This document shows positions 1 through 64,000 of a stretch of DNA of 64,000 nucleotides, one piece after another. How positions within the stretch are numbered: position 1 is the first letter of the stretch; each line of letters starts with the position of its first letter. The stretch spans positions 1 to 64,000 of the forward strand of contig CAVTNR010000027.1 of the NCBI GenBank assembly GCA_963736115.1. Reading direction: 5' to 3'. The stretch comes from an uncultured bacterium (lineage in GTDB: Bacteria; Zhuqueibacterota; QNDG01; DTFT01). The notes below the pieces were generated by a model. The model searched no databases, had not been told where the DNA came from, and worked only from the letters and a program-made list of their open reading frames with translations. The translations under genes were made by a program, and so were the position numbers.

Positions 1-47
1 GTCAATAATAATAATCGTTATTAATTTAGGGAAAGTTTGACTTAAAG

Positions 48-882
48 TCAAGCGGATTCGCTCTCAATTGCGGCTGAAATATACCCGACTGTATAGGATC
101 CTGAAGATTTTCCCCGGAATTCGTCTTTTGAATTGCTTCTGTACAAGGTCCGTAAACGGTTGGCGCCCATCTTCATCGCTGTCTCAAGCACAATGGATAT
201 AGGCACTTTTCCGCACACCGTGCAGGTATCCGGCCTCAGAGTATTCCGGATCCCGTCCAGTTCCAGGGTTTCCAGCACTTCCGCCACACGTTGGTCCCCT
301 TTCGAACTGATTCGTAATTGTCCAGATGATGCATATCGCTGCTGGCGATGAGAACGGCTTTATGCCCCCGGAGTGCGTGGAGAAGTGCCTGAACCGCGTT
401 TTCAACTCGCCGCACATCGCGGTTCCCGATCATCAGCGGCAAAAGGCGGAACGGCTTCAGAACCGTCTGCAAAAAAGGAAGCTGTATTTCGATGGAATGT
501 TCTTCTTCCTGATCCAGTTCCGACACGTGCGTGTCGCGCCCCATCGCCTCGATCAGGTCCCGCGCGACTGGAACGCTTCCGAGCGGCGTTTCGTACGCGG
601 AAGCGGCGTGGACCATGATGTCGCCTGAGGGGAACCCGTGGAAGGGTGAAAGAACCGCCACGATTTCGACATCCCGTCCCTCCAGAAGACGATACCCGTG
701 GGCCGCGGTGAAACCCGAATAGACATATCCGGCGTGCGGGCTGATCAATCCGATGAGGCCGGAGTCTTCGTCGGACCCGGCTGCCGCACGGCGTCCAGAA
801 ACGAGCGGATCCATTTCCGGAGTTCTTCGGCGTCCCCGGGGTACCATTCCCCGGCGAGAACCGCATGTCGAACAGGCCGCAT
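48..882 (-). CDS. amrB: AmmeMemoRadiSam system protein B (MEMO1 family); two apparent frameshifts
   Basis: ATG at 882 behind GGGAGG gives MRPVRHAVLAGEWYPGD. ORF 236..847 has ISPHAGYVYSG, EHSIEIQLPFL, IASSDMHH. ORF 48..287 has VCGKVPI...VGYIS. The three pieces lie in different frames. Confidence 0.85.
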
Positions 883-906
883 GGCTTCCTCCCGTGCGGG
901 CGGCAA

Positions 907-1789
907 TCAGCAGAAAACATTGAGGGCGTGCGGAACGACTTCGATGCGGACCGGCAGACCGCCCAGCACATCGCCGTCGATCTGCGCGATAGTGGGATGG
1001 TCGGAATGAAATTCCACGCGCCGGACCCGGTAGTATCGGACGTGCTTCATCCTCAGGTGCTGGCGGTAAAACAGGCTCAGGACGAAACGGGCCAGCCCCA
1101 GCTGGGAGCGTCCCTTGTAGAGCAGAACGTCCAGAAACCCGTCATCCACTTCCGCGAAGGGAGTCATTTCGTGGGATCCGCCGTAGAAGTGGGTGTTGGC
1201 GGCGACGACGAAAGTCGCTCGCTCCTGCACCTTTCCATTGTCCAGCAGAACGCGAATCTCGACCGGCCGGTACTCGATAAAATCCTTGAGCCCCGCCCAG
1301 ACATAGGCATAGCGGCTGATGATTTTCTTGATGCGTTTGCTCGTGCGGCTGATGGCGTAAGCGTCGTATCCGCATCCCGCCATCATGGCGAAGTAGCGGC
1401 CGTTGGCCCGGCCCAGGTCGATGCGCCGGATCCGGCGGCGGGCGATGATTTCGGCGGCTTTGACCGGATCGAGCGGAATCGACAACTCGCGGGCCACCAC
1501 GTTACTGCCGCCGAACGGCAGAATGCCGAGCGGCACGTCGCTCGGCATGATGGCGTTGATCGCTTCGTTCGTTGTCCGTCTCCGCCCGCCACGAGGTTCG
1601 CGTCGAATCCCTCGGCGAGCGCCTCCTGCGTTACGGGCAGGACTTCTCCCCTCCCGCTTCGTGAAATGCACCGAGAGCTTGAATCCGTTCTTTCGCAGGA
1701 TGTCCAGGGACGGCTTGAGATACCGCTTGATCTTCCGCGGCTGGGACTCCCCGGTTGACGATGACTTTTGTCCGGAGAGTTCCCTTCAT
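907..1789 (-). CDS. Diacylglycerol/lipid kinase family protein (YegS/DAGK-like); frameshifted N-terminus
   Basis: MKGTLRTKVIVN start at 1789; VAGGDG in an adjacent frame, then TTNEAIN, PLGILPFGGSNVVARELSIP, IDLG, DDGFLDV, QIDGD. Confidence 0.85.
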
Positions 1790-4700
1790 CTGGCGGTCTC
1801 GGCCGCTCCCATGAAACGCTGAACCTCGCCGGTCCGGCGGTTGTAGGCGGAAATGGAAGTGCGGGGGCCGTATCCTGTGACGGCCAGCGCGGTGAGGGAT
1901 CCCTTTTCCTGGGGCACATAGCGACGGAGTTCAGGTAAGTTCCGTTTTCATCCAGAAAATGGATACCGTTCCGGTCCGTGACGAACAGTTCAATGGGCCG
2001 GTGGAAGCGGTCTCCCTGAATGTCGACGCCTTCCAGGTCCTCGGCAACCGCAATGCGGGAAGGATAGCAGAAGCGGGCCGGCTTGCCGACATCCGCCGGG
2101 CCGTTCTCTCCGAAACCGCCGAAAGAGCGGAGACAGAGGCCGTCCGGGCCGAAGATGAAAATCGAGTGGCGCGCCCAGTCCACCACATAGACATTGCCCC
2201 TGGAATCCGCGGCGACGCCTTCCGGGCTCTTCAGCCGGGTCGTATCCGGGAACTGCACCCGGAACTCCTCCTCGGCGGCGTGGTTGGCGGCGTCGCGGTA
2301 GAGCAGAATCTGCCCCTTGCGGGCCTGGGTTACCAAATAACCCTGGTGAACCCGGGAATAGGCGAAATCCCGGTACGCAACGTTGGACTGGAACGCCCGG
2401 ACGAGGCCTGTGGCAGCAAGGCCCGCGCCGCCTCCGGGAACGAAAACCGCGTTGCCGTCGAGCCGCTCGGTGAAACGCATCAGGTCGGCGTTACCGCGGC
2501 TGTCGGCGCGCACGAAGGACAGGGCCGGCACCAGAGAAATCACCAGACGCGTCTCACGCGGTACCGTAAATTTCACGGAACGGAAAACCGGGTGCGTCCC
2601 TCGCCGGTGACGCGGATCGAAGCGGTGTCGCCGAGGGGATAGGTTTTCCGGACCGTCCCGGTGCCGTCCAGTTCGACGGGTTCGCCGTTGACGTAGACGG
2701 ATGCGCCGAGGCCGGCGCCGTCCGGGAACGCGACGCTCAGCACCAGCGTCGAGAGAACGGCGCCGGTTCGCTCCCGGATCCCGGCGTTCAGCGCGGCGAA
2801 CGCGGCGGAACGCGGACGGATGCCCGGCGTCGGAAACGCGGACGGGGTGATCGCATCCTTCCGTATCCCGTACGGAGCGTGCGGGACAGTCCTTCCTGAA
2901 GAATGGCCGTCTTCTGGTAAACGGACTCGACGAACTGTTCAACCGAGACGTCGCCCCCGCGGCTCCAGCGCTCGGGGTACTGAATCGCGTCGAGTCGCAC
3001 ACCGCTCAGCACGTCGGTGCCTCCGGCCAGCGCCTCCCGGGATTCATCGATGGCGCGGTTCGCGGAAGCGGCGGCGTTCGCCCAGATCTCTCCGCCCGAT
3101 GCGCCTTCGGTTTTGCGGATGACGGCCTCGTAGCACTGCCGGGCGGCCGCGGTTTTCCGCTCCCGGCGCAGGATCTCGCCGAGGAAATAGGCCGCACGGA
3201 CACTCTGGCCCTCGTTGACGAGCGAAATAAACAGCCCCCGCGCGTCGTCGAACTCGTCCGCTGCGAGGAGGCTTCGCGCTCGGAGGTATTTACCTTCAAG
3301 TTCAAACTCGCCTCTGCAGTCCTTGACCCGGTCGGCTGCTTCTTTGAACCGGGCGCCCTTGTTTTTGACTTGGATCTCGGCGTCCAAAAACCGGTACAGG
3401 CCCTGGTAATACCGGGTTTCGGACTCGCGTTTGCTCTGGGTGAACTTGAACAGGGGCTCGATCTATTCAGAATGTTCCGCCGGTCCTGTCCCACGACCTG
3501 GTTGGCGCGCACGAGCAGGCTGCGCACGATTCCGAAAATGGCGTCGATCCGTGCGTCCGGGGAGCCCTCGAGGTTCTGCCAGACGTTTTTGGGATCGAGC
3601 AGAACGGCCGCCAGGTCCCGGAGCGCGGCTTTTTTCTCACGGACAAAAGCGGTCTCGGGCTCGAACTGATCGGCCTCCGCGAGGAACGCGCGGAGCGCGG
3701 TCCGGAACCGGCCGATACGGCCATCTCGAAAGACATGGTGAGGAGCTGGAGTCGCGCGTCTTCCCGCAGAACCCGCATGCGGAAATCCCCAGCGGATGCC
3801 TCCGTTCCGGTCAGAAAAGCCTCGAATGCGGCTTTGGCCTCCTCCGCTCCGGTCAGTGCGTTCAATCGGCCCGCCCAGAAACGGGATTCGGGCACGGCTG
3901 TGAAGGCCGGCGTCAGGTTCTGCTCGACGAGCGCGAAAATACGGTTGGTGAAGGTTTCGTTGTCCCTGAAACCCGCGCTGTTGGCGATGTCCCGGCTGTC
4001 GCGCAGGCCGCGGTAGAAGCTCCGCTCCGCCGCGGATGCGGACGCGGCCTGGCTTTCGAGGAGGCGGTCGAGGGCTTGCCGATCCTGCGCCGATCCGCTG
4101 TTCGGAGAGCGGTGAAGTCCGGCGGCCAGATCGGAGGCCGCCAGCACGGGCTGGGCATTGAGGAGACCGAGTCGGCGAGGCCCGAGTAGGCGGCGCGGTC
4201 GGAAGAAATCCGCCGCGGTCGCGGAAACGGTTGATGCCTTGCGCGGGTCGCGGAGAGATGAGAATGGCGGTCCGGATACGGATTCATAGACGCATCCCCG
4301 CTCGTACGCGGCGTCGCGGTGTCGGATCAGGGCCGCGGTCCTGAGATCCGCGGAAGCGGCCGGGTCCGAGGCCGCGGCGCGGAATGAGGCGGCCGCGGCG
4401 ATGCACCCGTCCACGGCCTTCTGCGCCTGGAAGTTCTGAGCCAGTGCCGCGATGCGGAGGCGCTGATGCTCCGCGAGCCGGAGCGCGGTCTCGCCCTCCA
4501 TGTACAATGCGGCCACTCGCAGGGAATCATCCGAGGACTTGGACAGGTCGCGGAAGTTCGCGTGCGCCTTTTCCAGGTCATCCGCTGCGCCGCCTCTCAG
4601 CTCGGACACGCGGAAAAAAGCCCAGGCTTTCTTATACCGCGCGTTGTCGACCAGGTAGGGATTGGATTCGCGAAGGGGTACACGCTTCAGGCATTCGTCG

Positions 4701-4972
4701 AAAGCCGCCAGAGCCTCGTCGAAATGGTTCACGGCATCAGACGCGTTCGCGGACGCGAGCCCCAGGTTGTACCGGCTTTCGCCGATGTAATAGTATCCCA
4801 GTTCGGCTTCCGCGGGCGTGCGTTTCATCCAGGCCCGGATGGAATCGATGGCGGCCTGGTATTCTCCGCGGTTGAAAAGCTGGAGCCGGCTGGAGCCGAA
4901 AAAGGGCTCCTGCGCCGACGCCGCGGCGCAGAAGAGCATCGCGATAACCGTGAAGACCTTCTGGATGCGCAT
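1786..4972 (-). CDS. Large secreted TPR-repeat protein with C-terminal NHL-type beta-propeller; several frameshifts
   Basis: Signal peptide MRIQKVFTVIAMLFCAAASA; TPR-like YYIGESRYNLG, ALYMEGE, AAYFLGEI; NHL-like LKSPEGVAADSRGNVYVVDW, FCYPSRIAV. Pieces in ORFs 3467..4972, 2788..3387, 1383..3002. Stop at 1786 overlaps the DAGK start (ATGA). Confidence 0.65.
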
Positions 4973-5052
4973 GAAAGGAACCTCGCTGTCTATGAAGTCC
5001 GCCAGTTTCTTTCGGATGAGACGATTGATCTCAAAGTGAAATAATCCGTTAA

Positions 5053-5081
5053 ATTATACGAATGAATTTTATTAAAATCAA
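5053..5081 (-). promoter_or_regulatory. sigma70-type promoter for the TPR/NHL-DAGK-amrB operon
   Basis: TTGATT-17 nt-TATAAT on the minus strand, ~80 nt upstream of ATG 4972. Confidence 0.7.
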
Positions 5082-5303
5082 CTCCTTTAATTCCATCCCC
5101 TTATGCAGGCAGGAAAACCCGGGTAAAAACATGCATTCCATCAATGCACAAACCAAGCCGTTCTATTGAACTTAGCGGCTTTCTGTGACATTTTCTTCAA
5201 AAATGAAATAATGCCCGGAACGGAGATCACGAACCATCATCAAGACACCCTTCATCGCGCTCCCAAGAACCCGCGAATGAATGTTAACAGCTCCTACCGG
5301 ACG

Positions 5304-8300
5304 TCATTTCATGAGCATCATTTTCCTGGAGACCGTGAACCGTCCTGCTTGAATCCGGACGACATAGATGCCGGACAGGACAGCCGCGCCGGTCCCGTCC
5401 CTCCCGTCCCAGACCACGCTGTGCCATCCCGCATTCTTTCTGCCCTCCAGGAGGATTCGGACCCGCTGGCCCAGGGCATTGTAGATCTCCAGCCGGACAT
5501 CCGATGCCCTCGGCAGTCCGAAACCGATGGTGGTCTCCGGATTGAAGGGATTCGGATGGTTGGGAAGCAAGGTGAACCGGAGAGGCGCCGTCATGAAGGC
5601 GGAATTCTCCTCCGGGTATTCCACGCCGTCCCATACGGTGATGAATCCCGTATTCCTGTTGTCGTGATGCAGTTTCGGCCAGTCGCTGTCCGCCAATCCC
5701 GCGCTCCCGGTGTGAAAAGCGTACAGGTTTCCATCGTTCCATCCGACGAGAACCGTTCCGTCCTGCGCGATGGCCGGTGCGCTGCATCCGTCCGCGCCGT
5801 GAATCGGATAGGACCAATGCAGGGTTCCGTCCGGATTCAACGAATAAAAACGGGAATCGCCGGAACCAAAATAGATGCGGCCGTCGGAATCCACCGCCGC
5901 AGAAGAGGAGATCGGACCATCCGTCTGGAAGACCCAGGCCGTTGAACCGTCCGGATTCACCGCGAACATTCGTCCGTCACCCGATCCGCAATAGATCACG
6001 CCCCCCGGACCGAGGACGGGATCCACGAAGGACGCTCCTTCGACGGGATATGCCCAGAGCAGGGTATTCCCATGCAGAGCCAGCAAAGAATCCCCGGCAC
6101 CGATATAAAGCCGGCCGTATCGATCGATCGCAGCCGATGTGAAATCCCTGCCTTCGCTGAACTCCCATGCAGGGTTGCCGTCTCCGTAAATCGAGATCAA
6201 GACGGACCCTTCCCCCGGAGAAGTCCTTTCCGCTCCGAAGGTGACAACACCGAACGACCCTATTGCAGGATCTGAAACGGCCTCGAACCCGTCATTCGCC
6301 ATGTTCCAGTTCATGGAACCGTCATCCAGGAGACAGAAATATCCGAAAAAAAGCGCATTGTCGTGGGTTGCCGGCGTTACTCTTTTCCAATTCCGATCCG
6401 CGTACCCTTCGGCCGTCCATTTCACGGTACCGTCTGGAGACACTGTTTTTCCCTTGAAATACACGGATCCGTCCTCGAGCAGCACGGGATCCGTTTCATT
6501 GTCCGTTTCTCCGAATCCGACGCTCCACCGCAGGGATCCATCCGGATGAAGCGCATGAAGCCCGTTCCCGAACCAGGGCGATCCGACATAAACGGTGCCA
6601 TCCGTGCCGACGGCCGGCGATGAATGGAAATGGTAACTGAATGCGTCCCCCATTTCGTTTCCGACGGGGGCGCTTCCGACGAAGGCCGTCCATTTCAACC
6701 CGCAATGGATCTTCACGAAATCCGACGAGGATGCGCCGGAACCGTCCGACACCGTCAATCGGAACCGGTATATTCCGTGTGTCGAAAGCCTGACGGTGGC
6801 CGAAGCGTTTTCCGGTGTCGTGATCACAACCGAGGCCCCTTCCGGTTTTTCAAGGCATTGCCAGGAGTACGTCATCGGGCCCGGGTTCGGGCTGAATGAG
6901 TCGCTCCCGTCGAGTGTGATGGGCACTCCCGGATTGGTCTGCAGACGGTTCGAAGCGGCGATCGCCACCGGCGATCCCTCTTTCAGAAGACATCCCGTGT
7001 TTCCGGGGTTGCCTTTTGTTTTGGCCCAGGGGCCATCCCCCAGGCCGGATCTGCCGGAAAAGATGGCCTTCAATTGCCCGCCGTGCTGGATGATGACTGT
7101 GCTGTCCGGTGTCAACGCCGGGGATGAGGATGCGATCGGGGCGAGTATGTACCACGACACGGGTTCCAGATCCAGATTCAACGCGTAGTAGAAATTATTG
7201 CCGTCCCCGACATAGATCCGTCCGTCGGACCCGATTGCGGGTGTGGATTGAACGGGACCAAGGCTGTTGTTCATCAGATGACCCGTTCGATCGCTTCCAT
7301 CCGGATTCAGCACCGTCATCCCGCCGATCCCGTCCCCGAAATAGACGGCGCCGTCCGCATCGACAACAGGCGAGTTCGCCACCCATGCATACGGCACGAC
7401 TCGATGCCATCGCATCTTCCCGTCCACGTCCACCGCGAACAGTGCGCCGTCTTCGCCTATGGGATTCCCACGAAAATATTTCGCGACTCCGACGTATACC
7501 GTCCCATCCGCCCCGAGCCCCGGCACGCCCGTGATTTTCGAGAGTGTCCCGAATTTCCATTTCAGGGAACCGTCCCGTCTGAGCGCGAACAGCGTGTCCC
7601 CGGAAGCGGCGTATACCGTGCCGCCGGTGCCGATCACAGGCGCATAAATGACCGGACTGCCTGTGAAAAAGCTCCATTTGGGTCCGACCGAAGCCGGTTC
7701 CATGGATTCTGGGAGATCGTCAAAAGAAGTGCCTGCGGCTAACCTGGATACACGTCCATCCTCTGAACCGACATACAGGTCCCCGTCCGGTCCGATCGAA
7801 GGCGACGTGTACTTCTTCCCCGCCTCCCCGTTCAGCATCCATTTCAGCGTTCCAGCCGGATCCACAGCGAACAGCATGTCCGATGCGGCTCCGTAAACCG
7901 TACCGTCCGCTGCCAGCGCCACGGGCTCCAGAACGGCTCGATCCAGTTTTTTCGTCCATTTCTCCGTCCCGTCCGGATTCAATGCCACCAGCATTGAATC
8001 AGCGGACCCCGCATAGATCGTTCCGTCCGGCCCCACGGCCGGACAGGAGATAAATCCGTTTCCCGCGTCCCCGTATGTCCACAGGATGTCGCCGGGTTCG
8101 GGCGGATTCACGGGCGGCTCCTCTTCCCCTGCCGCCTGGACGCTTCCCGAATTGCGGGTGTCGTGTCTGAACTTCGGCCACGGCGCGTCGGCAAGTCCTC
8201 CGCTCTCCGTGCGGATCGCGTACACCCAGCCGTCGCGCGACCCGACATACAGAATCCCGTCAGATGACATGGCAGGAGAAGACCAGACCTCCCCGCCCGT

Positions 8301-10346
8301 GTACACGGTCCACTCCACCGCACCTTCCATTGTCACGGCATACACTCCGGCGTCATGACAGCCCACATAGATCCGGTTGTCAGCCCCGACCAGGGGCGAG
8401 GACCAGATCTGTCCCGGAACGTCCAGTGTCCATTTCTCCGTTCCATCCCGGTTCAGGGCCAGGAGCTTGTTTTCCCGGAGTCCGACGAGGATCGTCCCGT
8501 CCGGGGCGATGGCAGGTGATGACCAGATGTTCCAGGACGCGGTGTAATGCCATTTCTCCGATCCGTCCGCGTTTACAGCGTACACCCGGTTGTCCCCGCA
8601 TCCGAAGTAAACGGTGCCATCCGTGTCGATGGCCGCGGATGTCCCGATGCCTCCCCCGGCCGTGAACCGCCATTTCTCGCTGCCATCCGGTCTCAGCGCG
8701 TAGAAGTTTTTATCGTCCGCGCCGAAAAAGATGGTGCTGTCTCTTCCGATCACGGGAGACGAGTACACGGTGGCGCCGGTCTCGAAAGTCCATTTCGGGC
8801 TCCCGTTTCCGTTGATCGCATGAAGCCTGTGATCCAGGGATCCCGCGTAAACGGTCCCGTCCAGGGAAACCGCGGGAGTGGAAATAATCTGTCCGCCGGC
8901 CCGGTATGTCCACTTCACGGTTCCGTCCGTATTCACCGCGTGCAGAAGGCTGTCCGTGGATCCGACGTATACCGTGCTGTCCGGCCCCACGGCAGGAGAG
9001 GCGATGATCGCTCCATGGGTCCGGTAGGCCCACTGCGGCGTCCCGTCCGGATTCACGCCGTGGAGCGAGCCTTCCGCGGATCCGATGTAAACCGTACCGT
9101 CGGAACCCAGGGCCGGAGAGGACCACTGGATGTTCGAGTCTGTGTCGAAACGCCAGACAATACGGGGATCGAGAACAGGATCTTCCCCCGGGTCCGCGTC
9201 ATCCAGAAGACTCCCCGTATTCCTGATATTCGCCTTCGATTTGACCCAGCGGCCGTGAGCCAGACCGCTTCCCTCATTGTCCATCGCGGAGATAGCCCCG
9301 TGCGCGACGATCACCGAACCGTCATCGGCAAGAGTCGGTGAAGCGGAATTCATGCTCATGTCATAGTAGTACCATCCGGTTCCCGAAGGTTGCGGATTGG
9401 CGGACAATTGTGTGTTCCCGCTCCCGATGTAGATCGTACCATCCAGTCCGATCGCGGGAGTGGATGTCGCGGGAGCTGAACTCTGATTGAGCATCCAGCC
9501 TTTCTTGTACGTTCCATCGGGATTATAAATGGCGAATGCGCCGTAGAGACTCCCGATACAGACGGATCCGTCCGGTGCGACAACCGGTGAATTCGTGAAT
9601 CGAACCCCTTGAATCGTGTTTTTCCGCCAGAGCTGTTGGCCGCTGTAATTGACCGCGAAGAAGTACGCTTCAACGTTATTGGGGAAGAGTTCTCCGAGGC
9701 CGGTGGCGACGTAGGTGACTCCCTCGTCGGTGAGCGCGGGAATCCCGCTGATCGGATTGACGGTCCCGAAAGCCCATTTCCGGGTTCCATCCGGTTTCAT
9801 CGCGTACAGCGTGTCGGCTGATGCGACGAAAATCGTGCCTTCTATACCAATGGACGGTGAATGGACGACCGGACCGCAGGTCGGGAATGACCATTTCACT
9901 GAGCCGGAGGGATGTACGGCGTGGAGATGACCGTCTTCGGACCCGACGTATACGGTTCCGTCAGGGCCGATGGAGGGAGATGTCAGTTTTTTTCCGTCCT
10001 GAATGATGAATCCCCACTTGAAAGAACCGTCCGTGCGCATGGCGATCAGTTCATGGTGGGCCGAAATGTAGAGCGTGCCGTTCGAGGCCAGGGACACAGG
10101 CTCGCGGATAGGCCACCCCACTATTCTCTCCCATTTCAGGGACCCGTCCTGATTCAACGCGACCATTTTCGAATTCCAGGATCCCGCATAGATGGAACCG
10201 TCCGGCCCGATCGCGGGACAGGAATGGAAATCGTCAGACGGAACGCCGTACGTCCACTTCACGGAGCCCGGAACCGGGATTTGCGCCTGCGAGACGTTGA
10301 GAAGGAGGAACAGCGAGGAAAGGACCTGAGCGGGCAAGCGTTTCAT
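5304..10346 (-). CDS. Secreted 1680-aa protein: four PQQ-like/BamB-type beta-propellers, a PKD-like domain and a FlgD-Ig/T9SS-type C-terminal sorting domain
   Basis: Signal peptide; many SSPAxxxDGTVYVGS..LxAxxxDGxxKW repeats; ITLDGSDSFSP..YSWQ..YRFRLTVSDG; C-terminus NHPNPFNPETTIGF..VWDGRD..SGIYVVRI..RKMMLMK. Confidence 0.9.
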   Translation of the reverse strand: MKRLPAQVLSSLFLLLNVSQAQIPVPGSVKWTYGVPSDDFHSCPAIGPDGSIYAGSWNSKMVALNQDGSLKWERIVGWPIREPVSLASNGTLYISAHHELIAMRTDGSFKWGFIIQDGKKLTSPSIGPDGTVYVGSEDGHLHAVHPSGSVKWSFPTCGPVVHSPSIGIEGTIFVASADTLYAMKPDGTRKWAFGTVNPISGIPALTDEGVTYVATGLGELFPNNVEAYFFAVNYSGQQLWRKNTIQGVRFTNSPVVAPDGSVCIGSLYGAFAIYNPDGTYKKGWMLNQSSAPATSTPAIGLDGTIYIGSGNTQLSANPQPSGTGWYYYDMSMNSASPTLADDGSVIVAHGAISAMDNEGSGLAHGRWVKSKANIRNTGSLLDDADPGEDPVLDPRIVWRFDTDSNIQWSSPALGSDGTVYIGSAEGSLHGVNPDGTPQWAYRTHGAIIASPAVGPDSTVYVGSTDSLLHAVNTDGTVKWTYRAGGQIISTPAVSLDGTVYAGSLDHRLHAINGNGSPKWTFETGATVYSSPVIGRDSTIFFGADDKNFYALRPDGSEKWRFTAGGGIGTSAAIDTDGTVYFGCGDNRVYAVNADGSEKWHYTASWNIWSSPAIAPDGTILVGLRENKLLALNRDGTEKWTLDVPGQIWSSPLVGADNRIYVGCHDAGVYAVTMEGAVEWTVYTGGEVWSSPAMSSDGILYVGSRDGWVYAIRTESGGLADAPWPKFRHDTRNSGSVQAAGEEEPPVNPPEPGDILWTYGDAGNGFISCPAVGPDGTIYAGSADSMLVALNPDGTEKWTKKLDRAVLEPVALAADGTVYGAASDMLFAVDPAGTLKWMLNGEAGKKYTSPSIGPDGDLYVGSEDGRVSRLAAGTSFDDLPESMEPASVGPKWSFFTGSPVIYAPVIGTGGTVYAASGDTLFALRRDGSLKWKFGTLSKITGVPGLGADGTVYVGVAKYFRGNPIGEDGALFAVDVDGKMRWHRVVPYAWVANSPVVDADGAVYFGDGIGGMTVLNPDGSDRTGHLMNNSLGPVQSTPAIGSDGRIYVGDGNNFYYALNLDLEPVSWYILAPIASSSPALTPDSTVIIQHGGQLKAIFSGRSGLGDGPWAKTKGNPGNTGCLLKEGSPVAIAASNRLQTNPGVPITLDGSDSFSPNPGPMTYSWQCLEKPEGASVVITTPENASATVRLSTHGIYRFRLTVSDGSGASSSDFVKIHCGLKWTAFVGSAPVGNEMGDAFSYHFHSSPAVGTDGTVYVGSPWFGNGLHALHPDGSLRWSVGFGETDNETDPVLLEDGSVYFKGKTVSPDGTVKWTAEGYADRNWKRVTPATHDNALFFGYFCLLDDGSMNWNMANDGFEAVSDPAIGSFGVVTFGAERTSPGEGSVLISIYGDGNPAWEFSEGRDFTSAAIDRYGRLYIGAGDSLLALHGNTLLWAYPVEGASFVDPVLGPGGVIYCGSGDGRMFAVNPDGSTAWVFQTDGPISSSAAVDSDGRIYFGSGDSRFYSLNPDGTLHWSYPIHGADGCSAPAIAQDGTVLVGWNDGNLYAFHTGSAGLADSDWPKLHHDNRNTGFITVWDGVEYPEENSAFMTAPLRFTLLPNHPNPFNPETTIGFGLPRASDVRLEIYNALGQRVRILLEGRKNAGWHSVVWDGRDGTGAAVLSGIYVVRIQAGRFTVSRKMMLMK

Positions 10347-10484
10347 GGTGTCTCCCTCCCCGTGGAATGGATACCGATGGCTGCCGGGAATGACCCAGAA
10401 GGCGCTTCGGGGGCGAAGCGGTCCTGTGATTCCCAGGGCGGCGATGAATCGGATATCGAAAAGCGCGGAACGCGCCGGAGAAGA

Positions 10485-11132
10485 CTACTTGACCACCCGG
10501 ACGAGCGGCGGATCGATGCCCGTCACGTTGTGGAGCCGGCCGTCGAGAACCGGAATTTCCCGGTCGATGTCCGGGTTCCGTTTCAGCCCGGACGTGTAGA
10601 TGATCAGCTTCTCGCCTTCGGAGGGCAGATTGAAATGGAATACCACGCGTCCGCTCTTGAGCGGCTTGTACACCCACGACTTCACGGACTGGACGATAAA
10701 CCGGCCGGCCCGGGCGTGGTCCACGTCGATCACGTCCGTGATCGCGATGCGTCCGTCGGACCCGATCATGGCGTACACCCGCACGTCGGCCCGGTAGTCG
10801 ATCACCTGAAGCTGGCGCCAGTCGACGGGCTCGGACCGGAGCAGGTCCACTGAGAAGACATTGGGTTTTTCCTGGGGAATGTCGATGAGGATGCCGTATA
10901 TGCCGGGCCGCCTGGGGACTTCGATGATTTCGCTGGCTGCCATTCGCGGCGTGAAAGGCTTGTCCGATGGCAGACGCAGATACAGCGCCGTGAGCAGGCC
11001 CGAGACGGCCAGAATCGGAACGGCCGCCAGCAGCCAGATCCACCACCGTCTTCGGGCGGATCCTGCGGATTTTGCTTCGGTCCCCGCCCGTGTGATACCG
11101 GCGGAGGCCCGAAGTCTGCCTTCGGTCCTCAT
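10485..11132 (-). CDS. TonB-family energy transducer-like protein (single TM, TonB_C-like domain)
   Basis: TM WWIWLLAAVPILAVSGLLTALYL; VYAMIGSDGRI..QSVKSWVYKP..VFHF resembles TonB_C; ATG at 11132 overlaps the exbD stop. Confidence 0.65.
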   Translation of the reverse strand: MRTEGRLRASAGITRAGTEAKSAGSARRRWWIWLLAAVPILAVSGLLTALYLRLPSDKPFTPRMAASEIIEVPRRPGIYGILIDIPQEKPNVFSVDLLRSEPVDWRQLQVIDYRADVRVYAMIGSDGRIAITDVIDVDHARAGRFIVQSVKSWVYKPLKSGRVVFHFNLPSEGEKLIIYTSGLKRNPDIDREIPVLDGRLHNVTGIDPPLVRVVK

Positions 11133-11737
11133 GTGCCCGTCCCCTCGAAATCGATCCGGATCAGGCGGCGCAGGTTCCCGTCCGGGTCCGTCCGTTCCAG
11201 AACGCCCATCCGAAGGTCCGCCAGGGAGCCTCCCACGCACCCGTATTCCACGTTTCCGTACTTCGCGGAGGACAGTTTTGCCACGGCTTCGATGATGCGC
11301 GCGTACGGCACCTCGTTGGGACAGCGGAGCAGGGCGAAATATTTGCGGCTCGGATTGGCGTCGGCCTCCTCCACCACCGCCTGGAGCTTACGGTCCAGCT
11401 GGTCGGCGCTCATCTTGTTCTGTATCTTCAGGAGCGCCACCGTCTCGCGGTTCTGCTCCTCCGGATTCATGTAGGAATACTGGTCAAGCACGCGCTGGAC
11501 CTGCGAGGAGGCCGCCTGGTCGATCCAGAAGACGGACTGGTTGTCGATCCACTGGATGAAAATCTCGGCGGATCCCAGGTCGTATTTAGGCGTGGGGAAA
11601 ACGAAGCGCTTTTCCAGCTTGGCGTTGGTGGCAATGTTACTGGTGACCAGGAAGAAAAGCAGCAGGTTGAAAATCATGTCCATGCATGAGACCAGCTGGA
11701 TATCCTTCCGACCCATGATCCGTCTTTTGAAAGCCAC
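11129..11737 (-). CDS. exbD: Biopolymer transporter ExbD/TolR family (copy 2)
   Basis: IQLVSCMDMIFNLLLFFLVT TM with conserved Asp; LRCPNEVPYARIIEAV. Confidence 0.85.
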   Translation of the reverse strand: MAFKRRIMGRKDIQLVSCMDMIFNLLLFFLVTSNIATNAKLEKRFVFPTPKYDLGSAEIFIQWIDNQSVFWIDQAASSQVQRVLDQYSYMNPEEQNRETVALLKIQNKMSADQLDRKLQAVVEEADANPSRKYFALLRCPNEVPYARIIEAVAKLSSAKYGNVEYGCVGGSLADLRMGVLERTDPDGNLRRLIRIDFEGTGT

Positions 11738-11749
11738 GAACCGTCTCCT

Positions 11750-12352
11750 TTACATCGGATGGCTGAACGTCCGCACCGAGATCGACGGGATCGAGTCGCC
11801 ATGGGCGCTGCATTCCCGCATGATGAAGTTGACGATGCGGAATTCGGTGTCTTTCACCGCCCGGATCTCGACCCGGGGCGGAAACCCCGACGGCCGGTTC
11901 CGCCTGTCCATGTGGTCGCGGATCTGCTCACGGATCAGCCGGCAGGCGCGCGTGCTGGTGAATTCCTCGTCGGAGAGCGCAAGGAAGCTGTCCGGGAAAG
12001 CCGCGACCAGCGAATCGCGGATCGCCGACCGCCGGGTCTGTCCGATCGTGGAATCGCGTTCCGACGGACGGAGGATGTAAACCAGGCGGCTGGAGGCCGG
12101 GTTGTCCGGGTCCCGGTTCTCGATCTGGATGAGCAGGGACCGGAGAATCGGGTCGATGTCGACCACCTTCGGGCTCGCTACGAACGGAAGCTTCAGCTCG
12201 CTCGACGCCGGAGAGCGCTGCTCCTGAGGCTGAACGTTTTCCGTCCGTTCGACGGGAATCGTCACCAGCGAGAAAATCAGCAGCAGGAACACCACGTCGA
12301 TGAGGCTCGGCAGATTGAGCTCTTTCTGTTCCCGTTTCTTCTGAAAGGCCAT
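11750..12352 (-). CDS. exbD: Biopolymer transporter ExbD/TolR family (copy 1)
   Basis: LNLPSLIDVVFLLLIFSLVT TM with conserved Asp; EIRAVKDTEFRIVNFIM. Confidence 0.88.
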   Translation of the reverse strand: MAFQKKREQKELNLPSLIDVVFLLLIFSLVTIPVERTENVQPQEQRSPASSELKLPFVASPKVVDIDPILRSLLIQIENRDPDNPASSRLVYILRPSERDSTIGQTRRSAIRDSLVAAFPDSFLALSDEEFTSTRACRLIREQIRDHMDRRNRPSGFPPRVEIRAVKDTEFRIVNFIMRECSAHGDSIPSISVRTFSHPM

Positions 12353-12379
12353 CGTCGGTTCCCCGGGGCGCCGTTCGGT

Positions 12380-13745
12380 TTACAGGCGCTCAATGACGTA
12401 TACGTAATCCTCTTCCCACTTGGAATATATCCACTCGAGCTTTTTCTGATAGTAGTAATAGATCATCATGAAGGTGATGCCGAAAATCAGGCCTTCGATG
12501 GTCGTCCAGAGCGCCTCGTGAATGCCGCCGGCGAGCTGGTGAATGAGCTGCTTCTGGGTCGCGTTGTCCGGCAGGTTGGCGAGGTCGTCGAACGACTTGG
12601 AAATGCCGGTCACCGTCCCCAGCAGGCCGAGCAGGGGCGCCACAGTACCCAGGTTCCAGAGGAAATCGTACACCGAATCCCGCTTCAGAACTTCCAGTTC
12701 GGAAGCCGCCTGGTTTTCAATGGATGTCTCCACTTCCTTGGCCACATCCATCCAGCGAAAACCGCCGGTCTCGTGATTCTCGAGTCCCGCCTTGAAGACG
12801 CGGACCGTGGGGTATTCATCCAGCTTTTTGTGCGCGATCTCGTCGATCAGCTTGCGCACCTCCACGCTGCCGCGCTCGCTCCAGTATTTCACGCTCGCGC
12901 CGGACAGGTCGTTGGTGGAGGACTCGAGTTGGCCGCGTCTCTTGCCGATGAACTCGCGGATGCCCCAGTTGGCGCTGTCGATGATCTGCTTCCACCGCTC
13001 CAATATGTTCGTGAATTCCGGTGAAATCCGCGCCGCGTAGTCCTTTTTAATGTCCCGCATCAGTCCGCGGTTGCCGCCGCTGCTCATCGGGAAAATTTTC
13101 TGAAACTTGAGCGTGGGCATGCAGCGGAAAAAGATGATGAAAGTCCTGCCAGCCACGCCCACCAGAGCAGCCAGAAGCAAAGCCGACCGATGACGGAGGA
13201 GGAGTCGTAGATCGACGGCCGCCAGAAATACGCCCAGCGTCCGCTGATCGGCAGATATTTTTCAAACCAGTATACGGACTTCTCCCCGCCGGAGCCGGAA
13301 CGCACGATGTCGTCGTTCGACGCATCCCCGCCCCGCCGTCCGGCCGTGTCCCGCGCGATTTCGGACTCCGCGACCGGAACGCCGTCGTGGAGCGCCTCGA
13401 CCGTGAACGCATACGCCTGCCCCACGTCGAGCCCCTTGAACTCATAGCGGCCGCCGGCGACGGGCTTTGACACGATGGATTCCCCCTCCGCGGGCTGACA
13501 GGTTACGCGGTAGGTGTACCGTTCCGGGTCGGCCGGTCTCCAGACTTCGCCCTCGCGGACCTGGGCGCTCCAGGACACGTCATAGTCGACCTTGTCCGGA
13601 ATAAAAATCCACTTTTTATGGACGTCTCTCCGGATGCCGGTGATGGCGACCTGGGCGGCGGGATCCTGTCCGAACAAGGAGACGCCGTAAAACACCAGCC
13701 CCGCCAGGCAGAGGCGCTTCAGGCGCGTGATGGAATCGAACGCAT
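12380..13745 (-). CDS. exbB: MotA/TolQ/ExbB proton-channel protein with N-terminal signal peptide and FN3-like domain; frameshifted
   Basis: C-half LGTVAPLLGLLGTVTGISKSF..LAGGIHEALWTTIEGL; N-half YEFKGLDVGQAYAFTVEA (FN3-like); AGGAGG RBS before ATG 13745; frame breaks near 13725 and 13145. Confidence 0.8.
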
Positions 13746-14089
13746 GGGATTTGAACCTCCTGCTGACTGGGTTCGGCGGGCCGTCCGGAACCGGGTTCCG
13801 GGACACACGGACGCACGCCTGGGGATTTTGTCTCTGATGAAGCCGGCTTCCCGCCGCGACCGGCGGGGGTGCCGTCTGAATGAAGAACTCCGCCGCCCGC
13901 TGCGCGGGACCATGCTATCAAATGCCCTCTGGTTGAAGGCAAACAGCGGGGTACCTCAGGAAACTTGGATGATCGCCGCCGCACCGCTTCGCGGCACCGG
14001 GGAATCCGACTCGTCGGAGCGGCCAGAAGCCCGATCTCCGATCATCCGGAAAAACTGGAACCAGAATGGCCAAGATTCTGTCCGCCCGA

Positions 14090-15170
14090 TCAGAACAGAT
14101 ACTCGACTGAAAACCTGCGATAATCGAGCCGGAGGTCCGTCAAATCATCCTCGACCCGTCCGAACACAAAGCGGAGCGGCATTTTCTGGAAATCGACGTT
14201 CACTCCCGCCACCCGTACCAACGAGAGCAGGCTTCTGGGGATGGTCACGGTGACCCCGGCCTCCCACCCGGCGCCCTGCAGGGTGCGGAGACCGCCTCCA
14301 CGCAGGCCGTAGCGGATGCGGTTGACCGGAAGCCAGGCGCCGGACAGGACCAAATGGCCGCCCGGCATGACCACAGCGTCGGTTCCGAGTGCAATTTCGG
14401 AAATCGTTCCTGAATAATGCTTCAGGCCAGTGGAATACCAGCATTGACGGCCGCGCACCCAGGGGTCCACGGCCAGAAACGTGTTCTGCAGAATTCTGAC
14501 CCGGGGCGTCATTTCAGCGCCCATCCCGATCTGGGAGAGGAGCAAAAGCCGTTCCTGAATCGTGAACGGAACCGCGGTTTCCCAGCTTTGGCGGAAGCCG
14601 ATTCCGATGTCCGCGTAGCTTTTCAGATGGGTTTTCGGGTACAGGGGGTCGGTAAAACGCCGGTAGGAGTCAAAATCCGACCAGTAGTTGTATTCCAACC
14701 GGAGAGAGTGGCCTTTTCCCGGACCTGCCAGGAGCGGCTTGATTCTCGGAGGCGGCATCACGAAACGCCGCGTTCCGGAGATCCGCTGTCGGCCATTTTC
14801 GTCGAAAGCCACAACCCTCCACAGGTAGCTGCCGTGTTTCCGGAACACCTGCCTGGGATTTTGAACCCCAGGCCTGGCCGTATCCCGTCGAGTCTTCCGC
14901 CGTGACCTTCACGTTCCGCCTGAAATTCTTCGCCTTGTCCCAGATCTGCACTTCGAAGAAACCCGGCTGGAAAGTGGAATCGATATCCTGCGCCTTCCAG
15001 CTGAACAGGACCGCCAGACCATCGACCTTTCGGCCGTCGGCCGGCGTGATCAGCAGGAGCCGTGCCGGACGGGTCTCAGCCCGGGCCGGAACTGGACCGG
15101 ACTGCAAAACCGCGAGGCAGGCAAAGGACAAGAGGAAGGCGGTTGATCGCGCGCTTTTCATGTGATTCAT
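14090..15170 (-). CDS. Hypothetical outer-membrane protein (N-terminal FN3/Ig-like domain, C-terminal beta-barrel-like region); one frameshift
   Basis: Signal peptide; LLITPADG..FSWK..YLWRVVAFD; amphipathic strands ending FSVEYLF; removing one base of the homopolymer at 14866-14869 joins ORFs 14670..15293 and 14090..14848. Confidence 0.6.
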
Positions 15171-15186
15171 CCCGGGGTTGGTTCGA

Positions 15187-17249
15187 TCAGCGGCCGGCGC
15201 GGACTTCGGCCGTCCGGCCGGTGAGTCCATGCGCCTCGGAATAAGCGTCCAGCAGGGTTTCCGCCGCGGCCTGAAGTCCCTCGGCATCGTCATTCGAGAG
15301 CATCTGAATCAGGTCGTCGGCCATTCCGCCCGCGGTGCGTCCGTTCGTCAGGAGGGGATAGAACCGGTCCGCTTCCAAAAGAGCGTTGACCCCGTCGCGG
15401 ATCCGGCCCATTCGGATCAGGCAAACGCCGACGAGCAGCTGGGCGTCATCCACGCAGTAGCCATCCTCGAACACCGGATATCTCGGATAATCTTCGTCGA
15501 GACGTCCCTGGCAGTGGGTCAGCATGTCCTCCAGAACCCGCAGGGCCATGGCATTGCGGTTGTTCCGTATCAGGGACTCCGCCAGTCCGAGGGCCGAAAG
15601 ACAGTCCATGCTGTACAGAACAGGATCTCCCCGATCCCGATGCTCTGGATGGCGCTGTCAAACGCCGCGATCGCGGCATCCCAGCGGCCCAGGCCCTTGA
15701 ACGCGGCTCCGGTCAGGTAATGGGTGCGGAGGGATGTTTGATCGACCTCGCGGAGAACCGGCACCGCGGACTCGGGCTGTCCGGTGAGCAGGAGCATCTC
15801 GCCGTAATGGGTGAGCTGAAGATCGGTCAGGGGATTCTCCTGCCGGCTGAACAGGGCCGCGTATTCGCGCGCCGCGTCCGCGCCCTTGCGGCGCGCTTTT
15901 TCAATCTCGTTCCGTTTAAGCAAATCCACGGCGCTTCGGTACATCCACTCGGCCCGGTCAATGCCGACCAACAGGTCGTTGTAGCGGGATGCGTTGCGGC
16001 TGTCCGATTCGGCCAGCACCTTGATGGTTCCGTTCACGTCCGGGTTCGGGTAGTCGGCGACGATGTTCAGCAGAGGGCCGGTGTCGCCGCCCGCGCGCTC
16101 ATACCAACGCCGGAAAAACCCCGCGTCGCGGGGGACGCCGAACTGGAAAGTCATGGACATTCGCGTATCGTTCGGGAGATTGGGGTGCAGTTCATGGGCG
16201 AGATCGATCCGGACCGCGGCCGATTTCGCGAAGGGCACGGTCAAGCCGGTGCCGAGCGACATCCATTCGGCCTGGTTGTTGACGCCGAAACGGGGCGACC
16301 ACAGCAGATGGCGCCTCAGGATCGGGATCCGGCCTTCCGCGCCGAAATAGACGCCGGTACCGGAGCCCTCGGCCTTCTCCCAATCGAGGGCCGTCAGGAT
16401 GTCGACGTCCTCAACGACCGACTGGACCGCCTGCCAGCTCCTGGGAACCCAGTCCTTCAGCACCCAGCGGTAGGCGAGTCCCCAACGTACCGAGCGCGGG
16501 AAAGGATCGTTTTCTCCTGACTGGAGCTTCCAGGCGGGCTGAATGAGGTTCTGCACTGAGACGCCAAACCGGAGCGGCAGGACGTACCGGAGCGAAAACG
16601 ACCGGAACAGGGGCGCGTGAATCGGCTGGAAGGTAGCGCCGACATCCGCGCCCGCGGACCAGTCCCTGCCCTCCGCGCCCGGAGCCATGCCGGCCGCGTC
16701 CGCGAGTCCGGAAAATCCCTGGTTGACGGCCTTGACGGTGACGCCGGTCCTCAGAAGGCCCCACGATCCCGCCTCTTCCCTCGCCCAAGCCGCGGCAAAA
16801 GCGTTTTCTTCAAGCCCGAAACGGCCGACGAATTCGGCGGTTGCCGTGCGCTGTTCGAAATCGACCATACCGAGCCCGACCCAGCCGAAGCCCACCGCGG
16901 TCCGTGGGCCGAACAGAAAACGGAGCAGGGGATTTTTCGGATTGTCCAGCGGCCGGGGCAGAACCATGCCCAGATGCGAGTAGCGGCTGTCGAAGTACAG
17001 GTTGGAATAGAGGGACTGGATCTCGATGCGCGAAGCCCCCACGAGTCCGGCTGGATTCCAGAACACGCCGCTGGCGTCGTCCGCGATTCCCACAAAGGCG
17101 CGGCCCATACCGAGCGCCCGGCCGCCGACGCCGTAGCGAAGGAATGCGCCGGCCCTTCCGGCGTCCCCCTCCGGTCCCGCGAAGGCGAACGCCGCCGTCC
17201 ACAAACTGATCAATGCGATGAAACCGCCGGTGCTTTTGATTTTATCCAT
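15187..17249 (-). CDS. PorV/PorQ (UPF0164, FadL-like) family barrel fused to a C-terminal TPR region; one frameshift near 15635
   Basis: GAFLRYGVGGRALGMGRAFVGIADDASGVFWNPAGL signature; TPR-like HYLTGAAFKGLGRWDAAIAAF and AQLLVGVCLIRMGR. Confidence 0.85.
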
Positions 17250-17266
17250 GGTTTTGACCGTCCCGT

Positions 17267-18355
17267 TTATCTGAGCACTGCGATTTTACAGTACTGTTTC
17301 TCCCGGCCTTCCACCACGCAGAGGTATCCGCCCGTGGAAACCAGGTCCCCCCTGTCGTTCCGGCCATCCCATTGGAAAAACAGGTCCGCCGTATCGGATT
17401 TCCGCAGGACGCGGACCAGGCTTCCGAACGGATCGAAAATGCGAAGCACGGACGCTTCGGGCGCGGGCACCTGGATCACCGCAATTTCCCCGGCCGTCGG
17501 CCGGAAGGGATTCGGAAAGGAGAACATCCGGAACTCCTCAACCGGAATCCAGAACAGGTCGATCGACTGGACATCGGAAGACTGGCCCGCTCTGTCCCGG
17601 ACCCAGACCGACAGGGTCACCCTCTCGTGGGCCGGAGTTTTGAGCGCGTTCATGGTCAGGACCGTGTCAACTTCCGTCCGGGGAGGAACGATGTCGTAGA
17701 CTACCGTTTCATCCACGAAGGCGCTCATCTCGTGGACGAACACTTCCATGACGCTTCCCGTCGGCAGATCGGAGGCGATAATATGGTGATTCAGTGCCGG
17801 CCCGATGATCCACCGGGCCGTCTCGCCGGACTGAAGGCCCGAGAGCTCCCAGAGTGACAGAACGGGTGGATGCGCATCCTGGATGGAAACCTGCGGTCCC
17901 GACCAGTGGCTGAGACCGAATACGGCCGCAGCGTTCCGGGTATAATAGCGAAGACGGTACGAGACCGGGGGGCCTTCGGGCAGTCCGATAAAAACGGCCG
18001 AATCCGTGCCGGCATTGGCGAATCCCCAGAGCACCGCGGTTGTCCCGTCCGCGTCGTACGACGCCTGTATTTCGTAGAAGAGGAGCGTGAGACCTGCGGC
18101 GACGGACTCGGTTTCGATGCTGTCCGCGGGCCAGGTCAGCGTGTTCGATTCTCCAAGCGTGAATTCGGGCTCCCGGAAAAGCCTCGGGGCGGGAAGCGTG
18201 GGCTCCAGGTCCGCGGGCAGGGCGGGCAGAACCGCCGCGATTCCCGGGGGTGTTCTCCACGACGGGTCCCGTTCCGTCCCGTGAAAGAGGGGGCCGGCGG
18301 CCAGAAGGCCCTGAATCAGCATCAGCAGACACGGCAGGATTCGGGTGGTTCTCAT
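17267..18355 (-). CDS. Secreted protein with FN3-like domain and FlgD-Ig-type C-terminal domain
   Basis: Signal peptide; C-terminus FSFPNPFRP..LRIFDPFGSLVR..WDGRNDRGDLVSTGGY..KIAVLR. Confidence 0.85.
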   Translation of the reverse strand: MRTTRILPCLLMLIQGLLAAGPLFHGTERDPSWRTPPGIAAVLPALPADLEPTLPAPRLFREPEFTLGESNTLTWPADSIETESVAAGLTLLFYEIQASYDADGTTAVLWGFANAGTDSAVFIGLPEGPPVSYRLRYYTRNAAAVFGLSHWSGPQVSIQDAHPPVLSLWELSGLQSGETARWIIGPALNHHIIASDLPTGSVMEVFVHEMSAFVDETVVYDIVPPRTEVDTVLTMNALKTPAHERVTLSVWVRDRAGQSSDVQSIDLFWIPVEEFRMFSFPNPFRPTAGEIAVIQVPAPEASVLRIFDPFGSLVRVLRKSDTADLFFQWDGRNDRGDLVSTGGYLCVVEGREKQYCKIAVLR

Positions 18356-18392
18356 TTCCGGAATCTCCAGGTTCGGGTCACGGGAATCGGTT

Positions 18393-21300
18393 TCATCGGA
18401 TCATGACCATCTTGATGCGTTTCGCGTAGGTCCGTCCGGTCGTTTCCGATTCGGCGGAGAGAATCGCGATATAGAGGCCGGACGCGACGGGACGGCCGTT
18501 CCGGTCGCATCCGTTCCAGGCGACGGTCTGACGGCCGGCCTGCCGGGTTCCTTCCACGAGCCGGTCGACCAGCGCGCCCCGGACATCCACCACCATGAGC
18601 CGGACCCGGGACGGATCCCGCAGATCGAAGCGGATGGTGGTCGAGGCGTTGAAGGGGTTCGGAAAATTCTGGCTCAGGCCGAAAGATTCGGGCAGGCCTG
18701 CGTCTGCGCCGGAAGTGGATCTCGGATCGATGCCGGGCGTCGGAGCGAAGAAGGACGGCGCGGACCATCCGCTTTCGGCAATGAATCCGCCTGCGCTGCG
18801 CCGGGCCTTGATGCGGAACCACGTCGTGTCGCACTGGATGGAGCCCCATCCGGTCGGGCAGACAAAGGACGTATCGGACATCCACACGCTCCGGCAGACC
18901 AGGCTGTCGAGACCGGCCGGCGCGTTCATCTCGTACGCGTACCGGAAATGCCGCAGGTCCATGGCGATTTCGACGACGTACTGGACCGCGCCTCCGGCCA
19001 GCGGCTGCCAAGCGCATGCGCGTTTTCCCTTCGGATCGGGCGGCGCCGGCGTGCTGACCCGGAACGCCGGCATCTGCCAGCCCCCTGACATCCGGTTGCC
19101 GGCACTGTCGACCGATACGATGCGGTAATGGGTTCCCGCGTTCGCCGACGTGTCGGCCCACACATAAGGCATATTCGCCTGATGCACGGGCTGGATTCCG
19201 ATCAGTGTTTCCGGCCCCTCTTCCAGGCCGCGGAAAATTTCGAAGGCGGCGACGTTTCCGATGAGGTCGTTCCAGTTCTCCTGCGGATCCACCGGGTATT
19301 GAACGCCGGCGCTGCTCCATTCCAGGCGCCGGATCACGCTGTCCGGTGAGGCGTAGTAGGCGGTGACCGATTTAAAATCCACGGCGCCCACGGCGCGGGG
19401 CGGCACGGGATCGAAGATGACGGTTTGAACCGGATAGAAATCATCTGACCACAGTTCCTCGACGGGGTTCCCCCACGGGTCTGAGGCCGTGACACGGAAA
19501 TACAGTTTTGCGTTTTCGATATTGCTCAGGTCCGGAATCGGCACGCGCCGGTTGCGGTTCAGGGGATCGGCCGGAAACGGGCCCTGCGTCCGGGTCTGGG
19601 CCGGGTCAGCCGGAAATGAGCGCGATACGCTCACCTGGAGCCTGACCAGGACCGCGCCGCGGGTACCCGTGACGGGAACGACGGCTCCCGGTACGCCCGC
19701 CTCGACTGGGACGGGATTCCAGTGCCAGGACACATTGATTGAATCGGAATTGAAATACCGCATGCTCAGGGGATCGACATCCGGAATGTAGGCGGAACCC
19801 CGGTCGCAGATTTCATCCTTCACTTCGGCGGCCACGACGTGATCGAGGCTGTCCAGCGCGAACACGCTGTAGCTGTACAGGCGGCCGTTCACCAGGGTGC
19901 CGGAGAAATCCATGTATGAGGACTGGCGGTTCGACAGCATCAGGTCAAAGGTGTCGCCGGCCGCGGTTCTCACCAGCTGGAACCGGCTGACCCGGAGGCT
20001 GTCCACGAACGAATTCCCCCAGTGCGCGAATATCCGTCCGCGCGGCTGGGCCAGCACGGCCAGATCCACTTTCCGGAACGACACCGTGTAGGGCTGAGAC
20101 CAGGCGCTCCGCCTCCCCTGCGAGTCGTGGTTCGGAATCTCGAGCACCTGGAAAATCGAGTTGCGGCCGAGGGTCACGTTCCGGTACGTGTATGTCGTGT
20201 CGTCGTCCGCGATCGTGTCGGTGACCGCCGTGCCGGTTGTGCTGTCGGAGAAGACGCGGATCACGGTCGTGAAATCAGACGGGAACAGGTTGGGATGCGG
20301 CCGGGTCCAGGTGAGTTCAATGACAAGCCGGCCGTTCTCGGTCTTGACTTCGTGCGACGTGATGCGCGGGGGCCGGTTGCAGAACGCGGAAACGGTGTCG
20401 GACGGGGGCGTCATTTCATTGAAGAGATTCAATTTTCGCACGGTATACCGGTAAACCCTGTAGGTTTCGAGCGTGTCTCCTGGCTCGTCCTCCATCTCGT
20501 CCTGTCCGTAAAAATCCGTCCACTTCAACGTATCCGCAGAGGAGGTCAGCAGGCCGACGGTTCTGGCGTTCCGTCCGTCCGTCCAGCGGAGGATTTCGTA
20601 TCGGAGCACGTCCTCCGAAGGCCTGAGCCACCGTAAATGGATGTGCCCGCCCCAGTAAGCGGTGTCGCTCCAGGCTGTCAGGCCCTCCACGGGCAGGCGG
20701 GAAGCGCGGATGACGACCTTGACGCCGGACCAGACGCTCGAACGGCCGGCGGGGTACAGCGCGCGGATCTTGATCCGGGACGTTTCCTGACTCAACTGAA
20801 GAAGGAGTGTGTCGACGCCGGTGTTTCGGTGCGGCGTTTCCACGCCGTTGATCGAAATGCGGTAGGACAGAACAGGACCGACGTCGAAAGACGCGAGCCG
20901 TAACGCCACGGAAGAACCCCGGACGAACAGGGTGTCGGGGCCGCGAAGGAGCCGGTCTGGCGGAAGCGTATCCACGAAGGAGAGCGTCGGTCCGCCGAGC
21001 GCCCGTTCACCGGTTTCGAAAACAGACTGTTCCCAGGTCCGGACATTGCCGACGAAATCCTCCGAGGCGATCCGGTAGCGAATCATCGCATTGCGGACGT
21101 CGACTTCCGGCCGGTCCGTCAGACGGTCCGTGTATGCGGTCCGGCGGTACGGGCCGGTTCCGGGGATTTCGCTGAACACGGTGTCAGTACCGATGATTTT
21201 CCGGTACAGCCGGTATCCCCTGAGCCCGCTGCCCCCATCCGTCGCCGGATCCCAGGTCAGCTTCATGTGCCACCTGGAATACCCGGTCGAGGGCGAAACC

Positions 21301-22847
21301 GCGTCCGGATCCTCGACCGACGCGTCCACGCGCAGGTTCCGGATGTCCTCGGGCGGGAAACAGTCGGGAATCGTGCCGTCGAGAACGAGGGTGTCCGTAC
21401 TGCCCAGATACTGCCGGATGATACGGCGGTGATAGACGTGGCCGTTCACGAAGTCCAGCGGGATGGTGTCCCCGCGGCTGTAGTCGAACACATGGAAGGC
21501 TTCATCGTAATTCGAGGGATTTCGGACGACCTGGTTCAGAAGCAGCCAGCCGCTGTCGAACACGCGGCCGCCCAGGGGCAGAACCTTTCCGAAATACAGG
21601 ACACTGTCCCTCACGGCCTGAAAACGCAGTCTCTGCTCCAGACCGGTCAGGGTCAGGCGGAGCGTGTCGACCGGGCCTTTGCGATACCGGGAATCCGCCG
21701 CTGAATCGGGAACCGCGGTTCCGTCGCCACCGTCTCCGGGGATCGGATTGGGATCGACCGCGGTCCCGGATGTCACGCTGTTCGTACGCACGCCCTCCCC
21801 CTCGTTCCCGACCCGGTCCGCGGCACGGACCCGGTAATACGTCGGAACGCCGGGTTTGACACGCGTCTCATAGGTGAGCGTGACAGGCTGATCGGGATTT
21901 GCGAAAACCGTGTCAATGGGGATTTCCGCGCCTGTTCCCTCTGAGCGGTAAATATGGTATGCGGATACGCCGCTCACCGTGTCCCGGACCGTGCTCCAGG
22001 ATACCAGCACGGTGTATGTGCCGGCCAGAACCGCCTGGCTGAATTGAACGGGTTCCGGAGGCGTCCGGTCCTGCGTCGAATAAGTGAAGTCGGAGTAGAG
22101 GATGAGCGCGTCTGATTCGAAACCGTACGCGGCCTTCACATAATATCCGTATCTGTGACCGTCCAGCAGTCCCTCAAAAGCCGCTTCGAGCGTGTCTCCG
22201 GGATTTCTCCGGTACAGGCGGCGGAGCGATTTCATCAGGTTCGTGGGATCGTTCCTGTCGAAGCAGTATACATCCTGGATCTGGGCCGCGTCCGAAGGAA
22301 TCCACCGTATCACATTCACGGATCCGGCTGAAAAGGACGGTTCCGGAACGATCACGGGCGGCGCCAGGGGAGGCTCGATCACGGTGATGATGAATTTCAG
22401 ACGGCAGGCCTCTGCCTCGTCATAGGAGGACAATCCGTACCGGATGAAACCCTCGACCATGAATGAATCAACGCCCACGGACGACAGTTGCTCAGGTCGT
22501 ATAAAAAACGTGTTGTCGAGTTCTCCGAGATAGGACGGCAGAGTGTCTGCTTTGTCGACCCAATTCTCCACATAGGGCGGCAGATCGTACTTCGGCTTGT
22601 CCGTATAGCGCCGGAGCCAGATCAGATTGGGTTCATCGCCTCTGTGCCTGTAATGCGCAGTCATCTTGTACGCAGCGATCTGATGCCGCATCAGCGTCAG
22701 ATGATACGTGCTCTTGTCGACCGAGCGGATGGATTTTCCGGTGGAAAAATCCTCCAGTTCGAACCAGAGCGCGGCGCGCGCCGACCCTTGCATGCAAAAT
22801 AAAAGAAAAAACAGGCAGAATAGTCTAGCCTTCCACCCTTTTTTCAT
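18393..22847 (-). CDS. Large secreted multi-FN3/Ig-domain protein with FlgD-Ig/T9SS-type C-terminal sorting domain
   Basis: Start MKKGWKARL at 22847 with GGAGG RBS; repeated DxxSGVxxYxIYR, YYRVRAADRVGN, YRIVSVDSAGN; C-terminus QNFPNPFNASTTIRF..WNG..ASGLY..KMVMIR. Confidence 0.88.
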   Translation of the reverse strand: MKKGWKARLFCLFFLLFCMQGSARAALWFELEDFSTGKSIRSVDKSTYHLTLMRHQIAAYKMTAHYRHRGDEPNLIWLRRYTDKPKYDLPPYVENWVDKADTLPSYLGELDNTFFIRPEQLSSVGVDSFMVEGFIRYGLSSYDEAEACRLKFIITVIEPPLAPPVIVPEPSFSAGSVNVIRWIPSDAAQIQDVYCFDRNDPTNLMKSLRRLYRRNPGDTLEAAFEGLLDGHRYGYYVKAAYGFESDALILYSDFTYSTQDRTPPEPVQFSQAVLAGTYTVLVSWSTVRDTVSGVSAYHIYRSEGTGAEIPIDTVFANPDQPVTLTYETRVKPGVPTYYRVRAADRVGNEGEGVRTNSVTSGTAVDPNPIPGDGGDGTAVPDSAADSRYRKGPVDTLRLTLTGLEQRLRFQAVRDSVLYFGKVLPLGGRVFDSGWLLLNQVVRNPSNYDEAFHVFDYSRGDTIPLDFVNGHVYHRRIIRQYLGSTDTLVLDGTIPDCFPPEDIRNLRVDASVEDPDAVSPSTGYSRWHMKLTWDPATDGGSGLRGYRLYRKIIGTDTVFSEIPGTGPYRRTAYTDRLTDRPEVDVRNAMIRYRIASEDFVGNVRTWEQSVFETGERALGGPTLSFVDTLPPDRLLRGPDTLFVRGSSVALRLASFDVGPVLSYRISINGVETPHRNTGVDTLLLQLSQETSRIKIRALYPAGRSSVWSGVKVVIRASRLPVEGLTAWSDTAYWGGHIHLRWLRPSEDVLRYEILRWTDGRNARTVGLLTSSADTLKWTDFYGQDEMEDEPGDTLETYRVYRYTVRKLNLFNEMTPPSDTVSAFCNRPPRITSHEVKTENGRLVIELTWTRPHPNLFPSDFTTVIRVFSDSTTGTAVTDTIADDDTTYTYRNVTLGRNSIFQVLEIPNHDSQGRRSAWSQPYTVSFRKVDLAVLAQPRGRIFAHWGNSFVDSLRVSRFQLVRTAAGDTFDLMLSNRQSSYMDFSGTLVNGRLYSYSVFALDSLDHVVAAEVKDEICDRGSAYIPDVDPLSMRYFNSDSINVSWHWNPVPVEAGVPGAVVPVTGTRGAVLVRLQVSVSRSFPADPAQTRTQGPFPADPLNRNRRVPIPDLSNIENAKLYFRVTASDPWGNPVEELWSDDFYPVQTVIFDPVPPRAVGAVDFKSVTAYYASPDSVIRRLEWSSAGVQYPVDPQENWNDLIGNVAAFEIFRGLEEGPETLIGIQPVHQANMPYVWADTSANAGTHYRIVSVDSAGNRMSGGWQMPAFRVSTPAPPDPKGKRACAWQPLAGGAVQYVVEIAMDLRHFRYAYEMNAPAGLDSLVCRSVWMSDTSFVCPTGWGSIQCDTTWFRIKARRSAGGFIAESGWSAPSFFAPTPGIDPRSTSGADAGLPESFGLSQNFPNPFNASTTIRFDLRDPSRVRLMVVDVRGALVDRLVEGTRQAGRQTVAWNGCDRNGRPVASGLYIAILSAESETTGRTYAKRIKMVMIR

Positions 22848-22890
22848 GATTCTGGCCTCCGTTGTCGGACAACTGTACTCAAATTTATAA

Positions 22891-23011
22891 AAATTATGAA
22901 AATATTGCGTCATTGTCAAGAAAAAACAAAAACATAACTGTTCGATGCCCGAGTGGATGTATTTTTTACACTCGCCGGCCAATTGACATTGGAACCGATT
23001 TTAACTAACTT
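22891..23011. promoter_or_regulatory. Divergent sigma70-type promoters
   Basis: Minus strand: TTGACA(22919-22914)-17-TAATTT; plus strand: TTGACA(22983-22988)-17-TAACTT. Confidence 0.55.
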
Positions 23012-23051
23012 GACAGTCATAACTTCCAGCACTCATCGATCGGAATGCGGC

Positions 23052-23735
23052 ATGTCTCTCAGGAAGAAAATCCGGAACCGGCTCTATAAAGATATTTATC
23101 CCGGACTGATCACAGGCGCCATCCGTCTCATCACCGCCACATTGAGAATCGAACGCATCGGAATCGAGCCGATTGAGGAACACAGGCGTTCGAACCGACG
23201 CATTCTTTTCGCGTTCTGGCACGGCCGCCACTTCCTCATGATTCCCTGCCTGTACAGCCCGAACGTGAGCATACTGACGTCCACGAGCCGGGACGGCCGC
23301 CTGCTCGCCGACGTCTTGCGGAATTTCGGTTACAGCATCATTCCCGGATCCAGTCATAAGTCCCCAGTGCGCGCCCTTTTGGCCTGTGTGAACCGCGTTC
23401 GGGAAGGACAGGACGTGGTTTTCGCCGTTGACGGCCCGACCGGCCCCATCCATGTAGTCAAGCCCGGCGCCGTTTTCGTGGCCGCCAAGGCCGGGGCTTC
23501 CATCATTCCCATAGTCTTCTCCTGCAAACCCTGCGCCGTTTTTAATTCATGGGACAAGTTCATGCTTCCACTGCCTTTCGGCAAAGCGGTACTGCTCGGC
23601 GGTCCGCCCATCCCTCCTCCGGAGAAAACGGACGGGGAATCGATCGAGTCGGCCCGCCGAACTCTCGAAGATACGTTGAATTCCCTTCTGGCGGAAGCGG
23701 ACCGCCGCGTTGGAATGCATAAGGATCCGGGCTGA
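23052..23735 (+). CDS. Lysophospholipid acyltransferase-like DUF374 family protein
   Basis: FAFWHGR, LTSTSRDG, IPGSS, VDGPTGP..VKPGA, FNSWDKFMLPLPF. Confidence 0.88.
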   Translation: MSLRKKIRNRLYKDIYPGLITGAIRLITATLRIERIGIEPIEEHRRSNRRILFAFWHGRHFLMIPCLYSPNVSILTSTSRDGRLLADVLRNFGYSIIPGSSHKSPVRALLACVNRVREGQDVVFAVDGPTGPIHVVKPGAVFVAAKAGASIIPIVFSCKPCAVFNSWDKFMLPLPFGKAVLLGGPPIPPPEKTDGESIESARRTLEDTLNSLLAEADRRVGMHKDPG

Positions 23736-23820
23736 TTTTTATCCCCTGAATCGAAATATGACATCCGCTTCTTTTTCTTGAACAGAATGACATGGAATAC
23801 CGCCTAAACCTTTCAAAATA

Positions 23821-23862
23821 AAAAAAACAGCCGTCCCCCGCAAAAGGGACGGCCGTTTTGTT
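23821..23862. terminator. Bidirectional intrinsic terminator
   Basis: A-tract, GCCGTCCC/GGGACGGC hairpin, T-tract; lies between convergent genes. Confidence 0.8.
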
Positions 23863-23883
23863 TGTCAACTCCCCCGCTTCAGA

Positions 23884-25008
23884 TTATTCAAGCAGGATGA
23901 TTTTCTTCGATAGAACCGATGTCTTGTCCTGGGTCCGGGCTTCTATTCGGTAGACGTAAACGCCGCTGGCCAGGGACTCCCCTGTTCCGCTCTGTCCGTT
24001 CCATCGTATAAAATGATCGCCTGAATTCTGCTTTTCGGTCAGGAGTCCGGCCACCTGACGTCCACGGAGATCATAGACGGACACGCGCACATCCGCGGTT
24101 TCGGGCAATTCATACTGGATGACGGTTTCTCCGTTGAAGGGATTCGGAAAGTTCTGGCTGACAATGCGGCTTGAAACCGGTGCTACAGGAGCGCGCCTGT
24201 CCCGGACAGCCGTATACCGGGGATCGTAGATGATGACCTGGTCGATCCATACCGTACCGGGCGATCCGCCGAGACAGAAACGGAAGTAATTGGTCGCGTC
24301 CGTAACCGGCGCCTCCCAGATGAAGGGCCCGTAGATGTCCGAACTCTCCAGTGCGACGGAGGCTGAATTGTGTATGGTGTAACTGCCGGTATTCTCCTGG
24401 AACTCGATGGTAATCGTACGCGGCTCAGTCACCATCGCCGCGAAGCTGATCTCGTAAGTGGTTCCGCTGTCGATCGGAAAGGCCTGGTGAAGCTGAACGT
24501 GCCAGTCCGCGGTTCCGCCCTCGGTGATGTTGACCACGGCGGCTTCGCCCTGGGCGATTTCCTGATCGGAATTAAATTGAAGCGTTGCAGCTGCCCCCGG
24601 CTGGTTGTTCATGGTCCATGGAGTCCCGCCGCAGGTGAACTCCCCGTTCATGAGCATGTTGCCTTTTTCCACGTCCCCGACGTATATGAAGATGGGTTCC
24701 GTATCCAGGGAATTTCCGGCCTTGTCGTTGACCCTGGCCCAGATCCGGTAATACCCGTAGGGAACGTTCCGCCAATTGTACTCATAGGGCGCACGGGAAT
24801 CGGACGAGATGTTGGTACTGCCGCGGAAAAACTGCACGTTCCTGATCTCTCCTTCCGTGATGGTCACATCGGCCTGCAGCAGGATGTCGGAACACATTTC
24901 GAACTGCTGTCGGTTGGAAGGTGATAACAGCTGGATGGTCATGTTCTGCGCCTGCAGACTGCCGCTCCAAAAGGCCAGAAACAGCAGAAAAATGATCGCT
25001 TTTTTCAT
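23884..25008 (-). CDS. Secreted protein: Ig-like domain, CBM4/9-like carbohydrate-binding domain and FlgD-Ig C-terminal sorting domain
   Basis: Signal peptide; VQFF..APYEYNW..GYYRIWARVND; NMLMNGEF..WHVQLHQ..TTYEISF..VWIDQV; QNFPNPFNGETVIQY..KKIILLE. Confidence 0.85.
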   Translation of the reverse strand: MKKAIIFLLFLAFWSGSLQAQNMTIQLLSPSNRQQFEMCSDILLQADVTITEGEIRNVQFFRGSTNISSDSRAPYEYNWRNVPYGYYRIWARVNDKAGNSLDTEPIFIYVGDVEKGNMLMNGEFTCGGTPWTMNNQPGAAATLQFNSDQEIAQGEAAVVNITEGGTADWHVQLHQAFPIDSGTTYEISFAAMVTEPRTITIEFQENTGSYTIHNSASVALESSDIYGPFIWEAPVTDATNYFRFCLGGSPGTVWIDQVIIYDPRYTAVRDRRAPVAPVSSRIVSQNFPNPFNGETVIQYELPETADVRVSVYDLRGRQVAGLLTEKQNSGDHFIRWNGQSGTGESLASGVYVYRIEARTQDKTSVLSKKIILLE

Positions 25009-25534
25009 GAAAACCTCCATATAGTTTGTTTCAATGAGAGACCTAAATAATCTATCAAATCGTCTGTTAAAAATCAATTAATTTTTTACTTTAAGACAAC
25101 CGGGAAAATCGGTTCAGATAGATTAAAAAAAAACAGTCGGGAAAAATTGATATATAAATTATAGACAGACAAATTAGTTCAAAGCCTGGCGGATCACACT
25201 TGAATCATTAGCTTTTCAGGGAAAATTTCCGGAACGCCGAATGATCATTAGGATCTGAACACAAGAAAAACGAAATATCCATAGGAAAAACAGGGATGAA
25301 TTGATGTGTCGTGCAATTGACGCATATACGTCATTTACGGATCGAGGATATGATATACCAAAAATTGGATTTATGGTTATTCTCATCTGATTCGTTGGTT
25401 GAAAAGTCAGCATTTTGAGTATAAAGGTGGTCTCTGACCAACACTCATTCCTGCGAGGATTTGGTTTCTCCTGGTTCTACAGCCTGCCAGGATTATGAGT
25501 GATAGATTGCGATGGTGCCGCCCTGGAAGCCGGT

Positions 25535-26758
25535 TTACCGGTTCATTTCCAATCCGGTACTGATCATCGCTCCGTTGTATTGATAATAGGGGTCATTCGA
25601 CAGATTGTCCGCCCAGAAACCCGATACTGTCAAAAATAAGCCTTTCATTCCAATCGGACCGCGGAGCAAGGCTCCGGTCAAGGTTCGGATATCCTTTCTT
25701 TTCGTGCCAGCCTGCTCGATTCCCTCCATATCATACACCGGCCTGCCGAAATACCGATGTTCCCTTTGCCAGGACCCTTTGGCTGTCCATCCTCCGGAAA
25801 AGCGGACCGTTCCTTCTATGGACCATTCCTCCTTCTCGTGCGTGTACGGATCGTCAAAGAGCGGATCTTCGGACAGATACCCCGATTCCTGGGTGGTGAT
25901 ATACCGGCCTTCTCGGTTGAAATTCCATGATCTGAGAACCTGCACCGCGGTTCCGACCGAACGGCCCAGGGACTGTGTCACGCGTGCCGACCCTGTCAGA
26001 AGCAGGGGACGCATGCCTTCTGTTCCGGAGCGGATGGTTCTGGTGATCGTATAAACGGAATCTCCGCTCGTTGCGGATCCGGATCCGGGCCCTTTCCCTC
26101 TTCCGCTCCCCCCTCTTCCCTCCACGGTTTGAGGGATGATGATTTGCTCCTCAACCTCGGCTGTCATATCCTCAAGGTAACGCTTCTGTCCGATAGTCGC
26201 CTGAAGCAACACGGCTGTCCGTGACCGGAAATAACGGTTGGCCTGGAGTATTGACCGGAATTCGGTGAAATCGAGGCTCGGATATCCGGCAAATGCCTGT
26301 CGCTGACCGGAGAATGTCAGACCGGCCGTGTATAGGCCGCGTTTCTCCTGGCGTATGCCCGCCGAACCTGCAAGCCGGCTGTAATCCAGATCGGAGAAAG
26401 CAGTCCGATTTCGGCGTCTTTCGAGCGCGCCGCTCAACGTCCATGCGGGACACTCGTCGCCCGGTTTCCAGAGTATCTCTCCAAAGGGTCCGTACACGCC
26501 GAATCGCCTCTCTGATTCATTTTTAAAAATATAGAGAGATCCCTTACAGCCGAAACGAGCCGAAACCCGTTCACTCCCGGCGGATGCGACAAGCGCGGCT
26601 TCAGGCTGAAGAACATAATCCTCGGATCCGAAAGCCGTCTTATAGGAATTGCCGTCGTAAACAGACCAGAGACCGGTCCGCATCCCGATGGAAGCGAAAA
26701 CCGGGTGAAGGCGCAGTCCGGACAACAGAATAAAAGCCGTAACTGTCAATCGGCTCAT
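25535..26758 (-). CDS. Hypothetical outer-membrane beta-barrel protein with a Gly/Ser-rich loop
   Basis: AAGGAG RBS before MSRLTVTAF; alternating beta-strand pattern; C-terminal NLSNDPYYQYN..STGLE; insert GRGGSGRGKGPGSG. Confidence 0.65.
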   Translation of the reverse strand: MSRLTVTAFILLSGLRLHPVFASIGMRTGLWSVYDGNSYKTAFGSEDYVLQPEAALVASAGSERVSARFGCKGSLYIFKNESERRFGVYGPFGEILWKPGDECPAWTLSGALERRRNRTAFSDLDYSRLAGSAGIRQEKRGLYTAGLTFSGQRQAFAGYPSLDFTEFRSILQANRYFRSRTAVLLQATIGQKRYLEDMTAEVEEQIIIPQTVEGRGGSGRGKGPGSGSATSGDSVYTITRTIRSGTEGMRPLLLTGSARVTQSLGRSVGTAVQVLRSWNFNREGRYITTQESGYLSEDPLFDDPYTHEKEEWSIEGTVRFSGGWTAKGSWQREHRYFGRPVYDMEGIEQAGTKRKDIRTLTGALLRGPIGMKGLFLTVSGFWADNLSNDPYYQYNGAMISTGLEMNR

Positions 26759-26802
26759 CGCTCCTTTCCATCCGGATCCGATTGTCACTCCGGTCCGCAT
26801 CC

Positions 26803-27405
26803 TCATCGCCCGCCTTTTCCCTGTCTCCGCCATTTCCGTTGAACGGTTCCGCCGGACCGGTCATCGGCCATGCCGTCCCCGTCCGTGTCGATGAAGCGGT
26901 CCATGCCGGATCCTGTTTGCATGCCGCCGGTCCCGGAACCGACGCGCATTTTCGATATGGTCTCGCCGGTCACGTCGTTCCGTCCGTCTCCGTCCGCGTC
27001 CAGAACATGGCCCCGGAGCGCCTTGCCGGAAAGAACCGGTCCGTCGTCATCCGCGATTCCGTCCCCGTCCGAATCGGTCCAGTTTTCCTCGGGATCGGGG
27101 ATCACGAGATCATTAACCCCGTCCCCGTTTGCGTCCCGCCAATGGTCGTTCAAGCCGTCTCCGTCCGCGTCCGCGTACCGGAACATTCGGCGGTACCGTT
27201 TACCGTCGCTGTCATTGACGCCGTCCCCGTCCGCATCGCAGTACCGGTCATTGACGCCGTCTCCGTCCGCGTCCGTGAATCCGATCATCGGAAGGACCGG
27301 AACGCCGGATTCCGTTCCATCCGTACGCTGGGCGGCCGATTCCATCGGGGCCGCCAGAAGAACGGCCAGTATCAGAACAGCAAATTCCGGATTCCGGATG
27401 TTCAT
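26803..27405 (-). CDS. Secreted DxDGDG-repeat (thrombospondin type-3/EF-hand-like) calcium-binding protein
   Basis: Signal peptide; about seven D(A/S/T)DGDGxxD-type repeats; basic Gly-rich tail. Confidence 0.75.
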   Translation of the reverse strand: MNIRNPEFAVLILAVLLAAPMESAAQRTDGTESGVPVLPMIGFTDADGDGVNDRYCDADGDGVNDSDGKRYRRMFRYADADGDGLNDHWRDANGDGVNDLVIPDPEENWTDSDGDGIADDDGPVLSGKALRGHVLDADGDGRNDVTGETISKMRVGSGTGGMQTGSGMDRFIDTDGDGMADDRSGGTVQRKWRRQGKGGR

Positions 27406-27582
27406 GTTTTTTTCCTTCATTCTCTCCGGCCGGCATCGGGGGTTTCCGGACCGGTCGGGCATGTGCATGTCCGTAATATAGGAAACTCGGATCAAGAAAG
27501 AAAGTCCCGGTTGAAACGGCATGCACGCAGAACCCCGGCCGCCGGGCGGGATGCCGCCTCATCCCGTCCGGTGCTGCCGAAG

Positions 27583-29082
27583 TCATTTCAGCAGGACCAT
27601 TCGCCGGCTTTGGCTGAAATCCTGCGTCTCAAGACGGACGAGGTACATCCCTGCGCCCGCAGATCGGCCCTGATCATCCGTTCCGTCCCAGCGGAACGTG
27701 TGCGATCCGGGCGCGCAGTTGCCTTCAAAAAGTACCCGGACCCGCCGTCCCAGCACGTCATAGACCGAAACCGCGGTTTTCCGGGAAAGAGAACCCGCGA
27801 GATCGAAACGAATCGTAGTCTCGGGATTGAATGGATTCGGAAAATTCGCATGCAGAACGTGTGTTTCAGGCTGAACGGACGGACGATTCCAGACAGCCGA
27901 AACAACCGTACCTTTTTCCGCGATCACAATGGTCGAAAAGTGAGCCGCCTGGCAATAGACCCGGTTGGCGCCCGTATCCACGACCACGTTCGTGAGCCCC
28001 GTCGCATCGAGTCCCGCCTCGGTGCAGTAGTAGACGCCTACCTGATCCGGAGACAGGCCCGATTTCTTCAATTGGCCGGCCTCCAGAGGCAGACTGAGCT
28101 GGACCGGGGTGTTGAAGGGGAAGGGTTCCATCGTCTGCCCGTCCACGGAAACAGAGAACGAGGCGCCGTTCAGAATTCCTCTCGGAAACCGCACTGAATC
28201 CGGTCCTATCTCTGCGTTTTCCGGAAGCGTGACGTCAATGGCGATGTTGCGTGACACGCATCCAGGCGGAAACGCAACATCCCCGCCGTTCAGCCCGTCC
28301 ATCGGAAAGGCCAGGCCGGACATCTTGAGCACGCCCTTCTCGCGAAGCCGTTTCGTCTCACCTGTCATCCGGCCGTCCCGCGTCATGAACCGGACACGTA
28401 TCGAGTCGCCGCCCGTCGTGTCTCCGGCTGACGCGGCCACCATGACGCGCGCCCGCGTGGTGAAGCGTTCCTGAACGGCCTGCACCAGATCAATGCCCTT
28501 GCGATTGGCCGTGAACTGGCCGTTTTCATTGACGGAGCCCTGGCCGTTTCCGTCCATCCGCCAGGTCGCCTGGGTTTGAGTTTGAACGCCGTTGGAATCG
28601 ACCAGGTAGGCCCGAAACCGGACTATCTGGCCGGAGAGCACAACCGTGTCGCTCGGCTCCACCATCAGTCGGAGACGGTTGCTCCACGCGTTCCGTTCTC
28701 TGAGTGTATCGTACTGTGTTCCTTCCGCGACAGTGACCAGCGCTCTGCCCGAGAACGCCCCGGACGAAGCCTTGACGTAACCATGTCCATTGCCCGCGGG
28801 AGTGAAAAGCCCGTTTGCGCTGATCGTGCCGATGCCCTGGCATTCCATGCTCCAGGAGAAGGTTGCTTCGAGTGAGGCGCCCTGTGAGTCGACCAGTGCG
28901 GCCGTGAACGTCACCGGGAATCCGGGGCGGGTCAGAACATCGCCCGGGGTGATGACCACACGATCGGGTTTCCCCTTCTGGTCCCCTCCGGAACCTCCGT
29001 TTCCCTGGCCGATCGCATTCGCCGCGAATGCCAGCGCCAGAAAAACGGCCGGGATAACGTTCCACCGTTTTCCGAGTGTCAT
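27583..29082 (-). CDS. Secreted protein with two Ig-like repeats and a FlgD-Ig C-terminal sorting domain
   Basis: Duplicated VxPxD..FxAxLVDSxG..W..G.I..NGxFT; AAHFST motif; NFPNPFNPETTIRF..WDG..GMYLVRL..RMVLLK. Confidence 0.85.
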   Translation of the reverse strand: MTLGKRWNVIPAVFLALAFAANAIGQGNGGSGGDQKGKPDRVVITPGDVLTRPGFPVTFTAALVDSQGASLEATFSWSMECQGIGTISANGLFTPAGNGHGYVKASSGAFSGRALVTVAEGTQYDTLRERNAWSNRLRLMVEPSDTVVLSGQIVRFRAYLVDSNGVQTQTQATWRMDGNGQGSVNENGQFTANRKGIDLVQAVQERFTTRARVMVAASAGDTTGGDSIRVRFMTRDGRMTGETKRLREKGVLKMSGLAFPMDGLNGGDVAFPPGCVSRNIAIDVTLPENAEIGPDSVRFPRGILNGASFSVSVDGQTMEPFPFNTPVQLSLPLEAGQLKKSGLSPDQVGVYYCTEAGLDATGLTNVVVDTGANRVYCQAAHFSTIVIAEKGTVVSAVWNRPSVQPETHVLHANFPNPFNPETTIRFDLAGSLSRKTAVSVYDVLGRRVRVLFEGNCAPGSHTFRWDGTDDQGRSAGAGMYLVRLETQDFSQSRRMVLLK

Positions 29083-29122
29083 GGGTCCTCCTGTCTTTTG
29101 GCATGACTGTTTGTCTGAAGCA

Positions 29123-29171
29123 GACGGCCGGACAGCCGCTCTCTTTTACAGGAGAGGACTGTCCGGCCGTC
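29123..29171. other. Long intergenic stem-loop (mRNA stabiliser or attenuator)
   Basis: GACGGCCGGACAG / CTGTCCGGCCGTC 13-bp inverted repeat between the first and second genes of the sigma54 operon. Confidence 0.55.
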
Positions 29172-29186
29172 AAACGATTCGGATGC

Positions 29187-29606
29187 TTACTGACCGGATC
29201 CGTTCGAACGGTTCCCGAAACGGTTCCGGACAGCCGCCTTGAACTGCTGGAGGCCGCCTGAGACATTCCCCCAGAAGTGTTTGGCCATCTTTTTCGATCC
29301 GGAAAAGAGTCCGGAATCCGGATCCTGGCAATTCAAGATGCCGTCGCCGTCGTCATCCTGCTGACGGTCATTGATGCCGTCGCCGTCCGAATCCACCCAT
29401 CCGTGCCCGACACCCTCCGGATTCCCGGGGACATAATCGGGATCCAGGCAATTCGGAATGCCGTCGTCATCCACGTCTTGCATACCCACATCGCCGCCCC
29501 TGTGTCCGCCCGCGTATCCGCCGGTCTGCGCGTTGAGGGATAGAGAGAACAGGGCGAATAACAGCAGAGCCGCCATACCGTACAGCCGGATTCTCGTGCT
29601 TTTCAT
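29187..29606 (-). CDS. Small secreted TSP3-like repeat protein
   Basis: Signal peptide; DVDDDGIPNCLDPD, DSDGDGIND, DDDGDGILNCQDPD. Confidence 0.78.
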   Translation of the reverse strand: MKSTRIRLYGMAALLLFALFSLSLNAQTGGYAGGHRGGDVGMQDVDDDGIPNCLDPDYVPGNPEGVGHGWVDSDGDGINDRQQDDDGDGILNCQDPDSGLFSGSKKMAKHFWGNVSGGLQQFKAAVRNRFGNRSNGSGQ

Positions 29607-29660
29607 GACACATCCTTTCTGTTGATTGTGAATGGTTTCATCTTTCAGAGTTAAGAACAG

Positions 29661-29675
29661 GCAAGACCAGTGCCA
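29661..29675 (-). promoter_or_regulatory. sigma54 (-24/-12) promoter
   Basis: TGGCACTGGTCTTGC, exact GG-N10-GC spacing, 55 nt upstream of ATG 29606, next to an NtrC-family gene. Confidence 0.85.
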
Positions 29676-29884
29676 GGAGGGTGTATTGATTTCATGGGCA
29701 CTTTTAAGCTTTATATTTACAGTAGGATAAAAAGCTAAGCGGAACTGAAAATGAGCTTTAAACGGATATTATTTTCGACAATACGGTCTAATGGCTCGAC
29801 CGTTTGGTCGAGTCAAACAGGCTGCATGTCTGCAACGGGTGGGGTTTCGGAAGAAAACCGGAAAGGAGAGAATACCAGAAGCGG

Positions 29885-31231
29885 TTATTTCATCCCATAT
29901 TTCTTCATCCTGTATCGCAGATGCCTCTCGGAAATACCCAGACTGCGGGCGGCTTCGCTCTGATTCCCTGAAGCGGCCGCAAGCGCTTCTCGGATCAGAC
30001 GCATTTCCAATTCCTCCACTTTTCCGGGCAAGGTGACCGGCCCGGCCTGAGCCGGATGTGACGAAGCCGCCGGATCCAGATCTTCCACCTGAATCCCTTC
30101 GTCCCCGGCTGTCACTACGGCCCGGTGTATCATGTTTTCCAGTTCTCGGACATTGCCCGGAAAGTCGTACCCGGAAAGCCAGCCCAGGGCTTCGGTGCTC
30201 ATACCGGCGGAGGGCCTGGACTCCTCCTCTGAAAAAATCCGCAGAAAATGATCGGCCAGCAGGGGAATTTCCTCCCGTCTTTCGCGGAGCGGCGGGATGC
30301 GTATCTGCAGGACGTTCAGGCGGTAGAAAAGATCCTCCCGGAAACGGCCTTCCCGCATGCCGGATTCAAGATCCCGGTGCGTTGCCGCGATGATGCGAAC
30401 ATCGACCCGTACCGGCTTTGCGCTGCCGATGCGTTCCACGGTGCGTTCCTGGAGGACGCGGAGCATCTTGATCTGGACGGCCTGGGGCGCGTCCCCGATC
30501 TCGTCTATGAACAGGGTTCCGCCTTCCGCGGTTTCGAAACGGCCGGCCCTGGCCCTGTCTGCCCCGGTGAAGGCGCCTTTTTCATGGCCGAACAGCTCGC
30601 TCTCGGCGAGCGTCTCCGGAATGGCGGCCAGGTTCACGGCGATAAAAGGTCTGTCCCTCCTGGGGCCGGCCAGGTGAATGGCGCGCGCCAGTACCTCTTT
30701 TCCGGTTCCGCTTTCTCCGAGAATCAGCACTGTGGCGCGGCTCCGGCTGGCGGAAACAGCCTGTTCGAGAACACGCGCCATGGCCGGGCTTGCGCTGATA
30801 ATCTGGCTGAATCCGCCCCGTCCGTCCAATTTTTCTTTCAGGACCCGGTTCTCCCGTTCCAGATCCCTCCTGTCCAAACATTTCTCGATCACCAGGTCGA
30901 GATGGTCCAGGTCCACGGGCTTGGGCAGGTAATCCGATGCGCCGGCGCGGACTGCTTCCACCGCGTCCTGAATGCTTCCGAATGCGGTCATAACCACGAC
31001 GCCTGTTTCGGGTTTCTCCTTTTTAACGGCGGCCAGCAGCGAAATGCCGTCGAGGTCCGGCATGCGCACGTCGGTGAGCACCAGATCCGGGTCGTGCTGG
31101 CGGACGGCATCGAGCGCGTCGCGGCCGCCCGAAGCCTTGAACACGCGGTGTCCGCGTTTCTTCAGGTAACCGGCGAGCGCGTCGAGCTGAGCGACTTCGT
31201 CATCAACGATTACCATTGTTGCCGTTTTCAT
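29885..31231 (-). CDS. sigma54-dependent response regulator (NtrC/ZraR/AtoC family)
   Basis: REC (IVDDE, TDVRMP); AAA+ GESGTGKE, ESELFGHEKGAFTGA, FREDLFYRL, FPGNVREL; Fis-type HTH. Confidence 0.95.
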   Translation of the reverse strand: MKTATMVIVDDEVAQLDALAGYLKKRGHRVFKASGGRDALDAVRQHDPDLVLTDVRMPDLDGISLLAAVKKEKPETGVVVMTAFGSIQDAVEAVRAGASDYLPKPVDLDHLDLVIEKCLDRRDLERENRVLKEKLDGRGGFSQIISASPAMARVLEQAVSASRSRATVLILGESGTGKEVLARAIHLAGPRRDRPFIAVNLAAIPETLAESELFGHEKGAFTGADRARAGRFETAEGGTLFIDEIGDAPQAVQIKMLRVLQERTVERIGSAKPVRVDVRIIAATHRDLESGMREGRFREDLFYRLNVLQIRIPPLRERREEIPLLADHFLRIFSEEESRPSAGMSTEALGWLSGYDFPGNVRELENMIHRAVVTAGDEGIQVEDLDPAASSHPAQAGPVTLPGKVEELEMRLIREALAAASGNQSEAARSLGISERHLRYRMKKYGMK

Positions 31232-33263
31232 GAACAGCAGTCTCCTTCGGTATGCAAAGCCGGAACAGGGCGCCTCCGGCCGGCCGGTTCAGTCCTTCCA
31301 GTGTTCCGCCGTGCGCGCGCGCGACATGCATCGCGATGGGCAGGCCCATTCCCGTGCCGCCGGACTTGGTGGTGAAGTACAGGTCGAATATCCGGGTCCG
31401 GACGTCTTCTCCCAATCCGGATCCGTTGTCCGCCACTTCGAAACAGTAGGAATCGGCCCCGTCGATCCCGGACAGGGTCACCTCTCCTCCGGCCGGCGAC
31501 GCGTCCAGTGCGTTGCCGAGCAGGTTGAGCAGGGCCTGTTTGATCTGGTCGACATCCAGGCGCAGGACAGTCTTGTCTTTCCGGGGCACGGAAAAACCGA
31601 CCCCACGGCCCGCGGCCGCGCTCTTGAAAAAATCGGCTGTCTCGCCGATCACGGCGTCCGCGGCCGATTGTCTGAAGGAAGGCGGCGCCATGCGGCTGAA
31701 TTCGAGAAACCGCCTGATGATATCGTCAACCCTGCGTATTTCGCGGACCATGGACATGGCCAGCGACCGGTATTCATCCTCATCCGATACGGGCTTGAAT
31801 TCCCTGAGAAACCGCTGACTGATCAGTCCCGCGGCGTTGATGGGATTGCGGATTTCGTGCGCTACGCCCGCCGCGAGACTGCCCATGGCCTGAAAACGCT
31901 CGCGCTCTCTCAGGCGCTCCTCGAGACGCTTCCTATCGGTATGATCCGTGGCCACCAGTATGGCGGCTTTCTTTCCGCGGTCGGAAGGGCCTGAAACCAG
32001 AGCGGCCCTCATGGACAGGATTCTTTTCTCACCCCGGATACGGCATTCGACTTCCGGCCGGTTCACTGAGTCCGTACCGGACAGGGCTTCCCGCATGGGT
32101 TCCGTGCACGGGGAATCGCTGTCCAGCGGCTTGCCGATGACGTCCTCCGCACGGAAACCGAAGAGGGTTTCCGCGGCCCGGTTCACTACGGACACACTGC
32201 CGTTCCGGTCCGTAACGATCACGGCGTCCGCGAGATTCTCGAAAATACGGCCCGTATTCGTCCTGAACCGGCTGTAGGATTCAGCCAGCGTCCGCAGGCG
32301 TTCCGAAGCGGCGTACAGGCTGACAGCCGCCAATCCGATAAACACCAGCACCAGAGAAGACAGGAGGATGCGCGTCCGTGTGCTGGCCATCATGCGGTCG
32401 TAAATGCCCGCATCCAGACCGACCCGGAACACGGCCGCCTGATCATCCGATCCGCCGAACGGGCCGGCGAATTCGAACACGTCCCCGCCGTCTCCGGGAA
32501 TCCGCCGCCAGACGTTCCGGCCTGTTCCGAGAATGTTCCGGAGAAAAGGATCGGATCGTATGGAAGACAGCTCGGCTACGCCGCTGCTGGCCATGCGTAT
32601 GCCCAGGGAATCCTGAAGGACGATATATGCGGCCCCGCTTTTTCGTGCCATTTCCTGCATCAGCCGGCCGGGCCCGAGTTCGCTCCGCAATCGGTTCAGT
32701 TCCAGGGCGTCTGAACCTGCCGCGACTGCGCCGCCCGAGGCGAGGCGCAAAGCCACAAAGATGAAGGAAGAGAGTGTGTCCGCACCTCCTGTCTGGACAA
32801 CCAATGTATCGGTTTCACCCGATAAAACAGGCCGGAGTGTCGTCTCGGAAAGGGCTGGAACGCGAGCCTTGAATAAGGGCGATTCGGCAGTCAGAACACA
32901 CCTGCCGGACGGCGAGAAAAGGAAAATCGCATCCGATCCATGTTGTTTTCTCAGAATGGACAGGGATCGCGGCGTAAGCCCGCCGGCCCGATGCAGGTCG
33001 CGGGCCTCGGCCGCGGTGCGCAAAAGATCGCTGAAAAAGTTCTCTTCGAGACGCTCATACGCGAGAACGGAACGCTTTCCGCTTGCCTGAAGCGCATCCA
33101 GCAGGATGTCGCCTTCCGCGCGTATCATGGCCAGGGTATCCCGACGGTCGCGCCTGTATTCATAAAAAGCGAAACCCGTGAGCAGGGGCACAAGAAGGGC
33201 CATGGCCGCGAGAAGCGCGGCAGGCTGGATGGAAAGGAAGGATTTCAGGCGTCGGTTTGGCAT
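31203..33263 (-). CDS. Membrane sensor histidine kinase with periplasmic domain and PAS
   Basis: Two TMs, PAS (VNRAAETLFG), H-box VAHEIRNP, NLLGNA, DNGSG, FTTKSGGTGMGL. Confidence 0.95.
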   Translation of the reverse strand: MPNRRLKSFLSIQPAALLAAMALLVPLLTGFAFYEYRRDRRDTLAMIRAEGDILLDALQASGKRSVLAYERLEENFFSDLLRTAAEARDLHRAGGLTPRSLSILRKQHGSDAIFLFSPSGRCVLTAESPLFKARVPALSETTLRPVLSGETDTLVVQTGGADTLSSFIFVALRLASGGAVAAGSDALELNRLRSELGPGRLMQEMARKSGAAYIVLQDSLGIRMASSGVAELSSIRSDPFLRNILGTGRNVWRRIPGDGGDVFEFAGPFGGSDDQAAVFRVGLDAGIYDRMMASTRTRILLSSLVLVFIGLAAVSLYAASERLRTLAESYSRFRTNTGRIFENLADAVIVTDRNGSVSVVNRAAETLFGFRAEDVIGKPLDSDSPCTEPMREALSGTDSVNRPEVECRIRGEKRILSMRAALVSGPSDRGKKAAILVATDHTDRKRLEERLRERERFQAMGSLAAGVAHEIRNPINAAGLISQRFLREFKPVSDEDEYRSLAMSMVREIRRVDDIIRRFLEFSRMAPPSFRQSAADAVIGETADFFKSAAAGRGVGFSVPRKDKTVLRLDVDQIKQALLNLLGNALDASPAGGEVTLSGIDGADSYCFEVADNGSGLGEDVRTRIFDLYFTTKSGGTGMGLPIAMHVARAHGGTLEGLNRPAGGALFRLCIPKETAVHENGNNGNR

Positions 33264-33415
33264 GGGCGAGTCCTCCGGAATATACGAAATCCGGAGAGAT
33301 TTGGGTATTGGATTATCAGCGAACGCATGTCAACAATCAGCCGGCATATCACATACTAATTCCGCGGGGGATCGCCCGCGGAGAACATTTCGTCTGCGAT
33401 GCGGAACGCGCGTTC

Positions 33416-34150
33416 CTAGAGGGTCCAGACCAGACCCACGGACCCGTAATGAAATAGACTGAACGTGTACACCTCGTCGTTGTCCGCGCCTCCTTCAAGA
33501 ATCCGGTACCCGGCTTTGACTTTCAGTTTCGGGTGAACGGCCAGCAGCATGCCTGCGAAAACGTCCTCGGCCCTGCCCTGCGGAGCGGCCAGAGCGTCTC
33601 CTTCCAAAAGCAGATGAAGCACACCGGCCGGTTTCCAGCAGAATCGGAAATTGAGAATAGGCACGAATCCGACATTCGATTTCGTTTCAGAGAGCCCCGC
33701 GGACGAAAGCCCGATTTCGGCATCCCGGATTTTGGCCGTAAGCCCGAGACCCGCGTCCAGGCGGTCTCCCCGGAAAACCTCGTACCGCCAGGTCAGTCGG
33801 TATGAATCGAACCGGTAATCGCCCCGGATCGGTGCGTTTTGGGGGAATACGGTGTCACGGAACAGAACCGACTGATCAAACCGGCCTTCGGCTTTCAGCC
33901 GAAGCGGGGCCGCCAGAAAAGACAGCGTGTTTCTGCCGGACACCCGGCTGATCCGGAAGCGGCCAAAAGGAACCGCGTCCGTGCTCAGAGCTTCAGAAAA
34001 TGAAAACCGGGTTCCTGCGTCTCCCGGAACTGCGGCGTCATTATACCCGGACAACACAATTCCGGATTCGATGTCAAATTCCCACTGTCCGGCGGTTAAA
34101 GGGCAGACCGTAAAAAGGACTGCGGTCAAGACCAGCCTTCCAATCTTCAT
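33416..34150 (-). CDS. Hypothetical outer-membrane beta-barrel protein
   Basis: GAGG RBS, signal peptide, YRFDSYRLTWRY, GYRILEGGADNDEVY, terminal GLVWTL. Confidence 0.75.
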   Translation of the reverse strand: MKIGRLVLTAVLFTVCPLTAGQWEFDIESGIVLSGYNDAAVPGDAGTRFSFSEALSTDAVPFGRFRISRVSGRNTLSFLAAPLRLKAEGRFDQSVLFRDTVFPQNAPIRGDYRFDSYRLTWRYEVFRGDRLDAGLGLTAKIRDAEIGLSSAGLSETKSNVGFVPILNFRFCWKPAGVLHLLLEGDALAAPQGRAEDVFAGMLLAVHPKLKVKAGYRILEGGADNDEVYTFSLFHYGSVGLVWTL

Positions 34151-34271
34151 GTTATCCTCCTCTGATGAGATTCTTCTGAGATATGGGAACAGGACTTCAT
34201 AAGATATTTTAATATGATCCTCGATGAAAATCAACAGTAAACTTCATCTCCTCCGGTGTCCGGACGCGGAT

Positions 34272-34305
34272 AAAAAAAGAGGCCTCGACTAATGTCGAGG
34301 CCTCT
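34272..34305 (-). terminator. rRNA operon intrinsic terminator
   Basis: AGAGGCCTCGAC/GTCGAGGCCTCT 12-bp stem followed by U7 on the minus strand. Confidence 0.9.
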
Positions 34306-34315
34306 CTATTTAAAT

Positions 34316-34432
34316 TCCCGGCGACGCCCTACTCTCCCACACGGTTACCCGAGTAGTACCATTGGCGCGGAAGGGCTTAACTGCCGAGTTCGGAATGGGA
34401 TCGGGTGTTTCCCCTTCGCTATGATCGCCGGA
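34316..34432 (-). rRNA. rrf: 5S rRNA
   Basis: ~117 nt; CCCGATCCCATTCCGAAC, GGGAGAGTAGG; paired termini. Confidence 0.95.
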
Positions 34433-34520
34433 ATTTTTTTCAAATAACCTTCTGGAAAGCAAGCAATCCTTACAAACAATCCATCATCTGCCATGATGAC
34501 AAGGAATTTTACTAAAAAAA

Positions 34521-37547
<3,027 letters not shown>

Positions 37548-37714
37548 AAAAATCCTTTGCATCATGGCAGATGATGCACTGCCTTAAGGATTTCTTCAAA
37601 CTAAAAGGTTTGAGAAGATACTTGCTTTCCAGAATTGTCAAAGAACTCGCGCGACGTCGTCCTCCCGGAGTCGAACCAGGATGGACGGTTTATCGTCAAA
37701 AACAATGGAATTCG

Positions 37715-37787
37715 TGGAGAATACCGGGATCGAACCGGTGACCTTCTGCTTGCAAACCAGACGCTCTCCCAGCTGAGCTAATTCCCC
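37715..37787 (-). tRNA. tRNA-Ala(TGC), CCA not encoded
   Basis: GGGGAATTAGCTCAGCTGGGAGAGC..TTTGCAA..GGTTCGATCCC..TTCTCCA; G3:U70 present. Confidence 0.95.
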
Positions 37788-37906
37788 GCTTGGATCGCTC
37801 TCCTTTTAACGGAGCGCACAGGGATACGGTCATCCGGTCTGGGTGGGCCACTCCCCCGGAAGGGGAAACCCTTCGCGTGACAGTGCTCCAGGCCCACATT
37901 AAGCGG

Positions 37907-37982
<76 letters not shown>

Positions 37983-38078
37983 GATATTTATATAAACGAC
38001 GCGTGCACGGCTCGAAGTATCGGCGCTTTCGACCTTGAAGTACGTTATGATCCGCTTGTGGCGTCCATAACCTGTACT

Positions 38079-39637
<1,559 letters not shown>

Positions 39638-39714
39638 AAATATATTTTTCTTATTTACTTCGGAGTGAAGATAAAACTAAAAGGCGTCGAACTGCGAAGG
39701 CCGTGCACGCGAAG

Positions 39715-39876
39715 TTTTCAAAGAACGGGTGTTTTGTCGTGCTGTCTCGTTTTGGACAGATGATAATATAACTTTTTGTCCAGGGAAAGTCAAGTGGAAA
39801 AATGAATTTTACATTTATTTTTCGGACTTGAATTTCAACAGCCTATAAATTTACAAAATCAATGTCCGTTTGTCAA
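39715..39876 (-). promoter_or_regulatory. rrn leader: tandem P1/P2 promoters and boxA
   Basis: TTGACA(39876-39871)-17-TAAATT; TTGACT(39793-39788)-17-TATATT; boxA-like GTTCTTTGAAAA at 39715-39726 (second boxA GTTCTTTGACAA at 37635-37646). Confidence 0.8.
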
Positions 39877-39977
39877 GCGAATTGTGATTCAAAAATGAAA
39901 AATCTTAACGGATCTGACGTGTCTACGTCAGGTTGTGCCTGACCGGTCTTTTCTGCGTTTCAGTAGGACCTGATTTC

Positions 39978-40748
39978 TCAGTATCGCACATCTTTATAAG
40001 ATTCAGTGATTTCCATTCGGATTTTCTTCACAATCAGACTGACAAAGACGCGCACCGCGAAATCATCCATGAAATATCGACCTTCAGGATCAATGGTGAA
40101 ACGCATGGACATTCCCATGTGTTTCACCATTTTGGGGAATTTTCCGGGTGTGAGTCGGGCGCACATAACAGTCGCTGAATCCTGTGACAGAACGTATTCC
40201 GCGAAAAAACGGTCCTCAGCCGGAATCCTGGGCGAAGCCGTGAACCGCCTGAGACTGCGGCCTCCGACGACCGTATCCTTCATCCAGAAGAATCGGTAAT
40301 CACTTCGGACCTCCCTTCGGAAAACGAACAGGTCTTCGCTGCCCATCGAAAAGGAGGCTTCTTTCTTATCATCATGCTTCTTTTTATCGTTCTTCCTCTT
40401 CTCCTGTTCCGCCCTGTCCTTCGCAACTTTTTTGATCCATTCCTGCGTGACGTCCAGGGACTTTCCGTCTTTCTTTTCGATGGCCTGCAGTACCGAGTCA
40501 ACGCGCGTCGAATCGCGGAACACGACGGCCTTGAGAATCGTGGTGACGGATTTCGGTTGTCCGTCCCCGTCCAGTTCCTTCACGGTCTGAACCGCTGTCA
40601 TGGATTTGGGCGGGGGCTCCCCCAGCCTGCGGCACCCGGTTTCGAGCCGGTCCAGAAAGGCATCTCCCAAGTCCGATTGCGAGGTAAAAGCGGCGCTCGA
40701 ACCAAGCAGGCAGGCGATCACAATGGACAGGCGGATGACGCTTCTCAC
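39978..40748 (-). CDS. Hypothetical exported protein
   Basis: Signal peptide, Lys-rich linker, beta-rich C-terminus; fills the gap between known features. Confidence 0.65.
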   Translation of the reverse strand: MRSVIRLSIVIACLLGSSAAFTSQSDLGDAFLDRLETGCRRLGEPPPKSMTAVQTVKELDGDGQPKSVTTILKAVVFRDSTRVDSVLQAIEKKDGKSLDVTQEWIKKVAKDRAEQEKRKNDKKKHDDKKEASFSMGSEDLFVFRREVRSDYRFFWMKDTVVGGRSLRRFTASPRIPAEDRFFAEYVLSQDSATVMCARLTPGKFPKMVKHMGMSMRFTIDPEGRYFMDDFAVRVFVSLIVKKIRMEITESYKDVRY

Positions 40749-40812
40749 GGCGGTTGTCTCCGGCAGTCGTGTTCAGGAACAGACGCGATGATTGTGGAAC
40801 GCCGCACAAGCG

Positions 40813-41592
40813 TCATCCGTTCCTGACAAAAACATCGCCGAGCAGAGCCAGGCCTTTCACTGTGAGTTTCTTCGCGACCGGCGAACCGTTCCGCCGGCCG
40901 GTTTCGCCGGGCGCGGTTTCATTCTTCAGGTCTCCGATCAGGGAGGTTCCCCGGATCACGATTTCCCATCCCTTGGGGACGAGGATCTCGACCGTGCCGA
41001 GAATAGAAAGCACATCGAGCGACGCCTCGCCTTCCAGTTCAGCGCGGGTCAAATCCACTTTTCCATTAGAAAGAACGGAAGTCACCTGAGCACCGCGGAA
41101 ACGACGCGATTCAATGCGATGATGCGTGCCCCCCAGAATCCACAGGATCTCCGGCGAATCGGACGTATCCGAGACACCGCGGATGCCGGATGAACCCGCG
41201 GAACGTCCGTCCTTTCCGGATTCGGGAAAGACGGCAGTGCCGTCCCCGGTTCCGGACGGTGATGTGCCCGATTTTGACCGGAACAGCAGCATCAGGCCGA
41301 TCGCGATGATGAGAAGGGGCCAGATGAAATCGATGTCCATCCGGTAAAATCCGAGTGTGGACCCCAGGAACAGGACGCCGAAGCCGACCCAGAGCCATCC
41401 GTCGGCCCGGCGGCCACCGCTCCTTCCAAGCACGGATATGCCTTGCAGGATGAGCAGGCAGGGCCAGAAATCCCACAGATCCAGGCTCCAATCAAAGCCG
41501 AAATGTGGCATGAGCAGGAGCAGGCCGATGAGTATGAATCCGAAGGCAACGATCACCCGGCCTTCCGTTAATTTAATCCGGTTCTGTGCCAT
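40813..41592 (-). CDS. LiaF-like membrane protein (cell-wall-active antibiotic response type)
   Basis: Four short TMs with FWPCLLI/IWPLLIIAIG; C-terminal KVDLTRA..GTVEILVPKGW..KGLALLGDV; GGAGG RBS; TGnTATAAT at 41615-41623. Confidence 0.8.
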   Translation of the reverse strand: MAQNRIKLTEGRVIVAFGFILIGLLLLMPHFGFDWSLDLWDFWPCLLILQGISVLGRSGGRRADGWLWVGFGVLFLGSTLGFYRMDIDFIWPLLIIAIGLMLLFRSKSGTSPSGTGDGTAVFPESGKDGRSAGSSGIRGVSDTSDSPEILWILGGTHHRIESRRFRGAQVTSVLSNGKVDLTRAELEGEASLDVLSILGTVEILVPKGWEIVIRGTSLIGDLKNETAPGETGRRNGSPVAKKLTVKGLALLGDVFVRNG

Positions 41593-41716
41593 GGGTCCTC
41601 CAAGGTGGCGGTTCATTATAGCATACGCAGGAGGAAAGGACGATGTTTCGGGTTTTGGTTTTGAAACAGGAGCGGAATTTTCTATATTGTTTTATGGGTA
41701 CGGGCTCGAGGACCAA

Positions 41717-43084
41717 ATGAAAAAGCGAATCGCGGAACAGAGCATACTCTTCATCAGCGTCCTGAAATGGGTTTTCCTGGCCACCGTTGTCGGTGCCGTG
41801 GTCGGATTTTCGACGTCCCTGTTTCTCCTGACACTCACCGCGGCCACGGAATTCACCGGACGCTTCCAGTATTATTTTCTGGCATTGCCGGCGGCCTTCT
41901 GCCTGAGCGTGATCCTGGTCCGGCGCCTGGCTCCGGAGGCCGAGGGGCACGGGACTGAAAAAGTGATCGAGGCCGTGCACAAACGGTCGGGGAAAATACC
42001 TCTCGCCGTTGTTCCGGTCAAACTGGCGGCCACGGTCATCACGCTCGCCTCGGGCGGATCGGCCGGAAAGGAAGGCCCCTGCGCCCAGATCGGCGCGGGA
42101 CTGGCCTCGGCATTGGCCGACCTGTTCCGGTTCGCCGCAAAGGACCGTAAAAAACTCGTGATCTGCGGCATCAGCGCCGGTTTTGCCTCTGTATTCGGGA
42201 CTCCCATTGCCGGCGCCATTTTCGGCGTTGAGGTCCTTTTTGTCGGAGGCCTTTTATACGATGTTCTCCTGCCGTCATTCGTCTCCGGCATCATGGCCTA
42301 CCAGGTTTCGACAGCTCTCGGCGTGAAATATTTCAGTCATTCAATTCCCTTCACGCCCATCTTTCACGAAAGTTTTTTCCTGATGGTGGCCCTTTCCGGC
42401 GTGTATTTCGGCATCTGCTCCTTTCTGTTCATTGAAATGCTCGCAGCCACGGACCGCCTTTCGCGGGCTCTCCCCTGGTCCAGGATACAGAAAGCGCTCG
42501 CAGGAGGCGCTTTGATCTCCCTTGCGGGACTGATATTCTCGACGCGCTATCTCGGTCTCGGCTTGGAAACGATCGAGCAGGCACTGAAAGGCGGAACCGT
42601 CTCCTGGTTCGCTTTCCCGCTGAAGGCCCTTCTGACCGCCGTCACCCTGAATTTCGGGGGCAGCGGGGGGATCGTCACTCCGCTCTTCTATCTCGGCGCC
42701 ACGTCCGGCAGCCTGTTCGCGAATATCACCGGGCTTGATCCGGCGACGTTCTCCGCCATCGGCCTGGTCGCCGTTCTGGCGGGCGCAGCCAACACGCCTA
42801 TCGCGGCCGGCATTCTGTCCATCGAACTGTTCGGCCGCTCCATCGGACCCTACGCCTGCGTGGCCTGCGTCATCAGTTTCCTGATGACCGGACACCGCAG
42901 TGTCTATCCTTCACAGATCCTTTCCGTAAAAAAGTCGCAGTCCCTGGACGTTCCGATCGGCGAGGAAATGGAGGATGTGCGTGCAAAGATACGGATACGC
43001 GAGAAAAGCCTCGTTTCGATGATGGTCCGCAGCTTTAAAACCGTCCGCGATTGGATTCGATCGAGGCTGCGTAACGGAAAATGA
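41717..43084 (+). CDS. CLC-family chloride channel/transporter
   Basis: GHGTEKVI, GGSAGKEGP, FGTPIAGAIF, GGSGGIVTP, AANTPIA; start MKKRIAEQ after GAGG. Confidence 0.92.
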   Translation: MKKRIAEQSILFISVLKWVFLATVVGAVVGFSTSLFLLTLTAATEFTGRFQYYFLALPAAFCLSVILVRRLAPEAEGHGTEKVIEAVHKRSGKIPLAVVPVKLAATVITLASGGSAGKEGPCAQIGAGLASALADLFRFAAKDRKKLVICGISAGFASVFGTPIAGAIFGVEVLFVGGLLYDVLLPSFVSGIMAYQVSTALGVKYFSHSIPFTPIFHESFFLMVALSGVYFGICSFLFIEMLAATDRLSRALPWSRIQKALAGGALISLAGLIFSTRYLGLGLETIEQALKGGTVSWFAFPLKALLTAVTLNFGGSGGIVTPLFYLGATSGSLFANITGLDPATFSAIGLVAVLAGAANTPIAAGILSIELFGRSIGPYACVACVISFLMTGHRSVYPSQILSVKKSQSLDVPIGEEMEDVRAKIRIREKSLVSMMVRSFKTVRDWIRSRLRNGK

Positions 43085-43230
43085 GGCGAAGGAACCGTCC
43101 TGCCGCTCCTGTCTGAGAATGCATTCGGCACCCGAACGTTCGGACGGCCTGCCGGCCGTTGTCTCCGAAAACGTCTTTCTCCATCCCCCATCCCGTCGCT
43201 GTCGCTGGGCTCGGATATCCGGACACCGCG

Positions 43231-45030
43231 TCAGTAATAATACCAGATTGTCTTGTAATCCTCCGGATTCTCGCCTCGGCCCTTGAGTTCCTGCAGGTAA
43301 TCGTGTATGGAAACGTCCTCGTCGACATAGGTGTCCGCGAGGGACAGGTTCTTCTCCCAGGGATGGAATTCATACACTCGTTTGCCGTTCGGCAGAATGC
43401 CGAGCAGGCGGTGATGCTGCTGGGCCCGCAGGTAATTTTTCCCAAGTCTGGGGACGTTGTAGACGGGTTCGTCCGTCCGGGCCAGTCCGGACAGAAGCCG
43501 GGCCTCTTCCTTGATTTCCTGCTGCAGCCGGACCAGCGGAACGCGGTAGCGCTTCGTCTCTTCCTTGCCCTTGGTGTTGAAGGTGTAGTACGGGTCGACG
43601 CCGATCAGTTTCAACAGCCTTCGCAGGGCCGCCAGCTCGAAACGGCGGCTGTTTTCGATCGTGAAAACAGCCTGATTGTACACGGACATCCCCCGCCGCC
43701 TGAATTTCTGGACCGCTTCCATGGCCTCGGGCGTAATCTCATAGGGATGTTCGAAATGGGTAACGACTGCGATTTCCCTGAGTCCAGGGACATGAAAACG
43801 CGCCAGCCCGTCCGCCAGATCCTTCGTGATACGCATGGGAAGGACCACGGGAGTCCGGGTTCCGATTCGGATGCGCTCGATGTGACGGATATCGGAAAGG
43901 GATTCAATCACATCGATGATCCGTTCATCGCTCATCACGAGCGGATCTCCGCCCGTAACCAGGACTTCCCGGATCATCCGGTGTTTCCGGATCCACCGGA
44001 TCGCCGCCTGAATCCGTACGGGAGAAACAAGGGCGTCCGATGCCAGAACATCGTTGATTTCCCAGTTCCGCTGGCAGTACACGCAGATCTGACTGCAGGT
44101 ATTGTAGGGCTTGAGAATCGCGATCATGGGATAACGCCGGGTGACCAGATCCACCGGAGAAGTGTCCTTTTCCAGCATGAAGTCAAGCGACCGGCCGGAA
44201 TCCCTGCGGCTGCGAACCAGGTTCCTGACTGTGTCGCCCGGCGGGATAACCTGGGCGCGAACGGCGTGATCATTTTTACGGTCGGCGCTCCGGTCCATCA
44301 GCGAAACGTAATAAGGGGTGATTCCGAACGGCACGCGGTTCCTGCCGGCCGCGTCAATGGCCGATTTTTCCCCCGGCGTGAGATTGATCAGCTTCTCCAG
44401 AACCGTCGCGCTCCGCACGACGTTGCGGATCTGCCACCGGTAATCGTTCCAGTCCTCTTCATCGCCTCCCAGGCGGCGCAGAATCCGGCGCCTGTTCACG
44501 TCCCGCCTGACTCGGACCCTGTTTTCAAGCCCCGAGACGTACCGCTTCATCCGGGTCTCGGCCTTCAGCGCGATCCGGTCGAGTTGTTCCGAACGGAGAA
44601 TCGAAGCCTTCCTTCCGTGATATTTGGCGAACTCCGGATACGATTCCTGGTCGTAAATGCCGCTTTCTCCCTGAATCGCGAGAAACAGATGGATGATCTC
44701 CTCAAAAAAACCGTCATTCAGATCCTTCGGCAGATGCTCCCGGCGGCCGTTGGCGATTTTCCAGAGAAGCCGGACCAGGCTGAAGCGAATCAAGCGCTCA
44801 CTGCGCACGCTGATCAGGTTCAGGAACGTGTCGATTCCCTGCTCCTGGACGACCCATTCCAGCGGCTGTTTCCTGAGGCTCGAGCGGGCCATCATGCGCT
44901 GCAGCTCGTGCAGATAGGCCTGAAGATAATGCCGCGCCGTGGTGTAGTCGTCGGCCTCGCGCAGGAGGTGATAGATGATCGGATGGACCGCGGCCATCCG
45001 CTTTCTCTGGCGTTCGATACGGTTTTGCAT
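43231..45030 (-). CDS. KamA-family radical SAM protein (2,3-aminomutase-like), long form
   Basis: WNDYRWQ, ITPYY, TRRYP, CSQICVYCQR, LVTGGDP, IRIGTRTPV, THFEHPYE, NQAV. Confidence 0.9.
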   Translation of the reverse strand: MQNRIERQRKRMAAVHPIIYHLLREADDYTTARHYLQAYLHELQRMMARSSLRKQPLEWVVQEQGIDTFLNLISVRSERLIRFSLVRLLWKIANGRREHLPKDLNDGFFEEIIHLFLAIQGESGIYDQESYPEFAKYHGRKASILRSEQLDRIALKAETRMKRYVSGLENRVRVRRDVNRRRILRRLGGDEEDWNDYRWQIRNVVRSATVLEKLINLTPGEKSAIDAAGRNRVPFGITPYYVSLMDRSADRKNDHAVRAQVIPPGDTVRNLVRSRRDSGRSLDFMLEKDTSPVDLVTRRYPMIAILKPYNTCSQICVYCQRNWEINDVLASDALVSPVRIQAAIRWIRKHRMIREVLVTGGDPLVMSDERIIDVIESLSDIRHIERIRIGTRTPVVLPMRITKDLADGLARFHVPGLREIAVVTHFEHPYEITPEAMEAVQKFRRRGMSVYNQAVFTIENSRRFELAALRRLLKLIGVDPYYTFNTKGKEETKRYRVPLVRLQQEIKEEARLLSGLARTDEPVYNVPRLGKNYLRAQQHHRLLGILPNGKRVYEFHPWEKNLSLADTYVDEDVSIHDYLQELKGRGENPEDYKTIWYYY

Positions 45031-45227
45031 GGGAGGACCTCCGTCGCTGGAAACAGGCGGGAACGCACCGGGATACAATGTAGCGAGGAATGCCTTCAAT
45101 CGCAAGACTTTTAGACCGCGGTCACTCTTCCGCCGCAGGTCCGAGGGCATTCTTCACGCCGGGGCCCGGCTTGTCCTGCTGGATCCCCGGTCTACGGCCG
45201 CCGGACCGCGCCTGCGGCCGAAAACAT

Positions 45228-45256
45228 TTGCATCGGAGGCATTATTTTTTTATATT
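45228..45256 (+). promoter_or_regulatory. sigma70-type promoter upstream of the trehalose operon
   Basis: TTGCAT-17-TATATT in the only AT-rich patch of the divergent region. Confidence 0.55.
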
Positions 45257-45487
45257 TAAATAACAGCCATTCGGCGCATTCGGGTTCGGAAGCCTCTCCG
45301 CTTTCCGAAGGTCTTTCGATGGTCGGGCCGCCATCGCGTTGCAGAAGACACGAGAGCGGTCATTTTTTTACGCCCTCCGGGTCAACCGCTCTCTCCTTAA
45401 CCTCCAATCTGTCTTCGGGCCGCCCTCCTGTCCGGCGCCCGGTTTTTCCTCCAATCATCCAGAACCCTTCAAAAGCGTGAGGTCCGT

Positions 45488-45712
45488 ATGCTGATCGACA
45501 AAATCGAGAAACGGCTCGGCATCGATTCGAAAACCGGAAAGGCCCGGTTCAGCGCGCTGGTGACCGCCGTGCTCGTGTTCCTGATCATCTGGGGAGGCAT
45601 GAGCCTTTTCAAACTGGCGCCGACGGACACTATTCTGATGGGGTCGGTCATCGCCGCCCTCTTCGGAGGCGTTCTGGCGTTTGTGAAGAAACTGGCGGAA
45701 GAGGAAAAATAG
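45488..45712 (+). CDS. Small two-TM membrane protein (74 aa)
   Basis: GAGG RBS, two hydrophobic segments, host-like codon usage. Confidence 0.7.
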   Translation: MLIDKIEKRLGIDSKTGKARFSALVTAVLVFLIIWGGMSLFKLAPTDTILMGSVIAALFGGVLAFVKKLAEEEK

Positions 45713-45798
45713 AACGCCCCCTACTCCGTATCCGGTGATGCCCCGGTTCCGGCCCAGGCGGCGTTTCCGTTACCGCATATCCCTGACCTGGAGTCCCG

Positions 45799-48030
45799 AT
45801 GAAACGTTTCCTGTTCTTCCTCTTTCCAATTCTGGTCATTGTCACCGCGGGTCTCGGTCTTTTCGGTTTTCTGCAGGTGCGATCCGTCGAAGAAAAGATG
45901 GCGGACGACCTCCGCCGCAAGGTGACCGCGCTCGCCGAAAGCATCGGGGCCTCCTCCCGTCATCTCTTCGTCTCCTTCCAGCCCCGTCCGGCCCAGCGGC
46001 TGGTCGATTCTTTCGACCGGCGCGAACGGCTCCAAGGCTGCGCACTGTACGACAGCACGGGCCGTCTTCTGACCGTCTCGGAGCGTATGGACAGCTGGCG
46101 CAATGCCGAAGACCCGGTCCTCCCGAAGGTGCTGGAAACCCGGCGGCCGGAAGGCGACACGATGTCTTTTGCGGGCGCGACCCTGTTCGTTTACGCCTCT
46201 CCCGTGTTTGATGATGACAGCAGTCTTCTGGGCATCGTCGAGATCCTGCACGATACGTCTTATCTGTACCCGGTCCAGACGGCACTGTGGAAAAGGCTCA
46301 GTATCGTTCTGTTCGCCATGACTGTGCTGATTGTCGCCGTCCTTTTCCTGATGCAGCGGCGCCTGTTCACACTCCCGATCCTCCGGATGGCGGACTGGTT
46401 CGACCGTTTTCAAAAAGGCGAGACGGATGCGCCCCGGCCGCCTGACGCGCAGGGCGAACTGCGGCGGCTGGCCGACGAGGTGGAGCAGGCGGCCCTCACG
46501 CTCCGCGTGGCGCGGAAGGCCATCTCCAGGGAAGCCGCGGTTCGGATGAAGAAAGAGGACCGCTGGACGGAATCCAGGCTGAGAGACCTGGTACACGCCA
46601 GGCTCGGCGTATCGGCCTTCTTCGTCGTCTCCAACCGCGAACCGTACATTCACGAACTCAACCCGCCGGGTCCGCCCCGGTGCGTCCGCCCGGCCAGCGG
46701 CGTGGTCACCGCCCTGGATCCCATTCTGAAGGCTTCGGGCGGCACCTGGATCGCGCACGGAAGCGGAAAAGCCGATTTCCTGGCTGTCAATTCCAAGGGC
46801 AATCTCGGCGTCCCGCCGGAGGACCCGCGCTACATCCTCAAGCGCGTGCGCCTGACCAAAGAGGAGGAGAACGGGTATTACTACGGATTCTCGAACGAGG
46901 GACTGTGGCCGCTGTGCCATGTCACCCACACGCGCCCTGTTTTCCGCGAATCGGACTGGAAAACCTACCGGGAGGTGAACCGGAAATTCGCCGATGCCGT
47001 GCTGGACGAACTGCCTGTCGGAAAGGCGTTCGTCTTCATCCAGGACTACCATTTCACCCTGCTGGGACGGATGATCAAGGAAAAACGGCCGGATGTGTCC
47101 GTCGCGCTTTTCTGGCATATCCCGTGGCCGAATCCGGAAATTTTCGCCATCTGCCCCTATTACACGGAAATCCTCGACGGAATGCTCGGATGCGACCTGC
47201 TCGGTTTCCACGTCCAGATCCACTGCAACAACTTTCTGGACACCGTCAATCGGCTCCTGGAATGCCGCGTGGACACCGAGCGGTTCACCGTGGTGCGGAA
47301 TGAGAAGGAAACCGCGGTGCGGTCCTTCCCGATCAGCGTCGATGACGCGATGGGACGCGACCTGCCGGAGGACGGAGACGCCGTCCGGGAGATCGATCGG
47401 GAATACGACCTGCAGGGAAAAACCGTCGCCATCGGCGTGGACCGCATCGACTACACGAAGGGTATCGCCGAACGCCTTCATGCCGTGGACCGTTTTCTGG
47501 AGAAGCATCCGGAATACCGGAACCGTTTCGTCTTCATCCAGATCGGCGCCCCGAGCCGCGTGCACATCAAGCGGTACCATGATCTGGGAGGCGAAATCGA
47601 CGAGCTGGTGGAAAAACTGAACTGGAAGCATTCGGACGGCACGTGGAAGCCGATTATCTACCTGAAGCGGCACTTCACGCCGGATGAAATACGTCCCTTT
47701 TACAAACGGTCCGACATCTGCATCGTCAGTTCCCTGCATGACGGCATGAACCTGGTGGCGAAGGAATACGTGACGGCCCGCACCGGCGACGACGGTGTCC
47801 TGCTGCTCAGCATCTTCACCGGCGCTTCACGGGAGCTGGGCGAAGCGGTTTCGATCAATCCTTACGCCACGGAAGATTTCGCGGACCGGATTTTTCAGGC
47901 GGCGGAGATGCCGGAGGATGAAAAACGCAGGCGCATGCAGAGCCTCCGCGCGACGGTTTCGGATTACAACATCTACCGGTGGGCCGGACAGATCGTCTCC
48001 GAATGGACGGCCCTGCCGCCCGCCGGCTGA
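45799..48030 (+). CDS. otsA: Trehalose-6-phosphate synthase (GT20) with N-terminal TM-periplasmic-TM-HAMP-like extension
   Basis: VVSNREP, YYYGFSNEGLWPLCH, IQDYH, FWHIPWP, GVDRIDYTKG, DGMNLVAKE. Confidence 0.92.
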   Translation: MKRFLFFLFPILVIVTAGLGLFGFLQVRSVEEKMADDLRRKVTALAESIGASSRHLFVSFQPRPAQRLVDSFDRRERLQGCALYDSTGRLLTVSERMDSWRNAEDPVLPKVLETRRPEGDTMSFAGATLFVYASPVFDDDSSLLGIVEILHDTSYLYPVQTALWKRLSIVLFAMTVLIVAVLFLMQRRLFTLPILRMADWFDRFQKGETDAPRPPDAQGELRRLADEVEQAALTLRVARKAISREAAVRMKKEDRWTESRLRDLVHARLGVSAFFVVSNREPYIHELNPPGPPRCVRPASGVVTALDPILKASGGTWIAHGSGKADFLAVNSKGNLGVPPEDPRYILKRVRLTKEEENGYYYGFSNEGLWPLCHVTHTRPVFRESDWKTYREVNRKFADAVLDELPVGKAFVFIQDYHFTLLGRMIKEKRPDVSVALFWHIPWPNPEIFAICPYYTEILDGMLGCDLLGFHVQIHCNNFLDTVNRLLECRVDTERFTVVRNEKETAVRSFPISVDDAMGRDLPEDGDAVREIDREYDLQGKTVAIGVDRIDYTKGIAERLHAVDRFLEKHPEYRNRFVFIQIGAPSRVHIKRYHDLGGEIDELVEKLNWKHSDGTWKPIIYLKRHFTPDEIRPFYKRSDICIVSSLHDGMNLVAKEYVTARTGDDGVLLLSIFTGASRELGEAVSINPYATEDFADRIFQAAEMPEDEKRRRMQSLRATVSDYNIYRWAGQIVSEWTALPPAG

Positions 48031-48062
48031 CTCCCCCCGTTCCCGAAAACCTGGAGATTCCC

Positions 48063-49145
48063 GTGCAATTCGGCGAAATCACCGGATGGATCTCGCAACC
48101 GCGGAACCTGCTTCCGCTTCTGTCGCCCGCCGCAGCCCTGATTCTGGGACTCTGGGTCCGGAAGGCGCTGTTCCGGCGGCTGAGGCGTCTGTCGCAAAGA
48201 ACCCGGTCGACATGGGACGATGTGGTGATCGAATCGATCCGTACACCGTTCCTCCTCTGGTGCATCATGGGGGGGATATACGTGGCGTTGACGCTCTACG
48301 CTCTCCCCGACCGGCTTCTCGCAATCAGCGGAAAAGTCCTGTTCATCCTGGCCGTCCTCTCGCTGGTGATGGCTTTTTCGAACGCCTCCGCTTCCCTGAT
48401 CCGCGCTTCAGCGGGACGAATCACCGGCCCCCTTCCGATGGCGTCACTCACCCATCATGCAATCCGGATTGTGCTGTGGATTCTGGGCGCGCTCATTGTG
48501 CTGAACACCCTCGGCATTTCCGTAACGCCGATTCTGGCGACCCTGGGCGTCGGAGGACTGGCCGTCGCTCTCGCCCTTCAGGACACGCTCGCCAATCTGT
48601 TCGCGGGTTTTCATGTCATCGCCTCCGGACAGGTGAGAAGCGGCGATTTTGTACGCCTCGAGAGCGGACAGGAAGGCACCATCGAGGACATCGGCTGGCG
48701 CATCACGAAGATCCGCATGCTGTCGAACAACATCGTTCTGATTCCGAACGCCAAGCTGGCCCAGGCCGTTCTGGTCAATTATCACCTTCCGGAACCGGAA
48801 ATGTCCGTCCTGATCGAAGTGAGCGTTCATTACGACAGCGACCTAGCCCTGGTTGAAAAAGTCACCGTGGATGTCGCCTCCGAGGTCCTGCACACCGTGG
48901 CGGGCGGCGTTTCCGGGTTCACGCCGTTTATCCGGTACCACACCTTCGGTGACTCGGGCATTCACTTCACGGTGATTCTCCGGGTGAAGGAGTATGTGGA
49001 TCAGTACCTCATCAAGCACGAATTCGTGAAAAGCCTCCACGAACGCTACCGCAGGGAAGGAATCGTGATCCCCTACCCCATGCGCACCCTGACATGGGAA
49101 CCCGTCGGCGGCCGTCCCGCTCAGCCGGCCGGTCCGGTTGGTTGA
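48063..49145 (+). CDS. Small-conductance mechanosensitive channel (MscS family)
   Basis: LGVGGLAVALALQDTLANLFAG, GDFV, IGWRIT, IPNA, IPYP; GTG start after GGAG. Confidence 0.93.
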   Translation: MQFGEITGWISQPRNLLPLLSPAAALILGLWVRKALFRRLRRLSQRTRSTWDDVVIESIRTPFLLWCIMGGIYVALTLYALPDRLLAISGKVLFILAVLSLVMAFSNASASLIRASAGRITGPLPMASLTHHAIRIVLWILGALIVLNTLGISVTPILATLGVGGLAVALALQDTLANLFAGFHVIASGQVRSGDFVRLESGQEGTIEDIGWRITKIRMLSNNIVLIPNAKLAQAVLVNYHLPEPEMSVLIEVSVHYDSDLALVEKVTVDVASEVLHTVAGGVSGFTPFIRYHTFGDSGIHFTVILRVKEYVDQYLIKHEFVKSLHERYRREGIVIPYPMRTLTWEPVGGRPAQPAGPVG

Positions 49146-49154
49146 GCGGACGCC

Positions 49155-49952
49155 ATGCCCTCGATCCTTCGTCGCTGGTCCGAAGTGAAGCCGCGGCTGG
49201 CATCCGGCAGGCTTGCCGTTTTCCTGGACTTCGACGGAACACTGGCGCCCATCGTCCGCCAGCCCGGGCAAGCCGCCATTTCCCCGTGCCTCCGCCGGAC
49301 GCTTTCCCGGTTATCCGCCTGCCCCGGCGTGCGGGTCGGCGTGGTGAGCGGCCGATCGCTGACCGACCTGAAAAAACGCGTCCGACTGCGGAAAATCGCC
49401 TACGCCGGGAACCATGGACTCGAGATCGAGGGCACGGGCTTCCGGTTCCGCCTCAGGACTCCGCCGGATTATCCGCGGACCCTGGCCCGCGTCCGGGTCT
49501 CGATCGCCGGTCTGCCGTCCGTGTTTCCGGGAACCGAGATCGAGGATAAGGGATTGACGCTGTCTTTTCATTACCGCAGGGCGAACCGCCTGATCGTTCC
49601 CGAGGCCGTTGCGGCGTTCCGCCGTGCCGTCCGGCCCTATCAGAACCGCCTGCAGATCCGGACCGGCAAGCGGATTCTGGAGATCCGTCCGCCGGCTCCC
49701 TGGGGCAAGGGAGAAGCCGTTCTGTGGCTCCTGTCGAACCAAGTCTGGCTCCCGGGCCGGATGCCGACGACGGCCGTCTATATCGGTGACGATCGTACAG
49801 ACGAGGATGCTTTCCGGGCGCTTCGGGATGATGGCGTGACGATCCGGGTTGGCCGTTCGGTCCGATCGGCCGCCCGTTACACCATCGACGATACGGAATC
49901 GACAGCCCGTTTTCTGGACAGGCTCGTTCGACTCCGGGAAGGATCAAAATGA
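49155..49952 (+). CDS. otsB: Trehalose-6-phosphate phosphatase
   Basis: FLDFDGTL, VSGRS, YAGNHGLE, IEDK..HYR, KGEAV, GDDRTDEDAF. Confidence 0.95.
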   Translation: MPSILRRWSEVKPRLASGRLAVFLDFDGTLAPIVRQPGQAAISPCLRRTLSRLSACPGVRVGVVSGRSLTDLKKRVRLRKIAYAGNHGLEIEGTGFRFRLRTPPDYPRTLARVRVSIAGLPSVFPGTEIEDKGLTLSFHYRRANRLIVPEAVAAFRRAVRPYQNRLQIRTGKRILEIRPPAPWGKGEAVLWLLSNQVWLPGRMPTTAVYIGDDRTDEDAFRALRDDGVTIRVGRSVRSAARYTIDDTESTARFLDRLVRLREGSK

Positions 49953-50623
49953 CTGAATTGACACAAGCGATGGAACCATTCCGGTTTTACACCCGGCTCC
50001 ATCTGACGGAACTGCTGGGCATCCGGGCGTCCTCGCTCGCGGAGCTGATCCGCTGCGTGAACAACGTGCCGGGGTCAAGCATCTACCACCACACGCACCG
50101 TTTTCTGCAGCAGCACCAGTACCTCTCCCCCGAGCCGCCGAACGATTTCGCCTACTGGGTGACGGAGGCGCTCGGAGAGGAGGCGCTGGGCGAACGCCTG
50201 GCCAGCGTGAACACTGTTCAGTTCGGAGACATCCGGAGCCTGCGGGAATCCCTGTGCGGCACGATGGAGCGCTACGCGGGGGAGCATCCCCGGGCGCTGG
50301 CCAAAACCGCGGATCCGGGCGAAGAGTTCTTTTTCATGAAATCCATCAGCTTCGTTCTGCCCACCCGGCATGAAGCCCGGACGCTGGAGGAATTCACCGG
50401 CATTCTGCAGGAGATCACCGCCGACTCCCTGTATTACCACATGTTCGAGTCGCGCCTGCGCCTCGAGAAGCAGACGAATGACTTTTCAACCTGGTTTTCC
50501 GGCTCACTCGGCGATGCTGCGCTTGCCGCCGATGTCGAGCGCCTCGATCCGTACACGCATACCATGGAGGGCCTGCGGCGCTCCCTTCTCCGGCTCGTCC
50601 GGAGAAGGATCCCGCGCCGGTGA
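49949..50623 (+). CDS. DUF5752-like (TreT-associated) protein with internal duplication
   Basis: Two repeats: A.SL.E...SIYHH..NDFAYW and A.TLEE..SLYYH..NDFSTW; directly upstream of treT. Confidence 0.75.
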   Translation: MTELTQAMEPFRFYTRLHLTELLGIRASSLAELIRCVNNVPGSSIYHHTHRFLQQHQYLSPEPPNDFAYWVTEALGEEALGERLASVNTVQFGDIRSLRESLCGTMERYAGEHPRALAKTADPGEEFFFMKSISFVLPTRHEARTLEEFTGILQEITADSLYYHMFESRLRLEKQTNDFSTWFSGSLGDAALAADVERLDPYTHTMEGLRRSLLRLVRRRIPRR

Positions 50624-50627
50624 CACG

Positions 50628-51836
50628 ATGCAACTTGACGACTACATTCCGATCGTGGGCCGGTCCGTTATCGAGGACCTGCGCCTGCTGTCCGAGCGGC
50701 TGTCCGGCCGCCGGATTCAGCACGTCAACTCAACCGCCGTCGGCGGCGGCGTGGCGGAAATTCTCAACCGCATGGTGCCCCTGTGCAACGAACTGGGCGT
50801 CGATTCCCGCTGGGACGTGATCACGGGCGGAGAACGCTTCTACAGCGTGACCAAAAAATTCCACAACGCCCTTCACGGGAAGCCCGAATCCCTGACCCGC
50901 GAGGATTTCGAGGTCTTCGTCGAAAACGGCCGTCTCAACGCCGAACGGACGGCGACCGACGCGGACATCGTCTTCATCCACGACCCCCAGCCGGTGACCC
51001 TGATCGAAAAGAAATCCGGCAACAAGTGGATCTGGCGGTGCCACGTCGACGTCTCCGATCCCCTGCAGGAGGTCTGGCGTTTTCTCGCCGACTACGTGGT
51101 CCGCTACGACGCGGCCGTGTTCTCCGCGCCGGGATTCTCCCGTGAATTGCCCATGCGCCAGGTGCTGATCTCTCCGTCCATCGATCCGCTGAGTGACAAG
51201 AACCGGGACATCGGGCCGGACGTCATCGACGCCGTGATGAACAAGTACGGCATCCCCCGCGACAAGCCGATCGTCACCCAGGTCTCCCGCTTCGACCGGC
51301 TGAAGGACCCGGTCGGCGTGCTCGAGGCGTACCGGATCGCGAAAAAGAACGTCGACTGCCGCCTCGTGCTGGCCGGCGGCACGGCTTCGGACGACCCGGA
51401 AGGCGCCGAAGTGTACCAGGAGGTCATGGACCGGGCGGCCGGCGATCCGGACGTGCACATCCTGCTCCTATCGCAGAACGACATCGAGATCAACGCCCTT
51501 CAGCGCGCCTCGGACGTCATCGTGCAGAAATCGCTCAAGGAGGGATTCGGCCTCACCGTCACCGAGGCCCTGTGGAAGGCGAAGCCGGTCCTGGCCTCGG
51601 CCGTGGGAGGCATTCCCCTGCAGATCCGGCACAAATATTCGGGACTGCTCTGCCATTCGGTTGAGGGCGCGGCATTTTCACTCAAGCAGCTGCTGAACAG
51701 CCCGGAATACGCGAAAAAGCTCGGGGAAAACGGACGGGAACACGTCCGGAATAATTTCCTGCTGACACGGCACCTGCGCGAATACCTGCTCCTCTTCCTT
51801 TCCATGACCCGCACGGGGGACGTGGTGTATCTGTAA
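50628..51836 (+). CDS. treT: Trehalose glycosyltransferring synthase (GT4, TreT-type)
   Basis: HVNSTAVGGGVAEIL, TKKFHNALHG, IHDPQP, WRCHVD, SRFDRLKDP, EGFGLTVTEALWK. Confidence 0.9.
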   Translation: MQLDDYIPIVGRSVIEDLRLLSERLSGRRIQHVNSTAVGGGVAEILNRMVPLCNELGVDSRWDVITGGERFYSVTKKFHNALHGKPESLTREDFEVFVENGRLNAERTATDADIVFIHDPQPVTLIEKKSGNKWIWRCHVDVSDPLQEVWRFLADYVVRYDAAVFSAPGFSRELPMRQVLISPSIDPLSDKNRDIGPDVIDAVMNKYGIPRDKPIVTQVSRFDRLKDPVGVLEAYRIAKKNVDCRLVLAGGTASDDPEGAEVYQEVMDRAAGDPDVHILLLSQNDIEINALQRASDVIVQKSLKEGFGLTVTEALWKAKPVLASAVGGIPLQIRHKYSGLLCHSVEGAAFSLKQLLNSPEYAKKLGENGREHVRNNFLLTRHLREYLLLFLSMTRTGDVVYL

Positions 51837-51952
51837 TCCTTCCGTCAGACGGGGCCGATGGTGCCCGTCTGTGGACGCGTCCCTTCGCTTCGCCGGAAGA
51901 ACGGAGAAGAACGGATCGGATGAATCACGTCGGGGAACGGGAGCCGGAAGAG

Positions 51953-53755
51953 TCAGGCGGCGGAGCCGGGGCGGGAAAACGCCAGACTGATCACCGCATC
52001 TCCAGACTGGGGTTTGAGTTCCGTGTCCCGCGTGAACACGGCAAGACCGCCCTTCTGCGATATAAGGAAAACGGGCAGATGCGTCGCCCTGTTCTGCAGG
52101 CGGAATGTTTCAAAATTGAACTGTTCCGTCAGATTCGTTATTCGGACGGACAGACGGTCGCGTCCGTCCGCTCCGATCCAGGCCGCGGGATCGGTTCCGG
52201 CCGGAAAAATCATTCTGCCGCGATGCTCGAAGGACACAGACTCGAACCTTCCGCCGGTGACATGCGGCAGCTGATAGATCTCGTTCCGCCCGAAAAGATC
52301 CCTGAAATGCTGGCATGCGAGGGCATTCAGTTCGTCGTTCGGCGTGAGCGCGATCAGCCGGCGGATGCGGGTCAGATTCATCTCCTCCTTGACGGATTCG
52401 GAAAGCACGCTGCCGGTAAAGACCGGAAGCCCCGAAAGACGGGCTCTCATGGCGTTGTCACGGTTGGTATCCACGCCGAGGACTGGAATGCCCTCCTTTT
52501 TAAGCGCCAGCGCCAGATCCAACGCCCATCCCTGCATGCCGACGAAAAGCACGCCCTGCGCATCGGCCTGAACCAGCCCCAGACGTTTTGCGAGCCATGG
52601 GGCCGACAGCCCGTATCCCATGACCGTGCACACGACCACGAAGAAACCGACGGGCGCGAATTGTTCCGCCTGCGGGTAATTCAGTCTCGCGAGCGAGATC
52701 GAAAAGATGGAGAGAACGGCCGCCGCCACGATTCCCCTGGGCGCCATGCCCGCGATGAACAACCGCCTCTGCAGTTTGAGCCGGGAGCCGAGCGTGGACA
52801 ACAGGACCGCGGCCGGCCGCGCCACGACAACGATCACGGCCAGGAAAAGCCATCCCCGGCCGCCGATGATCGAAAGGTCGGACAATTTCAGCCTGGAGGT
52901 GAGGAGCACGAAAAGGATGCCGACCAGCAGTGTTCCCACGGTCTCCTTGAATTCCAGAAGCCTCCGGATCGGGACCAGCCGCTGGTTGGCCATGATGACA
53001 CCCATGATGGTGACGGCGATCAGTCCGGATTCCTTCTGCAACTGGTTCGCCCCGGCGAACACGGTGATCACCGCCATGAGCACGGCCGCGTGCTGCAGGC
53101 TGTCCGGAATCCAGTACCGCTTCAGGGACAGGATCAGGAGACCGGCCGCCACGGCCCCGAACGCCGCGCCGACCACGGTGGTCATCAGAAGGCCCCGGGC
53201 GACTTCCCCGACATCCACCGTCATGGTTTCAATGCGGATCGCGTGAAACACCAGCACCGCCAGCACGGCGCCCATGGGATCCGACATGATGCCCTCCCAT
53301 TTGAGCAGGGAGCCGACCTGCCCCTGCAGGCGAAGCTGCCGCACGAGGGGAGTGATCACCGTCGGACCCGTGACGATGAGAATGGACCCGAAAAGAACGG
53401 ACAGGGGCCAGTTCCAGCCGAGGATCCATCTCGCCGCCAGCGCGCAGAGGCCCCCGTTCACCAGAACGCCGATGCTGAGCAGTTTCAGCAGCACGGGGCG
53501 GACCAGGCGGATTTGGCGGGCGTTCAGACCCAGTCCCCCCTCGAAGAGGATGATGGCCACCGAGATGGAGACTATCGCGAAAAGTCCGTCGCCCAGGAGC
53601 TCATCGGGACGGAGCAGGCCCAGGACGGGACCGGCCAGGAATCCGATGACCAGCAGGACCACGATCGAAGGGATTCGAAGCCTCCAGGCGATCCACTGAC
53701 CTGCGACGCCGAGCACGAGGAGACTGGACAGCGCCAGTACGATATTGTGGTTCAT
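51953..53755 (-). CDS. Cation:proton antiporter (CPA1/NhaP type) with C-terminal TrkA-N-like domain
   Basis: ILFEGGL, VTGPTVI, KWEGIMSDPMG, APRGIVAAAV, ALTPNDELN; GGAG RBS before MNHNIVL. Confidence 0.9.
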   Translation of the reverse strand: MNHNIVLALSSLLVLGVAGQWIAWRLRIPSIVVLLVIGFLAGPVLGLLRPDELLGDGLFAIVSISVAIILFEGGLGLNARQIRLVRPVLLKLLSIGVLVNGGLCALAARWILGWNWPLSVLFGSILIVTGPTVITPLVRQLRLQGQVGSLLKWEGIMSDPMGAVLAVLVFHAIRIETMTVDVGEVARGLLMTTVVGAAFGAVAAGLLILSLKRYWIPDSLQHAAVLMAVITVFAGANQLQKESGLIAVTIMGVIMANQRLVPIRRLLEFKETVGTLLVGILFVLLTSRLKLSDLSIIGGRGWLFLAVIVVVARPAAVLLSTLGSRLKLQRRLFIAGMAPRGIVAAAVLSIFSISLARLNYPQAEQFAPVGFFVVVCTVMGYGLSAPWLAKRLGLVQADAQGVLFVGMQGWALDLALALKKEGIPVLGVDTNRDNAMRARLSGLPVFTGSVLSESVKEEMNLTRIRRLIALTPNDELNALACQHFRDLFGRNEIYQLPHVTGGRFESVSFEHRGRMIFPAGTDPAAWIGADGRDRLSVRITNLTEQFNFETFRLQNRATHLPVFLISQKGGLAVFTRDTELKPQSGDAVISLAFSRPGSAA

Positions 53756-53980
53756 GGCTCCTGCCTTTATCATTCCGCTCCAGGACCGGTGCCGCATGGA
53801 GGTTTGGGCGTAAACCGCCACGCTTCGAGGTAGAAATATAAGACATCCGGAGAGAAGAAACAATTGGAAAGAGCGGCTTGAAACAACACCGCTCCTTCCA
53901 GGGAATGGATACATCACCACCTCCGCTCTCCGAGTTTCCGAAAACGGTCCTCCCATGCATTTTCCTGCCGGAGGGAACTG

Positions 53981-56239
53981 ATGAAAAAACGGAATCTGGA
54001 AATCCGCCTGGCCCGCGAGATGGACCTCATGGACGTCACGCTGATCGGCGTGGGCGCGATGATTGGAGCCGGCATTTTCGTGCTGACGGGGATCGCGGCC
54101 GGCGTGGCGGGCCCGTCGCTGATTCTGGCCTTCCTTCTCAACGGCCTGGTGGCGCTCCTCACCGCCATGGCCTATGCCGAGCTGGGTTCCTGCTACCATG
54201 ACGCGGGCGGCGGATACCTCTGGGTCAAGGAGGCGCTTCCGAAATGGAACGGATTCATCTCCGGGTGGATGAGCTGGTTCGCCCACGCCGTGGCATGCAG
54301 CCTCTACGCCCTGGGATTCGGAGCCTATTTCGAATTCGTGGTCCGTGAAATGGGCTGGTCGCTCCCCCACTGGGGGACGCTGTCACCCCAGAAGCTGCTG
54401 GCCGTGGCAGTCGCCGCGGTATTCGGATACGTCAATTACCGCGGCGCATCCGAAACCGGCAAGATCGGCAGCCTCGTCACCATGGCCAAAATCGCCATTC
54501 TGGCCGTGTTCGTGGGATTCGGCTTCAAGCTGGCGTGGGGCCGGCAAGGCGTGATGGAGGCCTTTTCCCCGTTCTTCGCCCACGGCTTCAGCGGCGTGCT
54601 TAAGGCGATGGGACTGACATTCATCGCGTTCCAGGGGTACGAGGTCATCGCACAGTGTTCGGAGGAAATCAAGGATCCCCGACGGAACATCCCCCGTGCG
54701 GTCTTTCTCTCCCTCCTGATCGTCGTGCCGATCTACCTCCTCGTGGCGGTTGTCGCCCTCGCCTCCGTGATACCGGACGGGATCACAGCCTGGGATTTCC
54801 TGGCCCGACACCGCGAAACCGCCCTCGTGGAGGTGGCGCGCGGATTCTTTCGGGGAGGCGGTGTTTTCATTCTCGTGGGCGGCCTGATCTCCACCGTGTC
54901 CGCCCTCAATGCCACGATCTTCTCCTCTTCACGGGTCGCCTTCGCCATGGGCCGGGACCGGAATTTCCCATCCTTTCTGGGATCGGTGCATCCCCGGCGC
55001 AACACCCCGCACTGGTCCATCCTTCTGTCCCTGATCATCATCGTGGGCATGGCGGTGTCCCTGCCGATCGAGGACGTGGCCAGCGCGGCGGACATCATGT
55101 TTCTCCTTTTATTTCTCCAGGTCAACCTGGCCATGATCCGTCTCCGGAAGAAGAGACCGGACCTGGACCGCGGATTCTCCACTCCCCTGTTTCCCTGGCT
55201 TTCCTGGGCCGGAATCGCGGCGCTTCTCTTTCTGGCCGTGTACATGGTCAACTACAGCCCGACTGCCTGGGCCATCACCGGTGTCTGGTTCGTCACCGGC
55301 CTCGGCGTGTACGGGGGATATGCCCGGAAGCGCGAGGTCGAGTATGCGCGGAAGGTCCGGGCGATCGACCGGTTGAGTCGGAAACAGTACGTCATTCTTG
55401 TGTGCGTGGACAATCCGAAGCGGGCCGCCGGGCTGGTCCGAATCGCTGTCGCGGTGGCCGAGCGCCACCAGGCATCCATCGTCTTTCTGCACGTGGTGGA
55501 GGCTGCCGGGGGAAGCCGGCTTCTGGAGACCGCCGAGATTCCGGAGTACGTGGACCCGATGCTGGCGGAAATGGAGAGAACCGCCGGCCGCTACGGCATC
55601 CGGTCCCGTTCGGTCGTTGAATTGTCGCACCGTGTCTCCCGCGGAATCGTCGATACGGCCCTGGAGGAGGACTGCAACTTCATCCTTCTGGGCCGCGATC
55701 AGCACCCCACGTTTCTGGACGACATTTTTTCCTCACTGGTCGATACCGTGCTTCACGAAGCCCCGAGCGAGGTGGCGGTGCTGCATGGCAGCCTCGGCGG
55801 TTCGCCCGTCCGGAACGTCCTCCTCCCCTTCAGCGGCGATATCCACACGACGCTCGCCGCGGAAATCGCACCCGCGCTGATCGACCATTTCGGATGCAGG
55901 CTTCACCTGCTGGCCGTCCTTCCGCCGGATCTGGCTCCCTCGGATCGGCGGGAAAAAACCGCGGCGGTTCAGCGGGCCGTCCGTGATAACCGGCTCAGCG
56001 CGAATCTCGTCACGGTTGAGGCCTGGGACGTCGTGAAAGCGGTTCAGCAGCATGCGCGGCACATGGATCTGCTGGTCCTCGGCGCGCATTCAGGCGGATT
56101 CTGGCGGCTGCTGCTCGGCCGGTCGCTCGCGCAGGACATCACCGAGCAGGTGGGCTGCCCGGTGCTCTGGATCAAGGAATTCGAGGATCGTCAACCGTTC
56201 TGGCGGAGCGTATTGCGGCCGTACGCAGAAAAGGAGTGA
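53981..56239 (+). CDS. APC-family amino acid permease with two C-terminal universal-stress-protein-like domains
   Basis: IGVGAMIGAGIF, YAELGS, FIAFQGYE, SEEIKDP; USP-like ILVCV..LHVV and DLLVLG..CPVL. Confidence 0.92.
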   Translation: MKKRNLEIRLAREMDLMDVTLIGVGAMIGAGIFVLTGIAAGVAGPSLILAFLLNGLVALLTAMAYAELGSCYHDAGGGYLWVKEALPKWNGFISGWMSWFAHAVACSLYALGFGAYFEFVVREMGWSLPHWGTLSPQKLLAVAVAAVFGYVNYRGASETGKIGSLVTMAKIAILAVFVGFGFKLAWGRQGVMEAFSPFFAHGFSGVLKAMGLTFIAFQGYEVIAQCSEEIKDPRRNIPRAVFLSLLIVVPIYLLVAVVALASVIPDGITAWDFLARHRETALVEVARGFFRGGGVFILVGGLISTVSALNATIFSSSRVAFAMGRDRNFPSFLGSVHPRRNTPHWSILLSLIIIVGMAVSLPIEDVASAADIMFLLLFLQVNLAMIRLRKKRPDLDRGFSTPLFPWLSWAGIAALLFLAVYMVNYSPTAWAITGVWFVTGLGVYGGYARKREVEYARKVRAIDRLSRKQYVILVCVDNPKRAAGLVRIAVAVAERHQASIVFLHVVEAAGGSRLLETAEIPEYVDPMLAEMERTAGRYGIRSRSVVELSHRVSRGIVDTALEEDCNFILLGRDQHPTFLDDIFSSLVDTVLHEAPSEVAVLHGSLGGSPVRNVLLPFSGDIHTTLAAEIAPALIDHFGCRLHLLAVLPPDLAPSDRREKTAAVQRAVRDNRLSANLVTVEAWDVVKAVQQHARHMDLLVLGAHSGGFWRLLLGRSLAQDITEQVGCPVLWIKEFEDRQPFWRSVLRPYAEKE

Positions 56240-56242
56240 TGC

Positions 56243-56911
56243 ATGGAATCCGCATCGAATGAGACATTCAGCACCCTGTTCCGAAGCGTGATCGATTTCC
56301 TCCCGAACATCATATCCGGACTGGCGGTCGTTCTCACCGGGAGCCTGATCGCCTGGTTCTTCAAGCGCCTGACGATCCGCCTGGGCTGGGCGCTCCGGCT
56401 CGAAAGGAATCTCACGCGGTATCGATGGGGCCAGGACTTCACCAAGGCGGACGTCCGCTACGGCCTGTACGTCTTCGCCGGGAACCTGATGTTCCTGGTG
56501 GTGTTCATTTTCTTCCTGGACAGCGCGTTCCGGCTGTGGCGGCTCCATATGCTCTCCCAGATTCTGGAGCAGGGAATTTTTTATCTTCCGAAGCTCGCGA
56601 TCGCGCTTCTGGCCTTCTTCGCCGGATGGCTGATCGCGGCGGCCGCCTCCCGCCGCGTCCAGAGAGCGCTCCAGAGGGAAGAGGTGCCAAAGGCGACGCT
56701 GGTCGCCCGAGTCGTCCATGCGGTGTTGATACTCTTCTTCTCGGCCATTGCCCTAGTCGAATTGAACGTGGCGAAGACGATTGTGGTAATCGGATTCACG
56801 ACCGTCTTCGTGACGCTGGGGGCCATGGCCGTCGTTTCCGTGGCCGTTCTGGGGCGGCCGCTCGTTGAAAACCGGAGTCCCGTTCCGCGTCGCGGCACGA
56901 GGCGCAAATGA
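56243..56911 (+). CDS. TM-helix-repeat membrane protein (MscS TM/CmpX-like, no channel C-domain)
   Basis: FLPNIISG..GSLIA and YLPKLAIA..GWLIA repeats. Confidence 0.75.
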   Translation: MESASNETFSTLFRSVIDFLPNIISGLAVVLTGSLIAWFFKRLTIRLGWALRLERNLTRYRWGQDFTKADVRYGLYVFAGNLMFLVVFIFFLDSAFRLWRLHMLSQILEQGIFYLPKLAIALLAFFAGWLIAAAASRRVQRALQREEVPKATLVARVVHAVLILFFSAIALVELNVAKTIVVIGFTTVFVTLGAMAVVSVAVLGRPLVENRSPVPRRGTRRK

Positions 56912-58338
56912 AGAAACGGAACAGCACCGTTCGGGACGCCAAGCCGCCGGCCGTCATGCGGGCGGGAAGCCGACTGCACGGACCGGTCCCCGCACCGGAA
57001 GGCGGTTTCGCCGCCCTACTGCTCCGGGGAAACCGGGCGGATCTCGAAACGCACCTGAACCGCCTGAAGCCCGCGGAGACGGCCTTGCTGGTCGCCCGTC
57101 TCGACGATGAGGAGCGGGAACGGCTGTTCCGAATCCTCGAACCCGGCCAGGCGGCCGATGTGATCCGCGACCTGACGGATGAACAGGCGGCGGACGTCAT
57201 CGAGGATCTTGACACGTCCCACGCTGCGTCGATCGTCGAGCGGCTAGCGGACGACGAGCGGGCCGATGTACTCGGCGATATACCGAACCGCAGGGCCAGG
57301 GCGATCCTCAGGAAACTGCCCCTGTGGAAGGCCGCCCAGACACGCAGGCTGATGGCCTATCCCGACGCCACGGCCGGCGGTCTCATGACCAGCGATTTTG
57401 TGGCGTTTCCGCAATACTGGACGGTGCGTCGGACCATCCGGACGCTCCGCCGGAACCATGCGCGATACGCACGCTTCGATGTGCAATACGTGTACGTGCG
57501 CGACCATCTCGGGAGGCTGGCCGGCATCCTTCGTCTCCGCGACCTGCTGCTCGCTCCGGAACAGTCGGTCCTGTCCGATCTGATGCTCCGGGAAACCGTC
57601 CTCGTCCGAACCGACGAACCCATGGAAGGGCTGATTCCGCTTTTCCGTGAACGGGGATTCATGGGGCTCCCCGTGGTCGACCGCCGGCGCCGGATACTCG
57701 GCGTCGTGACGCGGCAAAGCGCCTTCGAGGCGCTCGGCGACGACTCCCAGCGCCAGTTCCTCAAGATGAGCGGCATTCTCGGGGGCGAGGAATTCCGGGG
57801 CATGCCGTTCCGGCGCCGCGCAGGCCGGAGGCTCTCCTGGCTGGGCATCAACGTGCTCCTCAATATTCTCGCCGCCAGCGTCATTGCGGCGAACCAGGAC
57901 ATCCTGTCCGCCGCGGTCGTGCTCGCAGTTTTTCTGCCGATCATTTCGGACATGAGCGGCTGTTCCGGAAATCAGGCCGTGGCCGTGAGCATCCGTGAGC
58001 TCAGCCTCGGCCTGATCCGTCCCCGCGAGGTGGCAAGGGTCCTCGGCAAGGAAATCGGACTAGGCGCGGTTAACGGAACCGTGCTGGGAGGCCTGGTAGC
58101 GCTTGCGGCTTTCCTGTGGAAGGGGAACGCCTGTCTGGGACTCGTCGTCGGGTCCGCCCTTGCGTTGAACACCATGCTGTCGGTCTGCCTCGGCGGCGTT
58201 CTGCCGCTCCTCCTCCGGCGGTTCCGGATGGACCCGGCACTTGCCTCCGGACCGATTCTGACCACGCTCACCGATATGGCCGGATTTTTTATGGTCCTCC
58301 GATTCGCGGGGCTTGTACTGCCGCGTCTGGCTGGATAA
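56908..58338 (+). CDS. mgtE: Magnesium transporter MgtE
   Basis: TAGGLMT, CBS pair, DMSGCSGNQA, DPALASGPILTTLTD. Confidence 0.95.
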   Translation: MKKRNSTVRDAKPPAVMRAGSRLHGPVPAPEGGFAALLLRGNRADLETHLNRLKPAETALLVARLDDEERERLFRILEPGQAADVIRDLTDEQAADVIEDLDTSHAASIVERLADDERADVLGDIPNRRARAILRKLPLWKAAQTRRLMAYPDATAGGLMTSDFVAFPQYWTVRRTIRTLRRNHARYARFDVQYVYVRDHLGRLAGILRLRDLLLAPEQSVLSDLMLRETVLVRTDEPMEGLIPLFRERGFMGLPVVDRRRRILGVVTRQSAFEALGDDSQRQFLKMSGILGGEEFRGMPFRRRAGRRLSWLGINVLLNILAASVIAANQDILSAAVVLAVFLPIISDMSGCSGNQAVAVSIRELSLGLIRPREVARVLGKEIGLGAVNGTVLGGLVALAAFLWKGNACLGLVVGSALALNTMLSVCLGGVLPLLLRRFRMDPALASGPILTTLTDMAGFFMVLRFAGLVLPRLAG

Positions 58339-58447
58339 AAAAAGGAAAGTCCGGCTCGAGCGGTCGCGGATACTCGCGACCCGCTGAAAATTTCTCTTGA
58401 AACCGGCGGGATTTTGCGTTATTTTAGCGTTGCATCATCGTTGACGC

Positions 58448-59674
58448 ATGATCGGAAGAGCCGGCTTGACCTATAAATCCGCGATCCGAAACGCCTACTT
58501 TTTCGGAATTTTCGCCCTGGGCGCATCGACTCCCTTTCTGCCCGTTTTTCTCAAGGAACGCCTCGGATTCGACAACCGGGAACTGGCCCTCATCCTCATG
58601 GTGCGGCCGGCCATGGCGCTTCTGGGTCAGCCGTTCTGGAGCTGGCGGGCCGATTCCGCGAGGAGCCGGACGCGCCTGGCCGCGACAGCGAGCGTGTTGT
58701 CCGCCCTCTGCTTCCCCCTCGTCCTGGCGGGACATCGTTTTTCCGCCGTACTCCTGTTCATGGCCATTTCCGCGTTTTTCTTCATGCCGTTCAACTCGAT
58801 GAGTGACACGATCACCTTCGATTATCTGGGCGCGTCCCGACGGAATCATTTCGGGAGCTTCCGCATCTTCGCGTCGCTCGGATTTTTCGCGGCCGTCATT
58901 CTCTCCGGGCCCCTGTACGACAGGCTCGGCCTGCGCTGGCTCTTTCTACTGTTTTCGCTGGGCATGCTGGTTTCGGCGGGTTTCATTCGAAAGGTTCCCT
59001 CCCGCCGCCGTGAAGCGCGGCAATCCGGCGACTGGCTGCCCCTGTTCGCTTTTCTCCGCAGGCGGAACGTGCTGTTTTTCATCCTGGCGGTTCTCGTATC
59101 CGAGACGGCGAACCAGATGGCGTACGTTTTTCTCAGCGTATACGCCAAATCGCTTGGAGCGAACAACGCCCAGACGGGATGGATCTGGGCGACGGCCACG
59201 GGCATGGAAATGATCACCATGGCTTTCATGCCGGTCATCATCCGCCGCGTTGGACTGAAGAACGTTCTCGTGCTGGGAACCTTTTTCGTGCTGTTCCGAT
59301 GGATGCCCTTCGCCTTCGTCCATGACTGGTGGATGCTCCTGCCCTTCCAGTGCTTCCACATCATCACGCTCACTTTCGTGTACGTGGGCGCGGCGATTTT
59401 CATGGACGCCGAGGCTTCGCCGGCGATCCGTTTCTCGGCTCAGGCATTTTTCAGCACCTTCGTGCTGAACGGAGCCGCCCTGTTCGGCACCCTGCTCGGC
59501 GGCCTGATCAGCCAGCGGCACGGGTACGGCCCGATTTTTTTCGTGTCCGGGGCGCTCGGTGTCGTTTCCGCGGCCGTGATGGCGGTCTTCGTCCGCAACC
59601 CGAGCCGCATCCATCTGCCGGGGGGAGAGAGTGCGCTCCGGCCACAGACCGACCATCGGCCGGCCCGTTCCTGA
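58448..59674 (+). CDS. MFS transporter (MFS_1-like/HcaT type)
   Basis: About 12 TMs; QPFWSWRAD, FGSFRIFASLGF; TTGAAA-17-TATTTT at 58397-58425. Confidence 0.88.
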   Translation: MIGRAGLTYKSAIRNAYFFGIFALGASTPFLPVFLKERLGFDNRELALILMVRPAMALLGQPFWSWRADSARSRTRLAATASVLSALCFPLVLAGHRFSAVLLFMAISAFFFMPFNSMSDTITFDYLGASRRNHFGSFRIFASLGFFAAVILSGPLYDRLGLRWLFLLFSLGMLVSAGFIRKVPSRRREARQSGDWLPLFAFLRRRNVLFFILAVLVSETANQMAYVFLSVYAKSLGANNAQTGWIWATATGMEMITMAFMPVIIRRVGLKNVLVLGTFFVLFRWMPFAFVHDWWMLLPFQCFHIITLTFVYVGAAIFMDAEASPAIRFSAQAFFSTFVLNGAALFGTLLGGLISQRHGYGPIFFVSGALGVVSAAVMAVFVRNPSRIHLPGGESALRPQTDHRPARS

Positions 59675-59805
59675 CCCGGACGGCCCGGACAAACCTGCGG
59701 GTGAGTGCCGCCGAAAATTAATGATAATGGGAAAAAAATACGGAAGGCCGATCAGGGCAGGGCGTTAAAAGAAGGTTCCCTCTCTGCAGACCGATTTTTG
59801 CGTCG

Positions 59806-60900
59806 TCACTGTTGAACGGTTTTTCTTTCCGAATGCAACACCTGCTCCGCAGCATCAAGCAGATCTCCGGCGATCCAGTCCGGTTTAATGTCGTACTCGC
59901 CGTCCTTTCCGCCGAATCCCGTGCGGACAATAACGGTTTTCATCCCCGCCCGCCTCCCGGTCTCGATGTCGGATGTCTTGTCGCCGATCATCACGCTCCG
60001 CGTCAGATCCAGATTCAGATCCTCCGCTGCCCGGCGAATCAGAGCCTGTCCGGGTTTCCGGCAATCGCATTTCTCGGATTTGCTATGGGGGCAGAAATAG
60101 ACCTTGTCGACCAGGATACCCGCTGCGGACACCTGCTTGAACAGGGCCCGGTTCACCCGGTAGAAATCCTCTTTCGAATAATAGCCTATTCCGATCCCCG
60201 GCTGGTTCGTAATCAGTACAATGCGATAGCCCATGTCCTGGAACCGTTTCATCCCCTCCAGGGCGTTCGGCAGTACGCGGATCCGCTCCGGTTCGTGCAG
60301 ATACTCGGCCTCTTCGATGACGGTCCCGTCCCGGTCCAGGAAAACCGCGGGCGACCGTTTCGCGGGTCGGTGCTCGATGTGCGAGGCGCCCTCCCGCTCC
60401 ACGATCGTTTCAGGCGGCCGGCCGCCGGACGCGAGAATGCGGCCGATCACGTCCGAGGAGGACACTTCCTCGGTGACCGGAATGAGACGGATCTCTCCCC
60501 CGAAGGAGTCCAGCACATCGGACGAAGTGAGTTTTTCCGGACTGTAGTCGCCGGCCTTGATGTAAAACCGGGGTTTCAGGGCTTCCAGGTTGGCCCGGTT
60601 CCTCCGCTCGTCGAAGAGAAAAACGTAATCGACGGATTCGAGGGCGGCTACGAGCTTGAGCCTTTGTGATTCAGGAATAACCGGCCGGTCCGGTCCCTTG
60701 TACTCGCGCACGGAACGATCTGAATTCACGCCCACGACCAAAACGTCGCACAGCGCTTTCGCCTTCTCGAGGTAATCGGCGTGCCCCGCGTGCAGCAGGT
60801 CGAACGCGCCGGATGTGAAGCTGACTGTTTTACCCCGCGACCGGAGGGATTCGCAGACCCGGACGAGTTCGTCCCGGCTCTTGATTTTTTGTTCGATCAT
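59806..60900 (-). CDS. Fused heptose-1-phosphate adenylyltransferase (RfaE domain II/HldC) and D,D-heptose-1,7-bisphosphate phosphatase (GmhB)
   Basis: GAFDLLHAGH, VGVNSDRSV, KAGDY; then FLDRDGTV, ITNQ, CPH..CDCRKP, IGDKTSD. Confidence 0.9.
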   Translation of the reverse strand: MIEQKIKSRDELVRVCESLRSRGKTVSFTSGAFDLLHAGHADYLEKAKALCDVLVVGVNSDRSVREYKGPDRPVIPESQRLKLVAALESVDYVFLFDERRNRANLEALKPRFYIKAGDYSPEKLTSSDVLDSFGGEIRLIPVTEEVSSSDVIGRILASGGRPPETIVEREGASHIEHRPAKRSPAVFLDRDGTVIEEAEYLHEPERIRVLPNALEGMKRFQDMGYRIVLITNQPGIGIGYYSKEDFYRVNRALFKQVSAAGILVDKVYFCPHSKSEKCDCRKPGQALIRRAAEDLNLDLTRSVMIGDKTSDIETGRRAGMKTVIVRTGFGGKDGEYDIKPDWIAGDLLDAAEQVLHSERKTVQQ

Positions 60901-60927
60901 GGACCACGCCTCCGGAAGTCCGGTAGT

Positions 60928-62037
60928 TCAGGCTGAAACCGCCTGCCCCCGGCTCCTGAGTTCATCTTTCAGCCGCCGTGTGGCGTCCTGTATCTTTCCG
61001 AAATCCAGCCCGGTCTCCCGGCACATCTCCGTGACCAGTTCAAATTGAACCGTATTCTCCGTCCGGATCCGTTGCAGCGCCTGCTCGCGGGTCATGAGTC
61101 CCTCGCGTATCATACTGCTGAACAGGTCGTCCTTTTCGGAGAAATCGAACAGCTCCATGAATATCCAATGCTTCAGGAAAGCCAGCTTGCAGTCGAACCG
61201 CCACGGGGATGAGACATTTTCCGGTTTTCGCCACCCCAGTTCCGTCTCGATGATCCGATGTATTTCCGCCTCGTCGAATCCGACATAGTCCAGGTAATCC
61301 ACCTTGATCTGGTCGGAATAGAAAAGCTTCTGCATAACCGGGAACGGCAGGTACTGATACAGGAAGGCCCGGCCTTCCGCTGTCATGCACGGCGGACTTT
61401 TAAAATAGCGGGGATTGACCGCGAGATCCCGCACCAGATTGCCGACCAGACCCAGCGGATTCCGCCGATCCCGGCGGGACCCGGCACCGGCCAGTGCATA
61501 CTTGAAATGGGCTTCCTCCACGCCCCCGGCTCCGGTGACGATCAGCGAAATTCCCTTTTTTTTCGCCGTTTTGCGGAGGCCGATCTCGATATTCCCGTTG
61601 CATATCGTGCAGGTCAGCATGATGAAACCGAGGGACGGTTTTTCCGTCCATGCTTCAAAATTGTGCTTCAGGCATTTCAGAAGCGATCCGCCCCGATCGA
61701 CGTGAAAATCGACCCCCATGGCCTCGGTCATGTTTTTCATGTTTAAAACCGCGGTTTCCGGAACGAGCCCGTTGTCGATGAAATACGCCAGCACTTTCAT
61801 CTTATGGACACGGACCAGCTGGTGCAGAACATAAGCGCTGTCCCGCCCACCGCTGATCCCCACGATCGCATCGTACGGCTGATGCTTCGCTTTCTGTTTC
61901 TCGATTACCGCATCAAGCGCCTCCCGGCCCAAGAACTGCTTCTTCCGGTGGGAAGCGCAGAAACAGCATGTCCCCTGCTCGTTGTATTCGATTCCCGGAT
62001 ACGTTTCCGGAAGGATGCATGAACTGCAGCGTTGCAC
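60928..62037 (-). CDS. N-acetyl sugar amidotransferase-like (WbpG-type) PP-loop ATPase
   Basis: RCSSCILP..CCFC, YDAIVGISGGRDS, ELGW..DC, IREGLMTREQAL; GTG start after AGGAGG. Confidence 0.82.
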   Translation of the reverse strand: MQRCSSCILPETYPGIEYNEQGTCCFCASHRKKQFLGREALDAVIEKQKAKHQPYDAIVGISGGRDSAYVLHQLVRVHKMKVLAYFIDNGLVPETAVLNMKNMTEAMGVDFHVDRGGSLLKCLKHNFEAWTEKPSLGFIMLTCTICNGNIEIGLRKTAKKKGISLIVTGAGGVEEAHFKYALAGAGSRRDRRNPLGLVGNLVRDLAVNPRYFKSPPCMTAEGRAFLYQYLPFPVMQKLFYSDQIKVDYLDYVGFDEAEIHRIIETELGWRKPENVSSPWRFDCKLAFLKHWIFMELFDFSEKDDLFSSMIREGLMTREQALQRIRTENTVQFELVTEMCRETGLDFGKIQDATRRLKDELRSRGQAVSA

Positions 62038-62197
62038 GAAATTCCTCCTATTCGGATCATGGATAGGACCGGCCGGGACCGGGTTGGGAAAATGTACGAA
62101 AAATCAGTTCCGAAAACAATGTGAAAACGCCGCCGATTTCGCCGATCCGTCCTCTGAGGGATAAAACGATAAAAAGGAAGCGTTGAAAAAGTCCGGA

Positions 62198-63283
62198 TCA
62201 GAAATGCAGGTTCAGACTGAGCCCCGCGGCGCGGGTTCCGGCAGACGGAGTCAGGGAGAAGGATGTGCCGGACGCTGATGGGTTTGAGGGCTTCCCGAAC
62301 ACCCACTCCGCGACACCCGTGAGGATGAGGGCCGCGCCCGCGCCCGTCCACAATCCTGCGGAACGGTTCAGTCGGACCGACCTCCGGTGAAATCGGTCGG
62401 CGTCCGTCTGAACCGAGGCGCGGCGGTAATCGTCCTCCGCCTGGTCGGCGAAACGGAATTGCATGACGCCGATCGCGACGGACGCAATCCCGGCTCCGGC
62501 GGATGCGATCGCCATTTTCCGCAGGAGCGGTTTCGGGCCTGAAGGCGCGGTCTCGATTGTCCAATCGCCGAGTCCCGGCATTTCCGGAACGATCTCGCCG
62601 CGCACGAAATCGCTCTTGCTGATCCGGTCGCCGAGTGACTCGGACAGGATCTCGGCCGCGCATTGACCCGCATGGAATTTACGGATCCGAACCCGGCCGA
62701 CATCCCAATCGCCGCCGTCGCTTTTCCGCCTCCAGACCGTCACTTCGTCCCCGACTGAAAGCCCGGACGAATCCGAAGCGTCTATCAGCACGAGGTTTCC
62801 CCTGATTCGGAGAACCGGGTAAACGGCGGTCGCGGCGTCCGTAGAACGGGAATCAGCCGCAGGCGGGCTGTCCAGGTCCGCGGGTTCCAGGCCTTCGGCC
62901 GCTTTGTCCGGCGTTTCACCCGCCGCCCAAGCCTCCATTTCTCCCGGCCGGCTTTCCGACGGTTCGGGCATGGGCGTTTCCGGCATTTGCGGGATGTCCG
63001 CGAAATCTCCGGTCGAAATTTTCAGATCGATGCTCTCGCTGACAATTTCAGCCGCGCATTTTTCGGCCTGGTACCGTACGACGCGGACGCGTCCGACCTG
63101 GCTGAAAAAACCCAGTTCATTCTTGCGGTATATGTCGACTTCGCCGCCCACGGCCAGTCCGGATGAGGCGTTCATGTCGATCAGCACGTATTGGCGCACA
63201 CGCCTGAGAACCTTCTGCGAATGGGACGCCCCGGCGCCGAGCAGCAATACGAAAATAATGCCCCAGGACAGTACATTTCTCAC
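62198..63283 (-). CDS. Hypothetical exported protein with a duplicated small beta domain and a hydrophobic-hairpin/beta-signal C-terminus
   Basis: Signal peptide; two VLID..SGL.VG.EV...VGRVR..CAAEI.SES repeats; ends GLSLNLHF. Confidence 0.75.
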   Translation of the reverse strand: MRNVLSWGIIFVLLLGAGASHSQKVLRRVRQYVLIDMNASSGLAVGGEVDIYRKNELGFFSQVGRVRVVRYQAEKCAAEIVSESIDLKISTGDFADIPQMPETPMPEPSESRPGEMEAWAAGETPDKAAEGLEPADLDSPPAADSRSTDAATAVYPVLRIRGNLVLIDASDSSGLSVGDEVTVWRRKSDGGDWDVGRVRIRKFHAGQCAAEILSESLGDRISKSDFVRGEIVPEMPGLGDWTIETAPSGPKPLLRKMAIASAGAGIASVAIGVMQFRFADQAEDDYRRASVQTDADRFHRRSVRLNRSAGLWTGAGAALILTGVAEWVFGKPSNPSASGTSFSLTPSAGTRAAGLSLNLHF

Positions 63284-63531
63284 TGGCCGAAGTCCGCTTT
63301 CCGATGGTCAGAAACGATGCAAAACGCGGTCTGGTAATGCGGACCGCCTGTAAAACACTATGAAACAAGCAAATGGCATGCCTCAATTTGTCAGCGCTCG
63401 CATTTCCCGCTTCGCGGGACGGCGGGGAGGTTCAATCGCCGCGGCATAAAAAAAACGGCGGCCTCAGTCAGGAAAACCGCTGTTCACGGTACGGTTGCCG
63501 TTTTCCTTTTTTTTTATTCCGCAAGGCGTGT

Positions 63532-64000
63532 TCAGGGTTCCGTCAAGCCGGTCTTGTTTTCAGGCGGAGACGTTGCTTCTTCCGTGGGGCCCGGAACACA
63601 GCCGGACAGTGCCTCTTTAACTTTCACCGCGGCCGGCCGGGTCATTCCGGGTACGGCCGTGATTTCGTCGACCGATGCCCGCCGGACGGATTCCACGGAA
63701 CCGAAACGGAGGAGCAGTGCCCTTCGGCGGGCCGGGCCAACACCCGGGACATCGTCGAGGGATGAACGCACGGCGCGTTTGGCCCGCACAGACCGGTGAA
63801 AAGTCACTGCGAATCGGTGGGCTTCGTCGCGTACGCGCTGGAGCAGACGGAGAGAAGCGGAAGCGCGCGGAAGCGTCTGGGGTTCGGACAGGCCGGGTCG
63901 GAAAATCTCCTCGAGCCGCTTGGCGAGGCCGATCACCGGCTGATCCCCGGCCCCGCATGCCCGGAGCGCCTCGCACGCCGCGGAGAGCTGGCCTTTCCCG
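63532..64000 (-). CDS. uvrC: Excinuclease ABC subunit C, 3' part (runs off the window)
   Basis: GKGQLS, IGLAKRLEE, LLQRVRDEAHRFA, HhH LDDVPGVGPARRRALL. Confidence 0.95.
   Translation of the reverse strand, partial: GKGQLSAACEALRACGAGDQPVIGLAKRLEEIFRPGLSEPQTLPRASASLRLLQRVRDEAHRFAVTFHRSVRAKRAVRSSLDDVPGVGPARRRALLLRFGSVESVRRASVDEITAVPGMTRPAAVKVKEALSGCVPGPTEEATSPPENKTGLTEP

Follow-up and report, generated by a model that had tools for sequence, protein, structure and literature searches.

We have identified a gene train in a 64,000-nucleotide stretch of DNA (the window, positions 1-64000 of contig C27) whose content suggests a putative, undescribed surface-acting machine, in which a motor would be joined to an outer-membrane anchor and two surface proteins. 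The train, A-B-C-(D)-E-F-G-H-I, is real and far from chance, and no description of such a module was found in the literature searched. An earlier sequence-only reading had named nine co-oriented genes here, and every one of them is indeed on the minus strand among the window's open reading frames. Its set was right from A to H, but the ninth conserved gene is I (~1789-5005, beyond the range it covered) and not the propeller gene. The features are as follows.

18393-22847, minus strand: A, giant secreted protein rich in FN3/Ig domains and ending in a T9SS-type tail, ~1484 aa from the ATG at 22847 (uninterrupted open reading frame; FlgD_ig)
17267-18355, minus strand: B, secreted protein of 362 aa whose C-terminus forms a T9SS-like tail (FlgD_ig and PorZ C-terminus matches)
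15187-17249, minus strand: C, PorV/PorQ-family outer-membrane barrel with C-terminal TPR, 687 aa when intact (PorV_fam)
14090-15161, minus strand: D, signal peptide, Ig/FN3-like domain and beta-rich C-terminal domain ending YLF, ~356 aa when intact (AF2)
13746-14089, no strand: intergenic gap with a dispersed repeat (units ~13877-13951 and ~13939-14089)
12380-13745, minus strand: E, ExbB/TolQ-type stator, 455 aa when intact, with signal peptide and an FN3-like N-terminal extension in the periplasm (MotA_ExbB)
11750-12352, minus strand: F, long ExbD/TolR-like protein, 200 aa, transmembrane Asp (ExbD)
11129-11737, minus strand: G, second long ExbD/TolR-like protein, 202 aa, transmembrane Asp (ExbD)
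10485-11132, minus strand: H, TonB/TolA-like protein, 215 aa (fold evidence)
5304-10346, minus strand: beta-propeller/PKD protein of 1680 aa, T9SS tail of type A (Pfam, NCBIfam), outside the conserved unit
1789-5005, minus strand: I, periplasmic TPR and NHL beta-propeller protein, 1076 aa when intact (NHL, TPR)

Linkage of these genes, on which the sequence-only reading depended, is conserved in relatives. Gene order was identical in all 42 related loci, which come from 41 other genomes, and median intergenic gaps were 3-29 nt, making the train an operon-like unit. E, F and G were each present in 42 loci and C, H and I each in 41, with A (35) and B (34) upstream; six of the seven loci lacking A are cut by a contig end. 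Across the phylum, the E family occurs in 61 of 167 genomes (28 of 30 in the window's order) and the I family in 62, and the two are found together in 58 of the 65 genomes holding either.

E matches MotA_ExbB (E = 3.8e-21), scores best against TolQ (68.4 bits, versus 35 bits for ExbB) and carries a weak fn3 match (E = 8.1e-4, 20 bits against a cut-off of 25), while F and G both exceed the ExbD cut-off of 25.4 bits (36.5 bits, E = 6.1e-9, and 34 bits, E = 3.6e-8). For F and for G alike, 41 of 42 orthologues have the transmembrane Asp motif. These data show that E, F and G form a complete stator, with an ExbB-type protein bearing a periplasmic FN3 extension and two ExbD-type proteins that keep the Asp. 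The E family is sharply bounded, with 57 proteins at E ≤ 2.5e-50 and the next at 2.6e-12. In the ExbB tree all 43 module rows fall in one clade (SH-aLRT 100), and so the module ExbB branches apart from ordinary ExbB/TolQ, whereas grouping with ordinary receptor-serving systems would have told against the earlier proposal.

The protein called TonB-like in that proposal has no Pfam match, and TonB_C was not matched at the sequence level, but its predicted fold supports the name. H is modelled as an N-terminal membrane helix, a short linker, a TonB-CTD-fold domain and a C-terminal beta extension (AF2 mean pLDDT 84.7; residues 90-215 above 94). The six best matches in a structure search of 48,161 chains were all TonB-family C-terminal domains (Z 5.2-6.7), with TolA C-terminal domains at Z 4.0-4.9; the best Foldseek match was a TonB CTD (E = 0.012), and TonB took the top three places in a profile search against the PDB (E = 0.3-0.5). 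Fold scores for H are moderate, at Z ≤ 6.7. On these models, H is a protein with the TonB/TolA C-terminal fold. I matches NHL (E = 1.7e-7) and TPR profiles, and a profile search found no TolB_N match in it.

At the outer membrane, C was described by the sequence-only reading as a PorV-TPR protein, and a PorV-family barrel fused to TPR it is, although nearer to PorQ/PorV2 than to PorV proper. The window copy matches PorV_fam (E = 7.9e-13) and TPR models, at 48.7 bits against a PorV_fam cut-off of 90. All 37 orthologues examined match PorV_fam, 30 match PorQ and seven match PorV proper; the periplasmic TPR domain, of ~250 aa, matches YbgF-type TPR in ten and PorW/SprE in one. Thus, C looks by its family matches more like an anchor than a shuttle. 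D is optional, being found in 21 of 42 loci. Its AF2 model is confident for residues ~34-135 and falls below pLDDT 50 for the remainder, leaving the barrel without a confident model; 18 orthologues gave weak Ig matches in six and fn3 matches in three. The 344-nt gap between D and E that had been singled out earlier is a dispersed repeat that matches 77 other sites in the same genome and has copies in three related genomes (G001-G003). It has no Rfam match and a fold energy z of 0.12, and in 21 other loci D and E are a median of 29 nt apart.

A and B are both rich in FN3, and their tails score near or below curated cut-offs. A, in which a signal peptide is read, has FlgD_ig at residues 1447-1510 (E = 3.9e-8) and a C-terminus that resembles PorU/PorZ tails in a profile match, with no TIGR04183 match at E ≤ 0.01. 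B matches FlgD_ig (E = 1.9e-5; 25 bits where the cut-off is 27) and the PorZ C-terminus (E = 1.5e-4), and reaches ~990-1800 aa in other sub-types. The propeller protein carries T9SS tail TIGR04183 at 30.1 bits (cut-off 23). The earlier assignment of such tails to three proteins stands for A and the propeller protein, with weak matches for B. Membership of the propeller in the module does not stand: only the window and same-genus genome G001 have the gene between H and I, and it is missing from that position in the other 41 loci, including that of same-genus G003, indicating a genus-level insertion outside the conserved unit.

Measured against the intact genes of G001, the window copy contains at least nine frame breaks over four genes: one in C (~15630), one in D (~14867), two single-base breaks in E (~13141 and, just past the start codon, ~13735) and five in I. 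The unit could thus be decaying in this organism, which would weigh against a working machine. No break interrupts A, B, F, G, H or the 1680-aa propeller gene, and other long genes of the genome are open (for example SprA, 2066 aa, and receptors), a pattern that fits true frameshifts confined to C, D, E and I. Against such pseudogenization, a second contig of the same genome (C24) overlaps window positions 1-7590 at 98.9% and carries an intact I of 1063 aa, and 35 of the 82 differences in the overlap are indel columns, a signature of consensus errors. Additionally, a 99% identical E is intact at 455 aa (P0001), the G001 and G003 copies are intact, and both breaks in E look like the loss of a single base within short runs of A and T. 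We conclude that the frame breaks are probably assembly errors, and consider a pseudogenized module unlikely.

As the sequence-only reading stated, the window contains no TonB-dependent receptor or SprA; receptor matches on C27 begin at 80970. The genome search it had called for found SprA on contig C3. Elsewhere the genome encodes 23 TonB-dependent receptors, PorU and many PorV-family genes, as well as canonical exbB-exbD-exbD-tonB and Tol-Pal operons apart from the module. Because these canonical operons exist separately, the third motor encoded by the module is plausibly a dedicated one.

By analogy, the closest known systems appear to be the Agl-Glt core complex, Tol-Pal and the PorQ-PorZ type of pair. 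The Agl-Glt complex of Myxococcus xanthus comprises aglR, aglQ and aglS with gltD, gltE, gltG and gltC; it and its operon-encoded relatives are proposed to carry force driven by protons to the surface of the cell (Luciano et al. 2011, PMC3169522). As described there, it shares with our module three stator genes, one of TolQ/ExbB type and two of TolR/ExbD type, together with a TonB-like transducer, TPR proteins that are exported (one ~1100-1200 aa long), a single operon and paralogous copies in some genomes, as in the two module loci of G037; the likeness is one of gene content and description and not of Glt sequence comparison. H differs from GltG in its ~200 aa and its lack of an FHA domain or proline-rich spacer, and the module differs from Agl-Glt in its PorV/PorQ-family outer-membrane partner, T9SS-tailed surface proteins, FN3-extended ExbB and the NHL propeller that ends I.

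Tol-Pal (TolQ-TolR-TolA-TolB-Pal-CpoB) resembles the module in its TolQ-type stator, the TolA/TonB C-terminal fold, a periplasmic beta-propeller, YbgF/CpoB-like TPR, and a motor that works on an outer-membrane protein via periplasmic adaptors. The module, however, lacks Pal or an OmpA-like protein, has two TolR-like genes, fuses TPR and propeller in the 1076-aa I and is tied to surface proteins of T9SS type. T9SS attachment pairs include PorQ-PorZ and PorV-PorU in Porphyromonas gingivalis and SprF-SprB in Flavobacterium. As in these, a PorV/PorQ-family barrel gene adjoins genes for tail-bearing surface proteins, C matches PorQ in most orthologues and the tails of A and B resemble those of PorZ and PorU; in contrast, the module barrel carries a periplasmic TPR domain, shares its gene unit with a Ton/Tol-type motor and, in the window copy, scores below the curated family cut-off. 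Vibrio TonB2-type systems include TtpC, an ExbB-like protein with an N-terminal extension. When the genome contigs were searched with the E profile, TonB2-type loci came next best (for example L099 of Fibrobacter). In them, a MotA/ExbB-family gene whose product has a long N-terminal extension into the periplasm precedes genes for ExbD, TonB and a TPR protein. Unlike the module, whose ExbB extension is FN3-like, they also encode a receptor with a Plug domain, DUF3450 and an additional, short ExbB.

We regard it as roughly an even call that the module encodes a dedicated, proton-driven Ton/Tol-type machine spanning the envelope, bridged by H, I and the TPR of C and acting on a PorQ-like anchor that holds T9SS-delivered A and B. 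A and B would be exported via the genome's T9SS (SprA and PorU being present), and their retained tails would let the barrel hold them at the surface, as PorZ is held on PorQ. The stator of E with F and G would power H, which would be too short alone for the periplasm and may reach the outer membrane via I and the TPR tail of C, in parallel with the route from TolA to Pal via TolB and CpoB. The complex of anchor and surface proteins could then be moved, remodelled or released by force that the proton gradient supplies. Action of the motor on C or on the surface proteins, as the sequence-only reading also envisaged, is something we infer from gene content.

Nutrient capture or import, with C (and D) as a gated channel opened by H and with A and B as binding proteins handing over substrate, would amount to a receptor-less variant of TonB-dependent uptake, and we think it unlikely. 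Import is the classical output of Ton-type motors, the PorV family groups with FadL-type channels (weak Toluene_X and UPF0164 matches in one C orthologue), and about ten of this genome's PorV-family genes have a TonB-dependent receptor gene 4-5 kb away, one inspected cassette running receptor, 1191-aa protein, PorV-like barrel, GH95. The adjacency of other PorV-family barrels to receptors in uptake-like loci thus favours import. However, the window lacks any Plug or receptor domain, profile searches of A, B and the rest of the module found no hydrolase, carbohydrate-binding or SusD-like domain, and a canonical TonB operon is already available to the 23 receptors. Additionally, periplasmic proteins combining TPR and propeller, like I, are typical of Tol-like and not of uptake systems.

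It is improbable that the module energises secretion, powering T9SS export of A and B or standing in for the GldKLMN motor-ring. None of the 167 phylum genomes gave a GldM (TIGR03517) match, the module's own genome gave none for GldL (TIGR03513) or GldM_1st (PF12081), and two FGE-sulfatase proteins fall far under the GldK cut-off in contexts unlike gldKLMN; the pairing of PorV-type barrel and TPR in C recalls PorV plus PorW. Yet the Gld models lacked a positive control, being silent in all control genomes and in all five further genomes, including two Fibrobacter, so the Gld proteins may have gone undetected. Of 167 phylum genomes, 163 have SprA and just 61 the module, and most SprA-bearing relatives thus lack it, making the T9SS accessory motor proposed earlier unlikely as a general function. 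We give still less credence to a further Tol-Pal-like system, serving envelope maintenance or division, beside which A, B and C lie by position only, an arrangement implying two separately conserved units side by side. The TolQ score of E, the TolA fold matches of H, the CpoB-plus-TolB-like make-up of I and the YbgF-type TPR of C all suit it, but C stands immediately before (D)E in all 41 loci where the contig allows (median gaps 26-29 nt), A and B lie upstream in 34-35 of 42, no locus among the 42 has E-I without C, and the genome already has Tol-Pal.

If the dedicated envelope-spanning machine is the correct reading, these genes would represent a proton motor wired to a T9SS-style surface anchor and kept across an uncultured bacterial phylum.

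We find that the genes A-B-C-(D)-E-F-G-H-I form what, judged by sequence, is a real and strongly conserved envelope gene set, apparently undescribed, whose function we infer from gene composition. The sequence-only reading had proposed a co-oriented train of secreted proteins, a PorV-type barrel and an ExbB/ExbD/TonB motor with no receptor, and this gene content is borne out by profile matches, by strand, and by the absence of a receptor and of SprA from the window. Its boundaries required revision: the core train stood, I had been missed and must be added, and the propeller gene must be dropped.

Module genes and the inserted propeller gene in the window, in gene order, with their presence among 42 related loci and any frame switches relative to a same-genus genome
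A, 18393-22847, minus strand: unbroken FN3/Ig-rich protein with signal peptide; FlgD_ig at the C-terminus (E 3.9e-8, 33.6 bits, cut-off 27); 35/42 loci
B, 17267-18355, minus strand: 362 aa, with a weaker tail match at its end (25 bits, cut-off 27); 34/42 loci
C, minus strand: PorV_fam match (E 7.9e-13, 48.7 bits, cut-off 90) plus TPR profile matches; 41/42 loci; one frame switch at about 15630
D, minus strand: optional protein with Ig-like and beta-rich parts; 21/42 loci; one frame switch at about 14867
E, minus strand: MotA_ExbB (PF01618; E 3.8e-21, 75.6 bits, cut-off 22.9) with a weak fn3 match upstream; 42/42 loci; one frame switch at about 13141
F, minus strand: ExbD/TolR (PF02472; 36.5 bits, cut-off 25.4); 42/42 loci
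G, minus strand: ExbD/TolR (PF02472; 34 bits, cut-off 25.4); 42/42 loci
H, 10485-11132, minus strand: no Pfam or NCBIfam match; 41/42 loci
Propeller gene, 5304-10346, minus strand: 1680 aa, BamB/PQQ-type propellers, PKD and a type A T9SS tail
I, minus strand: TPR and NHL propeller protein; 41/42 loci; five frame switches within 1789-5005

The window match of E to the MotA/TolQ/ExbB family agrees with the whole-genome scan. The type A sorting domain (TIGR04183 / PF18962) passes its cut-off in the propeller protein (TIGR04183 30.1 bits, cut-off 23), and A is recognized as tailed only through the related FlgD_ig model and through the PorU and PorZ tails, which its C-terminus also matches. None of the genome's 23 matches to TonB-dependent receptor models (PF00593 / PF07715) falls inside window 1-64000, no receptor gene was seen among ORFs of the related loci, and SprA has no match within the 64 kb. 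Upstream of the module on the minus strand lie two further tailed proteins (23884-25077, Big_7+CBM4_9; 27583-29082, Big_2), no full-length homologues of which turned up beside the module in the 15 ExbB-profile loci described below, and a sigma-54 response regulator lies at 29885-31231. Matches to the sigma-54 promoter pattern in the window (11) were fewer than the chance expectation (19.6), and the stretch directly upstream of A had none. Visual inspection shows a TTGACA box and an AT-rich CATAAT-like box 40-75 nt upstream of the A start codon (22880-22925, minus strand), unflagged by the consensus scan because their spacing falls outside 16-18 nt; GC content falls to 0.50-0.54 across 22-26 kb.

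A search with the ExbB part of E, scoring the best 8000 word-sharing candidates, returned a sharply bounded family of 57 proteins of about 400-460 aa (E <= 2.5e-50), the next matches being ordinary ExbB/TolQ at 2.6e-12. A profile from 45 of these proteins, searched against one genome per species, found 15 full-length loci whose labels read candidate division KSB1, 'bacterium' or, in what are probably mislabellings, Deferribacteres and Cytophagia, and the gene neighbours were the same at all 15. The linkage proposed from sequence alone is conserved: the order A-B-C-(D)-E-F-G-H-I is collinear in 42/42 loci, a set in which 39 genomes of the phylum contribute 40 loci and the same-genus genomes G001 and G003 one each, several of them shared with the 15. 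Gaps between adjoining genes have medians of 3-29 nt. Where A is missing (seven loci), a contig edge intervenes in six, and L160, the seventh, has another tailed protein upstream, 1261 aa long. One genome (G037, contig C14) holds two module copies, L151 and L160, ~38 kb apart, one with extra 713-aa and 660-aa genes between C and E; the two differ, and thus the unit has seemingly been duplicated and diversified there.

The propeller gene behaves otherwise. Its position between H and I is shared by the window and G001 alone, G003 having no copy there; we regard it as an insertion, not a component, and withdraw its earlier assignment as cargo of the unit. As at least 45 ORFs of this genome match the PorU-model tail region, chance adjacency of tailed proteins had to be weighed; we rejected it for A and B, whose position is conserved, and take it to hold for the propeller gene.

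Phylum-wide profiling of the E and I families (167 genomes) placed E in 61 genomes, including 42/105 high-quality ones and 28/30 of the window's order, and I in 62. Both occur together in 58, E alone in 3 and I alone in 4, and of these seven discordant genomes most are incomplete or match weakly or in part (G052, G053, G071, G036, G078). SprA is present in 163/167. These tallies include two genomes flagged unpublished (G158, G162), both SprA-positive and module-less, and as related genomes are non-independent samples the counts are descriptive and not a test.

The stator is a distinct lineage. This genome has three MotA/ExbB-family genes, namely those of a canonical exbB-exbD-exbD-tonB-PBP-TPR operon and of a tolQ-tolR-tolA-tolB-ybgF operon, and E; its canonical Tol-Pal operon lies on contig C13. 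We built an ExbB tree of 104 rows. It combines the C-terminal 265 aa of 42 module orthologues with the window fragment, the two other proteins of this genome and 59 of 63 ordinary matches (P0058-P0120), four having been left out because their lengths fall beyond the 190-280 aa range. All 43 module rows occupy one side of a single branch (SH-aLRT 100; quick search, LG+G4), in keeping with the proposal that the module ExbB stands apart from ordinary ExbB/TolQ systems. The transmembrane Asp of ExbD/TolR is essential, and a membrane-helix Asp with its hydrophobic motif is found in 41/42 orthologues of F and 41/42 of G, both misses being over-extended start calls. The next-best genome matches to the module ExbB profile are TonB2-like loci, such as one in a Fibrobacter genome (L099:3932-13912) with a receptor, DUF3450, an N-terminally extended ExbB-like protein of 517 aa, a short ExbB, ExbD, TonB and a TPR protein.

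Comparison with the intact genes of G001 located the frame switches in C, D, E and I; A, B, F, G, H and the propeller gene have no breaks. E has lost a further base directly after its start codon, as read from P0001, an intact 455-aa protein 99% identical to E, against the DNA, and both E breaks, by eye, sit in short A or T runs. Window 1-7590 is duplicated within the same assembly on contig C24 (14206-21790) at 98.9% identity, each contig being broken in frame where the other reads intact, which suggests leftover consensus errors, or strains that were assembled together, at contig ends. Since indels make up 35 of the 82 differing columns and the C24 copy of I is intact (1063 aa), the breaks point to consensus errors rather than decay. 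The confinement of breaks to C, D, E and I, with the other genes unbroken, would suit real pseudogenes in this organism, a reading that the indel-rich differences and the intact I render improbable.

C appears by sequence to be a divergent member of the PorV/PorQ superfamily, nearer PorQ/PorV2. The window protein and its G001 counterpart (52.1 bits) both score below the PorV_fam (NF033709) cut-off, and among 37 orthologues PorV_fam matches all at E <= 0.001 (best 1.6e-27), PorV2 likewise all, PorQ (NF033711) 30, PorV proper (NF033710) 7 and YbgF/CpoB-type TPR 10. Its TPR domain, as a C-terminal extension of the barrel, should be periplasmic. The AF2 model of D has a confident Ig-like domain and a beta-rich remainder that did not fold with a shallow alignment. 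Outer-membrane proteins typically end in an aromatic residue, and D ends in aromatic YLF. Against PDB sequences D gave chance-level Ig matches only and no family, and profile-profile comparison found no similarity to C. I has a signal peptide, TPR stretches and a C-terminal NHL propeller; its profile matches are NHL and TPR only, with TolB not matched, and a profile search of the best 8000 word-sharing candidates found 11 relatives, all labelled hypothetical or TPR. In the ESM Atlas, I and A met generic TPR and FN3/tail clusters and nothing more specific.

The 344-nt gap between D and E, with a median of 29 nt at 21 other loci, contains a dispersed intergenic repeat of ~70-150 nt (13877-14089) that terminates exactly at the D stop codon, has 77 other matches in the genome and has copies in genomes G001-G003. 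Rfam gave no match to it, and its predicted fold is no more stable than that of shuffled sequence. A terminator and promoter scan of the gap's coding strand, a weak test, found no site.

The TonB-like identity proposed for H stands at the level of fold, on which TonB-family domains rank first, and fails on a sequence-profile match and on the proline-rich spacer. TonB_C (PF03544) and TonB_2 (PF13103) do not match H at E <= 0.01, TonB_2 is matched by 1 of 14 orthologues at E 0.22, and a profile of the 14 placed E. coli TonB as its top three PDB sequences, yet only at E 0.3-0.5. The AF2 model (mean pLDDT 84.7, residues 90-215 above 94) shows a membrane helix, a ~35-residue linker and a compact domain. 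Foldseek listed TonB C-terminal domains first (E 0.012-0.06), and in an unbiased comparison with 48,161 chains the top six were all TonB-family C-terminal domains (Z 5.2-6.7, which, being below 8, is moderate; rmsd 3.3-4.1 over 71-85 aligned residues), followed by TolA. Thus, on its predicted structure, H has the TonB/TolA C-terminal (head) fold. It lacks a long proline-rich periplasmic spacer, its orthologues total 190-220 aa, and it is probably too short for crossing the periplasm alone. Complex prediction of C (25-687) with H (60-215), run without controls, scored 0.00 and speaks neither for nor against binding.

Could the module be an import system? About ten PorV-family genes of this genome adjoin receptor genes, and one cassette that we examined comprises a receptor, a 1191-aa protein, a PorV-like barrel and GH95; the module itself contains no receptor, plug or enzyme, and we consider import unlikely. 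In the examined cassette (G000:C27:76050-83540; L028:12044-19540) the 1191-aa protein belongs to no family and GH95 is a fucosidase; there and at some nine more places (C27 at 129-144 kb, C10, C3, C12 twice, C4, C15, C19) 4-5 kb separate a PorV-family barrel gene from a gene for a SusC-like TonB-dependent receptor. Such cassettes may serve polysaccharide uptake by means of T9SS-type anchors.

That the module energizes type IX secretion is, in our view, very unlikely. GldL, GldM and GldK were not detected, as such a role might lead one to expect, though the models used (TIGR03517, TIGR03513, PF12081) matched neither this genome (87% complete) nor any control genome, nor any of five further genomes. 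The GldM model, silent in control genomes, matched 0/167 phylum genomes, and the GldK model, without a positive control, found no match. Against an energizing role, about 100 SprA-bearing relatives lack the module. SprA, PorU and many tailed proteins are present though the Gld models are silent (this genome and 166 others of the phylum), and either the motor ring is very divergent in this phylum or secretion has another driver. A division into two separate units, A-B-C and E-I, lying side by side found no support among the loci examined, with phylum-wide profiles covering E and I.

The reading that we favour is a motor acting on a surface anchor, and all of it that lies beyond gene content we infer. 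Its parts would be a stator, a short TolA/TonB-like transducer, a large periplasmic TPR and propeller protein, a TPR-tailed outer-membrane barrel and two tailed surface proteins. The motor would act via H, I and the TPR of C upon the anchor C, which would carry A and/or B, and its output might be to move, to remodel or to release them. In T9SS attachment complexes, PorQ holds PorZ and PorV holds PorU through uncleaved tails. An anchor role fits the PorQ-like character of C and the resemblance of the A and B tails to those of PorZ and PorU.

Ton/Tol-type stators drive TonB-dependent import, envelope maintenance by Tol-Pal and the Agl-Glt gliding of myxobacteria. The parts list of the module parallels Tol-Pal, although it lacks an OmpA-like (Pal) gene and a TolB_N and PD40 propeller protein (TolB). 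It parallels more closely the Agl-Glt core complex, which Luciano et al. (PMC3169522) describe as an operon of aglR, aglQ and aglS with gltD (1191 aa, TPR), gltE, gltG (TonB-like) and gltC, and to which they ascribe no known function outside myxobacteria. H differs from GltG in lacking an FHA domain, and the likeness to this complex is one of composition. At the level of titles and abstract openings, literature on PorV with ExbB/ExbD and on T9SS distribution held no account of such a unit, and a search on type IX secretion in KSB1 found nothing.

A wider proposal, doubtful at present, is that the module could be the form taken in this phylum by a motor-to-surface machine, widespread yet undescribed, of the FCB group and its neighbours, in which a Ton/Tol stator drags or actuates a T9SS-anchored giant FN3 adhesin via a PorQ-like barrel. 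If true, it would be a third, independently assembled route to surface motility or to adhesion under force, alongside GldLM-SprB gliding and the focal adhesions of Agl-Glt. As the unit is compact (8-9 genes, a defined partner set), it suits structural modelling and heterologous reconstitution.

To our knowledge, such an outer-membrane barrel with tailed surface proteins is otherwise known from the type IX secretion system alone. Here, a distinct stator clade appears hard-wired across a phylum to a barrel and tailed surface proteins of that kind. If the motor acts on T9SS-anchored proteins, two separately studied envelope systems become linked, and the module would offer a testable case in which the cell surface of uncultured FCB-group bacteria draws energy from the inner membrane.
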